NCBI GenBank assembly: GCA_964486045.1
Contig: CAZALK010000012.1
Coordinates: 96,001 to 160,000, forward strand
Origin: an uncultured archaeon
Lineage (GTDB): Archaea > Asgardarchaeota > Lokiarchaeia > Sigyniarchaeales > SOKP01
Length of the DNA: 64,000 nt
Reading direction: 5' to 3'
Shown here: positions 1 to 64,000 of the stretch, piece after piece
How the letters are laid out: the number at the start of each line of letters is the position of its first letter
Position numbering within the stretch: position 1 is the stretch's first letter
The notes under the pieces: generated by a model
The model's database searches: none
Told to the model about the DNA's origin: nothing
The model's input: the letters and a program-made list of their open reading frames with translations, nothing else
Position numbers and translations under genes: made by a program

Positions 1-1
1 A

Positions 2-1045
2 TTTTGTCCGATATGTGGAAACAAGCTCCCGACTATTCAAAACCTTAAATATTGCATAGTTTGTGGTACAGATATTAAATATATTAAAGAGAATAAAAAA
101 TTAAGGCCTGCCTACACTTCTAATCCATACAAATCCCCAATGCTGTATTCCCAAGATAAACCCCGTTCTATCCCATCTATCTATTATGGTCCTGAAAAAA
201 TTTCTGATGAAAATTTAATTGATAATAAAGAACATAAACTTTGGAGCACTACGGCTTCAATTGGATTACCATTTGCAGCTCTTTTATTAATGCAAGGTTT
301 AATTGGGGGATTTCTTACTTTAGTTATGTTCTTATTTTTTAATGTAGATTTCTATTCAAATTTATTATCAAACTCTTATCTTACTTCCTTAATATCAATT
401 TTTGAGCTTATATTTTTATTACTACCTATATTATATGTACGTAAATATCTTCAGAATCCAACATTAAAAAATAGGTTAATTTTATTCGGATTTACTACGA
501 GAGGCTATGACAGGAGAAGAATTTCAAAGGAAATTTTAATAGGGTTGGGTTTTGCGGTAATAGGTGTATTCATTGTGACTCTTGTATCGGTTGGAACCGA
601 ATTATTTTTAGAGCTTGTTTTTGGAATTACTATCATCCAAGATTCAACTAGTTTAACGGGTGAAATTATTCCCTCAGATTTAATTAGCTTGATTGTCTTT
701 TCTGTAGTTATAATTTTAGTAATTGGTACTTCTGAAGAAGTTTTATTCAGAGGATTTATGCAAAAAGGGTTGGTTCGAAACTTAGGAGATAAATGGGGGA
801 TAATAATAACAGCCCTTATATTTTCATTAATTCATCTGCTAGGGATCTTTCTGATTGCATTAGAATCACCTTTTTTGTTCGTAATCTCATTTCTCTTATC
901 TTTTACTCCTTATTTTGCTATCTCCCTGATTTTAGGCTGGCTTTATCATTGGAGAAGTGAAAATTTATTAGCTGTAATGATAACTCATGGTGTATATGAT
1001 GTGTTGGTAGTAGTGATAACTTACTTGTTCTATGGGATATTTTAA
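2..1045 (+). CDS. CPBP/Abi (CAAX protease-like) intramembrane metalloprotease with N-terminal double zinc ribbon; 5'-truncated by window edge
   Basis: Frame is open from position 2 (FCPICG...YCIVCG) into the 140..1045 ORF. Has EEVLFRG, FSLIH and HGVYD CPBP motifs and many TM segments. Confidence 0.85.
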   Translation, partial: FCPICGNKLPTIQNLKYCIVCGTDIKYIKENKKLRPAYTSNPYKSPMLYSQDKPRSIPSIYYGPEKISDENLIDNKEHKLWSTTASIGLPFAALLLMQGLIGGFLTLVMFLFFNVDFYSNLLSNSYLTSLISIFELIFLLLPILYVRKYLQNPTLKNRLILFGFTTRGYDRRRISKEILIGLGFAVIGVFIVTLVSVGTELFLELVFGITIIQDSTSLTGEIIPSDLISLIVFSVVIILVIGTSEEVLFRGFMQKGLVRNLGDKWGIIITALIFSLIHLLGIFLIALESPFLFVISFLLSFTPYFAISLILGWLYHWRSENLLAVMITHGVYDVLVVVITYLFYGIF

Positions 1046-1902
1046 TGAGTATACTACAAAAATTTGAATTATTGTCAAAGAAAAAAAGTACTAACATAGG
1101 AATAGGATTAGGCACATCAGAATTACACAACCAAAAGATCTTAAAAGCATGTCTTGATTTTTTAGAAGATCACACGTCGAATATTTATATTTTTGGTAAT
1201 AAACGCTCTATAGTCGGTCTTAATAAACAAGATTTTACTGAAAAACACAAGCATAATGTAAATTTAATTGAATGCGAAGAAACTGAAAAGAAGATTTTTG
1301 AATCTCTTAAGAATAACTCGATCAATGCAATTATTAGGGGTTCTTTAAGTTCAAGCAGTTTCTTAGCAAATCTTAAAAAATCCTTAAGTGTAGAAAAAAT
1401 AAACAGATTGACGCTATTAGAAACGGTAAGTGGACACCAATTCTTCTATGGTCCTGTTGGTATTGATGAATGTAGGAACGTTGAGGAAAAGATCGAATTT
1501 ATTGAAAAAGCTTTAGGTGCATTCGAATTCTTAAATATCAATCCTATTGTAACCGTATTAAGTGGGGGGAGGCGGGGTGATATAGGAAGAGATGAAAAAG
1601 TTGATAAATCTATTAGAGACGGAGATAAAGTTGTGGAAATTTTGAAGAGGAAATATTCAAGTCTAATGATTAATCATCACGAAATATTAATTGAGAGTGC
1701 TATAATGAATAAGTCTAATTTAATCATAGCTCCTGAAGGAATCTCAGGAAATCTAATTTATAGAACTCTTGTTCACCTAGGTGGTGGAAAAGCTTATGGT
1801 GCCATTTATATGGGAACAAAAAAAGTAATTGTTGATACTTCTAGAGTTGGTGAAATTTCAGAAATTCAAGGAGCATTGCTTATAGCATTAGCTTTATCTT
1901 AA
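1045..1902 (+). CDS. mtxX: MtxX / methanogenesis marker protein 4 family (phosphotransacetylase-like fold)
   Basis: Motifs IRGSL, GPVGIDE, LSGGRxGDxGR, GISGNLIYRTL, VDTSR are typical of the family. Confidence 0.75.
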   Translation: MSILQKFELLSKKKSTNIGIGLGTSELHNQKILKACLDFLEDHTSNIYIFGNKRSIVGLNKQDFTEKHKHNVNLIECEETEKKIFESLKNNSINAIIRGSLSSSSFLANLKKSLSVEKINRLTLLETVSGHQFFYGPVGIDECRNVEEKIEFIEKALGAFEFLNINPIVTVLSGGRRGDIGRDEKVDKSIRDGDKVVEILKRKYSSLMINHHEILIESAIMNKSNLIIAPEGISGNLIYRTLVHLGGGKAYGAIYMGTKKVIVDTSRVGEISEIQGALLIALALS

Positions 1903-1907
1903 GATTC

Positions 1908-2732
1908 TTATTTTATTAAATGAGGATCATTAACTAAACGATAATTTTCATTCAATTCATCCAGTTGAGATATATCTTCTTTGTTTAGAGTAAAATCAAA
2001 TATATCTGCATTTTCACGAAGGTGTTGCTTATTTCCTGATTTAGGTATTTCTATTATTTCATGGTGCAAACCCCATCGAATTAAGATTTGAGCAGGAGTC
2101 TTTTTATATTTCTGAGCAAAAGACCTTACTACTTTATTTTTAAATTTGCTTCCTCGCGTTAGAGGAGAATAAGCTTCTACAACAATTTTATGTGATTTAC
2201 AGTAATCCATTAACTCTTTTTGATATAAAAATGGGGAAAACTCAATTTGATTAACTGTAGGTATTATTTCTGAAATTTCGAATAATTCGTTTAAATGACG
2301 TATAGTAAAATTACTTACACCAATGGAACGAGACTTTTCACTTTCATATAGTTCTTCCAACGCTTTCCATGTTTCATTTCTTAATCCACTAACGGGCCAA
2401 TGAATAAGGTAGAGATCAATATACTCTACTTTTAACCGTTTCAAGCTCTTTTCAAAAGCACTTTGAGCGTTATTATAGCCTTGTTCGCTATTCCAAACTT
2501 TAGTTGTTAAAAATATCTCGTCACGAGGTATATCTGAATCTTTCAAAGCTTTCCCAATTTCAATTTCGTTTCTATAAAGTGATGCAGTGTCAATTAACCG
2601 ATATCCTAAATCTAATGACCATAAGACTGCTTGATATGCTTCTCTACCTCTAAGACCCCATGTCCCTAAGCCTAAACACGGAATCGCCACCCCATTATTC
2701 AACTTTTGTGTTGAATCGATGTTTAATTCCAT
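1908..2732 (-). CDS. Aldo/keto reductase
   Basis: LGLGTW, IDTAxxYxNE, TTKVWN, DLYLIHWP, IGVSNF, IPKS motifs. Confidence 0.95.
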   Translation of the reverse strand: MELNIDSTQKLNNGVAIPCLGLGTWGLRGREAYQAVLWSLDLGYRLIDTASLYRNEIEIGKALKDSDIPRDEIFLTTKVWNSEQGYNNAQSAFEKSLKRLKVEYIDLYLIHWPVSGLRNETWKALEELYESEKSRSIGVSNFTIRHLNELFEISEIIPTVNQIEFSPFLYQKELMDYCKSHKIVVEAYSPLTRGSKFKNKVVRSFAQKYKKTPAQILIRWGLHHEIIEIPKSGNKQHLRENADIFDFTLNKEDISQLDELNENYRLVNDPHLIK

Positions 2733-2806
2733 ATCTTTACCTCGCTCTAATTTCTTAAGTATTATGTTGAGTTTTATTTAAAAAAAAGAGAAAAATTTAA
2801 TATTAA

Positions 2807-3106
2807 CTAACTAAGTGCACCTATTAGTGCTGCGATTAGAACTATTATTCCTCCTATCAATATTGCAAATATTAATAATAGGATTCCTAAAATTCCTAAC
2901 AAAGCTGGTGTGTAGTAAATTGGTCTAAATCCTAAAAGAATTATTAATACTGCGAAGAGCAACCCAAGAAGTCCACTTAATATACCAAAACCATATGGTA
3001 TTAATCCAAATCCTATTAATTCTAAAAAGGACTCTATTATAGCTACACAACCTCCAATTATTGCTGCAATTCGCATTAATTTATCTGATTCTTGAATTTC
3101 ACTCAT
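2807..3106 (-). CDS. Small hypothetical membrane protein
   Basis: 99 aa, 3-4 hydrophobic Gly-rich segments. Confidence 0.7.
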   Translation of the reverse strand: MSEIQESDKLMRIAAIIGGCVAIIESFLELIGFGLIPYGFGILSGLLGLLFAVLIILLGFRPIYYTPALLGILGILLLIFAILIGGIIVLIAALIGALS

Positions 3107-3279
3107 ATTTTATCACAACATCAATTTATTTAGTTTTTAATAAAAAAGAAGATCAACACTATTTAAAAACTTATAAGAATTAGGAGATGTTTATTTTACT
3201 CAAATAAATTAATGATAATCATCACTACTAATTTAATCATTTTAAAAATTTTCATTTATTATTAAATTATTATTTAACT

Positions 3280-4803
3280 ATGCTTTCATCACAATTTCAG
3301 GAGCTCATTAAGACTTTAAAATCGGAACCCATATCTAAATTCATAAGCCTAGTGGATCAATTTACGGGAAATGAACCTTACAACCTTACAAATTCGAGAT
3401 ATTATAAACAATTCAGAACAAATCTTGAAAAAGCTTACTATGAAGCGATATCTGAGCGCCTTATCTCAATGAAAAATAATTTTCTTAAGTCGAAAGAGGA
3501 TGTTGCTCAGCTTTTTGATTATTCTGATAAGCTAGGCATCTTTGTTGACGTCTCCAACATCGATGCTGAGGGGATCATTAGTGAATTACATATAGATGGT
3601 CTTAAAAAAGGACTCAGAAGTAGAATTATTGAACTTGTTAGCTTTTTTAATAAATACAACTTATTCGAGAGAAATTTTACTGCTGATGAATTAAAATTAA
3701 TACAAGAAATTAAAGCTAACAACAAACTACTTGCTGTTAACTTAAAAGAACTATTTGGAACTGTCTCGGATTCTTTAGTTTTTTATGTCTGTAAAACATT
3801 ATCTTATGATTATGTGAAATGGATAAGAGATATGTTGAAAAACCCAAGGGAATACAGATTTGTGATGAATCCAAACTCTTTAAGAAACTGGACTGACGGG
3901 TATGTAATCTATGATTTAGTTGTTAGGAATTTAGGGAGTGTAGAAGAATTTATTAGAAAAGTTGAAGATAAACAAAAAGCAGCCAATCCACAGGATGACT
4001 TGATATTTTTAGAATTTAGTCCTGCTGACCATTATAGGATATATAGAGGTGGATTTCATAGGTTGAGTGAAATCCATATTGTTTACCCCGATATTATCAA
4101 AAAGTATAAAGCAAGAGTTTTGAATAAAGAAAACTATAATTTTTATAGTTTATCAATGGTGCTGATTGGGGGAACAGGCCCAGAGGGTCTAGGGTTTACC
4201 TACTCTACTCCTAAAGGTGAAGTCATTGAAATTTGCTCGGATCAGAAAGAAACCGAAGCTATTGTAATAAAATTCAAGCAATACCTAAAAAGAAAATTTT
4301 TAAATAAACTTGAGAAAGAGATGACTAGTTTACGTATAAACGTTGACATTAGAAACAGAGTTATCAAGTATTTGTCAGAAATTATTAATCCTAAAGTTGT
4401 AGTTAGTTATTATGATAAAAGCTCGATGATAAGAAAAATTCAAAATTATTTACTTCAAATTGAAGAATTTCAACACTTGGACGAATTAAAACTAACTAAA
4501 ATCATGGAAAAGATTTCTTTGGCAATTTCAGTCATTCTAAGAAGGATTAAACTTAAAGATCAATTCATGGCACGGATGGATCTAGTTGCTAAAGGTAAAT
4601 TAAAATCTGAAGATATAGCAAAACTAACAAGCTTAAGAGGAAAATCCCATTATAATGTCTTACAAGAAAGAATGTTTCTCCAAAACAAACCTAAATGGTT
4701 TTTCAAAAACTATCCAAAAGAAATACTAGAACTAGAAAGAGAATATGAAGAACTAAGGGATAAGGTTGATGAAAGACAAAGGTTATTAAATTTTGATTAT
4801 TAA
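3280..4803 (+). CDS. Hypothetical protein, paralog 1 of 3 (most divergent)
   Basis: Shares SMVLxGGxGPxGLGFTYSTPxGExxEICSD and AKLTSLRGKSH motifs with the next two ORFs. Confidence 0.8.
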   Translation: MLSSQFQELIKTLKSEPISKFISLVDQFTGNEPYNLTNSRYYKQFRTNLEKAYYEAISERLISMKNNFLKSKEDVAQLFDYSDKLGIFVDVSNIDAEGIISELHIDGLKKGLRSRIIELVSFFNKYNLFERNFTADELKLIQEIKANNKLLAVNLKELFGTVSDSLVFYVCKTLSYDYVKWIRDMLKNPREYRFVMNPNSLRNWTDGYVIYDLVVRNLGSVEEFIRKVEDKQKAANPQDDLIFLEFSPADHYRIYRGGFHRLSEIHIVYPDIIKKYKARVLNKENYNFYSLSMVLIGGTGPEGLGFTYSTPKGEVIEICSDQKETEAIVIKFKQYLKRKFLNKLEKEMTSLRINVDIRNRVIKYLSEIINPKVVVSYYDKSSMIRKIQNYLLQIEEFQHLDELKLTKIMEKISLAISVILRRIKLKDQFMARMDLVAKGKLKSEDIAKLTSLRGKSHYNVLQERMFLQNKPKWFFKNYPKEILELEREYEELRDKVDERQRLLNFDY

Positions 4804-4943
4804 TATCAATATTATACAACTATATTGATTTAGAATATTTCATCAAATAAAGTTTTGTCATACCTTAATCTCTCATGAGTCAAAACATGAAGACAAATCA
4901 AAGGAAATCTTTGAGAGGTATTGTTATCGTTCGCTTTTAAAAT

Positions 4944-5130
4944 TTAAAATGTTTCTAGCATCGTTTACTTTAACTCCCTTATAATTGAGACATGATCTTC
5001 AGAACATATTTTCTCTTTGATGAAAATAATTGGTGGATGAAGTTTTCCATATTTTTCTCTGGTTTCTTTTGGGGTTGTGTCAATATAGCTTAAATCAACC
5101 TTCTCTTTGAATTCTGGAAATTCTTGGAAA
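4944..5130 (-). pseudogene. Remnant of a thioredoxin-fold gene paralogous to 8528..8806
   Basis: Minus strand reads FQEFPEFKEKVDLSYIDTTPKETREKYGKLHPPIIFIKEKICSEDHVSIIRELK*TMLETF*, matching the C-terminal two-thirds of 8528..8806. Lacks the CxxC N-terminus and has a premature TAA at 4965-4967. Confidence 0.75.
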
Positions 5131-5181
5131 TAATTTGAAAATTATCAAACCTAATCGGATTAAATAAAAAGCACATACCTC

Positions 5182-5256
5182 TTAATTTTAATAATCAATT
5201 AGAAATAAATTTTAATATAAAAATTGATATTGTAATATTGTTTACTAATGCTTTCG
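5182..5256 (+). repeat. Duplicated upstream/promoter region, copy 1 (copy 2 at 6790-6864)
   Basis: Near-identical ttaattttaataatcaattagaaataaattttaatataaaaattg...atgctttcg precedes both ORFs, offset 1608 bp. Confidence 0.85.
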
Positions 5257-6726
5257 ATTCAATTTCAAGAACTTCTGAAAACAATTGAAACAGGGGAGAT
5301 CTCTCAATTTGAAGACTTTTTCTTATTCTATAAAGAAATGGAATTCTTAGATTTGTCGAGTTTAGATGATTTTGACAAAATTACTGATAATACCGAAAAA
5401 TGCTATTATTTAGCTCTCTCGAAATTCATTGCAACATTAAGGTTTCATGATTTTAGCCAGTTATTTAATTACTCTGATAAATTGGGATTTTTTATTGAAG
5501 TTAAAAAGATTCCCTTTAGATTTAAAATTATAGCAAGACTACATTTAGACGGAATGCAAAGAGGGATAATAGGGAGGATCTTCGAAATTATCCGATTTTT
5601 TAATAAATATAATTTATTTGAAAGAAATTTATCTTTGAAGGAATTAAGAGTAATTGAAGATATTAGAAAAAAAGATAAACCATTGATTGCTAATTTAAGG
5701 GATAATTTTGGAATAGTATCAAATTCTCTAATATATTATTCATGCAAAATTATGCCTTATGATCTTCTTTTATCAAATGAAGAAAGAGTAAGATATCTTC
5801 TAAATAATCCTGAATATCGGGCAAAGTTTAGAGGTAGATACAGTTTAAATTATTTAAAAACGTTTACTGATTATTATTCAATGTATGGATTAAGTGTGAG
5901 GAATTTAGGCTCTATTCAACATTTTATTGATAACTTCGAAAAGAATTATGACGGTCGTAATAAATTACTAGAATTTAATATCATATACCAAACCTTCTAT
6001 TTTGGTGATGATGAAGATCATGAATTTCATGAAATAAAAAAGCATTTTGTGTCTCCAGAGAACATTTTAAAAAACAAGGATAAAATTCTGGAGGGGAATA
6101 ATTATAATTTTTATAGTATCTCTATGGTACTTCTTGGTGGCTTAGGTCCACAAGGTTTAGGGTTCACTTACTCCACTCCAAGAGGAGAAATTGTTGAAAT
6201 TTGTTCAGATCAAAAAGAAAATGAAGCTATTATCATAAAATTCAAGCAGTATTTAAAAAGAAAGTTCTTAGCTAAATTAAAAAAAGAAATGGGGAAGTTA
6301 GGTATTGAGGCTGATGTCAGAAAGAAAGTATTAGATTATTTATCAACCATACTTAATCCCAAAAATTTAATAAGCTATTATGATAAAGATCTGATTTTAA
6401 ATAAAATAAGAAAATTCCTTTTTCAGATTGATGAATTTAAACAAAATTACAAATCAGAATTAAATGAAATTATATTTAAAATAACTAAAGCTGTTTCTAT
6501 TATCCTTAGAGATATCAAACTTAGAGATCAATTCATCACACGCATGGATTTGGTTCAAGAGGGTAAAATTAAATCTGAGGATATCGCTAAACTAACAAGC
6601 CTAAGAGGAAAATCTCACCATGATGTTTTAAAGGAACGATTTTTCTTTCAAAATGAAATTAATTGGTTTTTCAATGATTATTCTAATGAAATAAAAGTTC
6701 TGGAAGAAAAATTTTTAACTTTATAA
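5248..6726 (+). CDS. Hypothetical protein, paralog 2 of 3
   Basis: Highly similar to 6856..8364 along its whole length. Confidence 0.85.
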   Translation: MLSIQFQELLKTIETGEISQFEDFFLFYKEMEFLDLSSLDDFDKITDNTEKCYYLALSKFIATLRFHDFSQLFNYSDKLGFFIEVKKIPFRFKIIARLHLDGMQRGIIGRIFEIIRFFNKYNLFERNLSLKELRVIEDIRKKDKPLIANLRDNFGIVSNSLIYYSCKIMPYDLLLSNEERVRYLLNNPEYRAKFRGRYSLNYLKTFTDYYSMYGLSVRNLGSIQHFIDNFEKNYDGRNKLLEFNIIYQTFYFGDDEDHEFHEIKKHFVSPENILKNKDKILEGNNYNFYSISMVLLGGLGPQGLGFTYSTPRGEIVEICSDQKENEAIIIKFKQYLKRKFLAKLKKEMGKLGIEADVRKKVLDYLSTILNPKNLISYYDKDLILNKIRKFLFQIDEFKQNYKSELNEIIFKITKAVSIILRDIKLRDQFITRMDLVQEGKIKSEDIAKLTSLRGKSHHDVLKERFFFQNEINWFFNDYSNEIKVLEEKFLTL

Positions 6727-6746
6727 AAAAACATTGAAATGATGAG

Positions 6747-6769
6747 TGGGAGAGGGCGACCGGGGATTT
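6747..6769 (-). repeat. Degenerate copy of the tRNA-Pro 3' end
   Basis: TGGGAGAGGG(cgacc)GGGGATTT versus TGGGAGAGGGGGGATTT at 8385-8401, at the equivalent position after the paralogous ORF. Confidence 0.6.
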
Positions 6770-6789
6770 AGATAAAAAGTTTTAATATT

Positions 6790-6864
6790 TTAATTTTAAT
6801 AATCAATTAGAAATAAATTTTAATATAAAAATTGTTATTGTAATATTGTTTACCCATGCTTTCG
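6790..6864 (+). repeat. Duplicated upstream/promoter region, copy 2
   Basis: See 5182-5256. Confidence 0.85.
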
Positions 6865-8364
6865 GTCCAATTTCTAGAACTTATTAAAACAATTGAAAAA
6901 GGAGAACTCTCTCAATTCGAAGACTTTTGCTTATACTATAAAGAAATGAAATTCTTAAGTTTGCCTGACTCAGAAGATTTCGACAAAATTTCTAATAATA
7001 GAGAGAAATGTTATTATCTAGCTCTCTCTAAATTGCTTTCACTATTATCTTTATACAGCGGTACTAATAAGGAATTGAGAAGATTTAATGAATTTAGCCA
7101 GTTGGTCAATGATTCTGATAAGTTAGGGATATTTATTGAAGTCAAAAAAATTCCTTTTAGATTTAAAATTCTCGCAGAATTGCATTTAGACGGTATTCAA
7201 AAAGGTCTGAGATGGAGGATTTTTGAGTTTATTCGATTTTTTAACAAATACAATTTATTTGAGAGAAATTTTTCTAAAGATGAGATTGAAATCGTTAAAG
7301 ATATAAGAAAAAATGATAAACCTCTTATTGCTAATTTAAAAGATTTATTTAGCAGTGTATCAGATTCATTAATTTTTTACTCATGTAAAATCATGCCCTA
7401 TGATCTTTATTTAATGTATGTAGGAAGATTTAATGGATTTTTACGTAATGGTGAAAACTCCGGAATAAGAGGGGGATATGATATAAACTTTCTAAAAAAC
7501 TGGACCGATTGGGCTTCATTTTATGGATTAAGTGTAAGAAATTTAGGTTCCATACAGGAATTTATAAATAACTTCGAAGAGAATTATGATGGCAAGAAGA
7601 AAGTGCTAGAATTTAATATCATATACAGAACCTTTTATTTTGGTGATGATGAGGATCATGAGTTCCATGAGTATAAAAAACATTTTGTGTCCCCACAGAA
7701 CATTTTAAAAAATAAAGAAAAAATATTGGAAAAAGATAATTATAAATTTTACAGTCTTTCTATGGTTCTTCGTGGTGGGTTAGGTCCGCAAGGATTAGGA
7801 TTCACATATTCTACCCCCAGAGGAGAAATTATTGAAATATGTTCAGATCGGAAAGAAAATGAAGCTATCATCATAAAATTCAAGCAGTACTTAAAAAGAA
7901 AATTTTTATCTAAATTAGAAAAAGAGATGGAGAAGTTAGGCATCAAAACTGATGTTAGAAAGAAAATATTAAACTATTTGTCAACAATACTTCATCCAAA
8001 AAATTTAATCAGCTATTATGATAAAGATCTGATTTTAAACAAAATAAGAAAGTTTGTTTATGAGATTGATGAATTTAAACAGAATTATGAATTGTCAATT
8101 CAAGATGTTATTGATAAAATATCAAAAGCTGTTTCTATAATCCTTAGAAACATCAAAGTTAGAGATCAATTCATAACACGGATGGATTTGGTTGAAAAAG
8201 GCAAAATAAAATCGGAAGATGTCGCAAAATTAACAAGTCTAAGAGGAAAGTCTCATTATGATGTTTTAAGGGAAAGATTTTTCTTTCAAAATGAAGTTAA
8301 TTGGTTTTTCGATGACTATTCTGAGGAAATAAAAGAACTTGAACAGAAATTTTTATTATTATAG
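6856..8364 (+). CDS. Hypothetical protein, paralog 3 of 3
   Basis: Same family motifs as the two previous ORFs. Confidence 0.85.
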   Translation: MLSVQFLELIKTIEKGELSQFEDFCLYYKEMKFLSLPDSEDFDKISNNREKCYYLALSKLLSLLSLYSGTNKELRRFNEFSQLVNDSDKLGIFIEVKKIPFRFKILAELHLDGIQKGLRWRIFEFIRFFNKYNLFERNFSKDEIEIVKDIRKNDKPLIANLKDLFSSVSDSLIFYSCKIMPYDLYLMYVGRFNGFLRNGENSGIRGGYDINFLKNWTDWASFYGLSVRNLGSIQEFINNFEENYDGKKKVLEFNIIYRTFYFGDDEDHEFHEYKKHFVSPQNILKNKEKILEKDNYKFYSLSMVLRGGLGPQGLGFTYSTPRGEIIEICSDRKENEAIIIKFKQYLKRKFLSKLEKEMEKLGIKTDVRKKILNYLSTILHPKNLISYYDKDLILNKIRKFVYEIDEFKQNYELSIQDVIDKISKAVSIILRNIKVRDQFITRMDLVEKGKIKSEDVAKLTSLRGKSHYDVLRERFFFQNEVNWFFDDYSEEIKELEQKFLLL

Positions 8365-8384
8365 GAAAAAAATGAATTGATTAA

Positions 8385-8488
8385 TGGGAGAGGGGGGATT
8401 TGAACCCCCGACCATTACCTGATCGCTTAAACCTTAAGAAATCTCTCGGCCCCCAGCCGAGTATCATACCAAGCTAGACTACCCTCCC
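8385..8488 (-). tRNA. tRNA-Pro(GGG) with 30-nt intron at non-canonical position 43/44 (intron 8415-8444)
   Basis: Acceptor GGGAGGG/CTCTCCC-A, anticodon arm CTCGG-CTGGGGG-CCGAG, T arm GGGGG-TTCAAAT-CCCCC. Removing AGATTTCTTAAGGTTTAAGCGATCAGGTAA leaves variable loop TGGTC and a 74-nt tRNA. No encoded CCA. Confidence 0.92.
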
Positions 8489-8527
8489 ATATTTAAGATT
8501 GGCAAGTCTATTTCAAATAATAAGCTT

Positions 8528-8806
8528 TTAAAGTGATTCCAATATCGTTTGTTTTAACTCCTTTATAATAGGAACATAACCTTCAGAAAAGATTTTCTTA
8601 TCAATGAAAATAACTGGTTGATCAAGTTCTCCATACTTATCTTTAATTTCTATCGAGGTTACGTCATTATATATTAAATCAACTTTATCTTTGAATTCTG
8701 GGAATTTTTGGGACATTTTATCAATTAATTCCTTAGCTTTATAACATTTCGAGCACCAATTTTCTTTGTTACCCTTTAAAAACACTTTAACTGCGAGTTT
8801 ATTCAT
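8528..8806 (-). CDS. Thioredoxin/glutaredoxin-fold protein
   Basis: WCSKC motif, PVIFID cis-Pro region and EGYVP. Confidence 0.8.
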   Translation of the reverse strand: MNKLAVKVFLKGNKENWCSKCYKAKELIDKMSQKFPEFKDKVDLIYNDVTSIEIKDKYGELDQPVIFIDKKIFSEGYVPIIKELKQTILESL

Positions 8807-9101
8807 ATCTAAAAACCATTATAATTGCAAAATTTTCTATTATTTATTTAAACATTCAATAAATCTAAAAATTTATCTTTTATCAGAAATCACAATGACA
8901 AATAATAATCAAGTTGCCTTTAACGAAGATTTACCAAGAGCAGGATCAGCACTATATAACCTTAACTTAAACATAAAAGATTAGCGAAATTTCTATTTGG
9001 CTCGAAACCAGAAATAGATAATCCTAATACAATTAATTTCAAAAATATTCTAGATACTCTAGTAATCGTAAGATTATATCATGAAAATGAATAAATTGAT
9101 A

Positions 9102-10652
9102 TTAAGAATTGAAAATCTTACCAGATTTTTGTTCTTCCTCTTCTCTTAATGGTTGTTTCTGAATTTTTCCTGTTGATGTTGTCTGCAATGTATCTCTAAA
9201 TTCCACATCTTTTGGAATCTTGAAATCCGCTAAATTTTTTTTGCAGAATTCTATGATTTCTTCAGCAGACGCGGTTGTCCCTTCCTTCAATACAACAAAA
9301 GCTTTCGGAAGTTCGCCATATATCTTATCTCGCACTCCAATCACTGTTGCTAGCGATACAGATGGATGTGAATAAAGAACCTCTTCAATTTCTCTTGGAT
9401 ATATATTTTCACCACCCCTAATTATCATATCTTTTTTACGATCTGTTATGAAGAAGAATCCATCTTCGTCCATATGACCAATATCTCCTGTATATAGCCA
9501 TCCATCTTTAAGTGTTTTAGCGTTTGCTTCAGGGTTCTTGAAGTACTCCTTCATTACGTTATCGCCTTTAACAAGAATCTCCCCTTTAGTATTTGAAGGT
9601 AGATCATTACTTTTTTCATCTACAATTTTCATTTCATTACCCGGTATAGGTAATCCAATACTTCCTATTTTACGTCTATCTTCTGATTCCGTTGGTAAGG
9701 GATTTACAGAAGAAACACAGGTACCTTCTGTAAGACCAAAACCTTCAACAATTTTACAATTAAATGTTGCTTCGAATTCTTTAAATACTTCAATTGGGAG
9801 TGGTGCGGCTCCACAAATCACAAATTTTAAAGAAGACAAATCTAAATTTTCATGTGGCATTTTAAGTAAGATAGAAAGCACTGTCGGAACAGCACTGAAA
9901 GTTGAAGCTTTATACTTAGCTACCGTTTCCCAGTGAGTTTTGGCTGAAAAACCAGGAGTTAAAATACAGCTAGCTCCTGCTAAGAGAGGAGTCATAACAG
10001 TCACAATTTGAGCGTTCACATGGAATAATGGTAAAATTAGCATGAATCGAAAGTCTTTGCTAGCTTTTAAGAAATCTTGTAACATTTCAGCATTTCTACG
10101 TATATTGAAATGAGTTTGCAATACACCTTTTGGAAAGCCAGTTGTTCCAGAAGTATAGAGGATTGCAGCTATATCTTCTTTCTCGTTAATCTCTACTTTA
10201 GGTGGAGCTTGACTTGATGCGTTTTCCATCAAGTTCCAAAAGTTAAGGCTTTTCCCCTCATAATCCCCTATAACTATTATATTTTTCAGATCGGGGAGAT
10301 CATTCTTTATCTCATTAACTGCTTCCATGAATTGAGGAATAGTGACAATAGCTTTAGCTTCAGAATGACCCACAACAAATTTTACTTCTCGTGGTTTAAA
10401 TAATGCATTTACAGGACCAGTCACTGCACCAATTTTAGGAATTCCTAAGTAAAGGTACACAAATTCTGGCATATTTGGTAGATAAACACTTACTTTATCT
10501 CCTTTTCTTATACCTAAATCGTATAACAAGTTTGCTACTTTATTTGAAAGTTCATTCAGTTGCTTAAAAGATACTGTTTCATCTTCCCAATATAAAAATA
10601 CTTTATCTCCATGTGTTTCCGCTTGCTTTTCAACAAACTCTCTTAAGTTCAT
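9102..10652 (-). CDS. Long-chain fatty acid-CoA ligase (ANL adenylation family)
   Basis: YTSGTTGFPKG, GFGLTE, TGDIG, DRKKDMIIRGGENIYPREIE, GKIQK. Confidence 0.93.
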   Translation of the reverse strand: MNLREFVEKQAETHGDKVFLYWEDETVSFKQLNELSNKVANLLYDLGIRKGDKVSVYLPNMPEFVYLYLGIPKIGAVTGPVNALFKPREVKFVVGHSEAKAIVTIPQFMEAVNEIKNDLPDLKNIIVIGDYEGKSLNFWNLMENASSQAPPKVEINEKEDIAAILYTSGTTGFPKGVLQTHFNIRRNAEMLQDFLKASKDFRFMLILPLFHVNAQIVTVMTPLLAGASCILTPGFSAKTHWETVAKYKASTFSAVPTVLSILLKMPHENLDLSSLKFVICGAAPLPIEVFKEFEATFNCKIVEGFGLTEGTCVSSVNPLPTESEDRRKIGSIGLPIPGNEMKIVDEKSNDLPSNTKGEILVKGDNVMKEYFKNPEANAKTLKDGWLYTGDIGHMDEDGFFFITDRKKDMIIRGGENIYPREIEEVLYSHPSVSLATVIGVRDKIYGELPKAFVVLKEGTTASAEEIIEFCKKNLADFKIPKDVEFRDTLQTTSTGKIQKQPLREEEEQKSGKIFNS

Positions 10653-10831
10653 ATTCCTTCCCTCTTTTCCAAATTTATAAAATTTCTGTTTAATTAAAAT
10701 TTAAATCATGAATACCTTTAATTCTAACTGAAAATTCAAGATGCTATAATTTTTACTAATAATTTTTATATTAGTTAAAGAGTTTTTTATCATATTGTTT
10801 TTTCTATAAAACTCACGTATTTAGTAATTTT

Positions 10832-11128
10832 ATGAGATCTCGAAAGCCTTTCTTAATTTTTTGGCCTCAATACTTTGACGGGAAGAGAAGTCGAAGTAAA
10901 GGGAGAAGATTACCAAAAAAATTTGCTATAGAAAAAGTCACTACCAGTGATATTGCCAAAGCAGCTAAGAATATAGGATATAATGCTGTTATTGAACAAG
11001 GATATAAATATTCTAGGACATGGTGGGATGACCCTGGTAGGGTCGTTATGGATGCAAAAGGAAAAAAAAAATCTAAAATTTTGCTTGAACTTGCCAAAGA
11101 ACTTAGAAAAATACAATCAAAAACATAA
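10832..11128 (+). CDS. srp19: Signal recognition particle 19 kDa protein
   Basis: IFWPQYFD..SRSKGRRLPK and YSRTWW..GRV motifs. Confidence 0.9.
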   Translation: MRSRKPFLIFWPQYFDGKRSRSKGRRLPKKFAIEKVTTSDIAKAAKNIGYNAVIEQGYKYSRTWWDDPGRVVMDAKGKKKSKILLELAKELRKIQSKT

Positions 11129-11138
11129 TTGATTTATC

Positions 11139-11507
11139 ATGCATGAATTTTCATTTGCCTATAACATCTTTCAAGTAGCTGAAGCCACAGCAATAAAGAA
11201 TAACGCCAAAAAAATAACTGAAGTTCTTTTAGAAATTGGAGAATTAACACTTATTGTACCAGAATTACTTCAACGTTCTTTTGAGATGGCTACTAAAGGT
11301 TCAATTGCCGAGGGAGCTAAATTAACAATTCAAATAACCCCAGGTAAAATTAAATGTAAGGAATGTGGTAAAGAATCTCCTGTCTCCTTAACAGAGGAAG
11401 CTCAATTAACAGGATTACAATTATTCCAGTGTTCTCATTGCGAAAGTAATAATACCGAGATAGTCGAAGGAAAAAAAGCTAATGTTAAAAATATTAAAAT
11501 ATTGTGA
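11139..11507 (+). CDS. hypA: Hydrogenase nickel metallochaperone HypA
   Basis: N-terminal MHE, GELT, two CxxC (CKEC, CSHC). Confidence 0.93.
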   Translation: MHEFSFAYNIFQVAEATAIKNNAKKITEVLLEIGELTLIVPELLQRSFEMATKGSIAEGAKLTIQITPGKIKCKECGKESPVSLTEEAQLTGLQLFQCSHCESNNTEIVEGKKANVKNIKIL

Positions 11508-11532
11508 AAAATGGTAAAATAAGTCGACTTAA

Positions 11533-12417
11533 TTATTTTTTAGCATAAACATTTCCAATCCCAAACCATTCTCCTTCAAAAGGTAATAGGTCCAATTCAT
11601 TTTTTTGACCAATGCTTTCATCTATCATCTTAAAAACGGCTTCATTAAATCCTGCATCTTTATGGAATTTTGTTACTTCATTTACTAACAAGAATTTGTC
11701 AAATCCTTCCAAATCTTGATCACCGAAAAACTCTCTCAATTTTTTAAAACCATTAGAATTTTCTTCAATAATAATCGTACTATTTAAAAAATTCTGATTA
11801 TGTTTTAAAACTCGATAAGTTTCTTTCAAAGCTTTAGGAATTAGTTCTCTCATATTAGAAATTCCCATGAATGATAATGCTAAATCATAGCTGTTTTCTA
11901 AAAATGGCAGATTAGTGGCATCACAAGATACAAAACTAACTTTAATTTTAGGTTTATGTTTTTGAATCTTTTTTCTATCAGCCTGTAGAACGACATAACT
12001 GAGGTCAGTACATACTAAATGAGACTCGTATTTTAACTCTTTTGCTAATTCGTTTAATAACATGCCCCTCCCTGTTGCTATATCAATAACGATTTCAGGC
12101 TTGTTTAAATTGAGATAATCTATAATATCTTCTATAGTTTTTAGAATAAGTTCTTGCTGATTTCCTGGAGTTTTACTTAAAATCATCTCATCAAATTCTT
12201 CAAATGACATCTCTTTAGTCAACTCACTCCACCTATTAACAGTTTCTTGTTCTTCTACTCTAAAATCTAAAACTCCATCTCTTATCTCCCAAAGTTCGTC
12301 ACATCTGCATTTCAATCTTCCATCTATTATTTCACCATTGTCTAGTACTGAATCTACAAGATGTAATGATTTATTACAATTAGGACACTTAAGCAATGCA
12401 ATTATTTCTCTATACAT
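11533..12417 (-). CDS. Class I SAM-dependent methyltransferase with N-terminal Trm112-like Zn module
   Basis: LLKCPNC...LKC..GVLDF N-terminus, DIATGRG motif I, DATNLPF, ETYRVLK. Confidence 0.8.
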   Translation of the reverse strand: MYREIIALLKCPNCNKSLHLVDSVLDNGEIIDGRLKCRCDELWEIRDGVLDFRVEEQETVNRWSELTKEMSFEEFDEMILSKTPGNQQELILKTIEDIIDYLNLNKPEIVIDIATGRGMLLNELAKELKYESHLVCTDLSYVVLQADRKKIQKHKPKIKVSFVSCDATNLPFLENSYDLALSFMGISNMRELIPKALKETYRVLKHNQNFLNSTIIIEENSNGFKKLREFFGDQDLEGFDKFLLVNEVTKFHKDAGFNEAVFKMIDESIGQKNELDLLPFEGEWFGIGNVYAKK

Positions 12418-12548
12418 TTAATTTCCCTTTCAAATTTTATTGAATTTATCAATCAGGAATATACCAAACTTAACTTCAAAGCTAATTGACTGAAATACTT
12501 CCTTTCCTTATTACTACATAGATTATCTAAAAAAGAAGAAATTGATCT

Positions 12549-12932
12549 TTAAGTTGAAATTAACACACCGTTAATATCACCATGTTGACCAGGGCGGCTT
12601 GTTATTTTTGCATTACCTAATTCAGTCTCAACTATCGCTCCTTTTGTTAGGATATGCCTTCTATTCAAATCCTTTGAAGCAATGTTATTTTCAAAACCCA
12701 TAATCCTAACTTTAGATGTTTTATTTGTATTAGGGTCTGTTACATTTATAGAATTAGTGGAAAATAATCTAATTTTCATGTTACCACCCAATGTCCTCTG
12801 CTTCTTCTTCTTTTCCTCCCCGATAACCGTATCTATTGTAGGGCGATGAAGTTCTCTTTTCCTTTTCTTCCTAAAGTGTCTGTATTTTTTCCCTGTATAT
12901 TTTCTCTTACTTCTAGCTGAACTTCGTGCCAT
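12549..12932 (-). CDS. rps8e: 30S ribosomal protein S8e (eS8)
   Basis: KRKYTG..RKKRKREL, RTLGGN, TKGAIVETELG.AKITSRPGQHG. Confidence 0.97.
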   Translation of the reverse strand: MARSSARSKRKYTGKKYRHFRKKRKRELHRPTIDTVIGEEKKKKQRTLGGNMKIRLFSTNSINVTDPNTNKTSKVRIMGFENNIASKDLNRRHILTKGAIVETELGNAKITSRPGQHGDINGVLIST

Positions 12933-13114
12933 GAAAAATTTACCAAATTCAATACAATTTAATAGGTTAGTTAAGAAAGGGTATCTTTAAAATTTTTTTA
13001 AAAAACGAACTAAATTATGTTTTATTAAGGAAAAATAAATATAGAAATAATTTTTATCTATTATAATAAATCAATCTTTAGTTATTGATTATAGTAGAAA
13101 TTGCTATTACAAAA

Positions 13115-13756
13115 ATGATAAATAATAATTTGAATCATCGAATTATCGATGAAAAAACGCTTGAAAAAGCTTTTCAAACCGGTACAACAACAGTAGGGAT
13201 AATTGTAAAAGAGGGGGTAGTTATTGGAACTGAAAGCCAGGCTTCGGCAGGTTTTCTAGTTGCCTCAAAGCAAGCACAGAAATTATTTGAAATAAATCAA
13301 TTTACTGCGGCTACAATTGCTGGCGGTGTAGCAGACTGTCAGTACGTAATTAATCAGCTCAAAGCTTTATCTCGCTTAAAAGAAGTAGAGGAGGAGGTGG
13401 TACCCGAGCCTAAATACATTGCGAGTGTTTGTCGTAATATACTTTTTAGCGGTCGAAGTTTTTTCATGAGCATGATGATAGTCGGTGGTTATTCACAAAA
13501 GGGACAATCAGGAATGTTGACAGGTATAGACATGTTAGGAACCTTGTATGAAGAGGACAGCTTTATATCTTTTGGAAGTGGTTCACCCTTTTCTCTAGGC
13601 GTGTTGGAGGCTGATTGGAAACCAAACATGTCTAAAACAGAAGGTGTTGAACTCATCAAAACAGCAATCTCAACTTCGAGAGAACGAGATGCTGGTTCTG
13701 GTTTTAAAATCCAACTTTGCACAATTAATAAAAATGGTTTCAAACAGGTTGAATAA
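13115..13756 (+). CDS. psmB: Proteasome beta subunit
   Basis: Propeptide then TG|TTTVG Ntn nucleophile, AGGVADCQ, GSGS, RDAGSG. ATG at 13115 preferred over TTG at 13085. Confidence 0.93.
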   Translation: MINNNLNHRIIDEKTLEKAFQTGTTTVGIIVKEGVVIGTESQASAGFLVASKQAQKLFEINQFTAATIAGGVADCQYVINQLKALSRLKEVEEEVVPEPKYIASVCRNILFSGRSFFMSMMIVGGYSQKGQSGMLTGIDMLGTLYEEDSFISFGSGSPFSLGVLEADWKPNMSKTEGVELIKTAISTSRERDAGSGFKIQLCTINKNGFKQVE

Positions 13757-13834
13757 TTGCATTTTTGAAATTCCTTAGGAATATTCAAAATTTTATTTAG
13801 ATAAATTTTTAGTAGAATCAACTACATCTTTGCT

Positions 13835-14350
13835 CTAGCTGACTTTTAGTTGAATTTGTTGAATCTCTTCTTCCAAATAAATAAATCCATTTATTTCAAA
13901 ATTACTTCCATCCATTATCGTCCAAATTTGATTTTTAAAGGGTACTTTCGTCATCAGGGATGAGTTTAACACAGTTTCGTAAAAATCATCTAAATATTCC
14001 ATATAATTGACATCAAATCCACTTGGATATGACCCAACGGGGTGGGAATGAAAAATACTTAAAACTCGTCTTTTATATTTTTCATTAGCATTTTTCATTA
14101 TCCTGTATAATTCTTCAATATTTTCCATTAAGAAATTAACTGGGGAGCTTTGATCTGATCTAATGCACTCAATGATCTCCCCAAAGTAGTGATATTGATA
14201 TTTTCCGGGATTATCTAAGATGATTTCTTTTGGTTGAGGTCCTAAAATCAACCCAAAAGCTTCATTAGGACTAGCATTTTGAACACAACCCTTCATATTT
14301 CCATAAATTTCTGGATCAATATAGAAAACTATATCTTTTTGATATTTCAT
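13835..14350 (-). CDS. JAMM/MPN+ (Mov34) metalloprotease
   Basis: PNEAFG Glu plus FHSHP..SYPSGFD (HxH-x7-S-xx-D). Confidence 0.88.
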   Translation of the reverse strand: MKYQKDIVFYIDPEIYGNMKGCVQNASPNEAFGLILGPQPKEIILDNPGKYQYHYFGEIIECIRSDQSSPVNFLMENIEELYRIMKNANEKYKRRVLSIFHSHPVGSYPSGFDVNYMEYLDDFYETVLNSSLMTKVPFKNQIWTIMDGSNFEINGFIYLEEEIQQIQLKVS

Positions 14351-14375
14351 TTTTTTTCGATTCTTATATTAAATT

Positions 14376-15059
14376 TTATATTAGGGTTAGAGCCGCATTA
14401 AGAGTTGCAATTCTCGCTTTTTGAGGACTATCTCCAGAACCAATTGCAACTACATCATTGTTTTCTAATTTAACCTTTCTCTCAGTCAATTTAGATTCAA
14501 AGTATTTTTGGAGTTCTTTATTTACTATCGAGTCATTATTACTAATTCCAGAATAAGATTTTGATGGAAAAATTAGATTTTTTCCACTATAAACTAAACA
14601 TGTTGCTCCAAAACCATTTATTTTGATTGCTGCGTCTCTTTGATTGATACCATCAGTTATTTTATGACTTGCATTTTTCACTAAACAAAAATATACTGAT
14701 GTTTCTTCAGGTTCAACAATTATATCCTTAAGCACAGAAGATTCTCCTCTTTCGATTATAGGAATAATTGTTTTTATTTTTTCTAAATATTTTAATCCCA
14801 ATTCAGTTAAAACGTGCCCCTTTCTTTTTGTCTCAACAACTACAGCAACAAAATTTTTTTTCTCATTTAGTTTCTTAATTAATGACTTTGCAGTTCCTTC
14901 ACCAATCATTAATTCTTTTTGTAAGCGGTATCTTCCAATACCTTCCGGATTTTCACCAAATATAAATAAAGCTAATATAACATGAACTCTCTCAAATGAT
15001 GGTTTAATTGTAGAACTCTCGAATAGCGAATCTAATTCTTCAAACATCAATGCACTCAT
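14376..15059 (-). CDS. Winged-helix protein, DUF4443-like
   Basis: IGRYRLQKELMIGEGTAKSL wHTH, KGHVLT wing, GINQRDAA motif. Confidence 0.65.
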   Translation of the reverse strand: MSALMFEELDSLFESSTIKPSFERVHVILALFIFGENPEGIGRYRLQKELMIGEGTAKSLIKKLNEKKNFVAVVVETKRKGHVLTELGLKYLEKIKTIIPIIERGESSVLKDIIVEPEETSVYFCLVKNASHKITDGINQRDAAIKINGFGATCLVYSGKNLIFPSKSYSGISNNDSIVNKELQKYFESKLTERKVKLENNDVVAIGSGDSPQKARIATLNAALTLI

Positions 15060-15185
15060 GAATATGTAAGTAATTAAAGTAAAAAAATTAATATTAAAAA
15101 ATATAAATCAAGTTGTCATATTATTATTTATCGAAAATTTAGAAATTCAAGTTGTATTTAATAATTAACATCATCCTCATTTAAA

Positions 15186-16175
15186 ATGAAGGAAAAAAAG
15201 GATGGAACAAATCCCGATCAGACACAAGATCTAGTTATTTTCAAAAGGAAAGAAGAGCGGGAAAGTAAAGATCTCCCTAAATTTACTTTTGAGGCAATCG
15301 ATCAAGAGGACAAAATAAGACTATTAAATGAGTTTAAACCTTACGGTGGGCATTATGTGCTTTCAATTCAACTATTGAATGAAAGTTTAGCACCAATATC
15401 AGAAGTAAAAATTAAAATTAGGTATTCAAATTTCTTAAAACTAACAAGAAGTTACCCGCCTACCATATACATTTCAGAACCGATTGAGGAAGTGGAAACA
15501 TCTAAATTAGTTCTCGAATTTGACGAACTAAATGAAAGAAGCAAAAAGCAACTTAACTTACACTTTACCCCACTCTCATTAGGTAATGAAGGAGAGATAA
15601 GAACGATTGTTACCTATGTAAATAATAAAGATTTTGTTCGAGTCTTAAATTCAGACCCAGTTACTATTACATTAGATAAAATAACCATTAATCCTAAGAT
15701 AATTCCAAGCTCATATGTCAGAGAATTTTCACAAATTCCCCGTATGAAAAGAGCCGTTAAAAGCTTAGGGATTGGAACACGAGGAAAAAATGATCCCGAT
15801 TTATATTTCAAACTATTAGAACAGGTATTCCTTAGGAACAGTCTTCAATTAATAACTAAAGATCCTGAAAAAAAAATTCTATGGTATTTTGGATCTGATT
15901 TAGAATCGAGAGACGATGTATTAATAATTGGAAAAACCGGGGCAAATAAAGTAAAAATAATCGGTACCTCAAAAAATCATCATGTTCTTATTTCATTTTT
16001 AACATCATTTTCCAATGAATTTAAAGAGCATCTTTTGATAAGTGGAATCGTAAGCAGCCTTGATGACATATATGATTTAGAATGCAAGTATTGTGGGACG
16101 ATTCTCCCTTATTTCCCTAAAAAAGGTGAAGAAGTTCAATGCTCTAAATGCAAATATGAACAACTTTTATGGTAG
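15186..16175 (+). CDS. Hypothetical protein, beta-rich with C-terminal zinc ribbon
   Basis: CKYCG...CSKCKY at the C-terminus. The N-terminal part has an alternating beta-strand pattern. Confidence 0.7.
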   Translation: MKEKKDGTNPDQTQDLVIFKRKEERESKDLPKFTFEAIDQEDKIRLLNEFKPYGGHYVLSIQLLNESLAPISEVKIKIRYSNFLKLTRSYPPTIYISEPIEEVETSKLVLEFDELNERSKKQLNLHFTPLSLGNEGEIRTIVTYVNNKDFVRVLNSDPVTITLDKITINPKIIPSSYVREFSQIPRMKRAVKSLGIGTRGKNDPDLYFKLLEQVFLRNSLQLITKDPEKKILWYFGSDLESRDDVLIIGKTGANKVKIIGTSKNHHVLISFLTSFSNEFKEHLLISGIVSSLDDIYDLECKYCGTILPYFPKKGEEVQCSKCKYEQLLW

Positions 16176-16689
16176 CTATTTTATTACAGTTGGTTTTCTT
16201 ATTATTGGTAATGTTTATCCATGTCTTTTACTATAAAATTAAAAATAATAGTTAATTTAACTTAAATCAAGAATTAATTACAAAATTTCCTTTATTTTAC
16301 CCAATCCCCTATATTATTAAAATTAAGTTTAAAATTACTAACTATTCAAAATTGCAAAAACTCATAGTGTTACGTCTCAGATTTTGATCGAATTTTTTAA
16401 TTGTTCAAAGAGTTTCTCAATTTAATTCATTCTGAGGAAATTCTGAGACTTTTGATGATTTAAATCTTGGAATCCAACTAAAATTGCCTATCCATAAAAA
16501 GAACCTAACTTGCACGAGATTGATCAATTTCATAATTTCGAATTTTGTCGTTCAATTTTTTTTATTTTTATCCCAACAAAAGCATGAGAATATCAAAATC
16601 TTTAAATATCCAAAAGATCAATATCTATATAATAAATTCTTTAAAAATAACAAAAATTAACAAAAAGTATCACTACAAAATAAATAATT

Positions 16690-16694
16690 GGAGG
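16690..16694 (+). promoter_or_regulatory. Shine-Dalgarno-like GGAGG upstream of the histone ATG
   Basis: GGAGG lies 8 nt before the ATG at 16703. Confidence 0.6.
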
Positions 16695-16702
16695 AATAAA
16701 AA

Positions 16703-16978
16703 ATGGCTGGATCAGATTACATTTCTTGGTCACCAATAAGACGTCTCATGAAGCACAACGGGGCTGTAAGTCAATAAACCTCTTTTTGACTGGCTAAAAT
16801 CGTTGCGCGAGATGCCGTTAATGAGTTAGTTGATTGGATGGGTCAATCAGCAGAAACACTCACAAAAACCGCGTTAACTTTAACTAAACACTCTAAAATT
16901 CTTATAGGATTCCTATAAAAATAGGAAAGAAAGAAAGTAACGCGTAATGACATCTTATTGGCCATCAAGTATTTTTAA
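16703..16978 (+). CDS. Archaeal histone (71 aa), split by two 30-nt BHB introns; exons 16703-16767, 16798-16897, 16928-16978
   Basis: Spliced product MAGSDYISWSPIRRLMKHNGAVIVARDAVNELVDWMGQSAETLTKTALTLTKHSKRKKVTRNDILLAIKYF is a complete histone fold (PIRRL, GA.IV..DA, H.KRK.V...DI.LA). Each insert has two in-frame stops and a BHB fold. Confidence 0.88.
16768..16797 (+). other. Putative mRNA intron 1 (BHB), 30 nt
   Basis: Central helix GGCU/GGCU, 5' bulge GU|A, inner stem AGUCAA/UUGACU, 3' bulge AA|A(A), outer stem CAACG/CGUUG. In-frame TAA and TGA. Confidence 0.8.
16898..16927 (+). other. Putative mRNA intron 2 (BHB), 30 nt
   Basis: Central helix UCUA/UAGG, bulges AA|A and AA|A, inner stem UUCUUAUAGG/CCUAUAAAAA, distal outer pairing GCGUU..ACUUU/AAAGU.AACGC. 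In-frame TAA and TAG. Confidence 0.82.
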
Positions 16979-16987
16979 AGGGATTTT

Positions 16988-17053
16988 TGAATTAGGTAAT
17001 TTACTTAATTCATTAAAATATCTAATACTCTTTTTTTTATCTTCTTTTTTTTC
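16988..17053 (+). terminator. Hairpin plus oligo-T tracts downstream of the histone gene
   Basis: TGAATTAGGTA-ATT-TACTTAATTCA (11-bp stem), then T8 tracts at about 17030-17052. Confidence 0.5.
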
Positions 17054-17098
17054 AAAATTTAATCCTAAATAGATCATTTTATCGTTCTGTTTGAATTT

Positions 17099-17251
17099 AT
17101 GCTTATAGTACTTAATCTCTGTATAGGGTGCGGGGTTTGCGCTTCTAATTGTCCGTCTGGAGCAATTATGCTAGAAAAGGTTCTAGATAATATCCCTGCT
17201 AGAAATCAAACAGAAATGAGAATAAAATATATGGAAGAGAGAGTTTATTAA
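17099..17251 (+). CDS. 50-aa ORF with a single 4Fe-4S motif; mini-ferredoxin or C-terminal remnant
   Basis: MLIVLNLCIGCGVCASNCPSGAIMLEKV... contains CxxCxxCxxxCP. Too short for the ORF track. Confidence 0.55.
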   Translation: MLIVLNLCIGCGVCASNCPSGAIMLEKVLDNIPARNQTEMRIKYMEERVY

Positions 17252-17261
17252 AGCTCTTTTT

Positions 17262-18800
17262 TTATTGTGCAATGCTCAAGTAAGGAGGTTTCATAATTCC
17301 CTCCCACGCCACGCGCTCCTTTCCGTACGGATCATCAACCACTTTAATCTCCTTTCCTAAAAACATCGTACTCCTCTTTTCAGTCTCATATTTGGGCCAC
17401 TCAGGTATCCCACTGTGAGACGGATTTCCAGTTCGGGCAAACGCAATCCATGCATCCATAATTTTTTCACTGAGTTTTTCCGCATCTTCACCTTTACCTG
17501 AAAATAGATTCCAACCTGGTTCCTCCAACATTCCAAATACAAAGGGTATTTCTGTAATGTGACATGCTCCGAGATTCGCACCCATAAAGGGAGATGGCCA
17601 CGTAAACAAATACATGTAAGTATTGGAATTTTGTACTGATTGAACCTCTGCCGTTCGAATTGCAGAAATACGAAATTCAAGATCGGTGGAAAAAGCATCG
17701 AGGACCTCCTGAGCAGAAAGAGATCCTTCATCCTTCCTTGTTTCTCTATATGACGTTATGAGGCGTTCTGCTTTATCTCCGTTTTCACCGAGGGATGTCA
17801 CAATATTTTTTATCCTATTATGCATCATTTCTTCATCTGCTTCTTTGAAGTTGGGATTAAATGTTTTCCATATCGTGGATTCATTCAAATTTGTTCCAAC
17901 TAGCAGATCAACTCCTGCTGCGGTGCCCTTACGAATTAAATCCAGGGGGTGTTCGGGAATATGTTCACCATCAATGAAAGGAGCGATTGAAAAAGGCCAA
18001 GGTTTTATTGCTCCATTTTCTAACGAAATTTTTGATTGAGCATTTACGAGCTCGTAAGCAGAAATTTTCCGGAGCTCTTCGATATCACTCTTTTCAATCC
18101 CTACTTCTGAAATTACACGCTCAGTTATATCTTTACCCTCAGAAGCCCTATAACTTACAGGATTGCATGCACCGCTTTGAGCAATTACATGGTGAAATAA
18201 ACCCTTAGCTTCAGGCATAACTAACAGTGTTGAAACTGCCATACCACCTGCACTTTCACCAAAGATTGTAACATTGTCAGCATCCCCTCCGAAATTCTCG
18301 ATGTTATCGCGAATCCATTTTAAAGCCGTAATTTGATCAAGCATTCCTACGTTTGAAGTGACACCTGGTATAAAAGAGAAACCCAGAGAATTTAATCTGT
18401 AGTTTATTGTAACTACTACCACATTTCCCCTTTTAACTAAGGATGTACCATCGTATATTCGTCCGCTACCAGTATTAAACCCACCACCATGGATCCAAAC
18501 CATTACAGGTCGTTTATTCTGATCGGGGGAAGGTGTCCAAATATTCAAGTTAAGACAATCAGGTTCACTTTGCGGGTTTTGGGGAAATAACAATACAGGA
18601 GGGATCATTTGAGGACACACAGGTCCAAATTCTGTGGCATAAAATACTCCCGGAAATCGCGTTGCGGGAATTGGGGGTTTAAAACGCAAATCCCCCACCA
18701 GTCTTTTGGTATAAGGTATTCCTTTAAATATTTCTATACCCTCATCTTTAATACCTTGAATTTTTCCCGCTTTTGTTTCAATAATTTCGGTTCTTACCAT
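17262..18800 (-). CDS. Type B carboxylesterase (p-nitrobenzyl esterase-like)
   Basis: FKGIPY, DCLNLNIW, WIHGGG, FGESAGG catalytic Ser, GACHITE His. Confidence 0.93.
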   Translation of the reverse strand: MVRTEIIETKAGKIQGIKDEGIEIFKGIPYTKRLVGDLRFKPPIPATRFPGVFYATEFGPVCPQMIPPVLLFPQNPQSEPDCLNLNIWTPSPDQNKRPVMVWIHGGGFNTGSGRIYDGTSLVKRGNVVVVTINYRLNSLGFSFIPGVTSNVGMLDQITALKWIRDNIENFGGDADNVTIFGESAGGMAVSTLLVMPEAKGLFHHVIAQSGACNPVSYRASEGKDITERVISEVGIEKSDIEELRKISAYELVNAQSKISLENGAIKPWPFSIAPFIDGEHIPEHPLDLIRKGTAAGVDLLVGTNLNESTIWKTFNPNFKEADEEMMHNRIKNIVTSLGENGDKAERLITSYRETRKDEGSLSAQEVLDAFSTDLEFRISAIRTAEVQSVQNSNTYMYLFTWPSPFMGANLGACHITEIPFVFGMLEEPGWNLFSGKGEDAEKLSEKIMDAWIAFARTGNPSHSGIPEWPKYETEKRSTMFLGKEIKVVDDPYGKERVAWEGIMKPPYLSIAQ

Positions 18801-18917
18801 ATTTTTTTCATCTCACTTATTTGGTTATCTTAACTTTTTTTTACAATAGAGATATAATTTTTATTATTATTTCAATTTTATTTCTTCATTCGATTATGTA
18901 TTTAAACTCTGAGTATC

Positions 18918-19679
18918 TTAATGAAGAACAACTCCACCACATATACTTACAATTTGACCAGTCATGTAGTTTGACTCATCCGATACCAAGTAAGAAATCA
19001 GACCTATTACATCTTCAGCAGTTCCTACTCTTTGTAAAAGCGGTTTCATATTTATCATATTCCAAAAATTTTGAATTAAGTTTGGATCATTCTTGTATAT
19101 TGGTGTGATGTGATATCCTGGACAAATAGCATTTGCAGTTATCATGGGTGCAAGTTCTTTTGCCAACACTTTAGTTAAAGAGATCATTGCCGCTTTACTA
19201 CAGCTATATATTCCAATACCAGGCATTGGTTCTAATCCAGCAATTGAAGACACGTTAATAATTTTTCCCCTTAAGGGTTTTAAATCCGTCTGTTCTATCA
19301 TAAATTTTGCAGCATACTTTGATACTAACCATGCTCCTTTAAAGTTTATATCCATTATTTTCTGCATGTCTTCTTCCGTTTTATTAAGAATTGAGGTAGC
19401 CCCTCTACTAATTCCGGCGTTATTAATAACTCCATAAAGTCCATTTAGCTCGTTTACAATTTCTGAAATCATTGATTCAACAAATTTTGAACTTGATACG
19501 TCTCCTACTTTAATTAAAGTTTTGATGTTGAACTTTTTTAACAGTTGATCAGTTTCAACTAATTTACTCTCAGTTCTACCGTTTAAAATGATGTTATATC
19601 CATCTTCAGCTAATCTTATGGCCATTGCTTTACCTAGACCAGAACCGGAACCTGTTATTAAAACATTTTTACTATCCAC
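18918..19679 (-). CDS. Short-chain dehydrogenase/reductase (FabG-like)
   Basis: TGSGSGLG, NNAG, YSCSK, NAICPG. Confidence 0.93.
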   Translation of the reverse strand: MDSKNVLITGSGSGLGKAMAIRLAEDGYNIILNGRTESKLVETDQLLKKFNIKTLIKVGDVSSSKFVESMISEIVNELNGLYGVINNAGISRGATSILNKTEEDMQKIMDINFKGAWLVSKYAAKFMIEQTDLKPLRGKIINVSSIAGLEPMPGIGIYSCSKAAMISLTKVLAKELAPMITANAICPGYHITPIYKNDPNLIQNFWNMINMKPLLQRVGTAEDVIGLISYLVSDESNYMTGQIVSICGGVVLH

Positions 19680-19862
19680 TTTTTTACGCCTCTTTACAAA
19701 ATAGAATTAATTAGAAATATTTGATTTTAATTAAAAATCTTATTTCCTTTTTTAATTATACAGTTCTTTATAAATCAATATGAAGATTAACAAAAAATAA
19801 AAGATTAAAATAGGTTAACGATTAATACCAACTAAATAATTAAATAATCAAAGTGGAAAAAG

Positions 19863-20786
19863 ATGCCTTATTTTGAAAAGGAAAACTTAAAATTATATTA
19901 TGAGGATGTCGGTGAGGGAGAAGCAATTATATCTAACCATGGGTTATCTGAGGATGGGAATTATTGGAGCGAAACTGGTGTTACAAAGGAATTATCAAAA
20001 AAATATAGATTTATTTCAATGGATATGAGGGGTCATGGTCGTACCATTGTAAGAGAACCTCCCTATGGATATGACCCAGATACTATGGCAAGCGATTTTG
20101 ATGCGCTTGCTGATTTTTTAGGTCTTGATAAATTTCACATTTTAACTCACGCTACTGGCGGGATGGTGGGTGCACGTTATGGTATGATCCGATCCGAACG
20201 TCTTATTAGCCTAATGCTAACTGACACTAGTTCAAACACACGCATAGAAATTCCCGATTATCGAGAGTTTACAGATGAAGAGAAAGCAATAAGAGATCAA
20301 AGAACTAAGGCTTGGGAAGAAGCCAAAGGGGAAGATAGACAAAAAATGATAGATTCATGGAAGGCAACTGTATCAAAGATTACAATTGAGCAAAGGATGG
20401 ATGGAATCAGACAAGAACCAGGACCCTATTTATTCAAAATGGCAGAGAATCCGGAAAGTGAAAGGATGCTGAAGATTTACGAAGGGTTCTTACGACGGCA
20501 AAATGTTGAAACAATTATTGACTTTCAAACAAGTTTTTATACAGATCCTGATCCTAGAATTGAACAGCTCCAACAGTTCAAATGCCCTACGCTGGTATTA
20601 TTAGGAGAGTTTGATGTTGTATTTTTAGAACCAAGTGAGATAATGGCAAGGGAGATACCTGACGTAAAGCATGTAATAATGCCAGGTCTTGGCCATATGA
20701 CTGCTATTGAAGATTCTGAAGGATTTATAAAAGAAATATTAGATTTCCTTGAAACAGTTGAACAAACTGGAAAAGCTAATAAATAA
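19863..20786 (+). CDS. Alpha/beta-hydrolase-fold protein with Ala at the nucleophile position
   Basis: HG oxyanion, DMRGHGRT, elbow THATGG, GEFD acid, GHM His. Confidence 0.85.
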   Translation: MPYFEKENLKLYYEDVGEGEAIISNHGLSEDGNYWSETGVTKELSKKYRFISMDMRGHGRTIVREPPYGYDPDTMASDFDALADFLGLDKFHILTHATGGMVGARYGMIRSERLISLMLTDTSSNTRIEIPDYREFTDEEKAIRDQRTKAWEEAKGEDRQKMIDSWKATVSKITIEQRMDGIRQEPGPYLFKMAENPESERMLKIYEGFLRRQNVETIIDFQTSFYTDPDPRIEQLQQFKCPTLVLLGEFDVVFLEPSEIMAREIPDVKHVIMPGLGHMTAIEDSEGFIKEILDFLETVEQTGKANK

Positions 20787-20958
20787 ATTAAATTATAATA
20801 TTTTACATTTCATCTTTTTTATTTTAGTCTTCTTTTTAATCTTTCCAAGTGTACAATTAGATTAAGATTTATAATTGTCTTATTTTCATAGACGAAATTG
20901 TAAGTTATATTTATCATTTTCGGAAAAATTATTTTTTATCCTATATTTTTAAAATTGA

Positions 20959-21963
20959 ATGAAAGAAGTATATCAAGGAATATTTTTAATTGAGGAAAAG
21001 GGGAGATTCAACCCTTCAGATAACATATATGTGATAGCCGGAAATGATGGTTTAATTTATGACGCGGGATATGGATCTAAAAAAGCATTAAAGTTATTTT
21101 TAAAAGAATTCGAAGAGATACAGAACTATTATAAGAAACAAAATAAAGACTTTAAAGTCACCCGAATAATCGTTAGCCATGGCCACTCAGACCATTTTAG
21201 CGGAGTCAGGTTTATAAGAGAAGACTTGGGCTTAAAAATTATTTTGACTGAGAAAATTGCTAAAACTATAAAAGATAAAGTAAGTTTTGAGGCTAATTTT
21301 CGAGGTGATGATTATGAAGATTATTTAAGAGTTAGAAAAAAGTCAGTACGAAAAATATGGAATTTACTTCGTCGTCTTGGTATGCGTTTGTTTTTTAGTA
21401 GAGTTCATGGTCTTTCTTATTTAGATCATCCTGATGAAATTATTGATGAAAATTCAGTTATAGTAATCAATGGTGAACGTTGGAAAATATTTCCGTCTCC
21501 AGGACACTCCCCTGAACACATTTCTCTCTATAGTGAGGAAAAGGGGATCCTTTTGGCTGGGGACAATGTCTTAAAGATGCGATCAACTTGGCTTGGACCC
21601 CCTGAGTCTAATATCACAGATTATATTGAAACTATTAAAAAATTACAGAATTTACCAAATTTAAAACTAATTCTTCCAGCCCACGGGGAAATTATTGAAA
21701 ACGCAAAGGAAACTCTTTCTGCAATCTTGGGGCGGATGGATGAACGAAAAAGACAAGTATTGGATGCTATTAGGAATTACTCAGATAAAGGGGTATCTCC
21801 AGATGACATCCTTAATCTTGTTTATCCTAAAAGTAAAAAATTTACACGAATTATTGGTCGTGATTGGGTAGTCTTAACATTGAAAATGTTAGAAAGTCAA
21901 AAACTAATTAAACGAGAGATAAAAAAAAATAAAATATTGTTTTTCCCTTTCAGAACTAATTAA
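20959..21963 (+). CDS. Metallo-beta-lactamase-fold hydrolase with C-terminal winged helix
   Basis: SHGHSDH, PGHSPEH, AGD, PAHG. Confidence 0.88.
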   Translation: MKEVYQGIFLIEEKGRFNPSDNIYVIAGNDGLIYDAGYGSKKALKLFLKEFEEIQNYYKKQNKDFKVTRIIVSHGHSDHFSGVRFIREDLGLKIILTEKIAKTIKDKVSFEANFRGDDYEDYLRVRKKSVRKIWNLLRRLGMRLFFSRVHGLSYLDHPDEIIDENSVIVINGERWKIFPSPGHSPEHISLYSEEKGILLAGDNVLKMRSTWLGPPESNITDYIETIKKLQNLPNLKLILPAHGEIIENAKETLSAILGRMDERKRQVLDAIRNYSDKGVSPDDILNLVYPKSKKFTRIIGRDWVVLTLKMLESQKLIKREIKKNKILFFPFRTN

Positions 21964-22843
21964 CCTTGGTTGTGAATTTATTTCTTTTTGTTATATAAAG
22001 TGCTATACTTAAAATTATTGCGATACTTGCCGGTATTGTAATTAACAAATGGTATCCAAATATAGATTCTTCTGCTCCATTACTCAAAATAAATGTTAGG
22101 AGGGACGCTTTATCATAGGTAATCTCACAGTTCTTTAGTACTCCATTGTCATTATAAGATATTGTTATTTCAATTTCTTTATGGATTTCATTAAAAGCGC
22201 CTTCGGGGTTATTATAAATAAATCCATTTTCAATTTCAGTTAGCGTAATATTTCCATTGATCATTCCAGAAATTTGGTCTACTAATTCTTGAAAATCTGA
22301 AATTAATTTAGTCCAATTCAAATTATTTGCGATGAAAATAAGTGAGAAATTATAAAATCCCTGTGGTATATTTATGATACCATATAACCCATAATTAAGC
22401 GTCGGAACAATCAATAAATCTGTCTCATTTGCTAAAACGATAATAGATAATTCGGAAGTTATTAAATCACCCAATCCTGGAATATTTATTGTAAATGATA
22501 CATTCACTTCTTTATAATAATAATCCTCATCACCATATATTGATCCAAGATACTCATCGCTTATCGAAAGAATCGTTGCTTTAAAATTAATTTTTGGATA
22601 CACTCCATAAGAAAACAGGTTTTCAATGATGGGAAAAGATATATTTATTAAATCCAATTTATCTTCCATATCAGTGTTAAATTCATTAAGAGTACTTTGG
22701 TCTATTGAAAGAACCCATGAATAATTTTCTCCAACGTTCACTCCAACATATTCATTAGGAATAGCAGTTGCAAAATGTATTGATGTCGATAATAACAGAC
22801 CCAATAAACAAATCATCAATTTATTAATTTTCGATAATTTCAT
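21956..22843 (-). CDS. Secreted/surface protein with C-terminal Loki-CTERM-like anchor, paralog A
   Basis: Signal peptide, YVGVNVGE, C-terminal ESIFGY then TM then basic tail. Confidence 0.7.
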   Translation of the reverse strand: MKLSKINKLMICLLGLLLSTSIHFATAIPNEYVGVNVGENYSWVLSIDQSTLNEFNTDMEDKLDLINISFPIIENLFSYGVYPKINFKATILSISDEYLGSIYGDEDYYYKEVNVSFTINIPGLGDLITSELSIIVLANETDLLIVPTLNYGLYGIINIPQGFYNFSLIFIANNLNWTKLISDFQELVDQISGMINGNITLTEIENGFIYNNPEGAFNEIHKEIEITISYNDNGVLKNCEITYDKASLLTFILSNGAEESIFGYHLLITIPASIAIILSIALYITKRNKFTTKVN

Positions 22844-22891
22844 CTATTTTTCAACCAAATATGGAATTTTGTTTTTTCCTCTCGGATTTAA

Positions 22892-23794
22892 TTAACATTG
22901 GTAAGGGGTTCCCTTTTTTTTCTTGATATAAAATACTATACTTAACATTAGTGCGGTGCTAGTAAATATTGTAATTAAGAGAATATATCCACTTATAGAT
23001 TCTTCTGCACTAATACTTAAAATAAATGTTAGGAGGGTTGTCTTATCATAAGTAATCTCACAGCTTTTAAGCACTCCTTTATCATTATAAGATGTTGTTA
23101 TTTCAATTTCTTTGTGTGTTTCATTAAAAGCTCCTTCGGGAGTTTTAAAAATAACTCCATTGTCAATTTCGACTGCCGTAATATTTTCACTGGTTAGTAC
23201 AGATATTTGGGATAATAATTCTTGAAAATCTGAAACTACCTTAGACCAATTCAAATTGTTAGCTATGAAAAAGTATGAGAAATTATTTAATCCTGGGGGT
23301 ATTGCTATGATGTCAAGTAATCCATAATTAATTATATGAATAATCCAATAATCTGTTCCATTAGCTAAAACTTTAACAGACAATTCAGTGGCTAACAAAT
23401 CTCCTAATCCCGGAATATTGATTCCAAATGATACATTCACATCTTTATAATAATAATCTACTTCTGCAGGCCCACCTCCATAATTGTAAGTTGAACCAAT
23501 ATGCTCATCGCTTATTGAAAGAATTTCTGCCTTGAAATTAATTTTCGGGTTCACTCCATAGGAGAAAAGGGTTTCTACGAGGGGGAAATATGGATATATT
23601 AAATTTAATTTCTCTTCCATATCAGTATTAAATTTATTAAGTGTAGTTTGGTCTATTGAAAGAACCCATGAATATTCTTCTCCTACATTTACTCCTACAT
23701 ATTCATCTGGAACAGCAGTAACAAAATGCATTGAGGTTGATAACAATATACCAAATAAACAAATAATTAGTTTATTAATTTTCGATAGTTTCAT
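22892..23794 (-). CDS. Secreted/surface protein with C-terminal Loki-CTERM-like anchor, paralog B
   Basis: Close tandem paralog of 21956..22843, ending ESISGY then TM then KKKK. Confidence 0.7.
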   Translation of the reverse strand: MKLSKINKLIICLFGILLSTSMHFVTAVPDEYVGVNVGEEYSWVLSIDQTTLNKFNTDMEEKLNLIYPYFPLVETLFSYGVNPKINFKAEILSISDEHIGSTYNYGGGPAEVDYYYKDVNVSFGINIPGLGDLLATELSVKVLANGTDYWIIHIINYGLLDIIAIPPGLNNFSYFFIANNLNWSKVVSDFQELLSQISVLTSENITAVEIDNGVIFKTPEGAFNETHKEIEITTSYNDKGVLKSCEITYDKTTLLTFILSISAEESISGYILLITIFTSTALMLSIVFYIKKKKGTPYQC

Positions 23795-23991
23795 TTATAA
23801 TTCAACTAAATGTGGAATTTTGTTTTTTGTTATAATTAATTGGGATACAACCTATTTAAAAGCTATTAAATTAGAGGATATTAAGCTACTGATAAGATAC
23901 CTATAAAAGTAATAGCTATTTATTTAACTTCTATATTACTAAGGATTTATTAACTTATTTCTAAATTGATAAGTGAATTAAATTAGTTTAA

Positions 23992-26202
23992 ATGAACTTA
24001 AAATCTTACACCGATATAATAATTAAAAGGAAAAAACCTCTTCCTCTCCATAACATGCAAGTGGAATCAAAAAAATATTACAATGGTCCGTATATAAAAA
24101 AAGATACTGTTTTTTATCGACATTATCAAGAAAATATTGTAAATAGTTGTACAAATAAAAATTCTTTAGTTGTATTACCCACTGGTTTAGGAAAAACTAT
24201 TATTGGAATTTTACTAATTTCACGTGCTCTCAAAAAGTATTCGAAGGGAAAAATAATTGTGCTTGCTCCTACAAGGCCATTAGTTAATCAACATAAAAGT
24301 TCTTGTGAAAAGTTCCTAGATATTGAGACTGAAAAAATCGTATCTTTCACAGGAAAGATATCCCCTGAGAAAAGAATCTATTTATTCAAAAATTCAAATG
24401 TAATCGTATCTACTCCGCAAGTAATTAATAACGATTTAACCAGAGGTCGTTATGACTTAACACGAGTCTCATTAATTATATTTGATGAGGCTCACAAGAC
24501 AAAAGGAAGATATTCTTACAATTTCATTTCAAAAGAGTATAGTAAGACGTGCAATGATCCTTTGATTTTAGGATTGACAGCTTCACCAGGAAAGGATTTT
24601 GAACATATACAAGAAATCTGTGATAATTTACTAATAGAAAATATTGTGTTTAGAGGTTATGAAGATGAAGATGTAGTCAAATATATTCATGAAATAGATA
24701 CTTTTATAAATTTGGTAGATCTACCAATAAAGGTTTTGGAATTAACCCAAATTTGGCAAAATCTCTTTCAAAACTTTTTAAGCTTCTTTATAGACAGAAA
24801 ATTAATTAATCCATTCAAGAAATACTACTCAAAATTAGATTTTTTGAGAATCTCTCATGATCTAACAGTATCAATAAGATATGAACAGGGTTACGAATTA
24901 GAAGATGAATATATGGATTGCTTATTTTATCAGGAGCCAAAGATTATAGACATTATCAAAGATAAAGATATTGATATACATTCAGTTTATTCATATTGTT
25001 CAAGTTGTGTCTCTCTTCTTCATGCAAAAGATTTAATTGAAACCCAAAATATTTCACTTTTTATTTCTTTTTTGGAAAGGATTAAATACAAAGCTGAAGA
25101 GGGGATCCTCTCTGCAAAAAGAATTGTAAATTCCAAGCATTTCAAATTAATAAATTCAATGATTGAAAAAGAAAATACACAAAATTTAACTCACCCTAAA
25201 ATAAACAAGATTATCTCAATCATTCGAGAAGAAAAGGAAGAATATAGTAATAAGAAAATAATAATTTTCACACAATTTAGAGAAATGGCCGAATTTTTAA
25301 AGATTAAATTGAAAAACGAATTTCAAGATCATTTAATAATTGAGAAGTTTATTGGTCAGTCTTCTAAAATAGATGATATTGGGTTTTCCCAAAACGTACA
25401 AGGAGAAATTCTTCAAAAATTCAGAAATGATAAAATTAATATTCTAATAGCAACAAGCGTTGCTGAAGAAGGGATTGATATCCCAAATGTAGACGCGGTT
25501 ATATTCTACGAACCTGTTCCCTCTGAGATAAGATTAATTCAAAGGCGAGGAAGAACAGGTAGAACTGCCCCTGGAAGGTGTTATATTTTAGTAACCGAAG
25601 ATACTGTTGATATTCCATTTTATCATGTTGCTAGGAGAAAAGAAAACTTAATGAAATCTATTCTAACCGATTATGACCAAATAAAGTTGAATGAAAACCT
25701 GGAACGCAAATCAATTACTTTTTCAGTGTCTGAGATAAATGAATGTGCAAATATAGATCTCGTTAAAAATTTTAAGGAAAGAAGAGAACGAGAAAAAGAA
25801 TTATTGGCAGACCGTTCGATTGAGGATATTCTTAGCCAATTAGATAATTTTTGCAAAAGTGAGGAATATGAAAAAATTAAGGAATCAGGAGTGACTTTTT
25901 ATTCGGATCTATTACAATTAGATCTGTCAAATTTGAGAAATAAGATATCAAAAATAAAAGGGAGGAAAAAAATGCATCAAGAAAAAAGAAAGATATACCT
26001 AAACAAAAATGTAAAAGCTATTATTAATTTAGTAAAGACTTATGGAGAAAATGGTAAACTAGATTTTAAAAAATTACAGCATCTTGCTAAAGAGGAAGAA
26101 ATAGTAGATCGGAAATTCTTTATTCATTTTAACCAAGCTTGCTTTCAAGGATACCTTAAAAAGCACATGGATAGTGTTCAATTTATTATGGATTATGATT
26201 AG
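23992..26202 (+). CDS. Hef/FANCM-like SF2 helicase (no evident ERCC4 nuclease domain)
   Basis: LPTGLGKT, APTRPLVNQH, DEAH, GLTASPG, ATSVAEEGIDIP, QRRGRTGR. Confidence 0.88.
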   Translation: MNLKSYTDIIIKRKKPLPLHNMQVESKKYYNGPYIKKDTVFYRHYQENIVNSCTNKNSLVVLPTGLGKTIIGILLISRALKKYSKGKIIVLAPTRPLVNQHKSSCEKFLDIETEKIVSFTGKISPEKRIYLFKNSNVIVSTPQVINNDLTRGRYDLTRVSLIIFDEAHKTKGRYSYNFISKEYSKTCNDPLILGLTASPGKDFEHIQEICDNLLIENIVFRGYEDEDVVKYIHEIDTFINLVDLPIKVLELTQIWQNLFQNFLSFFIDRKLINPFKKYYSKLDFLRISHDLTVSIRYEQGYELEDEYMDCLFYQEPKIIDIIKDKDIDIHSVYSYCSSCVSLLHAKDLIETQNISLFISFLERIKYKAEEGILSAKRIVNSKHFKLINSMIEKENTQNLTHPKINKIISIIREEKEEYSNKKIIIFTQFREMAEFLKIKLKNEFQDHLIIEKFIGQSSKIDDIGFSQNVQGEILQKFRNDKINILIATSVAEEGIDIPNVDAVIFYEPVPSEIRLIQRRGRTGRTAPGRCYILVTEDTVDIPFYHVARRKENLMKSILTDYDQIKLNENLERKSITFSVSEINECANIDLVKNFKERREREKELLADRSIEDILSQLDNFCKSEEYEKIKESGVTFYSDLLQLDLSNLRNKISKIKGRKKMHQEKRKIYLNKNVKAIINLVKTYGENGKLDFKKLQHLAKEEEIVDRKFFIHFNQACFQGYLKKHMDSVQFIMDYD

Positions 26203-26225
26203 TCTTTTACTTTTTTAACCAATAA

Positions 26226-29200
26226 TCAATTAATTTTTTCTTCTTTTTTTCTTATCAAATAATAACCCAAAATTATCATCGTTATTATTATCGGTAATGC
26301 AAGTGCAACAGGATTGTTTCCGCTAATAAGGAAGAAATAATATGAGATTGCGACAATTGAGGAAAAGAAAGCAATTATACTACCGTATTGAACTGCAAAA
26401 TTTCTCAAATTATGTCTAAGCATCTGCAATTTATAATTTGTACTCTTTATAACTTCTAATTCAGTCTCGTCCAATTCATCCAATATGTCAGGATTTTCAA
26501 AATAAATATAGAATCGAGGGTCATATTTCCCTTTTAGCTTTCCGGTACTAATTAGGAATAATAAATGGTCTTGAATATTTTGTTTCTTAATCTTTAATTC
26601 ATTATTTAAGAAGCTAATTGTTAAAAATTCATTAGCTACAGCTTTTATGGTCATAGTGATATACTCTTGTAAAATTAATCGTTCCAATGATTTTACTTTT
26701 TCACTCAAAATCTCTGTGAATTCAATTAAAAATTTCTCAAAATCCTCTAATACAAATTTTGAAATTTGACGAAAGTTTTTTGATTGTCTTTTGTATTCCC
26801 TTACCATCGTATTTGCTGCTTTGTTAATCTCTTTAATCTCAGATTCAATATTTTTTGCTCTCTTTTGAATTAAAATATTTATCTTTTTAAATTCCTTGAT
26901 TTCAATATTATCCTCTACCTTTCTCTCAAGATTTCCTAGTAGTAGGCTTAGTTTAATTTTATTACTGTTTATAAAATCTATTAACTTTCCACGAAAAGAT
27001 TCATTTTTCATAGTTTCTATTTGATCATTAATTTTTTCAGCCTTCTTGTTGAATTCCTCCTGAAAATCATTTTTTTTCCTCACAAATATCTCTCTTATCT
27101 CTGGAATCAATTTCCTGGAATCCCCAGATTTATTAGATATTTTCTTTATTTCATTTTCTACTTTTTCTTGTATTTGTCGTGATCTTTCCTTGAATTCCTG
27201 CCTTTTGTTTTCAAACAACTCTTGATTCTCTAAATAGGAGTCATTTTCTTCAGAATCTTTAACAAATCTATTGTAATATTCTTTTACTTCAATTTTCAGT
27301 GTATTGTATTGTTGATCTACAAAATTCTGCATCGAATTAAAAAGATCTAAAGAATGTTCTATAATATTTATGGCATTTTTGTCATTTTCTAAGATTGAAT
27401 CAAAATAAATTTTTGTACTGAGGAATTCTTTCCGTTCCTGATTTATTTGAAGTTCATTGATTTTATCATAGAATTTCTTTGGGATAATTTCATTAAAACC
27501 TTTTAAATCCTTAATTCTATTTTGAAGTTCTAACATATTTGTCTTTAAAGTCAAATTTCTAATACTTGAGTCATAGAGCGCAAGTATGTTCCCAACTCTT
27601 TCTCGGTTTGATTTTAATAAATGATTATCAACGTAGTTTCTTAAATCTTTATTTAAATAATAAAATTCGGTATGAATTAGAACTGATTTATCATTTTCAT
27701 TCAATTCAGCAGATACTTTAGAGATTCCTATCATATTTTTCAATCTTTTAATTAAAATCTTGCAAGAGAGTTTTAAATCATCTCTTAAATCGACAAGTTT
27801 AATATTATTAGTTTTTTTCTCGATTGCCATTATATTTATTCTATTTGAAATAACAATATCAATAAACTCGTATTTTAACTCAGAAATTTCATTGATGAAA
27901 AAATCAGCGAATTTTTCCCATTGCAGGATAGTCATATTTGATTTTTCCTTAAAGTTTTCAATGCTTTTAGTGCAACTATTAAATTTCTTTAAAAATAATT
28001 TATTTGTTTTGTTAAAATTAGATTTAATTATATCAAATTCCTTACTTATCTGCTCAATTTGTAAATTTTTTGACTGATCAAATCTAGTTTTAATTTTTGA
28101 TAATTCATTTTTTAATTTAAGCGCCTCCTGGGTCACGAAATTATCAAAGTCTTGTACTTTAGTTTTATTTCTCTCCTCTGTAACCTTATCCTTTAAAGAT
28201 TGCGCTTGTTTGGCTATTGATTCAATAATCCTTGATTCTGAATTATCTAGATTGTCCTGCAGATGTTTAAATAATAAATAAAGTCCCTGTTTTTCATTGA
28301 TCTCATCTTTAACAACCGATTGGAGATTTTTAATCTCCTTTAGTTCAGCATTCAGTAAGATATCGGATTCTTTTCTAATGATTTCAAAAGCCTTTTGAAA
28401 TTGATTTGTTGAGATCTTACTCTTAGTATTTTCCCCAATCTTAGAAATCTCGTTATTTGATTTAACATTAAATACCTCTATTTTGTTTAAAATCTCTTTA
28501 AAAAACTGGAATCCCTCATTATAAAATTTATACTCGTTTTCAAATTTCTCTTTAATCCTTACCCAATTTTCTATTATTTTCCTATGCTTATCAACAATTT
28601 CTACTTCTCTTGTTGTAATTTGTTGGGAGATATTATAGATAATTTTATCGTATTTGCTTATATCTTCGATAATTTGATTCAAATGTTGGATAATAAAAGA
28701 AAATTTATTACTATCATATTCTCTCTCAAGATTCTCACTGAAAATTTTCTTAAAAGAGTTTACCTTTTTGTCCAAGTCTTCTTCAATTAAGCCAAGTCTT
28801 TCCATTAAATTTTCTAATAGTCTATTTAAATTTCTTATTTTCTCTTTCTCTTGTATTTTACCTTTAAGATTTGAATCAACCTCGACTAAATTATGATGTA
28901 AAACTGAATATCCTTTATTCCATTTAGCGATTTCAGTACTTAAAGTAGTTTTAATATTAATATAGTATAAATCTTCATTAAATGAATTTTCAATATTTTC
29001 ATTCAAGAAATCAGCTTCCATTACAGCACTTCTTATTATAAATTTTAATCTTTCCTTTGCGTAATCAACTTCATTAATTAAGAGATAACTGTTAATTTCT
29101 TCTTTTATTTGTTTTCCTATATTCTTTAATTTTAAGTTAACATTATAGATATCATTCCTGATATCTTCTAATTTCTCTTTTTCCTCAAGAATCCTCTCCA

Positions 29201-30632
29201 TGTTTATTTCCGTGTCAGATAAAATAATTTTTTCTAAAATATATTTCAAATAAAAGTTATATTTTGTTTTCGCTAAGAATGGTTTTTTGGTTCTTATGTT
29301 CCCCTTAAAGAAATTCCTCGAAATTAAATCATTGATTGTCGGAATAATATCCTCTTTCAACTTTAAAGGCTCCATATTCTGAGTTTTAAATTTCTTAAAC
29401 ATCTCTGACAACGAAATTATACTTTTTTTCCTAATTTGATCATAAAATCTCTGAATAAATTCCTGTTTCCCACCTGCTAAATTCCGAATATAATTTCTAA
29501 ATTCGATTTTGTTATCTAATATTCTTAAATTAAAATTATAATTAAGATTAATATAGGAGATGAGATCTTCAATATCGTTAAATAATCCAAAAGTAGTTTT
29601 CAATTGATTTAAATCAATATATTTCTCTTTTTCCAGTTCCTTAAACACTAATCTTTCAATTTCGCCGATGAATTTCTTCCATATTAAAGATAAAAGAATA
29701 ATTAATTTAGAAACAGCAGCTAGGTGTAAAACATCCCACTTCTCAATATTGCTTAAAATCTCATTTAATTGAACATTAATAAACAAATATACCCCTGAAG
29801 GGTTGTAATCTAAAAGCCATGAATAAAGATCTAATACGTAAACTATCCAAAAAGTATCATTAAGATTTTCTGTTTGATTAAAACCATAACCGCCTGTTTC
29901 CATTTGATATTGGTGAAGGTTTTGAAATTCTTTTTCTTTTACTTCTAATTCTAAATCTATAGATTTTAAACAAAGAAACTTATAGACTAATGGGATGGTT
30001 TTTTTTTTGGTATCCCCAATTAATAAACGAAATTGATCCCGGTTATTACGAACATCTACACCCAGAAGCGTAAGGATCTCCATGACATAAAATAAAGTCC
30101 TTGCAGGGGAAATGCTTTTACAAACATCACACTCATTATCATGACAGTGTAAGAATACATTTCCTTTCTTATGTGAAAGAATAAAATTTTTAACATCTTC
30201 TTTAATGTGACTCTGACCTTCTGAGGCAAAGAATTCTTTTAGAACTCCAAGATTTTTTAAACTGGCTAATGCTAGATAAGTGGAGTAAATATCGGCGTGT
30301 TTTTGAGGATCAAGTGACAGTTTAAATCCTAGCTTTTTATCTACCCTAATTTCGCATTTTTTAATGAAACTAAATAATCCATCTCGTTCTTTCTTCTTTT
30401 CTTCTTTCAAATATTTTCTAAGCAGTGAAAACCAGAATACATCTTCTAATGTTAAGCTATGCTCATCTAATAAATTCTTGTTAAAGTAATTGTAAAAAGT
30501 AATTAATTTATTATAATCTCTTACGTAAAAACGCCCAATATCTTTTCGTTTAATAATGACAAATGATTTAAATGGCTCCTTTTTAAACTTGGTGATATAT
30601 GGGTAAGCTGACTTCTTCTCAATGTTAATCAA
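26226..30632 (-). CDS. Large coiled-coil protein with N-terminal prenyltransferase-like repeats, winged-helix/PCI-like segments and two C-terminal TM helices
   Basis: GF...ADIYSTYLALASL and GGYG..NLNDTFW repeats, long heptad region, LISTGKLKGKYD PCI-like end, hydrophobic C-terminus. Confidence 0.6.
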   Translation of the reverse strand: MINIEKKSAYPYITKFKKEPFKSFVIIKRKDIGRFYVRDYNKLITFYNYFNKNLLDEHSLTLEDVFWFSLLRKYLKEEKKKERDGLFSFIKKCEIRVDKKLGFKLSLDPQKHADIYSTYLALASLKNLGVLKEFFASEGQSHIKEDVKNFILSHKKGNVFLHCHDNECDVCKSISPARTLFYVMEILTLLGVDVRNNRDQFRLLIGDTKKKTIPLVYKFLCLKSIDLELEVKEKEFQNLHQYQMETGGYGFNQTENLNDTFWIVYVLDLYSWLLDYNPSGVYLFINVQLNEILSNIEKWDVLHLAAVSKLIILLSLIWKKFIGEIERLVFKELEKEKYIDLNQLKTTFGLFNDIEDLISYINLNYNFNLRILDNKIEFRNYIRNLAGGKQEFIQRFYDQIRKKSIISLSEMFKKFKTQNMEPLKLKEDIIPTINDLISRNFFKGNIRTKKPFLAKTKYNFYLKYILEKIILSDTEINMERILEEKEKLEDIRNDIYNVNLKLKNIGKQIKEEINSYLLINEVDYAKERLKFIIRSAVMEADFLNENIENSFNEDLYYINIKTTLSTEIAKWNKGYSVLHHNLVEVDSNLKGKIQEKEKIRNLNRLLENLMERLGLIEEDLDKKVNSFKKIFSENLEREYDSNKFSFIIQHLNQIIEDISKYDKIIYNISQQITTREVEIVDKHRKIIENWVRIKEKFENEYKFYNEGFQFFKEILNKIEVFNVKSNNEISKIGENTKSKISTNQFQKAFEIIRKESDILLNAELKEIKNLQSVVKDEINEKQGLYLLFKHLQDNLDNSESRIIESIAKQAQSLKDKVTEERNKTKVQDFDNFVTQEALKLKNELSKIKTRFDQSKNLQIEQISKEFDIIKSNFNKTNKLFLKKFNSCTKSIENFKEKSNMTILQWEKFADFFINEISELKYEFIDIVISNRINIMAIEKKTNNIKLVDLRDDLKLSCKILIKRLKNMIGISKVSAELNENDKSVLIHTEFYYLNKDLRNYVDNHLLKSNRERVGNILALYDSSIRNLTLKTNMLELQNRIKDLKGFNEIIPKKFYDKINELQINQERKEFLSTKIYFDSILENDKNAINIIEHSLDLFNSMQNFVDQQYNTLKIEVKEYYNRFVKDSEENDSYLENQELFENKRQEFKERSRQIQEKVENEIKKISNKSGDSRKLIPEIREIFVRKKNDFQEEFNKKAEKINDQIETMKNESFRGKLIDFINSNKIKLSLLLGNLERKVEDNIEIKEFKKINILIQKRAKNIESEIKEINKAANTMVREYKRQSKNFRQISKFVLEDFEKFLIEFTEILSEKVKSLERLILQEYITMTIKAVANEFLTISFLNNELKIKKQNIQDHLLFLISTGKLKGKYDPRFYIYFENPDILDELDETELEVIKSTNYKLQMLRHNLRNFAVQYGSIIAFFSSIVAISYYFFLISGNNPVALALPIIITMIILGYYLIRKKEEKIN

Positions 30633-30859
30633 ATTAAAAGAACCCCGAAAATGGTAAATTTTCTTATTTTGTAATTAATGAAAATCTTGACATTTATTTT
30701 TATTGAAATTGGAATAACACCTTTAAAATTACATTAAATCATAAAAATTATAGATGCATACTTAAACATGCTTGAGAAAATTCACAGTTGATAAGTCTAA
30801 TTATGCTCTTTTTAAGAAAGGAATGTTACAACTATAATGCTGATAAATGTAATTTACAT

Positions 30860-31483
30860 CTAGTTTTGCTCTTTAAGTGGTTTTAAATAAGTTCGCTTTT
30901 TATTCATATAAACCATAATTAGAGCAAAAAACAAACAAACCACAACAATATAAAAAATTATATTTATTATTGAGGGTGAATTTGCGTTATAATAGTCTAA
31001 AATGATATTAAAATAACTTGAAAAACCATAATTCTCATTTGATGAAGAATCTTTAGCTGTAATTCTAACTGTGTATGTTTCATTATTTGGATAAGATGTA
31101 AAATTATCCCAAAAGAAAAACCATAAGTCTTCTTCAGCGAAAATCATTGAAGCACTAAAAAGAGAAGTTGAGTTGCTTGAAATTTCTATTGAAACGTTTC
31201 CTGGCAAAGGAGGGTTGGCATCAGTAATATTTACCATAAAATCAAAATAAGTTGACCTGATTGTTGTGTTATTTAATTCAGGATTAACAAAAGTAATAAT
31301 TGGAGCAGTTGTATCACCATTTGCAGATTTAATTACATACGAGAATTTCTCCTCTTCAAGTACTTCATTTAAACTACCAATTTTCAAGATATTTAACGAT
31401 AAAATAAAAAATGATGAAATTACCGAAGAAGCAAGTACTACAAGTAAGATAAGGCTTTTTCTCTGTTTAGTAATATCTTCCAC
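30860..31483 (-). CDS. Membrane-anchored extracellular Ig-like domain protein
   Basis: N-terminal TM, DTTAPIITFVNP, YTVRITAKDSSSN, C-terminal TM then KKR. Confidence 0.65.
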   Translation of the reverse strand: MEDITKQRKSLILLVVLASSVISSFFILSLNILKIGSLNEVLEEEKFSYVIKSANGDTTAPIITFVNPELNNTTIRSTYFDFMVNITDANPPLPGNVSIEISSNSTSLFSASMIFAEEDLWFFFWDNFTSYPNNETYTVRITAKDSSSNENYGFSSYFNIILDYYNANSPSIINIIFYIVVVCLFFALIMVYMNKKRTYLKPLKEQN

Positions 31484-31624
31484 GACAATAACATGCTAAT
31501 ATTTTATTAAGTTAGAATAAATCTGAAGTGTAATTTAAATTTTAAGTCAAAAAAATACCAGAATTAGAATTTAAAGAATTTTTCCATAGATAAAATTATG
31601 GTTATAGATTTTTTTTTGTTTTAT

Positions 31625-33103
31625 TTAAATTAGGGACCATGTATCTTTTATACCTATATTATCTTGGATTAAAGGAGTTTGGATGTCATTTATGGATTTC
31701 ACCATCCCTGAAGGGACAAAATTTTTCGCAAAATTGAAAGCGTCTCCTACTGTCTGACTTTGATTAATTTGCTCCCAGAATTGATGGAAGAACCATGATC
31801 CGGCAAAATTATCGGCATTATTGTTATCTCGCCAATACCATGAAAGAATATCCGTGGTTGATGTGATCAAAATAGAATTTGGTATATTATACCAACTCAA
31901 TCCAAAATTTGCATTTTCGTTTAAAAAATTACCGCTGAAACACATGTCAATGTTTATTAGTATACGAGCACAAATAATTTGCTTAACTAAATTAAAAAAC
32001 TCTAATTCTGTGATATAACTGTCATCTGCCTCGAAATGAAATGTTGCATTACCATCACTAAGTACTTTATTTGAACCATGATCAGATATGAAAATTATTA
32101 ATTCATCGTTTGTCTGAATTCCTGAAGCAAATGAACCCGAGATGGAAACATCTAATTCTTGTTTAAATCTGCTAGTATTTACAGCATCATTTTCAACATC
32201 AATTACTGCACCAACCAAATCATTTGGGATTCCATCGGATGCTATGATGTCTATTATAGAATCTCCGGTATGATAAAGCATTAAAAAAATATCATCGTCT
32301 GTATATCCATTATTCTTTAAAATCCAGTAAACTTGAAGGGCTTGAGCAGGGAATCCGTCTGTATTTGTATTACTTGGAATTGGAATTGGGATTGGGGGTG
32401 GGAACCAATATTCTACTCCAACATCATCAAAAAGCACCATATCAGTACCCGTCATATTACCTTCAACTGCTAACACTAAATGCAATTGGGTTATTTCATT
32501 AAGAGTAGAACTGTTGGCGATGCCGGTTACATTGAGAAAATTCCAACCGGGAATTGCTCCAAATATACCTGTTGACCAGTCAGTTCTTATTACTCCATTA
32601 GTAGAATTTAACCATCTTAATCCAATTCTTGCACCAGTTCCGGGTGGTATTATAGTAGCAGGAGTCCATGCATTAGTTGTAATATTAACCCAAGCCGATA
32701 AATTGTAAGCTGCAAATTTAATTAATGAAGAATATTTTGTCCAATTGTATATTATTTCCGTATTTACATATTTAGATACAGCGGGACCCTTTACAATTAT
32801 TTGCACAACTCCAGGAGTATCACGGCCAGGTATAGAACTATCAATTCCACCATATTCATTAGAACCCCAATTTTCTATCCATTTAGGGGGGAACGGTTCA
32901 TTATCAAATTTTGCATCTTCCCCATCATTAAAATCACTTTCCCCGTCTTTTCTATAAAAATCGTTTGCACTACTGAGAATAATTGCTTTTTTAGAACCTG
33001 GCGCTGAAACTTGCCCTGGTGGTAGAAAAACAATAATCAAAGCAACTACTAAAATCGCAATTATTGCTAGAGCGATAATTGGTGCCACTTTTTTTAGGTT
33101 CAT
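31625..33103 (-). CDS. Membrane-anchored clan CD (C13/legumain-like) cysteine peptidase with inserted beta-sandwich domain
   Basis: N-terminal TM, LKNNGYTDDDIFL, FISDHG His and IDMCFSG Cys dyad, GDAFNFA...QTP. Confidence 0.7.
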   Translation of the reverse strand: MNLKKVAPIIALAIIAILVVALIIVFLPPGQVSAPGSKKAIILSSANDFYRKDGESDFNDGEDAKFDNEPFPPKWIENWGSNEYGGIDSSIPGRDTPGVVQIIVKGPAVSKYVNTEIIYNWTKYSSLIKFAAYNLSAWVNITTNAWTPATIIPPGTGARIGLRWLNSTNGVIRTDWSTGIFGAIPGWNFLNVTGIANSSTLNEITQLHLVLAVEGNMTGTDMVLFDDVGVEYWFPPPIPIPIPSNTNTDGFPAQALQVYWILKNNGYTDDDIFLMLYHTGDSIIDIIASDGIPNDLVGAVIDVENDAVNTSRFKQELDVSISGSFASGIQTNDELIIFISDHGSNKVLSDGNATFHFEADDSYITELEFFNLVKQIICARILINIDMCFSGNFLNENANFGLSWYNIPNSILITSTTDILSWYWRDNNNADNFAGSWFFHQFWEQINQSQTVGDAFNFAKNFVPSGMVKSINDIQTPLIQDNIGIKDTWSLI

Positions 33104-33261
33104 AAAATTTTCTAAAATGAAGGTATCAAATGTTAATTAATAAAACATTAAGCTTGTTAGGTTTTTAAATGTATTTTATTTATTTCAAAACTTTCGGTGA
33201 TTGTGGTCTTAAAATTATAAAATCAGAAAAAATAAAAAAAATTAATAATGAGCTTATTTAC

Positions 33262-34650
33262 TCATTTTTTCATGCTTACTATTTCTTTTAATGTTGGTTT
33301 TTCTGTAATATCGAGAAGTTTGAACTCATCAATCATTTGAATTAAACCATACACTATTACATCATGATTGTATTGTTCATTTGCATCATATAAATTTCTA
33401 TAGCAAAAAGGGCATTCGGTTGTTACTATATCGGCTTTTACCGCATTAGCTTCGTCTAATCGTAAACTGGCAGTTCTGAGCGAAAAATCGGAATATCCTG
33501 CTCGTACTCCACCTCCCGCACCACAGCAGAAACTATCAAGCTTAATTCTATACATCTCTGTAAATTTGATACCCACATCTTTTTCCAATTGCCTCAGTAC
33601 GATTCGGGGGATTTCATACCACTCAGCTATTGCTTGTCTAATCTTACGACTATCCATCATTAGGTTTTTAGATTCTTTAATTATATCTTGTTCCATTTCT
33701 AAAGCGATATGTCTGCCAAGATGACATGGATCATGATAAGTGACAACTTTTCCTTTAAGTTCTTTACTAGGCTTAAATTTAATTTTTTCTGCTGTAATTA
33801 ATCGGGAAATCAGTTCAAAAGCGTGCATAGTTTTAAATGGAAGTTTTCCCTCAGCCATCCATTTCGGATAATCGTTTGTCAATGTTTTATAGCACCCTGC
33901 GCATGAAAACATGACTAAATCTAACCCTTTAAAAGCCTCAAGATTTTTATTCATTAATTCCTGAGCGGTATCAACAGCACCAACCCTAAAAAAGGGGCTT
34001 CCACAGCAAACTTCATCCTCAACTAATCTGAAATTGATTCCTAACTGTTCAAAAATCTTACTCGTTGCAATTGCAATTTCTATTTGCCGATAACTCGCAG
34101 TACACCCTATAAAGTAACCAATTTTAGCATCTTTATTGTTAATGTATTTCTCCAAGCCAGCATCTTTTGCCCATTTCAATCGCTCTTCTGCTTTTCCACC
34201 ATAAGGATTGTTTAATTCCTTAGTTAAACGCTCAACTAGTTGATGTCTTTCTATCATTGGAACTCCCGCTTCTTTACAAGCAGCACGTAATGCTTCAATA
34301 ATATCCACAGTTCGAATCTTATTTTCACATTGAGCCGAACATTGACCACATGTAATGCAAGGCATTATTACATCCCTTACCTCTTCAGTAAATTCTAGAT
34401 CCCCACTTAAAATTGAACGAGCAATCCAAATCTTACCGGCATTCCAGAAAGCTTCCCATCCATGTTCTATTCCAGCTGGGCATGAATCAACCATGCCTTC
34501 ATAGAGTACAGTTCCTTGTTTGCCCTTAAACTCACCTATCCCCTTTCTATCAGGTTCACCTGAATAGGCAAATCTGCAAGCCTTACAATGGATGCACTTG
34601 AATATATCTTTCTTTAGCTCTTCGAGCCTTTCCATACCTGTTTTTGACAT
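33262..34650 (-). CDS. HdrD/GlcF-like Fe-S oxidoreductase (CCG domains)
   Basis: CIHCKAC...CP, CITCGQCSAQC, VCCG, YHDPCHLGR, FCCGAGGG. Confidence 0.88.
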   Translation of the reverse strand: MSKTGMERLEELKKDIFKCIHCKACRFAYSGEPDRKGIGEFKGKQGTVLYEGMVDSCPAGIEHGWEAFWNAGKIWIARSILSGDLEFTEEVRDVIMPCITCGQCSAQCENKIRTVDIIEALRAACKEAGVPMIERHQLVERLTKELNNPYGGKAEERLKWAKDAGLEKYINNKDAKIGYFIGCTASYRQIEIAIATSKIFEQLGINFRLVEDEVCCGSPFFRVGAVDTAQELMNKNLEAFKGLDLVMFSCAGCYKTLTNDYPKWMAEGKLPFKTMHAFELISRLITAEKIKFKPSKELKGKVVTYHDPCHLGRHIALEMEQDIIKESKNLMMDSRKIRQAIAEWYEIPRIVLRQLEKDVGIKFTEMYRIKLDSFCCGAGGGVRAGYSDFSLRTASLRLDEANAVKADIVTTECPFCYRNLYDANEQYNHDVIVYGLIQMIDEFKLLDITEKPTLKEIVSMKK

Positions 34651-34670
34651 TTTTCTATTAACCTCCTTTA

Positions 34671-36161
34671 TTATGGAAGAGCAAGTCTTCCAGGATGCAT
34701 TATAAAATTAGGATCTACAAGCTTCTTGAAAGCTCGTAAATATTTCCAATACATTCCCGCTTGATAATACGCTTGTATGTGTATATATGGATCAGGTCTG
34801 TAATTTAACCATCCTTCTTTTAATGCATATTCCGTTGTATCCTGATTTAATTCTTGAACCTTCTCAAAATCCGATTGTTTTGTTGAATCAAAGCACACAA
34901 TAGGCATACAGATTGCTTGCCTACATCTTTCTATTGAGGCAATCCAAATTACTGGTGGAAATCCGTATTCTTCCATCTTCTTTGTATACATTTCAGCGAA
35001 GTGTGCTGACTCATTCCAAGGCGTATACCATGTAATAAACAGAAATCCTGCTTCCCAGAAACTATACGGGACTGCAATCTTATTCGGTTTTTTCATCCTG
35101 CTTGCGATTTGTTTAGGATGAAGTTGTTGTTTTACTATCGAATCAGGACTCTTTGCTCTTTTCTTAAAATCCTCAGCCATAATATCAATTCTTTTAGTTA
35201 CATAATCCAGTTCCTCTTGAGTTTGTGCCCAACACTCCCAATTCATCCACCATTTTGAAATTCCTAGGTCTTTGTAAAACTTATAGTCATGTGGAATTTT
35301 ATCTTTTGGCCAACGAGCCATTACAAGAGGATAATTACCTCCTTGAACCATTACAGTGTTGTGTGCAATTCCAAATTCTTGTTTCCCGATTTCAAGAGTT
35401 AAATCTTGCATATCGTAAGGATTATCCATTCCCCAAACAACAACAGTCTTATGTTTAGGATGTGGATAGATTTTGACAGCAGCTTTAGTCACTACTCCGA
35501 AAGAACCTTGAGAACCCATTAAGAATGACCACATATCAGGTCCCAGACCGTATTTGTAGAAGGGTTTCGCAAATGGAAGCGCCCAAGAGCCCGTACGTAC
35601 GACATCACCATTAGGGAACACGACCTCTCCGCACATGAAGTTATCTCCTTGTGGACCAACACTGGAAGTATAAAGAGAAAAACCTCTATCTATTGCATCA
35701 CCCATAACTGTTGCTGCAGGGGGTGCTCCATCGGCAATAGGGGGTGCCCAATCAGGGTGATTTTTCGCCATATACGCCCATAAAGCTCCGTTAGTTACTC
35801 CCGGTTCTACAATAGCGTATCGATTATCTTCATCAATCTCAATTATTCTATCCATCCTACTTAAATCAAGCATTACTCCACCAGGTTTGATTGTTGGACA
35901 TGCAAATCCCCCAGACAAACCTGCAGAGATTGGACTTACCGCAATTTTTTCTTGAGAGCAGTACAATAATATTTTACGGATTTCCTCAGTATATTTCGGT
36001 CGAACGACTATATCTGGAATCTGTGACTCTAAACCCATTACCGATTTTGATAAGTAAGAAGCAGTAATCGCTTTATTATTTGTAGCATAATCTTTACCGA
36101 CAATACCAATCATAGCGTCTAAATCTTTTTCATCTGGTAATTTATAGCTCATAATTTCCAA
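34671..36161 (-). CDS. FAD-linked oxidoreductase (VAO/GlcD family)
   Basis: LDLSRMDRIIEID, VEPGVT, GSQGSFGVVT, DPNFIMHPGR. Apparently co-transcribed with the Fe-S subunit. Confidence 0.88.
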   Translation of the reverse strand: MEIMSYKLPDEKDLDAMIGIVGKDYATNNKAITASYLSKSVMGLESQIPDIVVRPKYTEEIRKILLYCSQEKIAVSPISAGLSGGFACPTIKPGGVMLDLSRMDRIIEIDEDNRYAIVEPGVTNGALWAYMAKNHPDWAPPIADGAPPAATVMGDAIDRGFSLYTSSVGPQGDNFMCGEVVFPNGDVVRTGSWALPFAKPFYKYGLGPDMWSFLMGSQGSFGVVTKAAVKIYPHPKHKTVVVWGMDNPYDMQDLTLEIGKQEFGIAHNTVMVQGGNYPLVMARWPKDKIPHDYKFYKDLGISKWWMNWECWAQTQEELDYVTKRIDIMAEDFKKRAKSPDSIVKQQLHPKQIASRMKKPNKIAVPYSFWEAGFLFITWYTPWNESAHFAEMYTKKMEEYGFPPVIWIASIERCRQAICMPIVCFDSTKQSDFEKVQELNQDTTEYALKEGWLNYRPDPYIHIQAYYQAGMYWKYLRAFKKLVDPNFIMHPGRLALP

Positions 36162-36317
36162 CCTTTTAATTTATCTTCAATTCATTGGTTTGTTTAAAAT
36201 AATTTAATATTTTGCAGAATTAAGTACTGAATTTTAAATTTTCACAATTGATTTTCATAAAAAGTAAGACTTTTTCATATAGAATTAATGCATAATTTTA
36301 ACTTTCAATTAAGAAAT

Positions 36318-36893
36318 TTACTGAATTTCTTGATCTATCTCTATATGGTTAGCTATTTCATTAAAATTAGGACTTATGAATGATTTTCTGCGTCTTTTAT
36401 CATTCATTATAAATTCACTAAAATCCTTATTATTCTCATCAATAAATTCCCAAAATTTTTCATAAATTTCTTTTAAACCCACGTCCTTAGTTTTTGGTGT
36501 CATCTCTAACACATTCTCATGGTTATCATTAATGCTAGCTTTAATTAACGGTATATATTTCACTGCATTACCTTCAAGTACTATTTTTTCAAAAAGATCA
36601 TTTTTTTCTTCTTCTTTTTCGTTCTCATTTTCGCTAAAAGCCCTCACTCCATTCAAGAGTTTTTTTGAGTTATCTTGATGTAGTTCCAAATCTACTTTCT
36701 GATACCCACGGATTTGTAAATTCTTATCTATAAAAATCTGAAAATGATGAGGGCAAATTAAACCTTTGTGAATTGAAATTGTTGTTAAATGATTTCTTTC
36801 AGATTGTCTGATTACTGGAATGCCAATTATATCTCTTATTTTACAAATTGGACATATTACTTGAATTTTATTAGTTTTAGAATATACAACCAT
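36318..36893 (-). CDS. Hypothetical Zn-binding protein
   Basis: CPIC...CPHHFQIFIDKN..IRGYQKVD. Confidence 0.6.
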   Translation of the reverse strand: MVVYSKTNKIQVICPICKIRDIIGIPVIRQSERNHLTTISIHKGLICPHHFQIFIDKNLQIRGYQKVDLELHQDNSKKLLNGVRAFSENENEKEEEKNDLFEKIVLEGNAVKYIPLIKASINDNHENVLEMTPKTKDVGLKEIYEKFWEFIDENNKDFSEFIMNDKRRRKSFISPNFNEIANHIEIDQEIQ

Positions 36894-37082
36894 AAGAGAT
36901 CTTACACTATTAAATCGAAAATAAGCATTAATCCTTTTTCTAGAATGAAATATTTAAACTTCTGTAATTTTTAAATTAGTAATGTTTTTCTTAAACTTTT
37001 TTTTTGGCTATAAACCAATCTTTAAGTTTAATTAACAATTTTTTTGGTTATTATTTCTAATTCGATCTACTCATAATAAAGG

Positions 37083-38495
37083 TTGAGAACCACGTCAGAT
37101 ATAGAAACTTTTTTCAATCCTAAAACAATCGCAATAATTGGAGCATCTGAAAACTTAGGATTTGGTCATGGGACAACTTCTTATCTTTTAAACTCAAATT
37201 TTAAAACATATCCTGTAAATATTAAACACGATAAGATTCTAGGACATAAAGCATACAAAAATATCAAAGATATTCCTGATGAGATTGATTTAGCGATAAT
37301 TCTTATAGCAAATGAATATGTGCTTCAATCAATAAGAGATAGTATCGAAAAAGGCGTAAAAGCTATAATAATAGAATCCGCTGGTTTTGCTGAAACAGGG
37401 AAAGAAAAATATATTAAGATGCAGGAAGAAATCGAAAAAATTGCGAAAAAATCTAAAATTCGCATAATAGGCCCGAATTGCATAGGAGTAACTAATTTTC
37501 ATAATCAATTTACTACATCAGACACAGATTTTATTCATGCTCCAAAAGGAAACATTGCAGTTATTGCTCAATCAGGTGTTTTAGGGAACATCTTTATTGA
37601 TTGGGCTAATAGTAATGGGATTAAATTTTCAAAAGCAATCACTATTGGAAACAAGGTTGATGTTGATGAGGTTGATTTGTTAGATTATTTAAATGAAGAT
37701 TCTGAAACAGATGTAATAACTCTTTATTTAGAAGGAACGAAAAGGGGCAAAGCATTGAAAAATGTATTTGAAACAATGAAAAAACCTGTGATAATTCTTA
37801 AAAATGGGAGAAGTGAAATTGGGTCAAGAGCAGTTAATAGTCATACGGGCTCTATAGCAGGAAATGATAAAATTTATGGCGCCCTTTTTAAACAATATCC
37901 AAATATCTTTCGAGTTAATAATTTTTACGAAATGTTCAACATTGCACATGTATTTGCTACACAACCTCTACCAAAAGGGAAAAATATTGCAATAGTTACC
38001 GGTTCAGGAAGTTTAGGCGCATTAGCATGTGATGAAATTGAAAAGCAAGGTTTAAATCTGGCTGAGTTAGATGAAACTACATTACATAAAATCAGATCAG
38101 TGATTCCTAATTGGGTATCAATTCGAGGAACAATTGATTTAGGTCCATCAATGTTTGAAACCTTTATCCCATCTATTAAAGCTATTTTCCACGACTCTAA
38201 TGTAGATAGTGTTCTTTTCATCTTTTCAATACCGAGAGTACCACTTCAAAGGATGGAGTCGTATGCATTGGAGGGAGTAAGAGCTCAAATAAATGCGTTA
38301 AAACAAACAATTGAGAAATTTAATAAACCTTGTATTATTGTATGTTTTGGTTCAAGGTGGACATTTGATTTTGTAACAAAGGCAGCCTTACATTCAGAAT
38401 CGAAACTAACAATACCCATCCTGACTAGAATAAACCAAGCAATTAAAGCGTTTAAAATGATGGATGAATATAATAAATCGCTACAAAAAAAATAG
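37083..38495 (+). CDS. ADP-forming acyl-CoA synthetase alpha subunit (AcdA-like)
   Basis: IAIIGAS, SAGFAE, IGPNCIG, AQSG, GNKVDV, SHTGSIAG phospho-His. Confidence 0.88.
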   Translation: MRTTSDIETFFNPKTIAIIGASENLGFGHGTTSYLLNSNFKTYPVNIKHDKILGHKAYKNIKDIPDEIDLAIILIANEYVLQSIRDSIEKGVKAIIIESAGFAETGKEKYIKMQEEIEKIAKKSKIRIIGPNCIGVTNFHNQFTTSDTDFIHAPKGNIAVIAQSGVLGNIFIDWANSNGIKFSKAITIGNKVDVDEVDLLDYLNEDSETDVITLYLEGTKRGKALKNVFETMKKPVIILKNGRSEIGSRAVNSHTGSIAGNDKIYGALFKQYPNIFRVNNFYEMFNIAHVFATQPLPKGKNIAIVTGSGSLGALACDEIEKQGLNLAELDETTLHKIRSVIPNWVSIRGTIDLGPSMFETFIPSIKAIFHDSNVDSVLFIFSIPRVPLQRMESYALEGVRAQINALKQTIEKFNKPCIIVCFGSRWTFDFVTKAALHSESKLTIPILTRINQAIKAFKMMDEYNKSLQKK

Positions 38496-38649
38496 CATAC
38501 CTTTTTTCATCCATTTTTACTGATTCTTTCGATTTATTTCCTTTCAATCTTTAATCCAAAAATTTTAAAAATTGGACTCCAAATTCTTTTAAATTGATAT
38601 TAATCACCTTTTAATTAAGAAAAAATAATCAAATTAAAGTGATATAAAA

Positions 38650-39156
38650 ATGGTTGATGTGTCTATTTTTGGCATTCCATGGGAAGAAATCGTTGATTGG
38701 TTTTTAGTTCAACCAATATATGGTCAAGTACTGGTTTTAGTTGGTGTTATTGCATTATTAGCACTCGCAGTAGTTATCACGTATTACGTCTTGAAAGGGG
38801 TTGCTTACCTGATTTATTACATTATAAAAGGTGTTTATTACCTGTTGAAAGGAATAGGATTACTCTTCTACAAGACTTTTGAAGCATTATACTTTGCTAT
38901 TTCAGGAAAATCTAAACCTGGTTGCTGCTCTCCAGCACAGGAACAGCAATTACCACCGCAAGTAGAGAAACAACCAGAACCAATAACACCTATTCAAAAA
39001 ACCTATCAAACAATTAACCCTGACGTTGCTTTTTGCAGTGAATGTGGAAGTAAATTCTCTGATTCAATGAATCAAACTTTAACAGATAAAGGATTTGTAT
39101 ATTGCATTCACTGTGGTAAAGGGTTTCAGGATAGATCAATGAATATCGAATCTTAA
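38650..39156 (+). CDS. Membrane protein with C-terminal double zinc ribbon
   Basis: N-terminal TM, amphipathic repeats, CSECG and CIHCG. Confidence 0.7.
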   Translation: MVDVSIFGIPWEEIVDWFLVQPIYGQVLVLVGVIALLALAVVITYYVLKGVAYLIYYIIKGVYYLLKGIGLLFYKTFEALYFAISGKSKPGCCSPAQEQQLPPQVEKQPEPITPIQKTYQTINPDVAFCSECGSKFSDSMNQTLTDKGFVYCIHCGKGFQDRSMNIES

Positions 39157-39173
39157 TAATTTTTTTCTTATTT

Positions 39174-39542
39174 TTATTTTTCCTTGTTCTTCAAAAACAG
39201 TTTTTCCATCCATTTTGGTAATAACAATCCTCCATAAACGAGAATTTCATCAATTATTCCTAAAAATCTTGCTATAATTATGACTGGTATCAAAGGAATT
39301 AGTACCTCTATAGTACTTGTAATAGGAAGTAGGATAAAAGCATATAGAAGCAATTTTCCTTTTAATTGTATACGTTTATCATCTGATTTCATAGATTTTC
39401 TAGCTAACCAAAAACCAGATATTAAGACAATTATTAATTGAGTTAAAAGATATACTTCGTTAAATGGAGCATAATCTACTTGAATTTCGTTCATGAGAGT
39501 TCCAATAAGTGTTGTATCATAGAAAATGATACTTAAATACAT
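39174..39542 (-). CDS. Membrane protein, possibly an N-terminally truncated remnant
   Basis: About 3 TM segments and LLPKWMEKLF C-terminus. Begins abruptly, with an in-frame stop shortly upstream. Confidence 0.5.
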   Translation of the reverse strand: MYLSIIFYDTTLIGTLMNEIQVDYAPFNEVYLLTQLIIVLISGFWLARKSMKSDDKRIQLKGKLLLYAFILLPITSTIEVLIPLIPVIIIARFLGIIDEILVYGGLLLPKWMEKLFLKNKEK

Positions 39543-39690
39543 AATTTCAACTATGAAAGACGAACTCTACAATACTTAAGATTGAAGAAAAAAGGTGAAA
39601 AATTCCAAATTTCATTGAAATAATCACCATAAATTAAAGATGTTTTTTGGATTTCTCTTTTTTTTCTCCTTATCCTTTTCCTATACTTCT

Positions 39691-40560
39691 TCAATTCAAT
39701 TTTTTCTCAAATAAAACCACAGCAAATGGCTCACCCTCATCGTATGAGAACCCTAAATTTTCAACCAAATTAACTATGTCTGGGGAGCAGAATACTACAT
39801 AAGTTTTATTTTCTGTATATTTAAATTCTTTTTGAAGAATATGTTTAATCAATTCAATTGCTAGTCTAGGTTTACCATAGACAATCATCCAAATCTCTTT
39901 CTCTTCTGGACTTTCTCTAATCGGAATACTTATTAATTTAACCTTTTGGAGTATTATCTTTGAATTTATAACGTACCATTCACCATCTTCGTCTAAAATA
40001 TATTTTAAAGGTTTATAATTCCACCCCATACATATCTCGTTTCCAACACCAATATTAAAATCTTTATAAAGCTCCTTAGCTTCAATTGCAGAAATTTTTC
40101 TAACGATTATATCGGGGGTATTAAAGGGCTTAATATCCGTTCGTTTTGCTTCTAAAACATTCATACTTTTTTTCTTTTTAAAACCAAAGTGCTTTGCTAA
40201 TGCTACAGAGCCTAAGTTTTTTGAAGATGTATCATATTGGGCTACTTTTATTTTTACACTAGAAGCATAATCGATTGCATACTTTGTCATCTCTCGACCA
40301 ATACCTTGTTTTTGATATTCGGTTTTTACTCTACCACCTTCAAGCCATGCTATTTCTTTATCAAACAGTTTTACTCTTCCAAATCCAACCAATTTCTCTC
40401 CTTTTTCGTCTATAAACGTCCCGTAATTCATACAATTTTGGTCTTGAAGCCAATTTTCTATAACTTGAGGAATATAATCTTCACCTTCCCAAATACCCTT
40501 ACTTATTTCTTTTATTGCGGGAACATCGTCAATAGTCAGTTTCCTGAAATATAGCTTCAT
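39691..40560 (-). CDS. GNAT-family N-acetyltransferase
   Basis: WEGEDYIP, WLEGGRV...YQKQGIG, NLGSVALAKHFGF. Confidence 0.85.
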   Translation of the reverse strand: MKLYFRKLTIDDVPAIKEISKGIWEGEDYIPQVIENWLQDQNCMNYGTFIDEKGEKLVGFGRVKLFDKEIAWLEGGRVKTEYQKQGIGREMTKYAIDYASSVKIKVAQYDTSSKNLGSVALAKHFGFKKKKSMNVLEAKRTDIKPFNTPDIIVRKISAIEAKELYKDFNIGVGNEICMGWNYKPLKYILDEDGEWYVINSKIILQKVKLISIPIRESPEEKEIWMIVYGKPRLAIELIKHILQKEFKYTENKTYVVFCSPDIVNLVENLGFSYDEGEPFAVVLFEKKLN

Positions 40561-40600
40561 AATATGTCTTTAATTTAATTAGCATTAATTAAAATTGTAA

Positions 40601-41200
40601 TCACTTAGTTTTAAAATACCTATTAACTAAATTAAAATAAATAAGAAATGCAATAATAGGATGGAGTATAAGGCAGTAAAAAAATCCTAAAGTTAAGAAG
40701 ATAAAACCCAAGAAAAGTCCAAGTAAAAAGGAGTAACTAAGAAATATCCCTAAAATCCTCATGTTCCTAAAAATAAACCAAGTATGAATATGATATAGAG
40801 AGAAAACCAAGCTTGAGATAATTAAAACCAAAATCATATTCAAGTCCAATGAATGAAATAAAATACTTATCAAATAATATCTAAAGATTAGTTCTTCCAT
40901 TATCATGGTTATGATGAATAGCAACAATGTAATTAATCTATCTTTTTTTTCAGTTAAAGATTTGATCACATCATGCTCCTTTATCGCTTCTAGGCTTAGA
41001 ATATTAAATCCATATACATCTATTAATTCACCTACGGAAAGAAGTATAACCAAGCCACCGAACAAGATAATTATTGCATATAAATTACTTACTTGGAGAA
41101 AAATCGTTTCAACAAATAATCCAAAAAAAATTGGAATAGTTAGGAGTGTGAAGACAACAACAATAATGACATACTTTCTTCTCTTTTCCAAAATGTTCAC
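40601..41200 (-). CDS. CPBP/Abi intramembrane metalloprotease
   Basis: EELIFR, FSLYH, LILH motifs. Confidence 0.8.
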   Translation of the reverse strand: MNILEKRRKYVIIVVVFTLLTIPIFFGLFVETIFLQVSNLYAIIILFGGLVILLSVGELIDVYGFNILSLEAIKEHDVIKSLTEKKDRLITLLLFIITMIMEELIFRYYLISILFHSLDLNMILVLIISSLVFSLYHIHTWFIFRNMRILGIFLSYSFLLGLFLGFIFLTLGFFYCLILHPIIAFLIYFNLVNRYFKTK

Positions 41201-41243
41201 TCCTCTAGGATGGGAATTTCAATCAACCTTCATCAAGAAAAGT

Positions 41244-41537
41244 TTAACTGGGATAGTCGTTTTTTGAACCCATAAGAGTAGTTGTCTCCTCAATCCATTG
41301 AGATAAATCATTATCTACTCTACAATATGTAACAATTTTATCCAAATCTTTTAATTTGCTGAAAGAACACTCAACAATAACATCCCAACCCCCATAGACG
41401 GGTGTTGCATAAGTAATTTTCCAATCCTCATCTTGATCAGATGATTTTAAATTTGTTAGTTTTTTTACAACTTCCCATTCAGTGCCGATTGCTTTTAACC
41501 TGATTAAAATATAACCTCGATAATACATAACCATCAT
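41244..41537 (-). CDS. Stand-alone Lrp/AsnC ligand-binding (RAM) domain protein
   Basis: YILI..GTE.EV, VYGGWDVIVE, ETTTL. Confidence 0.7.
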   Translation of the reverse strand: MMVMYYRGYILIRLKAIGTEWEVVKKLTNLKSSDQDEDWKITYATPVYGGWDVIVECSFSKLKDLDKIVTYCRVDNDLSQWIEETTTLMGSKNDYPS

Positions 41538-41843
41538 TTATTTCTATTTTTCTTTTATTTAAAATATTCTCAATTCTCATTAATAATCTAAATAAACGTT
41601 TAGAATTACTTAAAATAGGTGTTTTGACTTTTTTGTTTTACTCAACTTTATAAATATTTTCTTTCATTTGATAGTAAGATGCTTAAAATCGATTCTACGA
41701 TGAACTTGGAAACATGCAATTTAAGATTATTCCAATGGCATTTTTTGAATCTTCTAGCTTAAACCGATGGTGGTAATCACGTCAAATAAATCAAAGGATT
41801 TGCATTATTATTAGAATCAAAATACAAATCTCTGGTATTAACT

Positions 41844-42881
41844 ATGTTGAGACAAATATATTTTATCTTGGAGAATGAAATAATATATCATAGAAGTTAT
41901 TCCAAAGGTATAGAATCATCCCTTTTAATAAATGTGTACCTGAACATTAAAAAAGATGCATTTGCAAAATTTGGAGAGGAAACGGGAACGTATGAATTTT
42001 TTGATTCAAGAATTCTTTATACTGTTGATAAGGAACTCAATTTGTTAATTCTTTTTGTCCTAGGATTTTCTGATGAGATAGAGACGGCTAAACCTCATCT
42101 ATTAAGAATTAAGAAAATTTTTTTAGAATCAAATATCCAAAATATAAGAGAAAATAATTTTTCTTCAAAAAATGTTGAGTTCAATTCTATTCTTGATGAA
42201 ATACAAAGAAGCCTTAGGGCAAAAATATCTATAGTTGGGCTTTCCGGTGTCGGAAAGACTACGACGACGCAATTAATAAAAGCAGAAGAGATCCCGATAG
42301 AACATGTTCCGACAATTACAGGAAAAGTTGCTACAATCAAACTTGAAGGAATAAATCTATCTATTTGGGATTTCGCAGGTCAAAATGAGTTTGATTATCT
42401 TTGGGAGAATTTTCTAGCTGGAACAGATGCTATTCTTTTAATGACTGAGTCTACCAGTGAAAATATTGAAAAAAGTAAGCGATTTATAGAAATATCAAAT
42501 AAAGTTGCTCCATTTGCACGATTAGCTGTTATAGCTAATAAACAAGACTTACCTGGTGCAATGAAAGTAGAAGAAATTGAAAAGTTAATGGGAAGTAAAG
42601 TATATGGATTTGTGGCTATTGCTCCAGATAGTCGAGATAAAATGATAAGAATTATCGCAGATCTCTTGGACATGAACCCCCAAGTATCGCCATTGTTGAA
42701 ACCAATATTTGAAAGAGATATTCTAATTAATAAAGGAAATAATGCCTTAGAACAGGGAAATCTCGAGGAAGCTGTAAATTTCTTCGATAGAGTAATTTCT
42801 AAATGCGTTGAGATTGGAGATGATTCTCAGGCTACAGAATTTAGATCTAAAGCCGACAAGTTAAGAATATTTCTAAAGTAG
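41844..42881 (+). CDS. Arf-like small GTPase with N-terminal longin-like and C-terminal helical (TPR/MIT-like) domains
   Basis: GLSGVGKTT, PTI, WDFAGQ, ANKQDL. Confidence 0.85.
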   Translation: MLRQIYFILENEIIYHRSYSKGIESSLLINVYLNIKKDAFAKFGEETGTYEFFDSRILYTVDKELNLLILFVLGFSDEIETAKPHLLRIKKIFLESNIQNIRENNFSSKNVEFNSILDEIQRSLRAKISIVGLSGVGKTTTTQLIKAEEIPIEHVPTITGKVATIKLEGINLSIWDFAGQNEFDYLWENFLAGTDAILLMTESTSENIEKSKRFIEISNKVAPFARLAVIANKQDLPGAMKVEEIEKLMGSKVYGFVAIAPDSRDKMIRIIADLLDMNPQVSPLLKPIFERDILINKGNNALEQGNLEEAVNFFDRVISKCVEIGDDSQATEFRSKADKLRIFLK

Positions 42882-43115
42882 AATACAAATCTGGCTAAAA
42901 TCACAGTGAAAACTATACACGTTCCATTAGCTAGTAATCTATAAGTAGAAAAGCTTACTTACCGCAAATTATTTATAAATACTAAAATCATAAAGAAAGA
43001 GCTTGTTTCTTTTGCTTTGCTCAAGTTTAAATATATTTTCTTTTACTTGATAATAAGAATTATTAACACTATATCGAAATAATAAATCTAAACAAAGAAT
43101 TAAATTGTAATAATA

Positions 43116-44030
43116 ATGGCCACCAAAATTGTTATCATAGGAAAACCTGAAATGGGCAAAACAACCATAAAGAAGGTTATATTCGAGGGAGAAGACCCCA
43201 ATGAGCTCATATTATTTCCACTGGAAGCTACTATCGGTATTAAGTATTCCATACATGAATTTATGAATTCTAAAGTTAGTTTAATTGACGCTCCTGGACA
43301 ATCATTACAGTTCATTTTAGAAGATGAACAGAAACAGTTGATAGTTTTTGGGGATAGTAGCGCGATTATTTATGTCTTTGATTATCCTACATGGATTTCA
43401 GACTCTCAAGATGTTATTGATGATATTAAAAAAATTTATGCAATCAAAAAGAAACATGAGTCTGATGCAAAAATTATTCTTTTTCTCCATAAAGTTGATC
43501 TCCTTATTAAGAAAAAAATAGGAAGTATGCTTGCCCTGATAAAAAGACAAATAATTAAACAATTAGAGCTCCCTGAGGAAATTCCTATTTATTTTACAAG
43601 CTTACATCCTAATCTAATTTATACTACGTTTAATGCAATTTCTAATACAATTAGCATTTTCTCAAAAGATACATCAACTTTAAAAGAAATCATCAAAAAA
43701 CTATTAAAAAACTTATCTAAGACTAGTTTCTTTGTATCAAATAATGATGATAATCTTGTTCTACAAGAAACAACGACCGACTTTGATAATAGTTTAATGT
43801 ATTATATATATGAGAAAATTTATCAACAAGCGAAATCATCAGAGAAAATTACTTCAAGTACTAAACTGGTAAGTCTTGGCTCTAAGTTGTTAACTATGAG
43901 GATAGAAAACATAGGATCTTTTCATTCTAATTTTAATAATTTGATCATTTTCTCAGAAGTATTAGAGAAAGATGATATGGCTGGAATAATAGATGAATTA
44001 AAGAAGGAATTAAGTCAATATTTTAATTAA
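43116..44030 (+). CDS. Rag/Gtr-like GTPase with C-terminal roadblock-like domain
   Basis: GKPEMGKTTIKKVIF, LEATIGI, DAPGQ, IYVFD, HKVD (Rag-type G4), TSL. Confidence 0.75.
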   Translation: MATKIVIIGKPEMGKTTIKKVIFEGEDPNELILFPLEATIGIKYSIHEFMNSKVSLIDAPGQSLQFILEDEQKQLIVFGDSSAIIYVFDYPTWISDSQDVIDDIKKIYAIKKKHESDAKIILFLHKVDLLIKKKIGSMLALIKRQIIKQLELPEEIPIYFTSLHPNLIYTTFNAISNTISIFSKDTSTLKEIIKKLLKNLSKTSFFVSNNDDNLVLQETTTDFDNSLMYYIYEKIYQQAKSSEKITSSTKLVSLGSKLLTMRIENIGSFHSNFNNLIIFSEVLEKDDMAGIIDELKKELSQYFN

Positions 44031-44057
44031 TCCTAAATCATTATTACGATGTAGAAA

Positions 44058-45110
44058 ATGTTACGGCAAGTCTTTATAGTTGTAAATGACAAATTATCTT
44101 ATCAGAGGAGTTATGCCAAGGGTTTAGAGATTTCTCTTTTTACAAGTGTGTTTCAAAAAGTCAAGAAAGTAGCACTTTCTAAATTTAGCAGTGAAACAGG
44201 ATCATATGAATTTTTTGAATATAAGCTATCCTATGTAGTCGAAGACGAATTCAATCTCATTTTACTTTTTGTGTCAGGATTGGGTGATGATTTTAAAGAC
44301 ATAGAACCCCAACTAAAGAAATTTAAAAAAGAATTTGTAGATTTTTATGGAGACACCTTGAAAACTGAGAATTTTGAAATAATAAATGAGGTTCTTGACC
44401 CGATTGTAGATAGTATTCACAGGAATTTAAAACCTAAAATCTCAATTATTGGCTTTTCTGGTGTTGGGAAGACAACGACAACTAAATTAATAAAATCAGA
44501 GGAAATTCCTATGCAACACATTCCTACGATTACTGGTGAGGTAGCTACTATTAAAATCGGCAAATTAGTCTTTTTCTTATGGGATTTTGCAGGACAAGAA
44601 CATTATGATTTTCTGTGGGAGAAATTTATAAGAGGAAGCGATGCGGTACTTCTGATGACTGATTCAACCTTAGAAAATCTTGAGAAAAGCCGATTTTTTT
44701 TTGGGTTAGTTAATAAGGCAGTTCCATCGGCTCGTCTCGCAATAATAGCTAATAAACAAGATTTAACAGGAGCGATGAAGGTCGAAGAAATAGAACGATT
44801 AATGGGAAATAAAACCTATTCAATGGTAGCAATTGAACCGAATAATCGATCTAAAATGATCCGAATAATTGCAGATCTATTAGATATGGACACGGGAGTA
44901 TCACCTTTATTGCAACCTATCTTTGAAAGAGACACATTAATGGATAAAGCTCAAAAAATATTAGAACAGGGGGATTTTGGTGAGGCTGTTGCAATATTTG
45001 AAAAAATTAGTAATATCTGTCTTGATTTAGGAGATGACTCTTTAGCTCTTGAATTTCAAAATAAAAGCGAGAAAATTAGTAAAATGTTAAAGTCTTTAGG
45101 TAATAATTGA
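44058..45110 (+). CDS. Arf-like small GTPase with longin-like N-terminus, paralog of 41844..42881
   Basis: GFSGVGKTT, WDFAGQ, ANKQDL. Collinear similarity to 41844..42881. Confidence 0.85.
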   Translation: MLRQVFIVVNDKLSYQRSYAKGLEISLFTSVFQKVKKVALSKFSSETGSYEFFEYKLSYVVEDEFNLILLFVSGLGDDFKDIEPQLKKFKKEFVDFYGDTLKTENFEIINEVLDPIVDSIHRNLKPKISIIGFSGVGKTTTTKLIKSEEIPMQHIPTITGEVATIKIGKLVFFLWDFAGQEHYDFLWEKFIRGSDAVLLMTDSTLENLEKSRFFFGLVNKAVPSARLAIIANKQDLTGAMKVEEIERLMGNKTYSMVAIEPNNRSKMIRIIADLLDMDTGVSPLLQPIFERDTLMDKAQKILEQGDFGEAVAIFEKISNICLDLGDDSLALEFQNKSEKISKMLKSLGNN

Positions 45111-45148
45111 ATTCAAAATTGATTCTTCTAAGATTTATTGATGATTCT

Positions 45149-46810
45149 CTACCAAGTTCTTGTTAAATTTTGCATCAAAACCAAGACTTCCTTATTTCCA
45201 AGAGGAACAATATTAGATTGAAAAACAATTTGATTATTATTAACTGGTAAAATAAATTTCAGATTCTTAGAAGTTTTATCCTGAAGAGAGTTTTCTATCT
45301 TTTCCTGAACTAGTTCAGCAATTTCTTGTGGTAAAACTTCAGCTATATTTTTTCCTAGAAAATCATTTGTTGAAAATATTTGCTCTCCTATTTTTTCAAT
45401 TTTCGTATCTAATTTAAAATCTAGCAAAACTCCAGTTTTTGAAATTCTAAAAATTGAAAATGGAACATGTTTAAAGAGAATACTATTTCTTAGTTCACTT
45501 TCATGCAATTTTTCCCTATTTTGCATTCTTTCTATAGCTGTACCTAGTTCTAATCCGATGGTAATGATAAGTTCCATTTCCTCCGGTAATAGTGGTTTAT
45601 TGTTTTGAAAAATCATGTTTATAGAACCAATGATTTCAAATTTTGAAAATAATGGGATAACTGCTGTAGAAGAGAGATCCATCCCTTCAAAAAATTTATC
45701 TGATGATTCAGGAAAATTATTATTGATGAGTGCTACACCCTTTATAAAGACGATATCGTAAGGATTTTTATTTATTTCTAATTCATGGTTTTCTATGAAA
45801 AAATGTGAAGGAAATCCCTTTTGAACCTTAATTCTTGCTACCTTCTCATGCTTATCAGTAAGAAAAATGGCGCATCCTTTAAGGTTAAATAAATCTATGA
45901 AGCTATCAAGTATTTTAGATAATAATCCTGATAAATTATTAGCTTGGTTAGCTATACTTATGATTTTGTTTAAAATATCTGTTTTTTTTACTTGTTCTTT
46001 GAGTTTATCTTCGATAATGTGTATATCCGTTATATCATGAAAAAGATATTGAATAAAAAATTGATCTGCTAACTGGGTTTCATTAACAGTTACCTCTAAA
46101 TACATATGAGTGCCTGTTGATTTTTTAATTCTCGAAATGATGGGGGGCGGTTGGTCAATCAGATGCTTAATCATGTTTGGATCCACTAATCCTTCATCAA
46201 ATAAATCAAACTGTAGAGCTTTAATTCCGATAATTTCTTCCCTTTTTTTTTCGATTAATTTTTCAGCTTCTAAATTCACATCAATAAGTATCCCTGAATC
46301 CCTATTCATTATTAGAATTGCATCTCGTGCTGCCTTAAATAGAGCTTGATATCGATGCTCAGCCATAACTAAGGTTTTTACTGCCGGTTTAACGGATTCG
46401 AAGTAGGAATAAAAGAAACTTTTAATTTCATTTAATTTATTAATATCGGCTTTGAAGTCTTTTGGTTCATGATCAAATGCTTTATGAGCATCATCAATTT
46501 TAATGATATATTGAGCAAATCCAGCGAGAAGTTCATTGGCAAGTATTAAAGTTAGGTTCACGCTTGACTCAGTTACCAACGAAAGTAAAAGACTCTCATA
46601 TCCCCCTCTAGCAAAAGGACTCCTGAGTTTGAAAAACAAATTTGCTGTTTTAAATTCCCCAAATATATGCATATATACACCTTGGGTTGGAAGATCCATC
46701 AAAGTCGGAATTTTACTCAGGATTTCACCCTCTAATGACTTAGGTGCTTTTAAAACTATTGTGGGTCCGTATAATGGGTCAAAACGACTGAGAATTAATG
46801 CTGTTTCCAA
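45149..46810 (-). CDS. Sensor protein: longin/uDENN-like + PAS + GAF + PAS, no kinase output
   Basis: N-terminal LILSRFDPLYGPTI...ARGGYESLLLSL, PAS (YQALF..ARDAI..DVN), GAF (VIPLFSKFEIIGSI), C-terminal PAS. Confidence 0.65.
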   Translation of the reverse strand: METALILSRFDPLYGPTIVLKAPKSLEGEILSKIPTLMDLPTQGVYMHIFGEFKTANLFFKLRSPFARGGYESLLLSLVTESSVNLTLILANELLAGFAQYIIKIDDAHKAFDHEPKDFKADINKLNEIKSFFYSYFESVKPAVKTLVMAEHRYQALFKAARDAILIMNRDSGILIDVNLEAEKLIEKKREEIIGIKALQFDLFDEGLVDPNMIKHLIDQPPPIISRIKKSTGTHMYLEVTVNETQLADQFFIQYLFHDITDIHIIEDKLKEQVKKTDILNKIISIANQANNLSGLLSKILDSFIDLFNLKGCAIFLTDKHEKVARIKVQKGFPSHFFIENHELEINKNPYDIVFIKGVALINNNFPESSDKFFEGMDLSSTAVIPLFSKFEIIGSINMIFQNNKPLLPEEMELIITIGLELGTAIERMQNREKLHESELRNSILFKHVPFSIFRISKTGVLLDFKLDTKIEKIGEQIFSTNDFLGKNIAEVLPQEIAELVQEKIENSLQDKTSKNLKFILPVNNNQIVFQSNIVPLGNKEVLVLMQNLTRTW

Positions 46811-47069
46811 GATTTCTCACATGTTTAATGTAGATATTCTCGATTTTAAAGTGAATATTGAATTATTTAAAATTATGGTTAATAAATTATTTTAAATTAT
46901 ATTACAATAGTGAATTTATCTGAATTTAAAGGTTTGTTTCAATAGGTAATCCCATTAATCAAATAAAAAGAATTTTACGATTATTAGGTATATATAAAAA
47001 TTACACAATAAGATATATCACCAAACAAATAATACTAATCTTATAAAACGATCAAAACATTACCTAATT

Positions 47070-47735
47070 ATGACTATGGAAGAATATTTACAACCAACAG
47101 AATTTTTTGATTCTGATAATGGTACAGTAACTGAAAAGGCTAAAGAAATAACAAAGGGATTAAAAACAGAAAAAGAGAAAGCCATCGCTTTGTTTTATTG
47201 GGTAAGAAATGAAATCAGGTATAATATGCGTTTATTTATCCCAAAAATTAAAAAGAATTTTATAGCAAGCAATGTGATACAGGAACGGCAAGGATTTTGT
47301 GTATCGAAAAGCATATTGCTATCAACATTAGCAAGATCTATTGGGATTCCCGCTCGTATTCATCTAGTTGACTTAATTAACCATAAAATCTCTCAGAAAG
47401 TCAAAGATTTAATGAGAACCAATGTAATGCATTATCATGGCTACAGCGAATTTTACTTAAACGGGAAATGGGTGAAATTAACCCCATCATTTGATGAAGA
47501 AACCGCAATTAGAGGAGGTTTTCTACCTATGTGTGAATTTGACGGTGAGAAGGATGCTGTATTTCCTCCTTATTGTCATGATGGATCGAGGTTTGGGGAA
47601 TATGTTATGGATCGAGGAGTTCATGCTGATTTGCCACTCGATGATATAGATAAAGTTTTCCAAAAGAAGTACGGAATGTTTAAACAAGTTGATAAAAGCA
47701 CTGTACAACCAAATAAAACAAATAATTTATTATAA
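47070..47735 (+). CDS. Transglutaminase-like protein
   Basis: YLQPTEFFDSD, GFCVSKS Cys, HGYSEFYLNGKWV. Confidence 0.85.
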   Translation: MTMEEYLQPTEFFDSDNGTVTEKAKEITKGLKTEKEKAIALFYWVRNEIRYNMRLFIPKIKKNFIASNVIQERQGFCVSKSILLSTLARSIGIPARIHLVDLINHKISQKVKDLMRTNVMHYHGYSEFYLNGKWVKLTPSFDEETAIRGGFLPMCEFDGEKDAVFPPYCHDGSRFGEYVMDRGVHADLPLDDIDKVFQKKYGMFKQVDKSTVQPNKTNNLL

Positions 47736-47740
47736 AATAA

Positions 47741-48658
47741 CTATTTAAAATATTTATCTTTTAAACCGAGTTTTCTTAGAAAAATATTATACTTTCCTAA
47801 TTTTCCCCCATAGTTACCAGCAGAGACTTTCAAGAGTCCATCCATATCAATAATCCCCTCAATTACTTTTGTCATTGATTTTTCAACTATTTTAATATCT
47901 AGGGCATTAAAAATGATTTCTGGGATTGATTTGACACCCAAAGGAACTTTAAAATCTTCTGGGGGCAACCTATCCTTCAATGTTGGGCAATAGGGATGAT
48001 TAGTTGACGGTCCAATTTCGGGGAAACTTGTTTCAGGTTTTGAGCCAGCTGAACAAACGTCAAAGGTCGTACAGACATCATCAATTTCAGCAAGTATCTT
48101 TACAGCTTCTCTCCCAACTTTTATTCCTGCATCCGTCGATTTGCAAAATAACCATAAATTACCTCCCATAACACCAGGGGCATAAGAGAGTTCTTCTTCA
48201 ATTAAAAAATCATAACCCATCATTATTGGTACCGAAATTAGATTTCGGTCATATTTTGCAACAATCCATTCATAGCCATCTCCACAATGTCCTACATTTT
48301 CCATCATTCTGAATTTTTTTTCAGTTGTTCCAGGATAGTGATCGAATACGGCAGTAGTGGGAACTACAAGGATACCCTGTCTCATTCTCCTTCCCAGTTG
48401 ATTATAGAATTTTGCTGTCGCCTTTTTCCCAGTGCCAGTCACCCATAATTGAACAACCGCTCCTAATCTACTATCAATGGTTTCATCTTTACTAAGCCAT
48501 CTTACAACTCCCCCTTCTGCATCCCCAAATACCGTTGAAGGAAGCGCTGTAAACGCATTTACGGCCCTGTTTAAGAATTCACCATCTTGAGCAGTCACCA
48601 TTAATTGAACACAGAGCCCCTCAAATGCCTCACAGTATGTATCATCAATTATTACCAT
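47741..48658 (-). CDS. ftr: Formylmethanofuran--tetrahydromethanopterin N-formyltransferase
   Basis: IDDTYCEAF, GDGYE, GVMGGN, GSK, STNHPYCPTL, SAGNYGGKLG. Confidence 0.9.
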   Translation of the reverse strand: MVIIDDTYCEAFEGLCVQLMVTAQDGEFLNRAVNAFTALPSTVFGDAEGGVVRWLSKDETIDSRLGAVVQLWVTGTGKKATAKFYNQLGRRMRQGILVVPTTAVFDHYPGTTEKKFRMMENVGHCGDGYEWIVAKYDRNLISVPIMMGYDFLIEEELSYAPGVMGGNLWLFCKSTDAGIKVGREAVKILAEIDDVCTTFDVCSAGSKPETSFPEIGPSTNHPYCPTLKDRLPPEDFKVPLGVKSIPEIIFNALDIKIVEKSMTKVIEGIIDMDGLLKVSAGNYGGKLGKYNIFLRKLGLKDKYFK

Positions 48659-48793
48659 TTTCAACAATCAAAAATTTAGTTTTTCTAGTATTTTTAAGAT
48701 ATTACACAATCGAATAAAAATTTAAATCAAAAGCTTATTAATTCTATAATATTAAATTAAGTACTAGAAATACATACACAGAGATCAAAAGAT

Positions 48794-49717
48794 ATGCCCC
48801 GTGCAATAATTCTATATGAAATTGATAAATCATTCGGCCCAAATATTTTAGCTGAGTATTATTTAAAACAGGATGATAAGATACCAGCCACAATATTGAA
48901 GGAATTTTCCGAAAAGCATGTAAAAAAGGGTTACCCAGATGTATCTATTCGAAAAGATGAGGATCGTTTTTATTCAAGTATTATTAATACCGAATCTATT
49001 CAAAAAGAAAATCTCTATTTAAGTTTTATCTTACAAGAAGGAGAGGATCTCATCTCATTAAAGAGCATTTTTGAAAATATTGAAACTAAAGTTATTCAAG
49101 AATTTTCGACCGATAAGCAAAAGATGACCGAAATCCTCAAAAATGGTCTAAATTCAATATTAAATTTAATTCAAAAATTGCAAGAACCAAAAATTATAAA
49201 GGAAATATTGAATGAAAGAACAAAAAAAATGCTTGATGATAGTTTGCTCCAAGAAGCTAGAGAATTGATTGATCTAGGTGAAGAAATCCCTGAAAAACTC
49301 GCTGATGAGGTGAAAGTTGCTGAAGGATTATTGAAAAATAAAGAATATAGGAAAGCAAGAAAAAATTTTTTGAAAGCTTCAGAATTAGCAGTGCTTATTC
49401 AAGAGGAAGAAATTGCTTCATTCTTACAGAATAAAGCTGAACATGTTGGGACATTCCCCGACTTACTCAAAGAGCGTGATAATCTAAATAGAGAAATTCA
49501 GAAAATAACAGGTGAATTAGAGGGTAACAAATTGTATTTATATGATCTACTTATTGATCCTATTCATAGATTAATCGAAATTTCAAACGATTTGGAAGAA
49601 GACGAAATATCTGGTGAGTTGATGAAATTTAAAAATAATGCACAAAGAGGTTCTCAGTTAGCAAAGGATTTAGAGGGCATAGATAATAAGATAAAAGAAA
49701 TTTTGAATAAAATATAG
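48794..49717 (+). CDS. Longin/uDENN-like N-terminal domain fused to a helical (TPR/MIT-like) region
   Basis: AIILYEIDKSFGPNILAEY N-terminus, followed by a helical repeat region. Confidence 0.55.
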   Translation: MPRAIILYEIDKSFGPNILAEYYLKQDDKIPATILKEFSEKHVKKGYPDVSIRKDEDRFYSSIINTESIQKENLYLSFILQEGEDLISLKSIFENIETKVIQEFSTDKQKMTEILKNGLNSILNLIQKLQEPKIIKEILNERTKKMLDDSLLQEARELIDLGEEIPEKLADEVKVAEGLLKNKEYRKARKNFLKASELAVLIQEEEIASFLQNKAEHVGTFPDLLKERDNLNREIQKITGELEGNKLYLYDLLIDPIHRLIEISNDLEEDEISGELMKFKNNAQRGSQLAKDLEGIDNKIKEILNKI

Positions 49718-49718
49718 A

Positions 49719-51539
49719 TTATTCTCCGAAATCTTTATCAATGGTAGTTTCTTCGATAACTGGTGGTACGTAATCCCCAATAGCACCAAATATAATTTTC
49801 GCTATTTCCCACCCTTTTTCTGTTGGATATTTTAATGCGTTTTTTATTAATTCTTCCCCAACTTCATTATTCACTTCAACTTTATGAATATTTGCATTAT
49901 TTTGCAAGATACTTTCAAATTTTGCTCCTTTACTGCCAATGGGTACAATCAATAAGGCTTCATCAATTGCCTTTTGTTCAATCGCATCTTTTAGACGTTT
50001 TGCTGCATAATATCCAGCGACTCCTGCACTTCTGTCAAAAGTTTTAATAGAAGGAATTTCCAAGCCCCATTTTTTACCTTCTGCTTCGATTAACGCTGCC
50101 AAAGTTTGAGCTCTTTTTCCAAGCATAAATTTAAACTCCATTTGAGTTTTAAATCGCTTTCCTTTTTCCTCACCAATCATATTAATACATTTTAATGTGG
50201 CACCAGCAATAGATTGGGGATTAACATCTATCGAATATTCTTCCTCGGCTAAAATATCTTCAATCGTCCTTTTAATAACTTCCCTGGGTTTTGAAAAATC
50301 GATCACTTCTTCTTTGGTCAACGATTGAGGTCTCGCTGTACCAACAATTTCCGCTCCAACTTCTAAAAGTTCGTCAACCGTCATTTCTTCCATAACAACT
50401 TTGTCTATAAATCTTCGACAAAGTTTAATGGAGTTCCTTGGATTACCATTTGTTTTTTCAAAAATCAACTCAATTAATTTTTCATTCAATGGAAATAACG
50501 GATATAAAGGAGGATTTAAATTATTATCATCCCAAAAGGTTTCCATTGATTTCGAAAAGAATATTTTAAGATCATTGAGACTAAATGGTTTCAATTCTTG
50601 TTCAGGTTCCATTCTCGAGCGTAGTGGTGCATCGGCTATCTCGATAATTCTCGGCCATATTTCTTTTAATACCGCAATGGTGATAACTAAGCCTTTTACT
50701 TCATTGTAGAGTCTCTTTAAAATCTCTAGAAATTTACGCTCAGCAACCTCGCCTAACATTCTATAGGGACTTTCTAATTCATCAAAATATAGAATAAGAA
50801 CTGTGTCTAAATTCTCAGTGATAATTTTTATCAAACTTAGGCAAATATCATCTTCCTCTAGAATAGAATTAACGCCTAAATTGGATAGCTCCTCATCATC
50901 TAAGTCTTCGCCAAGAAGCCATCGTTCCGCAATTCCCTTCTTGTTCTTATCGAGTTGATATGTAACCAATGCCTTTACACAGTCTGCGAAAACGCCTGGA
51001 AACTCCCTAACTCCCCTTTGAAGCACTTCCTCAATTTTAGGTTTTTGGAATAGCCCCTTTTTTTCTCCACCCCATTTTTTCACTAATCGTTCAGAAACAA
51101 TATCAAGTAATTCAGCACCCATTTCTTCAATTATACAAGTATAAACATGAAGCAATACACGTATACTTGCTGGAGGGCTAGGAATATAGATAATAGACCA
51201 ATTAAAATCTTCTAATTTTCCTACTTCAATCTCTTGAACATCTTTAGCTTGCTCTAATTTTTTCAAATTCTCTCGTTCTTTATCTTTAAAAGAATGATAT
51301 GCATGAGTTTTCCCTGTTCCTGCTGATCCCAGAATTGGAATTAAGCGCGATGATTTATCTCTAGCAGTTTGACGAACTAAACGATAAACCTCTCGGTCAA
51401 TAAAAGCTCGTGGTCTTGCCACGTCAATCTTATCAGGCAGATGCCCGCGTGACACGAAGTTTGAGAAGGGCAGTATCGGGGTTTCACGGAGCACATCGAG
51501 GTACATATTTCGGTCATCTTCATTAAGCTCACTATACAT
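49719..51539 (-). CDS. P-loop AAA-type ATPase of unknown function
   Basis: Walker A GSAGTGKT, Walker B LYFDELE, RSR finger, GNPR sensor. Confidence 0.75.
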   Translation of the reverse strand: MYSELNEDDRNMYLDVLRETPILPFSNFVSRGHLPDKIDVARPRAFIDREVYRLVRQTARDKSSRLIPILGSAGTGKTHAYHSFKDKERENLKKLEQAKDVQEIEVGKLEDFNWSIIYIPSPPASIRVLLHVYTCIIEEMGAELLDIVSERLVKKWGGEKKGLFQKPKIEEVLQRGVREFPGVFADCVKALVTYQLDKNKKGIAERWLLGEDLDDEELSNLGVNSILEEDDICLSLIKIITENLDTVLILYFDELESPYRMLGEVAERKFLEILKRLYNEVKGLVITIAVLKEIWPRIIEIADAPLRSRMEPEQELKPFSLNDLKIFFSKSMETFWDDNNLNPPLYPLFPLNEKLIELIFEKTNGNPRNSIKLCRRFIDKVVMEEMTVDELLEVGAEIVGTARPQSLTKEEVIDFSKPREVIKRTIEDILAEEEYSIDVNPQSIAGATLKCINMIGEEKGKRFKTQMEFKFMLGKRAQTLAALIEAEGKKWGLEIPSIKTFDRSAGVAGYYAAKRLKDAIEQKAIDEALLIVPIGSKGAKFESILQNNANIHKVEVNNEVGEELIKNALKYPTEKGWEIAKIIFGAIGDYVPPVIEETTIDKDFGE

Positions 51540-51738
51540 ACAAACTCACTACTCTCCAGATTTTATTTATTGAACTATAGGAATTTTTAATTGGATTAAA
51601 TTTATTAGTTTAGACAATTTTATCTAATATATAAGCTATTTAGTTTTTAGCAACTATAATACTTAATTAAAAATTTTGCCTATTAAATTTAATTAATATT
51701 TAGAAGTTCAATCAATTACATTAAAGAGATGATTTATT

Positions 51739-52404
51739 ATACCTAAAAGAGACAAATATGATGATGAGGATGAAGAAGATGAAGAGGAAAATCCTTTTGA
51801 CTTTTTTAAGCAATTCGGGGATCCTAGTAAATTTTTTTCAGATCCAAATAAATTTTTAATCGATCCAAATAAATTGTTTAAATCAAAGGATTTCAGGAAA
51901 TTATTTAAGGAAATTTTTGAGAAAATGATGAATAATTTACCTCCTGAAATGCAAAACCTTTCTCCTGAAGAGCTTATGAAGGAATTCACAAAGAATCGAT
52001 CAAAATTCGGATTTTTTCCGATTACTTATGGATTTAATATAAATATAGGAAAAGATGGTAAACCTACTATAGATTCATTTGGAAACGTCAAAACTAAACC
52101 ATATTCAGGAAAACCTGTGGTAAAGTCAAAGAGAGAACCATTAGTCGAGGTTAATGAAGAATCGGATCAGATAATTGTTATAGCTGAAATTCCGGGAGTA
52201 GATCGGGATGATATTGAGCTAAAAGCAACAAGTCATAGTTTGACAATTTCAACTAAGGAGAATGCTAGCATGCATTACTACAAAAATGTTGAGTTTTCCA
52301 CAGTGATAAATTCGGATGTCGCTAAAGCAAGATATGTGAACGGAATTCTTGAAGTACGCTTGAAAAAGATTGATGAAAAACATAGAAGCATTAGAATTGA
52401 TTAA
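51739..52404 (+). CDS. hsp20: Archaeal small heat shock protein Hsp20; probable non-canonical ATA start at 51739
   Basis: YGFNINIGKDGKP..FGN, REPLVEV, AEIPGV, YVNGILEV. Frame is open upstream of TTG 51874 to ATA 51739. Confidence 0.85.
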   Translation: MPKRDKYDDEDEEDEEENPFDFFKQFGDPSKFFSDPNKFLIDPNKLFKSKDFRKLFKEIFEKMMNNLPPEMQNLSPEELMKEFTKNRSKFGFFPITYGFNINIGKDGKPTIDSFGNVKTKPYSGKPVVKSKREPLVEVNEESDQIIVIAEIPGVDRDDIELKATSHSLTISTKENASMHYYKNVEFSTVINSDVAKARYVNGILEVRLKKIDEKHRSIRID

Positions 52405-52557
52405 TATTGTTACTAGTATATAATTAATCACTGCATAACTTTTTATTAAGCAATTTTAGGTCCCATTACTTTTGTTTTTTGAATTTGTTAATTTTACTAA
52501 AGGTTTATTACCTTCTTCATCAAATAAGATTTTTAATATCATTATTTGGTTTTTAAA

Positions 52558-53577
52558 ATGTCTGAAAAAAAAAAAGAACTTCTCTCCCAAAAAGGATTAA
52601 TGATTATTGGAATCGTTTCGCTAGCAATTTTGGTTATAGGGATAATATTATACTATCTCGACTTAAATGGTGCGTTTTATGTTTCGATGTATCCAGTTCA
52701 ATCAATTTTTAGGATTATAACTTATCTTGGTGAACCAGTCATTTTCATTATTATCATTGCTATTATTTTTTTAATTTATAATAAGAATTATGCGAAAAAC
52801 TTAGCATTTAGCTTATTATATTCCTATTTTTTGAATGGATTATTTAAAGAATTTTTTAAGGATCCTCGACCAAGTACAAATGTAGATCCTGTAGAAGATT
52901 ATGGATATATAGAACCAGATTATGGATTTCCATCTGGACATGCTCAAACCGCAGTGTCATTTTGGGGATATGTAGGTTATGAATTTAAAGACAAGTATAA
53001 GTACAAAAACATTCAAATTGTGCCAGTTATAATGTCTATCCTGATTTTTTTAATAGCGATTTCAAGAATTATTATTGGTGTTCATGATTTACAAGATATT
53101 ATTGGAGGTTTAATGCTAGGTATCGGATTTCTGCTATTATTCATCTATATAGAACCGTATTTAACTGAGTTATTCAATAAACTGTCTTTCCTTGCAAAAA
53201 TAATATTAACAGCCTTGATAGGAGTCTTATTGTTTCTCATAGGAACTCTTATATTTCCCTCAGCAGGTTTAGGATTAGTGACTCCATCACTCCTTTATAA
53301 AGATGATGGGGTATTTGCCCAAGTCGGAGGATCTGTGCTAGGTTTTGGTGTTGGATATTTGTTAGAACAAAAATATGTTAAATATGATCCAACACACCTT
53401 ACTAACAAAAAGAAGTTGAAAAATCTAGCCATAGGATTAATAATTCTAATTGTTATTTTTGTACCTTTTGAATATTTAATAAAAATAGATAGTGTAGTTT
53501 ATAGATTCTTCAGATATGCTCTCCCGACATTCATTTTGGCTTATGTAGTTCCTTTAATTTGCACAAAAATAGATTAA
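52558..53577 (+). CDS. PAP2-family membrane phosphatase
   Basis: K...DPRP, GFPSGHAQ, SRIIIGVHDLQD. Confidence 0.9.
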   Translation: MSEKKKELLSQKGLMIIGIVSLAILVIGIILYYLDLNGAFYVSMYPVQSIFRIITYLGEPVIFIIIIAIIFLIYNKNYAKNLAFSLLYSYFLNGLFKEFFKDPRPSTNVDPVEDYGYIEPDYGFPSGHAQTAVSFWGYVGYEFKDKYKYKNIQIVPVIMSILIFLIAISRIIIGVHDLQDIIGGLMLGIGFLLLFIYIEPYLTELFNKLSFLAKIILTALIGVLLFLIGTLIFPSAGLGLVTPSLLYKDDGVFAQVGGSVLGFGVGYLLEQKYVKYDPTHLTNKKKLKNLAIGLIILIVIFVPFEYLIKIDSVVYRFFRYALPTFILAYVVPLICTKID

Positions 53578-53603
53578 AAAATCTAGTTATTTTCTTTTTT
53601 TTT

Positions 53604-54554
53604 TTAATTTTTTTGTCTTACAATAATGATTATTGAGATGACTATTATAAATGTACCAATTAAATGGAATATTGAAAATAATTCTCCAAGAAGAATAAAG
53701 GAGAAAAAAGCTGTGACAATTGGGGTTAACGAAAGAATAACACTCGCTTTCCCTATTTCGAGATATGTGAGGCTTTTATACCAAAGAAATAGGCTAAAAC
53801 CGTAGTCTACTCCCATCAATAGAAAATAAATGAAATATTGAGGATCTATTACAATTAATATATTTTTCAGTGGAAAGAATAGAAAGTAAGTAAAGAAGAG
53901 AATTAATCCGCTAATTAAATTCCTCATAAAAACAACTTGGGTTGGAAACAAATCGTTTCGATCAAAGTTTGATTTTGTAAGTGTATGAACAAGGGTAAAT
54001 ATGACAACACTAATGAGTAAAATAGCAACCCCTATATTTATAGTAAGGGTGTCAAAAGAAGCTTGAGTTACTGATATAATCAACCCAACAAATAGCAGAA
54101 AACAAAAAAGAATCTGAATTCCGGATATTTTTTCTTTAAGAAGTAAGAATCCAAAAATTAGCGCAAATATTATTTCACTCTTAAAAATTAAAGAACTATT
54201 AATTGCTCCCGCGATTTCAAATCCAATATAGTTAAGAACAGGAACAATACTAAAAGTTAATCCAATAAAGAGAAGAAATTTGATATTTTTACTTTCTTTC
54301 CATCCATTTAATAATGATCGAATCTTTATTTGTTGACTCTGCCCTTTCTCCATTGTTAAACTATTCTTTAGTCTTCTTCTTTCTAAAATATAAAGTGGTA
54401 AGAAAATTAATGCTTCTATTAAGGCCGTAATCGCAGCAAATAAGTAAGGGTCAATAATTTTAGGTCTGGAATTTGCAATAACTGGTTGGAGACCTATTGT
54501 GAAGATTGCGATTATACCAAAAAGAAGCCCTTTTTTTAGGTTCTCATTTTCCAC
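53604..54554 (-). CDS. DMT/EamA family transporter
   Basis: About 10 TM in two repeats, LLKEKI and LLGE motifs. Confidence 0.85.
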   Translation of the reverse strand: MENENLKKGLLFGIIAIFTIGLQPVIANSRPKIIDPYLFAAITALIEALIFLPLYILERRRLKNSLTMEKGQSQQIKIRSLLNGWKESKNIKFLLFIGLTFSIVPVLNYIGFEIAGAINSSLIFKSEIIFALIFGFLLLKEKISGIQILFCFLLFVGLIISVTQASFDTLTINIGVAILLISVVIFTLVHTLTKSNFDRNDLFPTQVVFMRNLISGLILFFTYFLFFPLKNILIVIDPQYFIYFLLMGVDYGFSLFLWYKSLTYLEIGKASVILSLTPIVTAFFSFILLGELFSIFHLIGTFIIVISIIIIVRQKN

Positions 54555-54967
54555 AATACATAAGAAAAAGCGGAGTAAAATAATAACTATTTAGTTTTAA
54601 CTATTTTTCAGAAAAATTAGAGTAGATATAGGATATTTTTCTTAAATGGTAAACTAACAAATAACTCAGTTCATTATCTCAATGCTTTCCCTTCCAACTT
54701 CCCTTAAAAGAATTCGATTGATTATGATTTTCTCGCTTTTCATAACTTCATCATAATGTGTAACAATCTGATTAATGTATATCTCCTCTTTGAAGGGATG
54801 AGGCATAACTTCTTCAAGTCGAATTATAGAAACACCTAATAAGTTAAAATTAAGTAGGAAAATTAGAAACAATTTATAAAATTTCCTATTTTTCATTCGA
54901 CAAAAAAGAACGAAAATTGCATTAAAATTAAAAAGATGTTTATATTTGATCAAATTTTCACTTTTCT

Positions 54968-55477
54968 ATGTCAGATAGTGAAACATCAAATTCTGATGAA
55001 AGGTTACCCTTAGATACTAATGCACCGATGATAGATACCGTTGATGCATTCGGAAATCCAATAAATCTTACCGAGATTCTCAAAGAAAATAATGGTTTAA
55101 TAATTGACTTTCACAGAGCGGCATGGTGATATTACTGAAAAATTCAGCTAGGAAAATTAAACAAAAATATAGACGAAATTAAGAAAAGAAACGTTAAACT
55201 CATTACAATTATGACCGATAGAACTATGCCAGTAAAAAAACTCGCAGAAAGCAAAAAGTATGATTTTACTATTATAGCGGATGAAAAGGCAGAAATATCA
55301 AGACGGTATAAAGCATTCGGAAAACCTATAGACTTTGACAAGATAAAAATGTTGATAGCTATACCTACAACATATTTAATTGATACCAACGGGAAAATTG
55401 TCTGGCGATATCTCGGTAATAAAACAGAAAGACCTTCAATTGAAGCTATCCTAGAAGCCATCGATACTAAATTATAA
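54968..55477 (+). CDS. Peroxiredoxin-like (AhpC/TSA) selenoprotein, 169 aa, UxxU (TGA at 55127-55129 and 55136-55138)
   Basis: Read-through gives ...APMIDTVDAFGNPINL...IIDFHRAAW-U-Y-Y-U-KIQL...IIADE...IPTTYLIDTNGKIVWRY..RP. Both TGAs sit at the redox CxxC positions and a SECIS-like hairpin follows. Confidence 0.85.
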
Positions 55478-55494
55478 TCTATATCTATAAAAAT

Positions 55495-55560
55495 TGTTCT
55501 TGAATGATTCGAGTATAAAAAAATGAGATACTCGAGGACGACCTCGCAAAGGTTCATGAA
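55495..55560 (+). promoter_or_regulatory. Eukaryote-type SECIS element in the 3' UTR
   Basis: AUGA-U (55504-55508), perfect 8-bp stem UCGAGUAU/AUACUCGA, A-rich apical loop, G-GA-C (55536-55539). Confidence 0.75.
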
Positions 55561-55689
55561 AACCTCATTTTTAATGAAGACTTGTTTTTAACCATTATAC
55601 GAAGTTCTAAATCATAATAAAAGTAAAACTATCTAATTTTCAAGGAGAATTTGTTACTAATCTTTTAAATTTCGTTGAGAAATTCTAAT

Positions 55690-56190
55690 TTAGACGTCCG
55701 AGGTTCCTATTATTCCCCCTACTAAACCTAAAACTCCGCCAGCTAACAATGTAATTGTTCCCAATGAGGTAGGTCCTATGGCTAAGTTAAAGGGCAGCAC
55801 CCCATCCACTATAGGGAGTTCCCAGAATAATTGGGTATATTCTAACATGTCCAATATCCCCAGATTAATTAATAAAATCAGTACACCTATAGCTAATGGT
55901 AAAATTGAGCCTATAATCGCAACAACACGGCTTGCCAAACCCACTAATTGTAGAATTCCAGAAAGTATAAAAACAAGATAGACGATAGCAAGAATATACA
56001 CAACAATTACGTCAACCGCCATAGTTATAGCATATCCATCAGCAGAGCTTAAGATCGTAGGAATATTGAATACAAATCCTAACCCAGATGCAAATGCACC
56101 AGTGGGAATAACTTCAAAAAAGGCAAAGAAAAAGGTTGAAACAAGAGTTAAAAGAGCGCCTATAAGAATTAAAATTTTTCCAGCTCCCAA
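55690..56190 (-). CDS. Hypothetical membrane protein
   Basis: 4 hydrophobic segments with a Gly-rich C-terminal helix. Confidence 0.7.
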   Translation of the reverse strand: MGAGKILILIGALLTLVSTFFFAFFEVIPTGAFASGLGFVFNIPTILSSADGYAITMAVDVIVVYILAIVYLVFILSGILQLVGLASRVVAIIGSILPLAIGVLILLINLGILDMLEYTQLFWELPIVDGVLPFNLAIGPTSLGTITLLAGGVLGLVGGIIGTSDV

Positions 56191-56266
56191 TAAATTTCAC
56201 TTTTAGTTATTTTTTTTTTTTTCGTTCTTAGTTTTAAATAGATCAGATGATATATATAACATTGAT

Positions 56267-56725
56267 CTATTTTAATAATTCCAAATATGGTTTGATTTTA
56301 TCTTTTCCTTCTTGATTCTGAATGCTTTCTAGGATTTTTTTTGATAGTTCTTTTTTTTTCCTAAAATAAATCTCCATAATCTCCTCTATTGGCTTTTCTG
56401 GGTATCGTTCAACCAAAGCAACGTCGCGTCGACTACATCCCCCTGCTCTCATGCAACAGTAAGAAATCGAGCCAAAACATACCACATCTGAATCCCATTC
56501 ATTCTCTCTTGAGAAATCTTCCTTAATCTTGATAAACTCTTTACCACTTATTCCCACTTCGCTTAATGTTTCGTCTCTCCTACATTTATAGCCATAAGTT
56601 AAGGATTCTCCTGGTTTACAACAAAATGTTAAAGCTCTACAATCTCCACCGAAACATACAGGGACTGGTGCATTTTTTTCCCATCCGGGTAAGTCGCGGA
56701 GTTTATCTTGTTCTATGTTAGGCAT
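56267..56725 (-). CDS. Stand-alone methanogenesis marker 9 domain protein (Cys-rich)
   Basis: WEKNAPVPVCFGGDCRALTFCCKP...CFGSISYCC...C.RRD. Confidence 0.75.
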   Translation of the reverse strand: MPNIEQDKLRDLPGWEKNAPVPVCFGGDCRALTFCCKPGESLTYGYKCRRDETLSEVGISGKEFIKIKEDFSRENEWDSDVVCFGSISYCCMRAGGCSRRDVALVERYPEKPIEEIMEIYFRKKKELSKKILESIQNQEGKDKIKPYLELLK

Positions 56726-56823
56726 TATTCAAAAATTTCAAAATAAATATTAATAGAATACCATCACTAAAAATGTATTTAACAATTTTAATTTTTCACT
56801 TTATTACCATAAATATGGTTTAA

Positions 56824-56928
56824 TGGGGCTCAGAGGGGGTTTACCGCGTTGCAGGAATCCAGCATTCAAAATCGATCCCCCGTCTAGGGATTCACAGTCC
56901 CCAATTCTCCCATTGAACTACCCGAGCC
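56824..56928 (-). tRNA. tRNA-His(GTG) with encoded G-1 and CCA, and a 30-nt intron in the T-loop (59/60; intron 56841-56870)
   Basis: G-GCTCGGG.../TCTGAGC-C-CCA, anticodon loop CTGTGAA, T stem GGGGG/CCCCC. BHB central helix AUCG/CGGU with bulges AU|U and AA|A. Confidence 0.92.
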
Positions 56929-56998
56929 ATTATTTAAGAAATTTGAGTTGACTATTAGGAAATATAATATTTACTTCTAAAAATATTTTGTTGTTTAG

Positions 56999-57574
56999 CT
57001 ATTTTTCATTCTGTTTCACCGTTTTTTTGATGCATTCAAGTAACTGATGCACCGCATCAATTAATTCTACAGAATTATCTATGGTAAAATCTGCTGTCGA
57101 GAGCTTCTGGTTTTGCTTTGCTCGTTCAATCCTATTTTTTAACAATTCTTCAGTTTCTCTTTTTCGATTCTTGATTCTTTGTAGTGTAATCTCAAAAGGA
57201 ACTTCTATGAAAACTACTTTAACTTTTTTATATTTTTTTCTTGCTTCTTCAATAACCGTGCGGCTAACATTTATTATTACAGGATATCCTTTTTCAAGCC
57301 ATTCTTCATAATCTTTTGGAATTCCGTAATCTAATTCATATACGTGCCAACTTAATGCAAAAACTCCTTTTTCTTCTAATTCTTTGAATTTAATTTTAGT
57401 GACAGAGGTATTACTTTCAAATTCAGACGAAGGCCTAGTAATGTATCTTTTAGGAGCATAGATTTGTTTCAAATACGGAGGATATTCTTTAATAACCTCT
57501 GAGATTATCAAATCCTTACCAGAACCGGAATTGCCGACAATTAAAAATAAAGTTCCAAGAAAATTTGTTGCCAT
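56999..57574 (-). CDS. PhnN-like ribose 1,5-bisphosphokinase / guanylate kinase family
   Basis: GNSGSGKD, RYITRP, FALSWHVYELDYGIP, NVSR, RKRE. Confidence 0.8.
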   Translation of the reverse strand: MATNFLGTLFLIVGNSGSGKDLIISEVIKEYPPYLKQIYAPKRYITRPSSEFESNTSVTKIKFKELEEKGVFALSWHVYELDYGIPKDYEEWLEKGYPVIINVSRTVIEEARKKYKKVKVVFIEVPFEITLQRIKNRKRETEELLKNRIERAKQNQKLSTADFTIDNSVELIDAVHQLLECIKKTVKQNEK

Positions 57575-57783
57575 CTGCTTTCTTTAATTATGAAATAAGC
57601 TCTTATAATGTTATTATGTCCAGTTTGAATTTAAAGTCTGCAAAAAAAGGATCTATTTTAAAATTAAAATTACTAAGAAGAAAAAGTAGAACCATATATA
57701 AAAACAGAAAGAATTAAAGTATGAATGACGTTATCATTCTTAACAGAGACCTTTTTTTTAACATCACATATTTTAATTTAAGT

Positions 57784-58203
57784 ATGGCGAAAAAAAGTAA
57801 TTATGGAACGTCTAAAATTTCAGAGATACCTGAGAGTCATCAAAGATATTTAGATGAGATTTTTAGTATTTCGAGAAAAAAAAAAGGAGGATGGGTCACA
57901 AATAAAGAAATTGCCAAGTCACTCAAGGTTGAACCCGCTTCCGTATCAGGTATGTTGGAAAAACTGAAGAAAAAAGGATTAATTAATTGGGAACCTAGAA
58001 AATCTATAAGACTTACGGAAAAAGGGAAAAAAATTGCCAGACAATTAGACGAAACTCATGCTTTACTTTACCAATTTTTTGCTAACGTGTTAAAAATCGA
58101 AGATGAAGAGATAATCGAGAATTTGTCGTGTGAAATAGAGCATCATATTACTAGAGAGGTAAAAGAATCCTTAGAAGATTTCCTCTCAAAATATTTAAAA
58201 TAG
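57784..58203 (+). CDS. DtxR/MntR-family metal-dependent transcriptional regulator
   Basis: YLDEI, EIAKSLKVEPASVSGML HTH, LTEKG, CEIEH. Confidence 0.88.
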   Translation: MAKKSNYGTSKISEIPESHQRYLDEIFSISRKKKGGWVTNKEIAKSLKVEPASVSGMLEKLKKKGLINWEPRKSIRLTEKGKKIARQLDETHALLYQFFANVLKIEDEEIIENLSCEIEHHITREVKESLEDFLSKYLK

Positions 58204-58251
58204 GATTCATTGATGCAATTAACTTATTTTAGTGTTTAATAATGAATTAAA

Positions 58252-59010
58252 ATGTCAGAAGAACTAAGCAAAAAAGTTGATATAATTAAGAAAAAATTTG
58301 AGAATTTTACAAATTTTATCGAGTTGCCTGATTTTAGGTCATTTCTATTATTTACTTTGACTAGTCAAGTGCCTATGAATGTTTTGGCTCAAATGGGACT
58401 AGGAGGTAATAAAGATGTTATTAGTCTTCCTTATAATCCGATATTAAAGATTTATTATCAAAAAATTAATCTATTATCGGTAGGATCCTTAATAGTTTAT
58501 GTCAAAAGTGATCCAATATCTGAGAAATTTGTGCTCGAAAAAGATGATTCTACCATTAAGAGCTTTTTAAATCCTGATGAGATGAGTTTAGCTTTTCGAG
58601 GAAAAGAAAAATTTATGTTACCTTTGATCAGTGATTGTAGTAGTTTCTATGTTGATAATAATTCAAAAATAAATATCAAGGTTGATGACTTTTTCCATTC
58701 TTTAGAAAGCTTTCTGGGGGTCGCTGAACCAAATTTGCTCTTCGTTATAGATGGTGAAAATGATTCTGAACCGGATATCTTATTTACTTTTAACATGATG
58801 CCTGAGATGCCAGGTAGAAAAGATAAGAAGATTTTAAAGATTGACGTACATATTGATGAAAAGCATAATACAAGGGATGTTACCTACATAAGACGCGAAG
58901 AAGACTATAAAATTGAGTACCTTAAAGAAGTCAAGGCTGTAAGTCATGCTGAAATATATAAATCTGCTTTTTCATTGATAATGCATATCAAATCTTTAAA
59001 TGAACCATAA
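58252..59010 (+). CDS. Hypothetical protein
   Basis: 252-aa ORF with no recognised motif. Confidence 0.65.
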   Translation: MSEELSKKVDIIKKKFENFTNFIELPDFRSFLLFTLTSQVPMNVLAQMGLGGNKDVISLPYNPILKIYYQKINLLSVGSLIVYVKSDPISEKFVLEKDDSTIKSFLNPDEMSLAFRGKEKFMLPLISDCSSFYVDNNSKINIKVDDFFHSLESFLGVAEPNLLFVIDGENDSEPDILFTFNMMPEMPGRKDKKILKIDVHIDEKHNTRDVTYIRREEDYKIEYLKEVKAVSHAEIYKSAFSLIMHIKSLNEP

Positions 59011-59184
59011 AATTTTCTTACCTTATTTTAACCTATTCAAAGAGTAGTTTAGTAAAAATATTTCCTTATTAATAATTGACAATTATGAAAGAATAGGAAT
59101 TCTCATATTCGTTAGAAATTAAACGGTTAACATCATTAAAGGATTAATATATTCAATTTATAAACCATCCGACAAAAAATATAA

Positions 59185-59218
59185 AGTATAACAATAATTT
59201 ATAACGTTTTGTTATACT
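59185..59218. promoter_or_regulatory. Inverted repeat, putative operator of the RHH gene
   Basis: AGTATAACAA (59185-59194) and TTGTTATACT (59209-59218), with a third TATAAC in the spacer. Confidence 0.55.
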
Positions 59219-59239
59219 CCAAGGTCAAAAGGGTTATTA

Positions 59240-59449
59240 ATGATGAAGATCATAACGATCAATTTACCAGAAAAATATTTACAAGCAATCCAAATATTAA
59301 ACGATAATGGGGCTTACCCCTCCCGTAGTGAAGCGATAAGAAGAGCTTTGAATGATTTCTTAGCAAAAGAGTTAAAGATGTATAGCGATCTTGATGATGA
59401 CAGCTTTAGAATGCTTATCCGAAGCAAAAAAAGTAAACTGAATCATTAA
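59240..59449 (+). CDS. Ribbon-helix-helix (CopG-like) regulator
   Basis: KIITINLP beta strand, YPSRSEAIRRAL. Confidence 0.88.
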   Translation: MMKIITINLPEKYLQAIQILNDNGAYPSRSEAIRRALNDFLAKELKMYSDLDDDSFRMLIRSKKSKLNH

Positions 59450-59617
59450 AACTTATTTTATTTATTTTTTTTAATCAATCATTTAATTTCAATTATCTAT
59501 AAACTAATTCCAACATTGACTTATTTCAGAAGTTAAAAAAATTAAATAGATTAAAGATATAATTAAAATTATATAATACTTCAAATTAAACAAATTATTT
59601 TCTTTAAGGGTTCCACC

Positions 59618-60319
59618 ATGGATATTGAGATTGATACATGTAATGGTTGTGGACAATGTGCTATTGTTTGCCCAGTTCAAGCAATCAAAATGATTGATAA
59701 TAAGGCTGTTGTGGATGAAGAAAGTTGTGTAGAATGTTCAGTTTGTTATAGAGATGCTAATTGCCCGGCTAATGCAATTAAGATGAAAAGGTTAAAATGG
59801 CCCAGAGAAATTCGTATGCCTTTTAGTAATGTAATAGCTACTCATAAATTAACAGGAATTGGTGGGAGAGGCACTTCTGAGATGAAAACTAACGATGTGA
59901 CTAATCGCTATGGATTCGGGGAATTTGGGATTTCCATTGAATTAGGACGCCCAGGAATAGGAACAAGGCTAAGAAATATCGAGTTATTCACAACAAGATT
60001 TTCAAAAATTGGTGTTATATATGAAGAAAAAAGTCCAGTTACGTCTCTAATAATAGACGATGACGGGCATATCAATGAAGATGTAAAGGATGAGCGTGTT
60101 CTTTCTGCAATAATTGAATTCAAAGTTCCTACTAAAAAATTACCTCAAATTTTAGAAGTGATTACTGAATTAGATAAGGAAATTGATACTGTATTTTCTG
60201 TTGGAATTGTTTCAAGAATAAAAGAAAATAACACAAAAGAAATCATAAATAAAATAACACAGCTTGGTTTTGAAGTAAGACCGAATGCCAAAATAAATAT
60301 TGGATTAGGTAGACCTTGA
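59618..60319 (+). CDS. 2x[4Fe-4S] ferredoxin-domain protein
   Basis: CNGCGQCAIVCP, CVECSVC...CP, GRGTSEMKTNDVT. Confidence 0.8.
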   Translation: MDIEIDTCNGCGQCAIVCPVQAIKMIDNKAVVDEESCVECSVCYRDANCPANAIKMKRLKWPREIRMPFSNVIATHKLTGIGGRGTSEMKTNDVTNRYGFGEFGISIELGRPGIGTRLRNIELFTTRFSKIGVIYEEKSPVTSLIIDDDGHINEDVKDERVLSAIIEFKVPTKKLPQILEVITELDKEIDTVFSVGIVSRIKENNTKEIINKITQLGFEVRPNAKINIGLGRP

Positions 60320-60340
60320 AAATATGGAGGAAAACGAATT

Positions 60341-60928
60341 TTGACACATACCTTGCACAGGAAAGGGATTGTAAAGGATCTAAAAAAGGATTACGTAATA
60401 CTGGCAATGCTCGAGGGCGGTATAAATGATAATTATGACGACTCACGGCAAAAAATGATAAAGATAGGAGAAATTTTGAATGAATATAATCCAATTAATA
60501 TTTTGTCTGAAATAGGATGGAGAACATCATCTGTTATAACTGCTGCTTATGGGGATCTTGAGACTGTAAAAAAAGTCATTCAAATCCTGAAAGAAGAAGA
60601 TTTAGGTATTTCAATAGTTGTAAGTGGATTAATTTCTGAAATTGAAAAGTCTCTGAAGGAAATAGGATTAGAGCCCCATACGGTCCATTTTTCACTGGGT
60701 ACATTCGGAAAAAGTGAGTTATTACCATCAGAAAAGCACTTAGAAATTACTACAATGTGTGGACATCATACAGTTTCACCACAGTCAATTACACATTATG
60801 TAGATTTGATTAGACGAGGAAAAACTACTGTTGAAAAAGCCGCAAGAAAATTGACAAGACCTTGTGTCTGTGGTATTATCAATACATCTCGTATAATTGA
60901 GATACTTACTAATTTAGTTAATGAATAA
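60341..60928 (+). CDS. Cys/His-motif hypothetical protein, partner of the upstream Fe-S protein
   Basis: MTHTLHR, TMCGH, CVCGIIN. GGAGG precedes the TTG start. Confidence 0.7.
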   Translation: MTHTLHRKGIVKDLKKDYVILAMLEGGINDNYDDSRQKMIKIGEILNEYNPINILSEIGWRTSSVITAAYGDLETVKKVIQILKEEDLGISIVVSGLISEIEKSLKEIGLEPHTVHFSLGTFGKSELLPSEKHLEITTMCGHHTVSPQSITHYVDLIRRGKTTVEKAARKLTRPCVCGIINTSRIIEILTNLVNE

Positions 60929-61053
60929 TATCGTATTTTTCACCTCATTTAAAATAGCCTAAGACATAAATACCCAGTTATTTTATTTTCAATTAAACCT
61001 AAGCGATTTTAGATTTTGTTTAATAAGGTCATATTCAATATGGGGGAGAATTT

Positions 61054-61692
61054 ATGAAAATTGGTATAATTGGAACAGGAAGCATGGGTAAAGGTTTAGG
61101 TACAATCTGGGCAGAAAAAAATCATAAGATTATGTTTGGTTCTCGTGATCCTGTAAATGCAGAAAAACTAGCTAATTCATTTGGATCAAATGTCTTAGGA
61201 GGAACATATGCAGATGCAGCTCAATATGGAGAAGTGGTAGTCCTCGCAGTACCTTGGTCAGCAGCCCAGGAGTCTATACAAGTAGTAGGCGATTTAAGTG
61301 AGAAGATTATTATTGATTGCACTAACGCTGTGGCACCACAATTAGGGGGATTGTTATTCGGCCATACAACCTCTGCTGCTGAAAAAATTGCTGAATGGGC
61401 AAAAGGTGCTAAAGTTGTAAAAGCTTTTAATTCTCTTGGTTCAGATAATCTAACAAAATTACAATTTGGATCTCAAAATGCTAGTACTTTCATCTGTGGG
61501 GATGACTTAAATGCAAAATCAATTGTATATAAATTAGGTGAAGAGATAGGCTTCGATGTCATTGATGCTGGTCCTTTAAAAAACGCAAGATTAATCGAAC
61601 CTCTTGCTATGCTTTGGATTGATTTAGCCTACAAACAGGGTTTGGGAACTGATATCGCTTTTAAACTACTCCGAAGAAGAAAAGTTAAATAA
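61054..61692 (+). CDS. NADP-binding oxidoreductase, F420H2:NADP+ oxidoreductase-like family
   Basis: IGTGSMG, GSRD, LAVPW, IDCTN, VVKAFN, DAGPL.NAR.IE. Confidence 0.85.
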   Translation: MKIGIIGTGSMGKGLGTIWAEKNHKIMFGSRDPVNAEKLANSFGSNVLGGTYADAAQYGEVVVLAVPWSAAQESIQVVGDLSEKIIIDCTNAVAPQLGGLLFGHTTSAAEKIAEWAKGAKVVKAFNSLGSDNLTKLQFGSQNASTFICGDDLNAKSIVYKLGEEIGFDVIDAGPLKNARLIEPLAMLWIDLAYKQGLGTDIAFKLLRRRKVK

Positions 61693-61815
61693 ATCAAAAA
61701 ACCAAATCAAATATTCTTTTACTTCTCAATTTTTAATTTTGATTTTATAGAAAACATTAAATTCAAAATAAAAATTAACTTAAAAATGGTAATTACTTTT
61801 TAATTAATTCTTATC

Positions 61816-62757
61816 ATGAAATCAAATAGAACTGGAAAAGATACAGTTTTAAGTCATACTTATTCTATCGTCGCAAGAGATCCTAAAACAGGAGAAATGG
61901 GTGTAGGAGTGCAAAGCCATTATTTCTCTGTGGGCTCTGTAGTTGATTGGGGCGCTTCTGGCGTGGGAGTAGTAGCCACACAATCATTTGTAAACAAATC
62001 CTTTGGATTGAGAGGCCTTGAACTAATGAAACAAGGAAAAACACCAGAAGAAGCATTAGATATACTACTTTCTGATGACGATGGAAAAAATGTAAGGCAA
62101 GTTGCTCTGCTTGATGTTAATGGAAGGGTTGCAGTGCATACAGGATCAAAATGTATTAAATATGCAGGTCATGAAACCGGAGATAATTTTTCAGTTCAGG
62201 CAAATATGATGTTAAAAGATACCGTTTGGCCTGCGATGGCACAGGCTTTTGAAAAAAATAAAAATCTCCCTTTACCAGAGAGAATAATTAAGACATTAGA
62301 AGCAGCAGAATCAGAAGGAGGAGATATAAGAGGAAGGCAATCAGCTGCGATATTGATTGTAAGAAGCGAGCCAGTAGAAAACAAATGGGATGATCCACTT
62401 ATTGATATAAGGGTTGAGGACAATCCAGAACCATTAGAAGAATTAAAAAGATTATTAAAACTTCGAAGAGCATATCAGATAATGGATAGAGGAGACGTTG
62501 CTATGGAAAAAGGTGATGAAGATAAGGCACTAAAAGAGTTTAAGTCAGCACAAGAAATGTGTCCTACTAATATGGAGATGAAATATTGGACAGCTATTTC
62601 TCTAGCTAATATAAAAAGATTTGATGATGCTTTACCACTATTTAAAGATATTTTTACTAGGGATAACAATTGGCGCATACTTACAGAAAGGCTTCCTGAG
62701 GTAGATTTATTAAATATATCAGATGAAGAATTAAACAAAATTTTAACATTGAAGTGA
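61816..62757 (+). CDS. DUF1028 (Ntn-hydrolase-like) protein with C-terminal TPR
   Basis: TYSIVARD, VATQ, RQVA, GGDIRGRQSAA, DIRVED. Confidence 0.85.
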   Translation: MKSNRTGKDTVLSHTYSIVARDPKTGEMGVGVQSHYFSVGSVVDWGASGVGVVATQSFVNKSFGLRGLELMKQGKTPEEALDILLSDDDGKNVRQVALLDVNGRVAVHTGSKCIKYAGHETGDNFSVQANMMLKDTVWPAMAQAFEKNKNLPLPERIIKTLEAAESEGGDIRGRQSAAILIVRSEPVENKWDDPLIDIRVEDNPEPLEELKRLLKLRRAYQIMDRGDVAMEKGDEDKALKEFKSAQEMCPTNMEMKYWTAISLANIKRFDDALPLFKDIFTRDNNWRILTERLPEVDLLNISDEELNKILTLK

Positions 62758-62764
62758 TAAAAAA

Positions 62765-63811
62765 ATGAAAGTTGCACGATATTATAATAATGAAGATGTA
62801 AGAGAAGATGAAATAGATAAGCCAACAATCGGTCAGGGAGAAATTTTAGTTAAGGTTAAAAGATCTGGAATTTGCGGTTCAGACATACTTGAATATTATC
62901 GATTCGCAAAAATGCAAAGATTGGGTGTGAAATCATTGATTTTAGGCCATGAAATTGCGGGAGATATTGTTGAGATGGGTGAAACGGTGAAACATCTTAA
63001 AGTTGGAGATCGTGTATTTGTTTCTCATCATGTACCATGTTTTGAGTGTCATTATTGTAAACAGGGGCACCATACTGCATGTAATTTACTTCATAATACA
63101 AATTTTGATCCTGGAGGTTTCGCTGAATTTGTGCGAATTCCAAAAATTAACATTGAAAAAAAAGGTGTGTATGTTTTAGATCCAAGTGTATCTTATGAGG
63201 AAGCGGTTTTCATAGAACCACTGGGTTGTGTATGCCGAGCTCAACGATTAGCAAATATGAAGAAGGGATTAACTGTTTTAATTCTTGGGTGTGGTACTTC
63301 AGGTTTATTACATATTCAACTTGCGAAACTGAGAGGGGCCAAAAAAGTCATAGCTACTGATATCAATGAATATAGGCTACAAAAGGCAAAAGAATTTGGC
63401 GCTGATGAAGTATTTAACGCAAATTCAGATATTCCCGCAGAAATTAAGGAAATAAACAAGTTCAGGCTAGCAGACATAGTAATCGTTAGTACTGGTGCCA
63501 CATCAGCAGCAAAGCAGGCTTTAGAATGTGCAGCATCAGGTAGTACGATTGTTTATTTTGCCGTTCCAGGACCAGGGATAAAGCTCGAAGTTCCTATAAA
63601 TACTTATTGGAGAAAAGAAATTAAAATTATGACTTCTTATGGCGCCGCACCCCAAGATCTTGATGAAGCTTATAATTGGATAGTATCTAAAAGAATTAAT
63701 GTAGTAGGATTAATAACACACCGGTTTCCTCTTAGTAAAGCAAAAGAAGCCTTTAAAGTGGTATGCGAAGCAGGGAATTCCTTGAAAGTGATACTTGAAC
63801 CCACTAGATAG
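62765..63811 (+). CDS. Zinc-dependent medium-chain dehydrogenase (sorbitol/threonine DH-like)
   Basis: GICGSD, GHE, C..C.YC......C structural Zn, EPLGC, GCGTSG. Confidence 0.9.
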   Translation: MKVARYYNNEDVREDEIDKPTIGQGEILVKVKRSGICGSDILEYYRFAKMQRLGVKSLILGHEIAGDIVEMGETVKHLKVGDRVFVSHHVPCFECHYCKQGHHTACNLLHNTNFDPGGFAEFVRIPKINIEKKGVYVLDPSVSYEEAVFIEPLGCVCRAQRLANMKKGLTVLILGCGTSGLLHIQLAKLRGAKKVIATDINEYRLQKAKEFGADEVFNANSDIPAEIKEINKFRLADIVIVSTGATSAAKQALECAASGSTIVYFAVPGPGIKLEVPINTYWRKEIKIMTSYGAAPQDLDEAYNWIVSKRINVVGLITHRFPLSKAKEAFKVVCEAGNSLKVILEPTR

Positions 63812-63899
63812 ATTAATTGAAGTGCTTTTTAGAAAAGATTTTTAATTTTTTCTATTAGATCATAATATTATAGGAAGTAAACCTAAATATTAAGAGAAA

Positions 63900-64000
63900 T
63901 CATCCTATAAATCGGGTTTGGACTTGTTCATAAAGATTAGTATTATATACTGTCTTTAAACTAACAAATGATCCTAAAAGTATTAGGAGTAGTGGAGGCA
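63900..64000 (-). CDS. Possible 3' end of a membrane-protein gene running off the window
   Basis: Minus frame PPLLLILLGSFVSLKTVYNTNLYEQVQTRFIG* is open to the window edge. Confidence 0.35.
   Translation of the reverse strand, partial: PPLLLILLGSFVSLKTVYNTNLYEQVQTRFIG

What the first reader, a model, noticed from the sequence alone, without database searches (positions are those of the whole stretch)
8415..56870. All four introns in the window (2 mRNA, 2 tRNA) are exactly 30 nt and share features
Seen: tRNA-Pro AGATTTCTTAAGGTTTAAGCGATCAGGTAA, histone-1 AAGTCAATAAACCTCTTTTTGACTGGCTAA, histone-2 ATTCTTATAGGATTCCTATAAAAATAGGAA, tRNA-His TTTGAATGCTGGATTCCTGCAACGCGGTAA. All are 30 nt, form a single hairpin and end in a GG-containing helix strand plus AA. 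Histone-2 and tRNA-His share GGATTCCT at the apex, and histone-2 and tRNA-Pro share TTCTTA-AGG. Lengths are set independently by tRNA geometry and histone homology. Inference: a size-constrained intron family spreads, perhaps by reverse splicing, among abundant RNAs including mRNA.
Basis: partly seen in the sequence, partly recalled or inferred. Interest (0 to 1): 0.85.

Follow-up and report, generated by a model that had tools for sequence, protein, structure and literature searches.

The report
Thirty-base introns in tRNAs and mRNAs
A Loki-type Asgard archaeon carries tiny introns, mostly exactly 30 bases long and built to one plan, that interrupt tRNA genes and also dozens of protein genes (histones, RNA polymerase, EF-2), so these messages very probably have to be spliced by the tRNA-splicing enzyme.

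Summary
All four sequences sit at the stated coordinates and each is a 30-nt bulge-helix-bulge (BHB) intron.

All share one plan: 1 nt, a 23-nt hairpin, a 4-nt strand that pairs with the exon, then 2 nt (usually AA).

The equal lengths reflect a genome-wide mode:
- **Histone genes:** intron-free orthologues in the genus are exactly 60 nt shorter. A paralogue and other species carry such introns at five or more positions, nine of 30 nt and one of 31.
- **Motif-free comparison with a relative:** own-genome insertions spike at 10 codons (11 cases, 9 with stops). Those nine have the BHB geometry and the stop-free controls do not.
- **Hosts:** they include single-copy RpoA' and EF-2.
- **tRNA introns:** 30 nt is the mode (8 of about 21). 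Canonical-position ones are 17-22 nt, so the enzyme does not demand 30.

The genome encodes a two-subunit EndA and one RtcB.

Spread as a sequence family by reverse splicing is not shown.

No RNA data were available here. Unchecked notes from this scan report similar mRNA introns in other Asgard genomes, some with RNA support.

The parts
8385..8488 (-). tRNA-Pro(GGG) gene interrupted at position 43/44 (start of the variable loop)
   Evidence: Rfam tRNA 49.2 bits, model 1-71. Cloverleaf score 45 after removing 30 nt.
8415..8444 (-). 30-nt intron of tRNA-Pro. Exon strand GCCG (8450-8447) pairs 3 of 4 with intron strand AGGT (8420-8417). 23-nt hairpin at 8443-8421. Ends in AA.
   Evidence: Relaxed BHB (3,0,4). 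The minimum-energy fold prefers another pairing.
16690..16694 (+). GGAGG ribosome-binding site of the histone gene
   Evidence: Read. Conserved in all orthologues.
16703..16978 (+). Histone-fold gene: exons 16703-16767, 16798-16897 and 16928-16978, giving 71 aa after splicing
   Evidence: Colinear with intron-free 213-nt orthologues.
16768..16797 (+). Histone intron 1 (30 nt, phase 2). Central helix 16762-16765 with 16792-16795. Hairpin 16769-16791. Bulges GUA and AAA(A).
   Evidence: The minimum-energy fold is the BHB itself. Absent from orthologues. Another species (L088) has a 30-nt intron at the same site.
16898..16927 (+). Histone intron 2 (30 nt, phase 0). Central helix 16892-16895 with 16922-16925. 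Hairpin 16899-16921. Both bulges AAA.
   Evidence: Absent from orthologues. An alternative hairpin competes in the minimum-energy fold.
56824..56928 (-). tRNA-His(GTG) gene with encoded G-1 and CCA, interrupted in the T-loop (about 59/60)
   Evidence: Read. Weak Rfam hit. Exons invariant in 4 species.
56841..56870 (-). 30-nt intron of tRNA-His. Central helix ATCG (56876-56873) with CGGT (56846-56843). The outer helix is the T-stem, GGGGG/CCCCC.
   Evidence: 4,5,1. The minimum-energy fold shows outer helix, central helix and 3-nt bulge. Same length in G002, G062 and G013.

Best explanation
The four inserts are genuine archaeal bulge-helix-bulge introns. They belong to a class with a fixed architecture that is widespread in this Lokiarchaeial (Promethearchaeota) genome.

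Each intron supplies almost everything needed for its own removal:
- one bulge nucleotide;
- a 23-nt hairpin (the inner helix);
- a 4-nt strand that pairs with the exon four nucleotides ending 2 nt upstream of the 5' cut (the central helix);
- two bulge nucleotides, usually AA.

Inferred mechanism: the two-subunit splicing endonuclease cuts after the second nucleotide of each 3-nt bulge, and RtcB joins the exons. This restores the tRNA cloverleaf or the reading frame.

The class occupies non-canonical positions in tRNA genes. By extrapolation it also sits in some 30-60 protein-coding genes, including the single-copy RpoA' and EF-2 genes.

The uniform 30-nt size belongs to this class and genus. 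It is not a requirement of the enzyme, which must also handle introns of 17-49 nt. It reflects either how these introns arise or stabilising selection on the cassette. The sequences are not a recent repeat family.
For: Shown:
- **Exact 30-nt gaps against intron-free orthologues**.
- **Registers chosen by the central helix alone give better products.** In the paralogue on contig 6 they yield KHNG and TRND, identical to the orthologues and better than naive boundaries.
- **Motif-free tblastn census** against 2.0 Mb of relative G023, covering about 512,000 aligned residues:
  - Own-genome insert lengths spike at 10 aa: 11 cases, 9 with stops, against 0-5 at neighbouring lengths of 6-13 aa.
  - One 27-nt and two 31-nt inserts were also found.
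- **BHB geometry separates introns from ordinary indels**. All 9 stop-containing 30-nt inserts have 3-4 of 4 central pairs and 7-9 of 10 hairpin pairs. Stop-free inserts treated identically have 4-6 hairpin pairs, and only one of ten has a perfect central helix.
- **Pfam domains run through the inserts** in RpoA', amidohydrolase/FwdA, GH57, BcrAD_BadFG and thiolase.
- **RpoA' and EF-2 are single copy**.
- **tRNA introns:** 30 nt in 8 cases and 29-31 nt in 11 of about 21. Canonical Ser introns are 17, 19 and 22 nt.
- **Histone introns across the genus:** five or more positions, nine of 30 nt and one of 31.
- **Orthologous introns keep stems and length** while loops and stem sequences change.
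- **Enzymes:** two EndA paralogues. One is closest to crenarchaeal catalytic subunits 3P1Z_B and 3AJV_B; the other lacks the His by my reading. There is one RtcB.
Against: - No RNA evidence for this organism.
- Folding energies of the four window introns are unremarkable (z from -0.1 to -1.65).
- For histone intron 2 and tRNA-Pro the minimum-energy fold is not the BHB.
- tRNA-Pro has only 3 of 4 central pairs and no outer helix.
- Several introns have weak or absent outer helices.
- My genome-wide motif scans show only a modest excess at 30 nt: 89 against 56-63 at 33, 36 and 39 nt.
- The multi-intron tRNA solutions are approximate.
Confidence: 0.85

Rival explanations
1. Mobile family. A 30-nt intron RNA, probably circular after excision, re-inserts into other RNAs by reversal of the endonuclease and ligase steps and is fixed in DNA by reverse transcription and recombination. 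The common length is then inherited from a common ancestor.
For: - One architecture and one length in unrelated hosts.
- Repeated gains at five or more sites of one small gene family within a genus.
- Twelve inserts in this genome against two in the relative over the same orthologues.
- Mean best-hit similarity 18.05 against 16.4 in shuffles (p about 0.02).
- Two suggestive pairs: histone intron 2 here with intron 2 of the contig-6 paralogue, and GH57 with the Ras-like GTPase, which share an 11-mer.
Against: - The best pairs are individually within chance (p about 0.13), and most introns have no recognisable relative.
- Similar hairpins carry different 4-nt guide strands, which simple copying does not predict.
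- A preprint found almost no cross-isotype intron families in Asgard tRNAs, unlike Thermoproteales, and no reverse-transcription signature (10.64898/2026.10.13.758758).
- There is no excess of free-standing copies in the genome.
Confidence: 0.3
2. Convergent size by selection. Introns arise in various ways, but away from the tRNA anticodon arm only a self-contained cassette survives: a hairpin of about 10 bp with a 3-5 nt loop plus a 4-nt guide. Survival depends on it folding reliably against coding constraints and translation. Lengths are therefore trimmed to about 30 nt.
For: - Canonical-position tRNA introns, which can lean on the anticodon stem, are shorter and variable (17-22 nt, and 49). 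Non-canonical and mRNA introns cluster at 27-31 nt.
- Orthologous introns change sequence but keep pairing and length.
- Sequence similarity is weak.
Against: - Selection for stability alone should tolerate 26-36 nt, yet 30 nt accounts for 9 of 12 census inserts and 9 of 10 histone introns.
- Notes from other Asgard genomes report working mRNA introns of 25-41 nt (unchecked here).
Confidence: 0.35
3. Coincidence or ascertainment. Four equal lengths arise by chance, or because in-frame inserts are easier to spot.
For: - Protein-alignment methods see multiples of 3 more easily.
- Given the genome's own distribution, four out of four at 30 nt is not improbable (roughly 0.1).
Against: - tRNA introns carry no frame bias and still peak at 30 nt.
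- Among multiples of 3 the census gives 27 nt once, 30 nt nine times, and none of 33 nt or longer with stops.
- Between-HSP analysis, which detects other lengths, found only two inserts, both of 31 nt.
Confidence: 0.03
4. Not introns at all: stop-codon recoding, ribosomal bypassing of a hairpin, or decaying pseudogenes.
For: - Inserts are in frame and hairpin-shaped.
- Some relatives come from a study of stop-codon recoding. This rests on the record titles and my own knowledge.
Against: - All three stop codons occur inside the inserts.
- Orthologues lack the 10 residues.
- The same architecture sits in tRNAs.
- Phases 0, 1 and 2 all occur, and 27- and 31-nt members exist.
- Single-copy essential genes are affected, and the exons are otherwise intact and conserved.
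Confidence: 0.02

Closest known systems
BHB intron in the cbf5 pre-mRNA of Crenarchaeota (Watanabe 2002; Yokobori 2009, PMC2738675)
   Same: A tRNA-type BHB intron inside a protein-coding sequence. It is thought to be removed by the splicing endonuclease and a ligase, and is gained and lost among relatives.
   Different: That is one gene family in another phylum. Here there are dozens of unrelated genes, up to two introns in a 71-codon gene, and a near-constant 30-nt size.
Non-canonical and 'transposed' tRNA introns of Thermoproteales (Sugahara 2008; Fujishima 2010, as cited in the preprint read)
   Same: Many introns at non-canonical tRNA positions, cut by a broad-specificity two-subunit endonuclease. 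Intron gain was proposed to occur by copying.
   Different: Those form clear sequence families: 28% in families of at least 80% identity, against 7% for shuffled sequences. Here similarity is marginal, and the class extends into mRNAs.
[quoted passage not shown]
   Same: Asgard lineage, repeated gains, placement at BHB-competent sites, two EndA paralogues, and no clear arrival route.
   Different: That work reports a median of 22-23 nt in other families and does not treat mRNA. Here the mode is 30 nt and tRNA and mRNA introns share one architecture.
HAC1/XBP1 unconventional mRNA splicing (IRE1 cut, RtcB ligation; own knowledge, and RtcB papers listed)
   Same: Spliceosome-independent removal of a short intron from an mRNA, defined by RNA structure and followed by RtcB-type ligation.
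   Different: It uses a different nuclease and stem-loop motif and is regulatory in one mRNA. Here splicing is constitutive in many genes.

Membership tests
Archaeal bulge-helix-bulge intron | 4-bp central helix between the two cut sites | tested here: met
   4 of 4 pairs in 3 window introns and 3 of 4 in tRNA-Pro. 8 of the 9 motif-free census inserts have 4 of 4.
Archaeal bulge-helix-bulge intron | Two 3-nt bulges on opposite strands, each 3' of a central-helix strand. Cutting after the second bulge nucleotide restores the product. | tested here: met
   The registers reproduce the orthologues' codons and the tRNA cloverleaf. One 3' bulge is 4 nt, in histone intron 1.
Archaeal bulge-helix-bulge intron | Flanking outer and inner helices (strict hBHBh' form) | tested here: inconclusive
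   The inner hairpin is always present, with 7-10 of 10 pairs. The outer helix is often 0-2 bp, which is the relaxed HBh' form.
Archaeal bulge-helix-bulge intron | Host encodes the splicing endonuclease and an RtcB ligase | tested here: met
   Two EndA paralogues above the TIGR00324 cut-off and one RtcB at 557 bits.
Archaeal bulge-helix-bulge intron | Intron absent from mature RNA | not testable with these tools
Broad-specificity (alpha-beta)2 EndA | Two different subunits, one catalytic and one structural | tested here: inconclusive
   Two 200-aa paralogues. One is nearest to the A. pernix and P. aerophilum catalytic chains. The other lacks the catalytic His by my reading of the sequence. Assembly was not tested.
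Transposing intron sequence family (Thermoproteales type) | Introns at different sites sharing 70-80% or more sequence identity, beyond shuffles | tested here: not met
   Only two partial pairs. The maximum pair score has p about 0.13 and the mean best hit p about 0.02.
Translational bypass or stop-codon recoding | Insert retained in mRNA and either skipped or decoded by the ribosome | tested here: not met
   The same cassette occurs in tRNAs, all three stop codons occur, and 27- and 31-nt members and all phases exist.

The most novel reading that the evidence does not exclude
This Lokiarchaeial genus harbours an actively expanding, length-defined 30-nt intron cassette. It is generated or inserted by a dedicated route, for example RNA-level re-insertion of excised 30-nt circles by EndA and RtcB followed by conversion to DNA. 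It has moved from tRNA genes into the coding sequences of core genes. That would be a living example of structure-defined introns colonising mRNAs in the archaeal lineage closest to eukaryotes.
Probability: 0.25. Interest if true: 0.95.

Novelty: new variant of a known kind. Interest (0 to 1): 0.8.

Why it matters
In the papers I could search, endonuclease-type splicing of a coding sequence in Archaea is documented only for cbf5. Here the same chemistry appears to be needed for RNA polymerase, EF-2, histones and dozens of other genes in an Asgard archaeon.

The introns follow a single 30-nt plan shared with tRNA introns. This has three consequences:
- Gene callers will truncate or split these genes.
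- tRNA finders miss most tRNAs in this genome.
- A sharp size rule is a concrete, testable clue to how such introns are born and recognised. That bears on how introns can invade mRNAs where transcription and translation are coupled.

Tried and rejected
- ARAGORN found no tRNA in the window and mis-called most in the genome. Brute-force deletion followed by ARAGORN was too permissive.
- The first version of my tRNA scorer had an indexing error and let introns hide in long variable arms. It was corrected.
- My early hand reading that the tRNA-Pro intron is 32 nt was a misread of the sequence. It is withdrawn.
- Genome-wide counts of BHB-like motifs by length showed no signal above a mirror-motif control. 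Adding open-frame, codon or hexamer filters did not help. Background from antisense open frames and gene junctions swamps a few dozen true sites.
- Only the added hairpin filter gave a modest excess at 30 nt. The candidate list is mostly noise and is not used as a census.
- The two-intron tRNA solver sometimes split one intron in two. I used only the solutions consistent.
- Folding z-scores for the four window introns are not significant.
- Literature searches found no paper on mRNA BHB introns in Asgard archaea. The library is incomplete.
Full report
**What is in the window**

The window is contig 12, bases 96001-160000, of a 5.18-Mb, 31% G+C assembly. Titles of related records place it among Promethearchaeota, i.e. 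Lokiarchaeia. Its DNA is held by marine-sediment metagenomes.

- **tRNA-Pro(GGG)**, 8385-8488 minus, is the only tRNA that Rfam finds.
- **tRNA-His(GTG)**, 56824-56928 minus, is interrupted in its T-loop and scores below threshold.
- **The histone gene**, 16703-16978, has a GGAGG site and three same-frame blocks separated by two 30-nt stretches holding four stop codons.

**Are the lengths right?**

For the histone gene the answer is independent of any motif. In 60 related genomes most orthologues, about 90% identical in protein, are uninterrupted ORFs of 213 or 204 nt. A DNA alignment shows two clean 30-nt gaps against the window gene.

For the tRNAs:
- A corrected cloverleaf scorer gives scores of 40-47 on intron-free tRNAs of this genome.
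- It gives 30 nt for tRNA-Pro with a 5-nt variable loop. Infernal places a 30-31 nt insert at the same spot.
- The tRNA-His insert is 30 nt in this genome and in three other species, with invariant exons.

**Are they BHB introns?**

I used the canonical geometry: outer helix, 4-bp central helix, a 3-nt bulge 3' of each central strand, inner helix, and a cut after the second bulge nucleotide.

tRNA-Pro has 3 of 4 pairs.
- In tRNA-His the outer helix is the T-stem.
- For histone intron 1 the minimum-energy fold is the BHB itself. For histone intron 2 and tRNA-Pro another pairing wins.
- None of the four is thermodynamically exceptional.

The strongest single argument comes from the paralogous histone gene on contig 6, which has two further 30-nt inserts at other positions. 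The registers chosen solely by a perfect central helix give the products KHNG and TRND. These match the orthologues, whereas naive boundaries give KNNG and TKND.

**The class beyond the window**

*Histones across the genus.* Introns sit at five or more positions:
- after MKH;
- after GAV;
- after HSK;
- after VTR;
- after RDD.

Nine are 30 nt and one is 31.

Comparisons of orthologous introns show what is conserved:
- One species (locus L088) has introns at the same two sites as the window gene. Its hairpin sequences differ but still pair.
- The contig-6 introns and their orthologues in another species differ mainly in the loop.

*Motif-free census.* I fetched 2.0 Mb of a single-contig relative, G023, and compared open frames with the other genome by tblastn in both directions.

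- About 512,000 residues aligned at 45% identity or better, in about 1,400 genes.
- Own-genome insertion lengths fall off smoothly from 2 to 9 residues, then spike at 10: 11 cases, 9 with stop codons.
- One stop-containing insert is 27 nt, and two of 31 nt were seen as frame-changing gaps.
- All nine 30-nt inserts have 3-4 of 4 central pairs and 7-9 of 10 hairpin pairs. Stop-free inserts of 24-39 nt, register-optimised the same way, have 4-6 hairpin pairs, and only one of ten has a perfect central helix.
- G023 has only two such introns in the same comparison, both 30 nt. One is in EF-2, at a different site from the one here.

*Hosts confirmed here:*
- RpoA' (contig 13, 44101-44130);
- EF-2 (contig 13, 92018-92047);
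- an FwdA-like amidohydrolase;
- a thiolase;
- a GH57 enzyme;
- two Ras-like GTPases;
- a BcrAD-type ATPase (27 nt);
- several others.

Pfam domains run through the insert in five of the eight hosts tested. RpoA' and EF-2 are the only copies in the assembly, so the inserts must be removed or bypassed for the cell to live.

Twelve inserts per roughly 1.5 Mb of aligned coding sequence extrapolates to some 30-60 in the genome. That agrees with a modest excess at 30 nt in a filtered motif scan: 89 against 56-63 at 33, 36 and 39 nt.

**tRNA introns genome-wide**

From seeds with an intact T-arm and acceptor stem, solved, the intron lengths are:

| Length (nt) | Count | Genes or note |
|---|---|---|
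| 30 | 8 | Ala-TGC, Ala-CGC, Lys-TTT, Pro-GGG, Leu-GAG, His-GTG, second intron of Phe, second intron of Glu-TTC |
| 29 | 2 | Thr-CGT, Pro-TGG |
| 31 | 1 | first intron of Glu-TTC |
| 34 | 1 | first intron of Phe |
| 35 | 1 | Asp-GTC |
| 38 | 1 | Glu-CTC |
| 26-28 | 3 | Leu-TAA, Arg-TCT, Thr-GGT |
| 49 | 1 | Met-CAT |
| 17, 19, 22 | 3 | canonical-position introns of three tRNA-Ser |

So 30 nt is the mode, but the same enzyme evidently also handles other sizes. The multi-intron solutions are approximate. G023 tRNA genes show the same excess of about 30 nt over mature length, so the class is shared by the genus.

**Architecture and sequence**

Every member reads as 1 nt, then a hairpin of intron length minus 7 (23 nt for the 30-nt members), then a 4-nt strand complementary to the exon, then 2 nt.

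- Among the 21 thirty-nt introns compared, the last two bases are AA in 12 of 21, and the first of the two is A in 18 of 21.
- The first exon base after the mRNA introns is A in 13 of 15.
- No internal sequence is conserved.
- Phases 0, 1 and 2 all occur.
- Introns tend toward the 5' part of long genes, at relative positions of 0.04-0.16 in five of the long hosts. The sample is small.

Smith-Waterman comparison of 20 introns gives a mean best hit of 18.05. Mononucleotide shuffles give 16.3 (p below 0.004) and shuffles that keep the hairpin give 16.4 (p about 0.02). The top pair has p about 0.13.

The best pairs are the second introns of the two histone paralogues, and GH57 with a Ras-like GTPase, which share an 11-mer.

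**Enzymes**

There are two EndA paralogues of about 200 aa.
- One is nearest to the catalytic chains of the Aeropyrum and Pyrobaculum heterotetramers.
- In the other I read no catalytic histidine.
- There is one RtcB.

This fits the broad-specificity two-subunit type. Assembly and activity are inferred.

**Interpretation**

Shown:
- the inserts are real;
- they are in DNA of independent assemblies;
- they are absent from orthologues;
- they are BHB-shaped;
- they peak sharply at 30 nt in both tRNA and protein genes.

Inferred: they are cut by EndA and joined by RtcB.

Open: why 30. I give comparable weight to two readings. One is a shared mode of origin, a mobile or templated cassette. The other is stabilising selection on a self-contained cassette that must fold without help from a tRNA body. 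The weak sequence similarity, and the negative results of the Asgard tRNA preprint on copying and reverse transcription, keep the reverse-splicing idea unproven.

**Relation to earlier notes of this scan**

First-reader notes on other pieces of this genome list the same kind of 30-nt inserts in fwdA, RpoA', EF-2, a Rab-like GTPase, GH57 and the second histone gene. I located and tested these myself.

Follow-up notes on other Asgard genomes report exact removal of 25-32-nt mRNA introns in public RNA data. I could not check those, and they are not used as evidence here. This scan has therefore noted the general phenomenon before, on other DNA. What this report adds is the length rule and the shared tRNA and mRNA architecture.

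Noticed in passing
own genome, contig 6, about 146563-146835 (+) (locus L018): A second histone paralogue has two 30-nt BHB introns at positions different from the window gene. The orthologue in another species (L013/L081) keeps both, with changes mainly in the loop.
   Followed up: yes
relative G023, about 1382059 (+) in the 2.0 Mb fetched (L094-L204): EF-2 of the relative carries a 30-nt BHB intron before EEQERGIT. This genome's EF-2 is instead interrupted inside the P-loop (AH|IDHGKTT). These look like independent gains in one essential gene.
   Followed up: partly
L210 (G013), tRNA-His, alignment A1 columns 54-84: This species has an extra 31-nt insert right after the anticodon loop, in addition to the conserved 30-nt T-loop intron.
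   Followed up: partly
own genome, contigs C40 and C45: Two short contigs have 58-59% G+C against about 31% elsewhere. They are probably contamination of the bin (contamination estimate 7.8%).
   Followed up: no
own genome, C15:137830-137917 (+), and G023 at about 739262: A tRNA-Sec(TCA)-like gene of 88 nt is found by ARAGORN and Rfam, suggesting selenocysteine use.
   Followed up: no
window 56824-56928 (-): tRNA-His has both G-1 and the 3' CCA encoded in the gene.
   Followed up: no
own genome, C1:511007 (+): One census intron (30 nt, 4 of 4 central pairs) lies in a gene about 1.2 kb upstream of the RtcB ligase gene (C1:512216-513523). The host gene was not identified.
   Followed up: no
own genome, whole: Standard finders recover only about 30 of the expected 46 or so tRNA genes, many of them wrongly (ARAGORN 31 calls with spurious anticodons; Rfam 25 above cut-off). 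Annotation of this genome will under-call tRNAs and split intron-bearing ORFs.
   Followed up: partly

What the first reader, a model, noticed from the sequence alone, without database searches (positions are those of the whole stretch)
16703..16978. Histone gene interrupted by two bulge-helix-bulge introns: candidate endonuclease-type mRNA splicing in an Asgard archaeon
Seen: an SD-preceded ATG starts a histone fold broken by two 30-nt inserts (16768-16797, 16898-16927), each with two in-frame stops. Each folds as 4-bp central helix, 3-nt bulge and inner hairpin (GGCU/GGCU with GU|A and AA|A; UCUA/UAGG with AA|A and AA|A). Insert 1's second bulge is relaxed (3-4 A). Cutting after the second nucleotide of each bulge joins the exons in frame into a clean 71-aa histone. 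Known: archaeal EndA cleaves BHB motifs, and the documented protein-gene example I know is crenarchaeal cbf5. Inference: this is a functional, doubly spliced histone mRNA that gene callers miss. The unspliced RNA would yield only a 24-aa peptide, so histone supply would depend on tRNA-splicing activity.
Basis: partly seen in the sequence, partly recalled or inferred. Interest (0 to 1): 0.95.

Follow-up and report, generated by a model that had tools for sequence, protein, structure and literature searches.

The report
Histone gene split by tRNA-type introns
A histone gene of an Asgard (Promethearchaeota) archaeon is interrupted by two 30-base inserts shaped like the introns that the tRNA-splicing enzyme removes; related genomes indicate that the gene works only after they are cut out of the mRNA, a kind of protein-gene splicing documented so far only for one crenarchaeal gene.

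Summary
The gene at 16703-16978 is 65+30+100+30+51 nt. Removing 16768-16797 and 16898-16927 gives a 71-aa histone. Dozens of same-family genomes carry this gene uninterrupted, and they read exactly like the predicted spliced product. Other copies carry 30-31-nt inserts at eight or more other codon positions. Applied blind, the BHB cut rule (4-bp helix, cut after nt 2 of each 3-nt bulge) restores the conserved residue in every clear case, including a frame-shifting 31-nt intron. Sixteen independent introns share one architecture: 98% of central-helix and 94% of inner-stem cells are paired, against 35-50% when the partner is slid. Orthologous introns show compensatory changes. Genomes sharing intron 1 have dN/dS of 0.06-0.09, so this is not a pseudogene. 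The single-copy RNA polymerase A' gene carries the same kind of insert. The genome encodes an EndA alpha subunit with the broad-specificity loop, a second EndA paralogue and RtcB. Splicing itself is untested because no RNA run was listed. The introns are sparse, not dense. First-stage notes on other pieces of this genome had flagged similar inserts, and I verified several. No publication on this was found.

The parts
16690..16694 (+). Shine-Dalgarno-like GGAGG, 8 nt before the ATG
   Evidence: Read directly. The same GGAGGA-N-ATG arrangement occurs in the C6 paralogue and in G019:C201.
16703..16767 (+). Exon 1 (65 nt: M1 to the first two bases of codon V22)
   Evidence: It matches uninterrupted orthologues, which read ...RRLMKHNGA(V/I/L).
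16754..16809 (+). BHB motif 1. Outer helix 16756-16761/16800-16805; central helix 16762-16765/16792-16795; 5' bulge 16766-16768 (GU|A); inner hairpin 16769-16791; 3' bulge 16796-16799 (AA|AA, 4 nt).
   Evidence: The unconstrained MFE fold gives this structure. The BHB fold is -7.5 against an MFE of -7.9 kcal/mol.
16768..16797 (+). Intron 1 (30 nt, in-frame TAA and TGA)
   Evidence: It is absent from the orthologues in L010-L025. Introns at the same site occur in G073 and G100, with compensatory stem changes. A relative in run X4 has it with one loop change.
16798..16897 (+). Exon 2 (100 nt)
16892..16928 (+). BHB motif 2 (relaxed, HBh' type). Central helix 16892-16895/16922-16925 (UCUA/UAGG); bulges 16896-16898 and 16926-16928 (AA|A each); inner hairpin 16899-16921 (8 of 9 pairs, loop GAUUC); no outer helix.
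   Evidence: G100 has a 31-nt intron at the same site, with a U.G to G.U change in the central helix.
16898..16927 (+). Intron 2 (30 nt, in-frame TAA and TAG)
   Evidence: Its hairpin is 18/24 identical to intron 2 of the C6 paralogue, which lies 17 nt further 3' in the coding sequence.
16928..16978 (+). Exon 3 (48 nt plus the TAA stop)
17031..17052 (+). Two oligo-T runs after the stop; possibly an archaeal-type terminator (inferred only)
   Evidence: Read. The function is inferred from general knowledge of archaeal oligo-T termination and was not tested.

Best explanation
The locus is a functional archaeal histone gene (HMf/CBFD_NFYB_HMF fold) whose pre-mRNA carries two 30-nt bulge-helix-bulge introns.

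Each intron has the same layout. A 4-nt strand at its 3' end pairs with the last exon bases, minus two. The result is a 4-bp helix flanked by two 3-nt bulges, stacked on a 23-nt intron hairpin (about 9 bp plus a 5-nt loop).

Inferred mechanism: the archaeal splicing endonuclease EndA cuts after the second nucleotide of each bulge, and RtcB joins the exons. The enzyme here is the broad-specificity type, with an alpha subunit carrying the crenarchaeal-type loop plus a second EndA-fold subunit. The spliced mRNA encodes a 71-aa histone. The unspliced mRNA encodes only a 24-aa peptide.

Shown here: the anatomy, exact colinearity with uninterrupted orthologues, structure covariation, selection on the spliced frame, and the presence of the enzymes. 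Inferred: that EndA and RtcB do the cutting and joining, and that it happens in vivo.

The inserts belong to a sparse family of uniform mini-introns. It also interrupts other histone paralogues and unrelated genes, including single-copy rpoA', and it is gained, lost or relocated between closely related genomes.
For: 1. Junctions. Uninterrupted 213- or 204-nt orthologues in dozens of same-family genomes read ...MKHNGA(V/I/L)IVARD... and ...KH(S/A)KRKK(V/I)TR... with no gap against the predicted product. One of them scores 34.6 bits on PF00808, above the 21.4 cut-off.

2. Blind cut rule. The BHB rule picks the right excision in other interrupted copies: C6 (K^HNGA, creating the conserved His codon from C|AU), G007, G020, G022, G063, G143, G150 and G024. 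It also works for G100's 31-nt intron, where read-through would shift the frame.

3. Structure. In the fixed register, central-helix cells are 98% paired and inner-stem cells 92-94%, against 35-50% when slid. That is 198/208 cells against 87 +/- 6.7 in shuffles. Every column uses many pair types. Introns at the window's site 1 in G073 and G100 show double compensatory changes (A-U to G-C, G-C to A-U, C-G to A-U). At site 2 the change is U.G to G.U.

4. Selection. Among the three genomes sharing intron 1, dN/dS is 0.06-0.09 with dS of at least 1, Fisher p <= 1e-10. Against uninterrupted orthologues it is below 0.1.

5. Essential gene. rpoA' is single-copy and carries a 30-nt TAA-bearing insert with a perfect BHB (-12.5 kcal/mol, equal to the MFE). 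Pfam Rpb1 domain 1 spans it (2-312 of 312). The region is exactly 30 nt shorter in 21 of 24 genus genomes searched. Thiolase_N and BcrAD_BadFG domains also span such inserts.

6. Machinery. The EndA alpha-like protein is closest to A. pernix 3P1Z_B (1e-33). It aligns without a gap through the specificity loop and keeps the K44 and R46 equivalents (function of these residues from PMC3241643). There is a second EndA paralogue and RtcB at 557 bits. Asgard EndA is reported as the (alpha-beta)2 type with this loop (PMC5829648).

7. Real DNA. The inserts are present in a second sample's contig.
Against: - No RNA evidence. No spliced junction, circular intron or junction peptide has been seen.
- Intron 2's BHB fold is weak: -2.5 kcal/mol against -6.3 for a competing hairpin. 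It also has no outer helix.
- Intron 1's 3' bulge has 4 nt instead of 3.
- Known EndA requirements do not explain the strict 30-nt length.
- Motif scans of the whole genome show no excess over decoy geometries. The family is therefore small, and the structure statistics rest on 16 introns whose boundaries were partly chosen with the BHB rule, although orthologue alignment fixes them to within 1-2 nt.
- Three uninterrupted histone paralogues could make this copy dispensable.
- One intron-bearing pair (C6 against G019:C201) differs by 6 nonsynonymous and 3 synonymous codons. That is too few to show constraint on its own.
Confidence: 0.85

Rival explanations
1. The gene is a pseudogene: a redundant histone copy inactivated by two short insertions and on its way to decay.
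For: Three uninterrupted histone paralogues exist in the genome. Each insert carries two in-frame stops. C6 against G019:C201 shows 6 nonsynonymous and 3 synonymous codon changes.
Against: dN/dS is 0.06-0.09 with dS of at least 1 among genomes that share intron 1. No frameshift or stop occurs in any exon of about 15 interrupted copies, and the SD and ATG are retained. The insert boundaries obey one precise structural rule. The same insert type sits in single-copy rpoA'.
Confidence: 0.03
2. The inserts are skipped by the ribosome (programmed translational bypassing over a hairpin, as in phage T4 gene 60) and are not removed from the RNA.
For: Each insert is a stop-containing hairpin of fixed length. 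For intron 1 a GCU...GCU pair could serve as take-off and landing codons (read).
Against: In 16 of 16 introns the 3 nt before the 5' boundary differ from the 3 nt before the 3' boundary. The GCU-GCU hop in intron 1 would give NGA-K-IVARD, whereas all orthologues have V, I or L there. The conserved feature is a helix between exon and intron 3' end flanked by two 3-nt bulges. That is the EndA signature, and it has no role in bypassing.
Confidence: 0.04
3. The inserts are removed from RNA by some machinery other than EndA/RtcB, or they are miniature mobile DNA elements whose BHB-like shape is incidental.
For: The uniform 30-nt size and the shared loop ending (10 of 16 loops end in UC) suggest a related, possibly mobile family. 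Hairpins 18/24 identical sit at sites 17 nt apart in two paralogues. No excess of the motif appears genome-wide.
Against: 30 nt is far too small for a group I or group II ribozyme (established knowledge). There are no target-site duplications: the flanking 4-mers are complementary, not repeated, in most cases. The cut positions implied by the orthologues coincide with EndA's known cut positions (PMC2738675). Mobility and EndA splicing are not exclusive, since tRNA BHB introns are thought to transpose (PMC4090602).
Confidence: 0.06
4. Assembly or binning artefact: the inserts are chimeric or erroneous sequence.
For: The genome is a MAG with an estimated 7.8% contamination.
Against: The locus is covered at about 244-278x in the source run. 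It is spanned by a 4401-nt contig of a second run with one difference, outside the gene. A third study holds a diverged relative with intron 1. Equivalent inserts occur in independent assemblies of at least 12 other genomes.
Confidence: 0.01

Closest known systems
cbf5 pre-mRNA intron of Crenarchaeota (Aeropyrum, Sulfolobus, Desulfurococcales)
   Same: [quoted passage not shown] The cut lies between the 2nd and 3rd nucleotide of each bulge, made by a hetero-oligomeric EndA. It shows presence/absence between related species (PMC2738675).
   Different: cbf5 is one gene with one intron at one site. Here there are two introns per gene, at least eight sites across histone paralogues, and other genes (rpoA', thiolase, BcrAD ATPase). 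The architecture is a uniform 30 nt and the host is an Asgard archaeon. cbf5 splicing was shown by cDNA; this one has not been.
Archaeal tRNA BHB introns at non-canonical positions, and their proposed transposition in Thermoproteales
   Same: The same motif and the same enzymes. Similar intron sequences occur at different sites, suggesting movement (PMC4090602). A broad-specificity EndA loop goes with intron diversity (PMC3241643, PMC5829648). Asgard tRNA genes are heavily interrupted (bioRxiv 10.64898/2026.10.13.758758).
   Different: The hosts here are mRNAs, so excision must be exact to the nucleotide to keep the frame, and unspliced RNA is translated into a truncated peptide. The preprint on Asgard tRNA introns does not mention mRNA.
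HAC1/XBP1 unconventional mRNA splicing (Ire1 plus tRNA ligase/RtcB) in eukaryotes
   Same: Protein-only, spliceosome-independent removal of a short intron from an mRNA. Cuts are made in stem-loops, a tRNA-type ligase joins the exons, and the protein product changes as a result. This rests on established knowledge; RtcB's role is cited in PMC5829648 refs 5-7.
   Different: The nuclease is different (Ire1, not EndA) and the motif is different. It is a regulated stress response, and no regulation is shown here.
Phage T4 gene 60 translational bypass
   Same: A short stop-containing hairpin inside a coding sequence that does not appear in the protein.
   Different: Bypassing needs matched take-off and landing codons. 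These are absent here, and the conserved exon-intron helix with two bulges has no counterpart in bypassing.

Membership tests
Archaeal BHB (EndA-type) intron | 4-bp central helix flanked by two 3-nt bulges on opposite strands | tested here: met
   Intron 1: GGCU/GGCU with bulges GUA and AAA(A), the second being 4 nt. Intron 2: UCUA/UAGG with AAA and AAA. All four central pairs form in 15 of 16 family members, against 0-2 of 16 in slid registers.
Archaeal BHB (EndA-type) intron | Cutting after the 2nd nucleotide of each bulge yields the mature sequence | tested here: met
   The predicted junctions equal the uninterrupted orthologues without a gap. The rule also restores the frame for the 31-nt G100 intron.
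Archaeal BHB (EndA-type) intron | Flanking helices (canonical hBHBh') | tested here: inconclusive
   An inner helix is present in both introns. A 6-bp outer helix is present in intron 1 but absent in intron 2, which is therefore the relaxed HBh' type. Relaxed forms are accepted only by broad-specificity EndA (PMC5829648).
Archaeal BHB (EndA-type) intron | Host encodes an EndA able to cut relaxed motifs, plus an RNA ligase | tested here: met
   An alpha-like EndA keeps the specificity loop with the K44 and R46 equivalents. A second EndA paralogue is present, and so is RtcB. Whether the second copy is the structural beta subunit was not established.
Archaeal BHB (EndA-type) intron | Observed cleavage and ligation (spliced RNA, circular intron, in vitro cut) | not testable with these tools
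   No RNA run is listed for this DNA, and no experiment was possible.
Archaeal histone (HMf type, Pfam PF00808 CBFD_NFYB_HMF) | Profile match above the curated cut-off over the histone fold | tested here: met
   The uninterrupted orthologue L010 scores 34.6 bits against a 21.4 cut-off, covering profile positions 6-65 of 65. The spliced window product is 89-94% identical to such orthologues. The read-through with inserts scores only 14.8 bits.
Pseudogene | Relaxed constraint (dN/dS near 1), or frameshifts and stops in the coding parts | tested here: not met
   dN/dS is 0.06-0.09 among intron-1-bearing genomes. The exons are intact in all copies.
Translational bypass element (gene 60 type) | Matching take-off and landing codons flanking the gap | tested here: not met
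   The boundary triplets differ in 16 of 16 introns. The only candidate pair (GCU/GCU in intron 1) predicts a Lys that no orthologue has.

The most novel reading that the evidence does not exclude
Promethearchaeota (Lokiarchaeia-type Asgard archaea) harbour a mobile family of uniform 30-nt BHB mini-introns with a 9-bp stem and a 5-nt loop that often ends in UC. The family colonises protein-coding genes, including histones and the essential RNA polymerase A' subunit. It is gained, lost and relocated between species, and even between sites 17 nt apart in paralogues. Its 3' strand is re-matched to the local exon each time. That would be a living example of intron spread in mRNAs of the closest archaeal relatives of eukaryotes, run entirely by the tRNA-splicing machinery. 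It could make expression of some genes dependent on EndA/RtcB activity.
Probability: 0.45. Interest if true: 0.9.

Novelty: new variant of a known kind. Interest (0 to 1): 0.82.

Why it matters
Endonuclease-mediated splicing of a protein-coding mRNA in archaea is documented for essentially one gene, crenarchaeal cbf5.

This finding differs in several ways:
- The same mechanism appears to act on several genes in an Asgard lineage.
- There are two introns in one 213-nt gene.
- Species differ in which introns they carry.
- One essential single-copy gene is affected.

The practical consequence is that gene callers miss or truncate these genes: this histone is called as a 24-aa ORF. Asgard proteomes, histone inventories and pseudogene counts are therefore biased.

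The conceptual interest is threefold. It gives a testable system for how introns enter and move within coding sequence without a spliceosome. It allows a test of whether splicing capacity gates expression of chromatin and transcription proteins. It also adds a data point to the debate on RNA processing in the archaeal ancestors of eukaryotes.

Tried and rejected
- **RNA evidence.** This says nothing about expression.
- **Genome-wide census by motif.** Three designs all failed to separate introns from background:
  - a loose BHB plus ORF rescue;
  - strong BHB motifs counted by length, which gave no peak at 30 nt over about 450 chance hits per length;
  - the strict architecture against decoy bulge sizes, with and without coding context.
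  The only excess follows lengths divisible by 3, which same-frame gene junctions explain. The family is therefore sparse, and a census needs homology.
- **False positives exposed by Pfam or by eye:**
  - the LeuC/LeuD junction;
  - the start of a FAD_binding_2 gene (L142);
  - a Pol-beta NTase / proteasome pair (L141);
  - a FlpD gene whose in-frame TGA adds no length and sits where VhuD-type proteins have selenocysteine;
  - a MaoC gene and a RhaA gene whose stop-containing stretch adds no length to the domain match.
- **ARAGORN in intron mode** found only 31 tRNAs in 5.2 Mb, and none in the window where Rfam finds one. It was not used.
- **An error of mine.** A dN/dS run with the window sequence one codon out of register gave a meaningless value near 0.9 and was redone.
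- **Stop-codon reassignment** was rejected. All three stop codons occur in the two inserts, and one orthologous intron shifts the frame.
- **Literature.** Five full-text searches found no report of BHB introns in Asgard protein-coding genes. The library lacks most subscription journals.

Full report
**Observation**

The sequence is exactly as described. GGAGG (16690-16694) precedes an ATG at 16703. The frame runs 65 nt and is broken by 30 nt (16768-16797) containing TAA and TGA. It resumes for 100 nt and is broken again by 30 nt (16898-16927) containing TAA and TAG. It then runs 48 nt to a TAA at 16976-16978. The unspliced ORF is 24 aa. Deleting the two inserts gives a 71-aa protein with no stop.

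For insert 1, the unconstrained minimum-energy fold is itself a helix-bulge-helix-bulge-helix. It has a 6-bp outer helix, a 4-bp GGCU/GGCU central helix, a GUA bulge, an inner hairpin and a four-A second bulge.

For insert 2, the proposed pairs exist: UCUA/UAGG, two AAA bulges and 8 of 9 inner pairs. That fold is worth only -2.5 kcal/mol against -6.3 for a competing hairpin, and there is no outer helix. It is a relaxed motif.

**The DNA is real**

The locus lies at 244-278x depth in the probable source run. A 4401-nt contig of a second run spans it with both inserts and a single difference, outside the gene. A third study holds a diverged relative with insert 1 (one loop substitution). It also holds another relative whose contig reads ...RRLMKHNGAV directly into ATCGTT with no insert.

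**Host and machinery**

The window is G000:C12:96001-160000 of a 5.18-Mb, ~30% G+C MAG. Its relatives are deposited as Promethearchaeota/Promethearchaeia, the Lokiarchaeia-type Asgard archaea.

The genome has two EndA-domain genes.
- One is closest to the catalytic alpha subunit of the A. pernix heterotetramer (3P1Z_B, 1e-33). It aligns without a gap through the crenarchaeal-specific loop and keeps the Lys and Arg equivalent to K44 and R46. Those residues were shown to confer cleavage of relaxed and non-canonical motifs (PMC3241643).
- The other is a divergent EndA-fold protein.

RtcB is present. This fits the report that Asgard archaea have the (alpha-beta)2 EndA with that loop (PMC5829648).

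**Comparative evidence**

A search of the genome turned up a paralogue at C6:146563-146835. It also has two 30-nt stop-bearing inserts, but at different codons. Applying the BHB rule there joins C|AU into a His codon and gives ...RRLMKHNGA..., the residue found in the window gene and in all relatives.

Across 135 genomes of the family, most copies of this histone are uninterrupted 213- or 204-nt genes. Their products read exactly like the predicted spliced product. One of them passes the Pfam histone cut-off (34.6 against 21.4 bits).

About a dozen genomes in four genera have interrupted copies. The inserts lie at eight or more distinct sites across four histone paralogue types. In every clear case the blind rule (4-bp helix, cut after nt 2 of each bulge) selects an excision that restores the conserved residues.
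- G073 and G100 carry an intron at the window's site 1.
- G100 also has one at site 2, but it is 31 nt long. Read-through would shift the frame, and only the BHB cut restores ...KHAK-RKKVTRDD....
- G150 has a 30-nt intron with no in-frame stop at the C6 site.
- A third histone of this genome (C7, with a Lys-rich N-terminal tail) also carries a 30-nt insert between ...YIAK and APIRR....

Three of the six histone genes in this genome are therefore interrupted.

**Structure statistics**

I laid 16 independent introns in one register: 13 from histone genes, plus rpoA' and two AIR-synthase-like genes. All share the plan of s1(4) NN|N, a 23-nt hairpin, s2(4) NN|N.

| Measure | Correct register | Control |
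|---|---|---|
| Central-helix cells paired | 98% | 17-42% (partner slid 1-3 nt) |
| Inner-stem cells paired (9 bp) | 94% | 42-51% (slid) |
| Total paired cells | 198 of 208 | 87 +/- 6.7, maximum 107 (2000 shuffles) |

Each column uses four to six pair types. Between orthologous introns at site 1 there are double compensatory changes at three stem pairs. At site 2 the exon change T to G (Ser to Ala) is matched by G to T in the intron strand.

One caveat applies. Some boundaries were chosen with the rule, which inflates the central-helix figure. The orthologue alignment fixes them to within 1-2 nt, and the inner-stem register was not a selection criterion.

Ten of 16 loops end in UC, and the 3' bulge is AAA or AUA in 13 of 16.

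**Not a pseudogene**

The three genomes that share intron 1 differ at more than half of their synonymous sites but at 8-10% of nonsynonymous sites. That gives dN/dS of 0.06-0.09, p <= 1e-10. Against uninterrupted orthologues dN/dS is below 0.1.

The same class of insert interrupts the only rpoA' gene of the genome.
- A 30-nt TAA-bearing segment sits at C13:44101-44130, inside the zinc-clamp motif CMGHFGH^IELARPV.
- Its perfect BHB is also the MFE fold, at -12.5 kcal/mol.
- Pfam Rpb1 domain 1 runs across it, 2-312 of 312.
- 21 of 24 genus genomes searched have the region exactly 30 nt shorter. One shares the insert and one is split at the same place.

An essential single-copy gene cannot be dead, so these inserts must be removed or bypassed.

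Pfam domains also span or flank inserts in several other genes:
- a BcrAD/BadFG ATPase (27 nt);
- a thiolase;
- a thymidine/AMP-phosphorylase-like gene;
- two AIR-synthase-like genes;
- an AAA ATPase, which is cut at its Walker B motif.

**Rivals**

- Bypassing is unlikely. No boundary has matched take-off and landing triplets. The one possible hop, in intron 1, predicts a Lys where relatives have Val, Ile or Leu.
- Stop-codon reassignment is excluded by the use of all three stops and by the 31-nt intron.
- A ribozyme is excluded by size.
- A mobile-element origin is compatible with EndA splicing and does not compete with it. The hairpins of window intron 2 and C6 intron 2 are 18/24 identical (null maximum 14). 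They sit 17 nt apart in the coding sequence, and the 3' strand (UAGG against CGUG) matches the local exon in each. This resembles the intron transposition proposed for tRNA genes (PMC4090602).

**How common**

The family is not dense. Motif scans show no excess over decoy geometries, so the family numbers tens at most in this genome. Several motif hits were false:
- ordinary gene junctions;
- a selenocysteine-type TGA in a FlpD gene;
- in-frame stops that add no length to the domain match.

Only homology-supported cases are counted. These are five introns in three histone genes, plus at least seven other genes, of which three have a domain spanning the insert.

**What is not shown**

No RNA run holds this DNA. 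Cleavage, ligation and translation of the spliced product are inferred.

**Known or new**

The mechanism is the one established for crenarchaeal cbf5 (PMC2738675). I found no report of it in Asgard protein genes. The recent preprint on Asgard tRNA introns does not mention mRNA.

The features that make this a new variant of a known kind are the multiplicity, the uniform 30-nt architecture, the turnover between species and the Asgard host.

First-stage notes on other pieces of this genome had flagged similar inserts. I tested the rpoA', thiolase/MoxR, AIR-synthase and third-histone claims, and they hold. The word 'dense' in one note does not.

Noticed in passing
window 8385-8488 (- strand): The only tRNA that Rfam finds in the window (49 bits). 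It carries a ~31-nt insertion between the anticodon stem and the T-arm, a non-canonical intron position. ARAGORN misses the gene altogether.
   Followed up: partly
G000:C6:146563-146835 (+): A paralogous histone with two 30-nt BHB introns at other codons (K^HNGA and KKIT^RND). Both are shared with G019:C201 and G081:C36. Between genomes, intron 1 changes only in its loop.
   Followed up: yes
G000:C7:137236-137499 (+): A third interrupted histone with a Lys-rich N-terminal tail (MAKKKAPAKKKSEGYIAK). It has a 30-nt insert before APIRRLMK. The central helix is GCCA/UGGU and the inner stem has only 6 of 9 pairs.
   Followed up: partly
G000:C13:44101-44130 (+): The single-copy RNA polymerase A' gene carries a 30-nt TAA-bearing BHB intron inside the CMGHFGH/IELARP motif. 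The intron is absent from 21 of 24 genus genomes searched, shared by G017, and G022 is split at the same place.
   Followed up: yes
G000:C17:6117-6524 (+), locus L153: A FlpD/VhuD-like hydrogenase delta subunit has an in-frame TGA that adds no length to the Pfam match (113 residues to 113 positions). It reads ...NG-TGA-YFGECDF. This is probably selenocysteine, not an intron.
   Followed up: partly
G000:C14:84129-84911 (-), locus L138: An L-rhamnose isomerase gene (363 bits) has an in-frame TGA inside a stretch that aligns to the profile without extra length. It could be a pseudogene, a recoding event or a sequencing error, but it is not a BHB intron.
   Followed up: no
G000:C17:2498-2941 (-), locus L141:1-444: A proteasome-subunit ORF matches the profile only from position 48 of 189, so the catalytic N-terminus is missing. 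It lies directly after a Pol-beta nucleotidyltransferase ORF. The missing first part may lie in another frame, possibly behind another intron.
   Followed up: no
L149 (G150:C95:10503-10739): An orthologous histone with a 30-nt BHB intron that has no in-frame stop. If left unspliced it would add 10 residues and would not truncate the protein.
   Followed up: partly
window 16899-16921 and G000:C6 intron 2: The intron hairpins are 18/24 identical but sit at coding positions 17 nt apart, with the 3' pairing strand re-matched to each exon. This suggests intron relocation. Ten of 16 intron loops end in UC.
   Followed up: partly
whole genome G000: ARAGORN in intron mode finds only 31 tRNA genes in a 99%-complete 5.2-Mb genome, several of them with implausible calls (Pyl, Stop). 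Many tRNA genes are probably hidden by multiple or non-canonical introns.
   Followed up: no

Follow-up and report, generated by a model that had tools for sequence, protein, structure and literature searches.

Two short ORFs lie on the forward strand of a lokiarchaeal contig, at 54968-55129 (53 aa) and at 55211-55477 (88 aa), and the question that they raise is whether they are pieces of a single gene whose TGA codons are read as selenocysteine (Sec) and which chemistry the encoded protein would carry out. The window, which is the whole 64-kb stretch of DNA analysed, lies on contig C12 of a metagenome-assembled genome of 5.18 Mb, with 31% GC and 45 contigs (the host genome, G000). The lokiarchaeal origin suggested beforehand agrees with the nearest named records, which are Promethearchaeota/Promethearchaeia MAGs; Promethearchaeota is the current NCBI name of Lokiarchaeota. 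The window gene very probably encodes an Asgard peroxiredoxin-like (PrxL) selenoprotein of the PrxL.1 form, with two Sec in 169 residues, for which we propose a role as an oxidoreductase of the thioredoxin/ResA type that forms a diselenide.

A single reading frame across two UGA codons

The preliminary description took the 88-aa ORF for only the C-terminal part of a gene, with an AhpC/TSA N-terminus upstream of two TGAs at redox positions as the sole breaks in the frame from the ATG at 54968, and the locus has this structure. The short ORF is in the same frame as the ATG, the two TGAs are codons 54 and 57 in the context DFHRAAW-U-YY-U-KIQ, and the translation is otherwise uninterrupted. The read-through protein matches the Pfam models AhpC-TSA (PF00578), at residues 18-146 with an E-value of 1.6e-24 (score 86.6 bits, where 26 is the cut-off), and Redoxin, at residues 20-162 with an E-value of 6.6e-19, so a single AhpC/TSA domain extends across both TGAs. 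In the corrected annotation, the two ORF fragments are one selenoprotein gene (Table 1).

Table 1. Features of the PrxL locus, in positions of the window
Feature	Position	Strand	Description
TATA-like box TTTATATT	54939-54946	+	About 22 nt 5' of the ATG; read from the sequence
PrxL coding sequence	54968-55477	+	169 codons plus TAA; predicted Prx-like thioredoxin-fold selenoprotein, WUYYU redox box
UGA codon 54	55127-55129	+	Predicted to be read as Sec; position 1 of the redox box, proposed nucleophile
UGA codon 57	55136-55138	+	Predicted to be read as Sec; position 2 of the redox box, proposed resolving residue
Pro133 codon	55364-55366	+	Within AIPTTYLID, cis-Pro-type motif of CxxC oxidoreductases
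Tentative closing helix I	55497-55560	+	UUCUUGA(A) with UUCAUGAA, 7/8 pairs; weak here
lokiSECIS core	55504-55538	+	26 nt past the TAA; sole such pattern in the window
lokiSECIS parts	AUGA 55504-07; 9-bp stem 55508-16 / 55528-36; 11-nt loop 55517-27; GA 55537-38	+	
Small hairpin GACCU-CGCAA-AGGUU	55540-55554	+	Directly after the SECIS GA; recovered by RNAalifold with four orthologs

The TATA-like box suggests a leaderless or short-leader archaeal mRNA. The N-terminus of the protein, MSDSETSNSDERLPLD, is hydrophilic, and by eye neither a signal nor a membrane segment can be made out in it, in favour of a cytosolic location. The genes around PrxL (EamA transporter, PAP2, kinase-like genes, unknowns) give no hint of its function, and they include no redox partner and no mer or ars genes.

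Conservation of the redox box

PrxL homologs are found in 33 of 61 related genomes by a search that reads through stops. Wherever a match extends across the redox box, it contains between one and three in-frame TGAs, and the lone match without TGA spans residues 2-48 only. The first redox column is TGA in all 35 aligned homologs and the second is TGA or Cys. The window protein and all UxxU forms contain no Cys, while nearly all UxxC forms contain the box Cys only, the two rows with a second Cys having at least one of these in an unverified tail. Homologs with Cys at the TGA columns had been named beforehand as a check on the Sec reading, and they exist: both columns are Cys in Lacibacter (Bacteroidota) homologs, which have a WCPYC box and a signal-like N-terminus, and the second is Cys in the UxxC paralogs.

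Both TGAs are kept, as seen codon by codon, in the orthologs L008, L011, L012 and L013, and they are also kept in L044-L048, which are Promethearchaeota orthologs with the motif GAW-U-x-Y-U-K (UHYU in four of them) and with a SECIS wherever the contig runs past the stop. L047 and L013 are one UIYU gene, and both TGAs are retained in at least eight orthologs. In comparisons with three orthologs of 53-75% identity, pS is 0.67-0.78, which is saturated, while pN reaches 0.04-0.40 in the part before the TGAs and 0.15-0.24 in the part after them; both halves of the frame are therefore under purifying selection.

Two of the orthologs have particular features. L012 (G028:C25:28106-28608, minus strand) looks damaged, as its N-terminal 48 residues match separately, in a TAA-containing piece with a 25-nt overlap with the main match, and its SECIS has a broken closing pair and UUGA instead of AUGA. 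Either decay of this copy or a fault of the assembly may be the cause. L011 (G022:C130) ends, with the stop set by the trimming rule, at a TGA located 19 nt 5' of its SECIS, the two upstream TGAs being read as Sec. Eukaryotic SECIS elements have a minimum UGA-to-SECIS distance for recoding, and the terminal TGA of L011, if it is one, fits such a distance.

Three PrxL paralogs are present in the host genome, with the boxes UYYU (window), UIHC (C2) and USHC (C14). In the maximum-likelihood tree the window gene groups with L011 and L013 (support 99/96), and the UxxU forms are found in two separate, well-supported clades, the window clade and a U(S/T)YU clade located beside the USHC genes, often in tandem with them. 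The Sec/Cys state of the second box position has therefore changed at least twice, in a tree rooted at the midpoint only, from which no direction of change is claimed. The window clade is rare among congeners, being found in four of 37 sampled genomes, host included.

Fold and active site of PrxL

The AF2 model of PrxL, which has a mean pLDDT of 89.4 and a pTM of 0.85, places the redox box between a strand (residues 43-49) and a helix (residues 55-66), the usual position of CxxC boxes. The top listed Foldseek matches are all of the peroxiredoxin type (Prx, Bcp/PrxQ and AhpE), the best one being Bcp4 (3hjp, TM 0.84), and the best PDB sequence match is Bcp/PrxQ (E-value 3.6e-9). In the alignment to Aeropyrum pernix Bcp (2cx3), U57 is on the peroxidatic Cys, U54 on Ser/Thr and R50 on Pro, and the catalytic Arg of Bcp (AKRAVFIV) aligns with P133 (AIPTTYLI). 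Of the canonical Prx motif PxxxT/SxxC only the Cys position is kept, by U57, as R50 and U54 replace Pro and Ser/Thr, and the canonical catalytic Arg is absent, with P133 in its place. In the alignment to ResA, AIPTTYLID is on the cis-Pro motif LPTSFLID. The residues invariant in the 30-sequence alignment A1 are R50, both box positions, D105, Y114, P133, I144, W146, Y148 and R155-P156. The alignments to Bcp and ResA and the fold matches together describe a Prx-like scaffold with catalytic residues of the thioredoxin/ResA type. The diselenide redoxin of the preliminary description is a reasonable reading, and all checks that were run are positive. It had already been published for PrxL.1 (PMC4989117), and its assignment to AhpC/TSA does not extend to the chemistry: as judged from its residues, PrxL is not a canonical AhpC/TSA peroxidase, since the Pro, Thr and Arg of Prx are missing from it and a WUxxU box and a cis-Pro-type motif are present.

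In thioredoxin-type chemistry the first position of the box is the nucleophile. In the mechanism that we infer, from Sec insertion and diselenide formation to substrate and reductant, the ribosome would read UGA54 and UGA57 as Sec, and the archaeal EFSec would deliver Sec-tRNA(Sec) under the direction of the single, eukaryote-like lokiSECIS located 26 nt past the TAA. Sec54 would attack a substrate disulfide or another oxidised substrate, Sec57, which is Sec or Cys in relatives, would resolve the intermediate to give an intramolecular Sec54-Sec57 diselenide, and a low-potential cellular reductant would re-reduce the diselenide. The potential of a natural diselenide couple would be unusually low for a redox pair of a strict anaerobe.

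The same selenoprotein could instead be a peroxidase, in which Sec57 reduces peroxide, becoming a selenenic acid, and Sec54 resolves it to the diselenide. The best structural matches, which are all peroxiredoxins, the alignment of U57 with the peroxidatic Cys of A. pernix Bcp and the top Pfam match, AhpC-TSA, are in line with this chemistry, and selenols react quickly with peroxides. Against it, R50, U54 and P133 replace the catalytic Pro, Thr/Ser and Arg of Prx, and the second position, which would be the peroxidatic one, is freely Cys or Sec. The Sec that is invariant in the family is at the first, not peroxidatic, position, and Sec-containing true Prx have a TxxU box (review PMC13188914), which favours the thioredoxin-type mechanism and makes a peroxidase unlikely. 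A third reading, in which the UxxU pair binds a soft metal or metalloid (Hg, As) and is not a catalytic redox couple, draws on other UxxU and multi-Sec small proteins of this genome and of the same review (PMC13188914), which are linked to mercury/arsenic genes; with no mer or ars genes among the neighbours of PrxL, and with a scaffold whose invariant cis-Pro-type motif is that of an oxidoreductase, metal binding is very improbable and is rejected in favour of the thioredoxin/ResA-type oxidoreductase.

Predicted selenocysteine decoding in the host genome

The lokiSECIS is defined by an AUGA before a 9-bp stem, a GA after the stem and an 11-nt loop, which has about five adenines first, an ultraconserved G as its last base and usually an A before it (Mariotti et al. 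2016, PMC4989117). The window element agrees with this definition (PMC4989117) in every feature: its stem strands, UUCGAGUAU/AUACUCGAG, pair perfectly, with eight Watson-Crick pairs plus one G-U, and its A-rich apical loop of 11 nt, AAAAAAAUGAG, ends in AG. The strict pattern has 11 matches in the 5.18-Mb genome, against none in an equally large, composition-matched genome simulated with a first-order Markov model, and located 5' of the matches are a SelD gene, three HdrA-VhuD pairs, the three PrxL genes and some small ORFs with several UGAs. Among the homologs of PrxL, a lokiSECIS is present in 33 of 35, of which 29 are found by a relaxed search and four more by eye, their ATGA having been clipped by ORF trimming. 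No Rfam model recognises the Loki-type SECIS at a permissive E-value, and the minimum-energy folds of the 3' UTR, over 66-123 nt, prefer pairings other than the SECIS hairpin, with unremarkable z-scores; the SECIS stem is recovered by a local fold and by the consensus fold of four orthologous UTRs (RNAalifold).

The genes for Sec synthesis and insertion, for which the preliminary description had called as confirmation, are all present in the host genome. The tRNA-Sec (anticodon tca, ARAGORN) is on C15, with SepSecS, whose 494 bits exceed the curated cut-off, at a distance of 1.1 kb and an EFSec-like GTPase about 4 kb away, which scores 231 bits against the bacterial SelB model, where the next translation GTPase scores 139 bits. 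C1 has a PSTK-like gene, whose score of 141 bits falls short of the equivalog cut-off, and there are two SelD genes, each with an in-frame TGA. For Sec decoding in the host, the PrxL gene serves as a clean positive control.

The rival readings of the TGAs themselves find little room beside these data. In one of them the TGAs are true stops, in a pseudogene or in two unrelated short ORFs, and the continuity of the domain is a remnant, as might be thought from standard ORF calling, which returns the 53-aa and 88-aa pieces only, and from the relative's copy in G028 (L012), which looks damaged upstream. The conservation pattern effectively refutes this reading: both TGAs are conserved in at least eight orthologs with saturated synonymous sites and low pN on both sides, the SECIS is 3' of the gene in 33 of 35 homologs, and non-Sec homologs have Cys at both TGA columns. 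Decoding of UGA as Trp, Cys or Gly, whether in the whole genome or through near-cognate read-through, is suggested only by the stop-codon recoding reported in some Asgard lineages (PMC9723677) and has no positive evidence, and it is rejected as scarcely credible, since the in-frame TGAs are exactly at redox Cys columns and paired with a SECIS, the full Sec machinery is present, and the G022 ortholog, under the trimming rule, appears to terminate at a TGA 19 nt before its SECIS.

Other elements in the host genome have the same or nearly the same pattern. The SelD genes are in tandem, about 2 kb apart (G000:C1:756646-757446 and 758869-759741; L003, L004), and 11 nt past the stop of the second there is a lokiSECIS resembling type I; SelD SECIS elements are mostly of type II (PMC4989117, PMC11227280). 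The match at G000:C16:46380 (minus strand; L043) has no candidate UGA-containing ORF within 640 nt. Those at G000:C7:51863 and G000:C35:3782 (both plus strand) have 12-nt loops, and one or the other may serve a VhuU gene missed by the strict scan.

Hairpin and helix next to the lokiSECIS core

A small hairpin follows the core of the window element, and a comparable one is present after 43 of 44 distinct lokiSECIS elements, which come from the host genome and its relatives (G000 and loci L011-L047) and include orthologous elements that are not independent; the stems differ and covary, and the loops mostly contain GC. In the host genome, a slightly relaxed scan gives 13 lokiSECIS matches, 12 of which have a hairpin of 4-7 bp that starts 1-5 nt past the GA, and about ten of these loops contain GC (CGCAA, GCA and UGC, for example). 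The sequence beyond the hairpin could often pair, as helix I, with the sequence 2-8 nt 5' of AUGA. At fixed geometry, helix I has at least 5 bp in 34 of the 44 elements, against 34% of shuffled flanks, a comparison in which the elements are not independent, and the set has 18 distinct inner sequences. The mismatched-partner control has to be read with the identical helix I sequence that is common to many orthologous elements. In the window, helix I has 4 bp at the fixed geometry, or 7/8 pairs at a different spacing.

Together the SECIS, the side hairpin and helix I would form a three-way junction, and the hairpin or helix I could be part of what the archaeal SECIS-binding factor recognises. 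The texts of two published accounts (PMC4989117, PMC11227280) describe a SECIS core, an upper stem, an apical loop, an internal loop and a lower stem, with no inserted hairpin after the SECIS, and this conserved hairpin may be unpublished. That a lokiSECIS larger than the published core, together with a second box position whose Sec/Cys state changed at least twice, goes beyond the published accounts is a tentative claim, for which we see some chance.

Other candidate selenoprotein ORFs

Three further ORFs with in-frame TGAs are followed by a lokiSECIS in the host genome. The first (G000:C25:38547-39041; L040:2048-2542; L053) has 164 codons, two adjacent in-frame TGAs in the context …VVHAD-U-U-ADVMKE… and a lokiSECIS 8 nt past the stop. 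It is present in 36 of 41 congeneric genomes, and both TGAs are kept even in paralogs of 40% identity, the single match without them being a contig-end fragment that ends before the site. It has no Pfam match, and its motif is absent from the 2024 supplement (PMC11227280).

The second is a small ORF (G000:C11:149133-149393; L041, L059) with four in-frame TGAs (CPFC…CQGC…HG-U-N-U-VLC…P-U) and a lokiSECIS 10 nt past the stop, and all four TGAs are kept in G022 and G028, the only other congeners that have it. The third (G000:C3:142679-142927; L042:880-1128) has 82 codons, which encode a hydrophobic segment followed by GN-U-SC, a lokiSECIS 11 nt past the stop and no Pfam match. This ORF is distinct from the VhuU/FrhA peptide, of about 50 aa, that published lists contain.

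Comparison with known systems

The family to which the window gene belongs is a published one. Lokiarchaeum has two genes for Prx-like selenoproteins, PrxL.2 with one Sec and PrxL.1 with Sec at both box positions and no other Cys, and for PrxL.1 a diselenide was proposed by analogy with SelL and the lokiSECIS was described (Mariotti et al. 2016, PMC4989117). Among the Asgard archaea that use Sec, 43.2% have Prx-like selenoproteins (Huang et al. 2024, PMC11227280), and the table of a 2026 review includes a "Prx-like thiol:disulfide oxidoreductase, UxxC/UxxU, 1-2 Sec" (PMC13188914). The published accounts treat the archaeal PrxL as a separate, uncharacterised Prx-like group. The gene is thus hidden from ORF callers, which miss it, and not from the literature, where it appears as PrxL.1 (PMC4989117). 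The 2016 paper already has the family, its form with two Sec, the hypothesis of a diselenide and the SECIS, all of them catalogued again in 2024 and 2026, and little is added as discovery.

The sequence file of the 2024 study, in which Sec is written as X, contains 13 members of the window clade, with AWXYYXK in three, AWXHYXK in nine and AWXIYXK in one, plus other two-Sec forms, and has no match to AAWXYYXK (PMC11227280). From the N-terminus to an identical end, …SIEAILEAIDTKL, the window protein is collinear with one of the 13, Lokiarchaeia_GCA_000986845_U (…HRGAWXYYXK…). A second entry of GCA_000986845 (GSWXIHC), an assembly that we take to be GC14_75, corresponds to the C2 paralog of the host genome, and GCA_019894975_U_2 reads the same as L013. 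The PrxL.1 of GC14_75 is like the window protein in its domain, in a W-U-x-x-U box with two Sec and in the absence of other Cys, and its gene has the same lokiSECIS geometry right past the stop. The two are from different species, and the window copy has HRAAW before the box, where most relatives have FRGAW. The window gene is an ordinary ortholog of PrxL.1, known since 2016, and there is no functional difference between this copy and the published PrxL.1 members.

Bcp/PrxQ proteins, represented by Sulfolobus solfataricus Bcp4 (3hjp) and A. pernix Bcp (2cx3), are the best match of PrxL in fold and in PDB sequence, but their catalytic Pro, Thr/Ser and Arg are absent from PrxL. Proteins of the ResA/TlpA/DsbE type (PDB 4nmu, 1st9) share with PrxL a box of the WCxxC type where helix alpha-1 begins and the motif xPT(S/T)(F/Y)LID, whose cis-Pro is assigned in PrxL by sequence alignment, and we propose on this likeness that PrxL shares a mechanism of the ResA/TlpA type. 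These proteins are Cys-based and membrane-anchored or secreted, whereas the window protein is Sec-based and has no signal or membrane segment, and the overall fold of PrxL matches Bcp/PrxQ better than the ResA type.

SelL is a eukaryotic Prx-like UxxU selenoprotein whose diselenide is reported to have been shown experimentally (Shchedrina et al. 2007, cited in PMC4989117 and PMC2398784). It shares with the window protein the thioredoxin/Prx-like fold, the UxxU box and one SECIS of the kink-turn type in the 3' UTR. SelL is found in aquatic metazoans, and its likeness to the window protein is one of motif, fold and SECIS.
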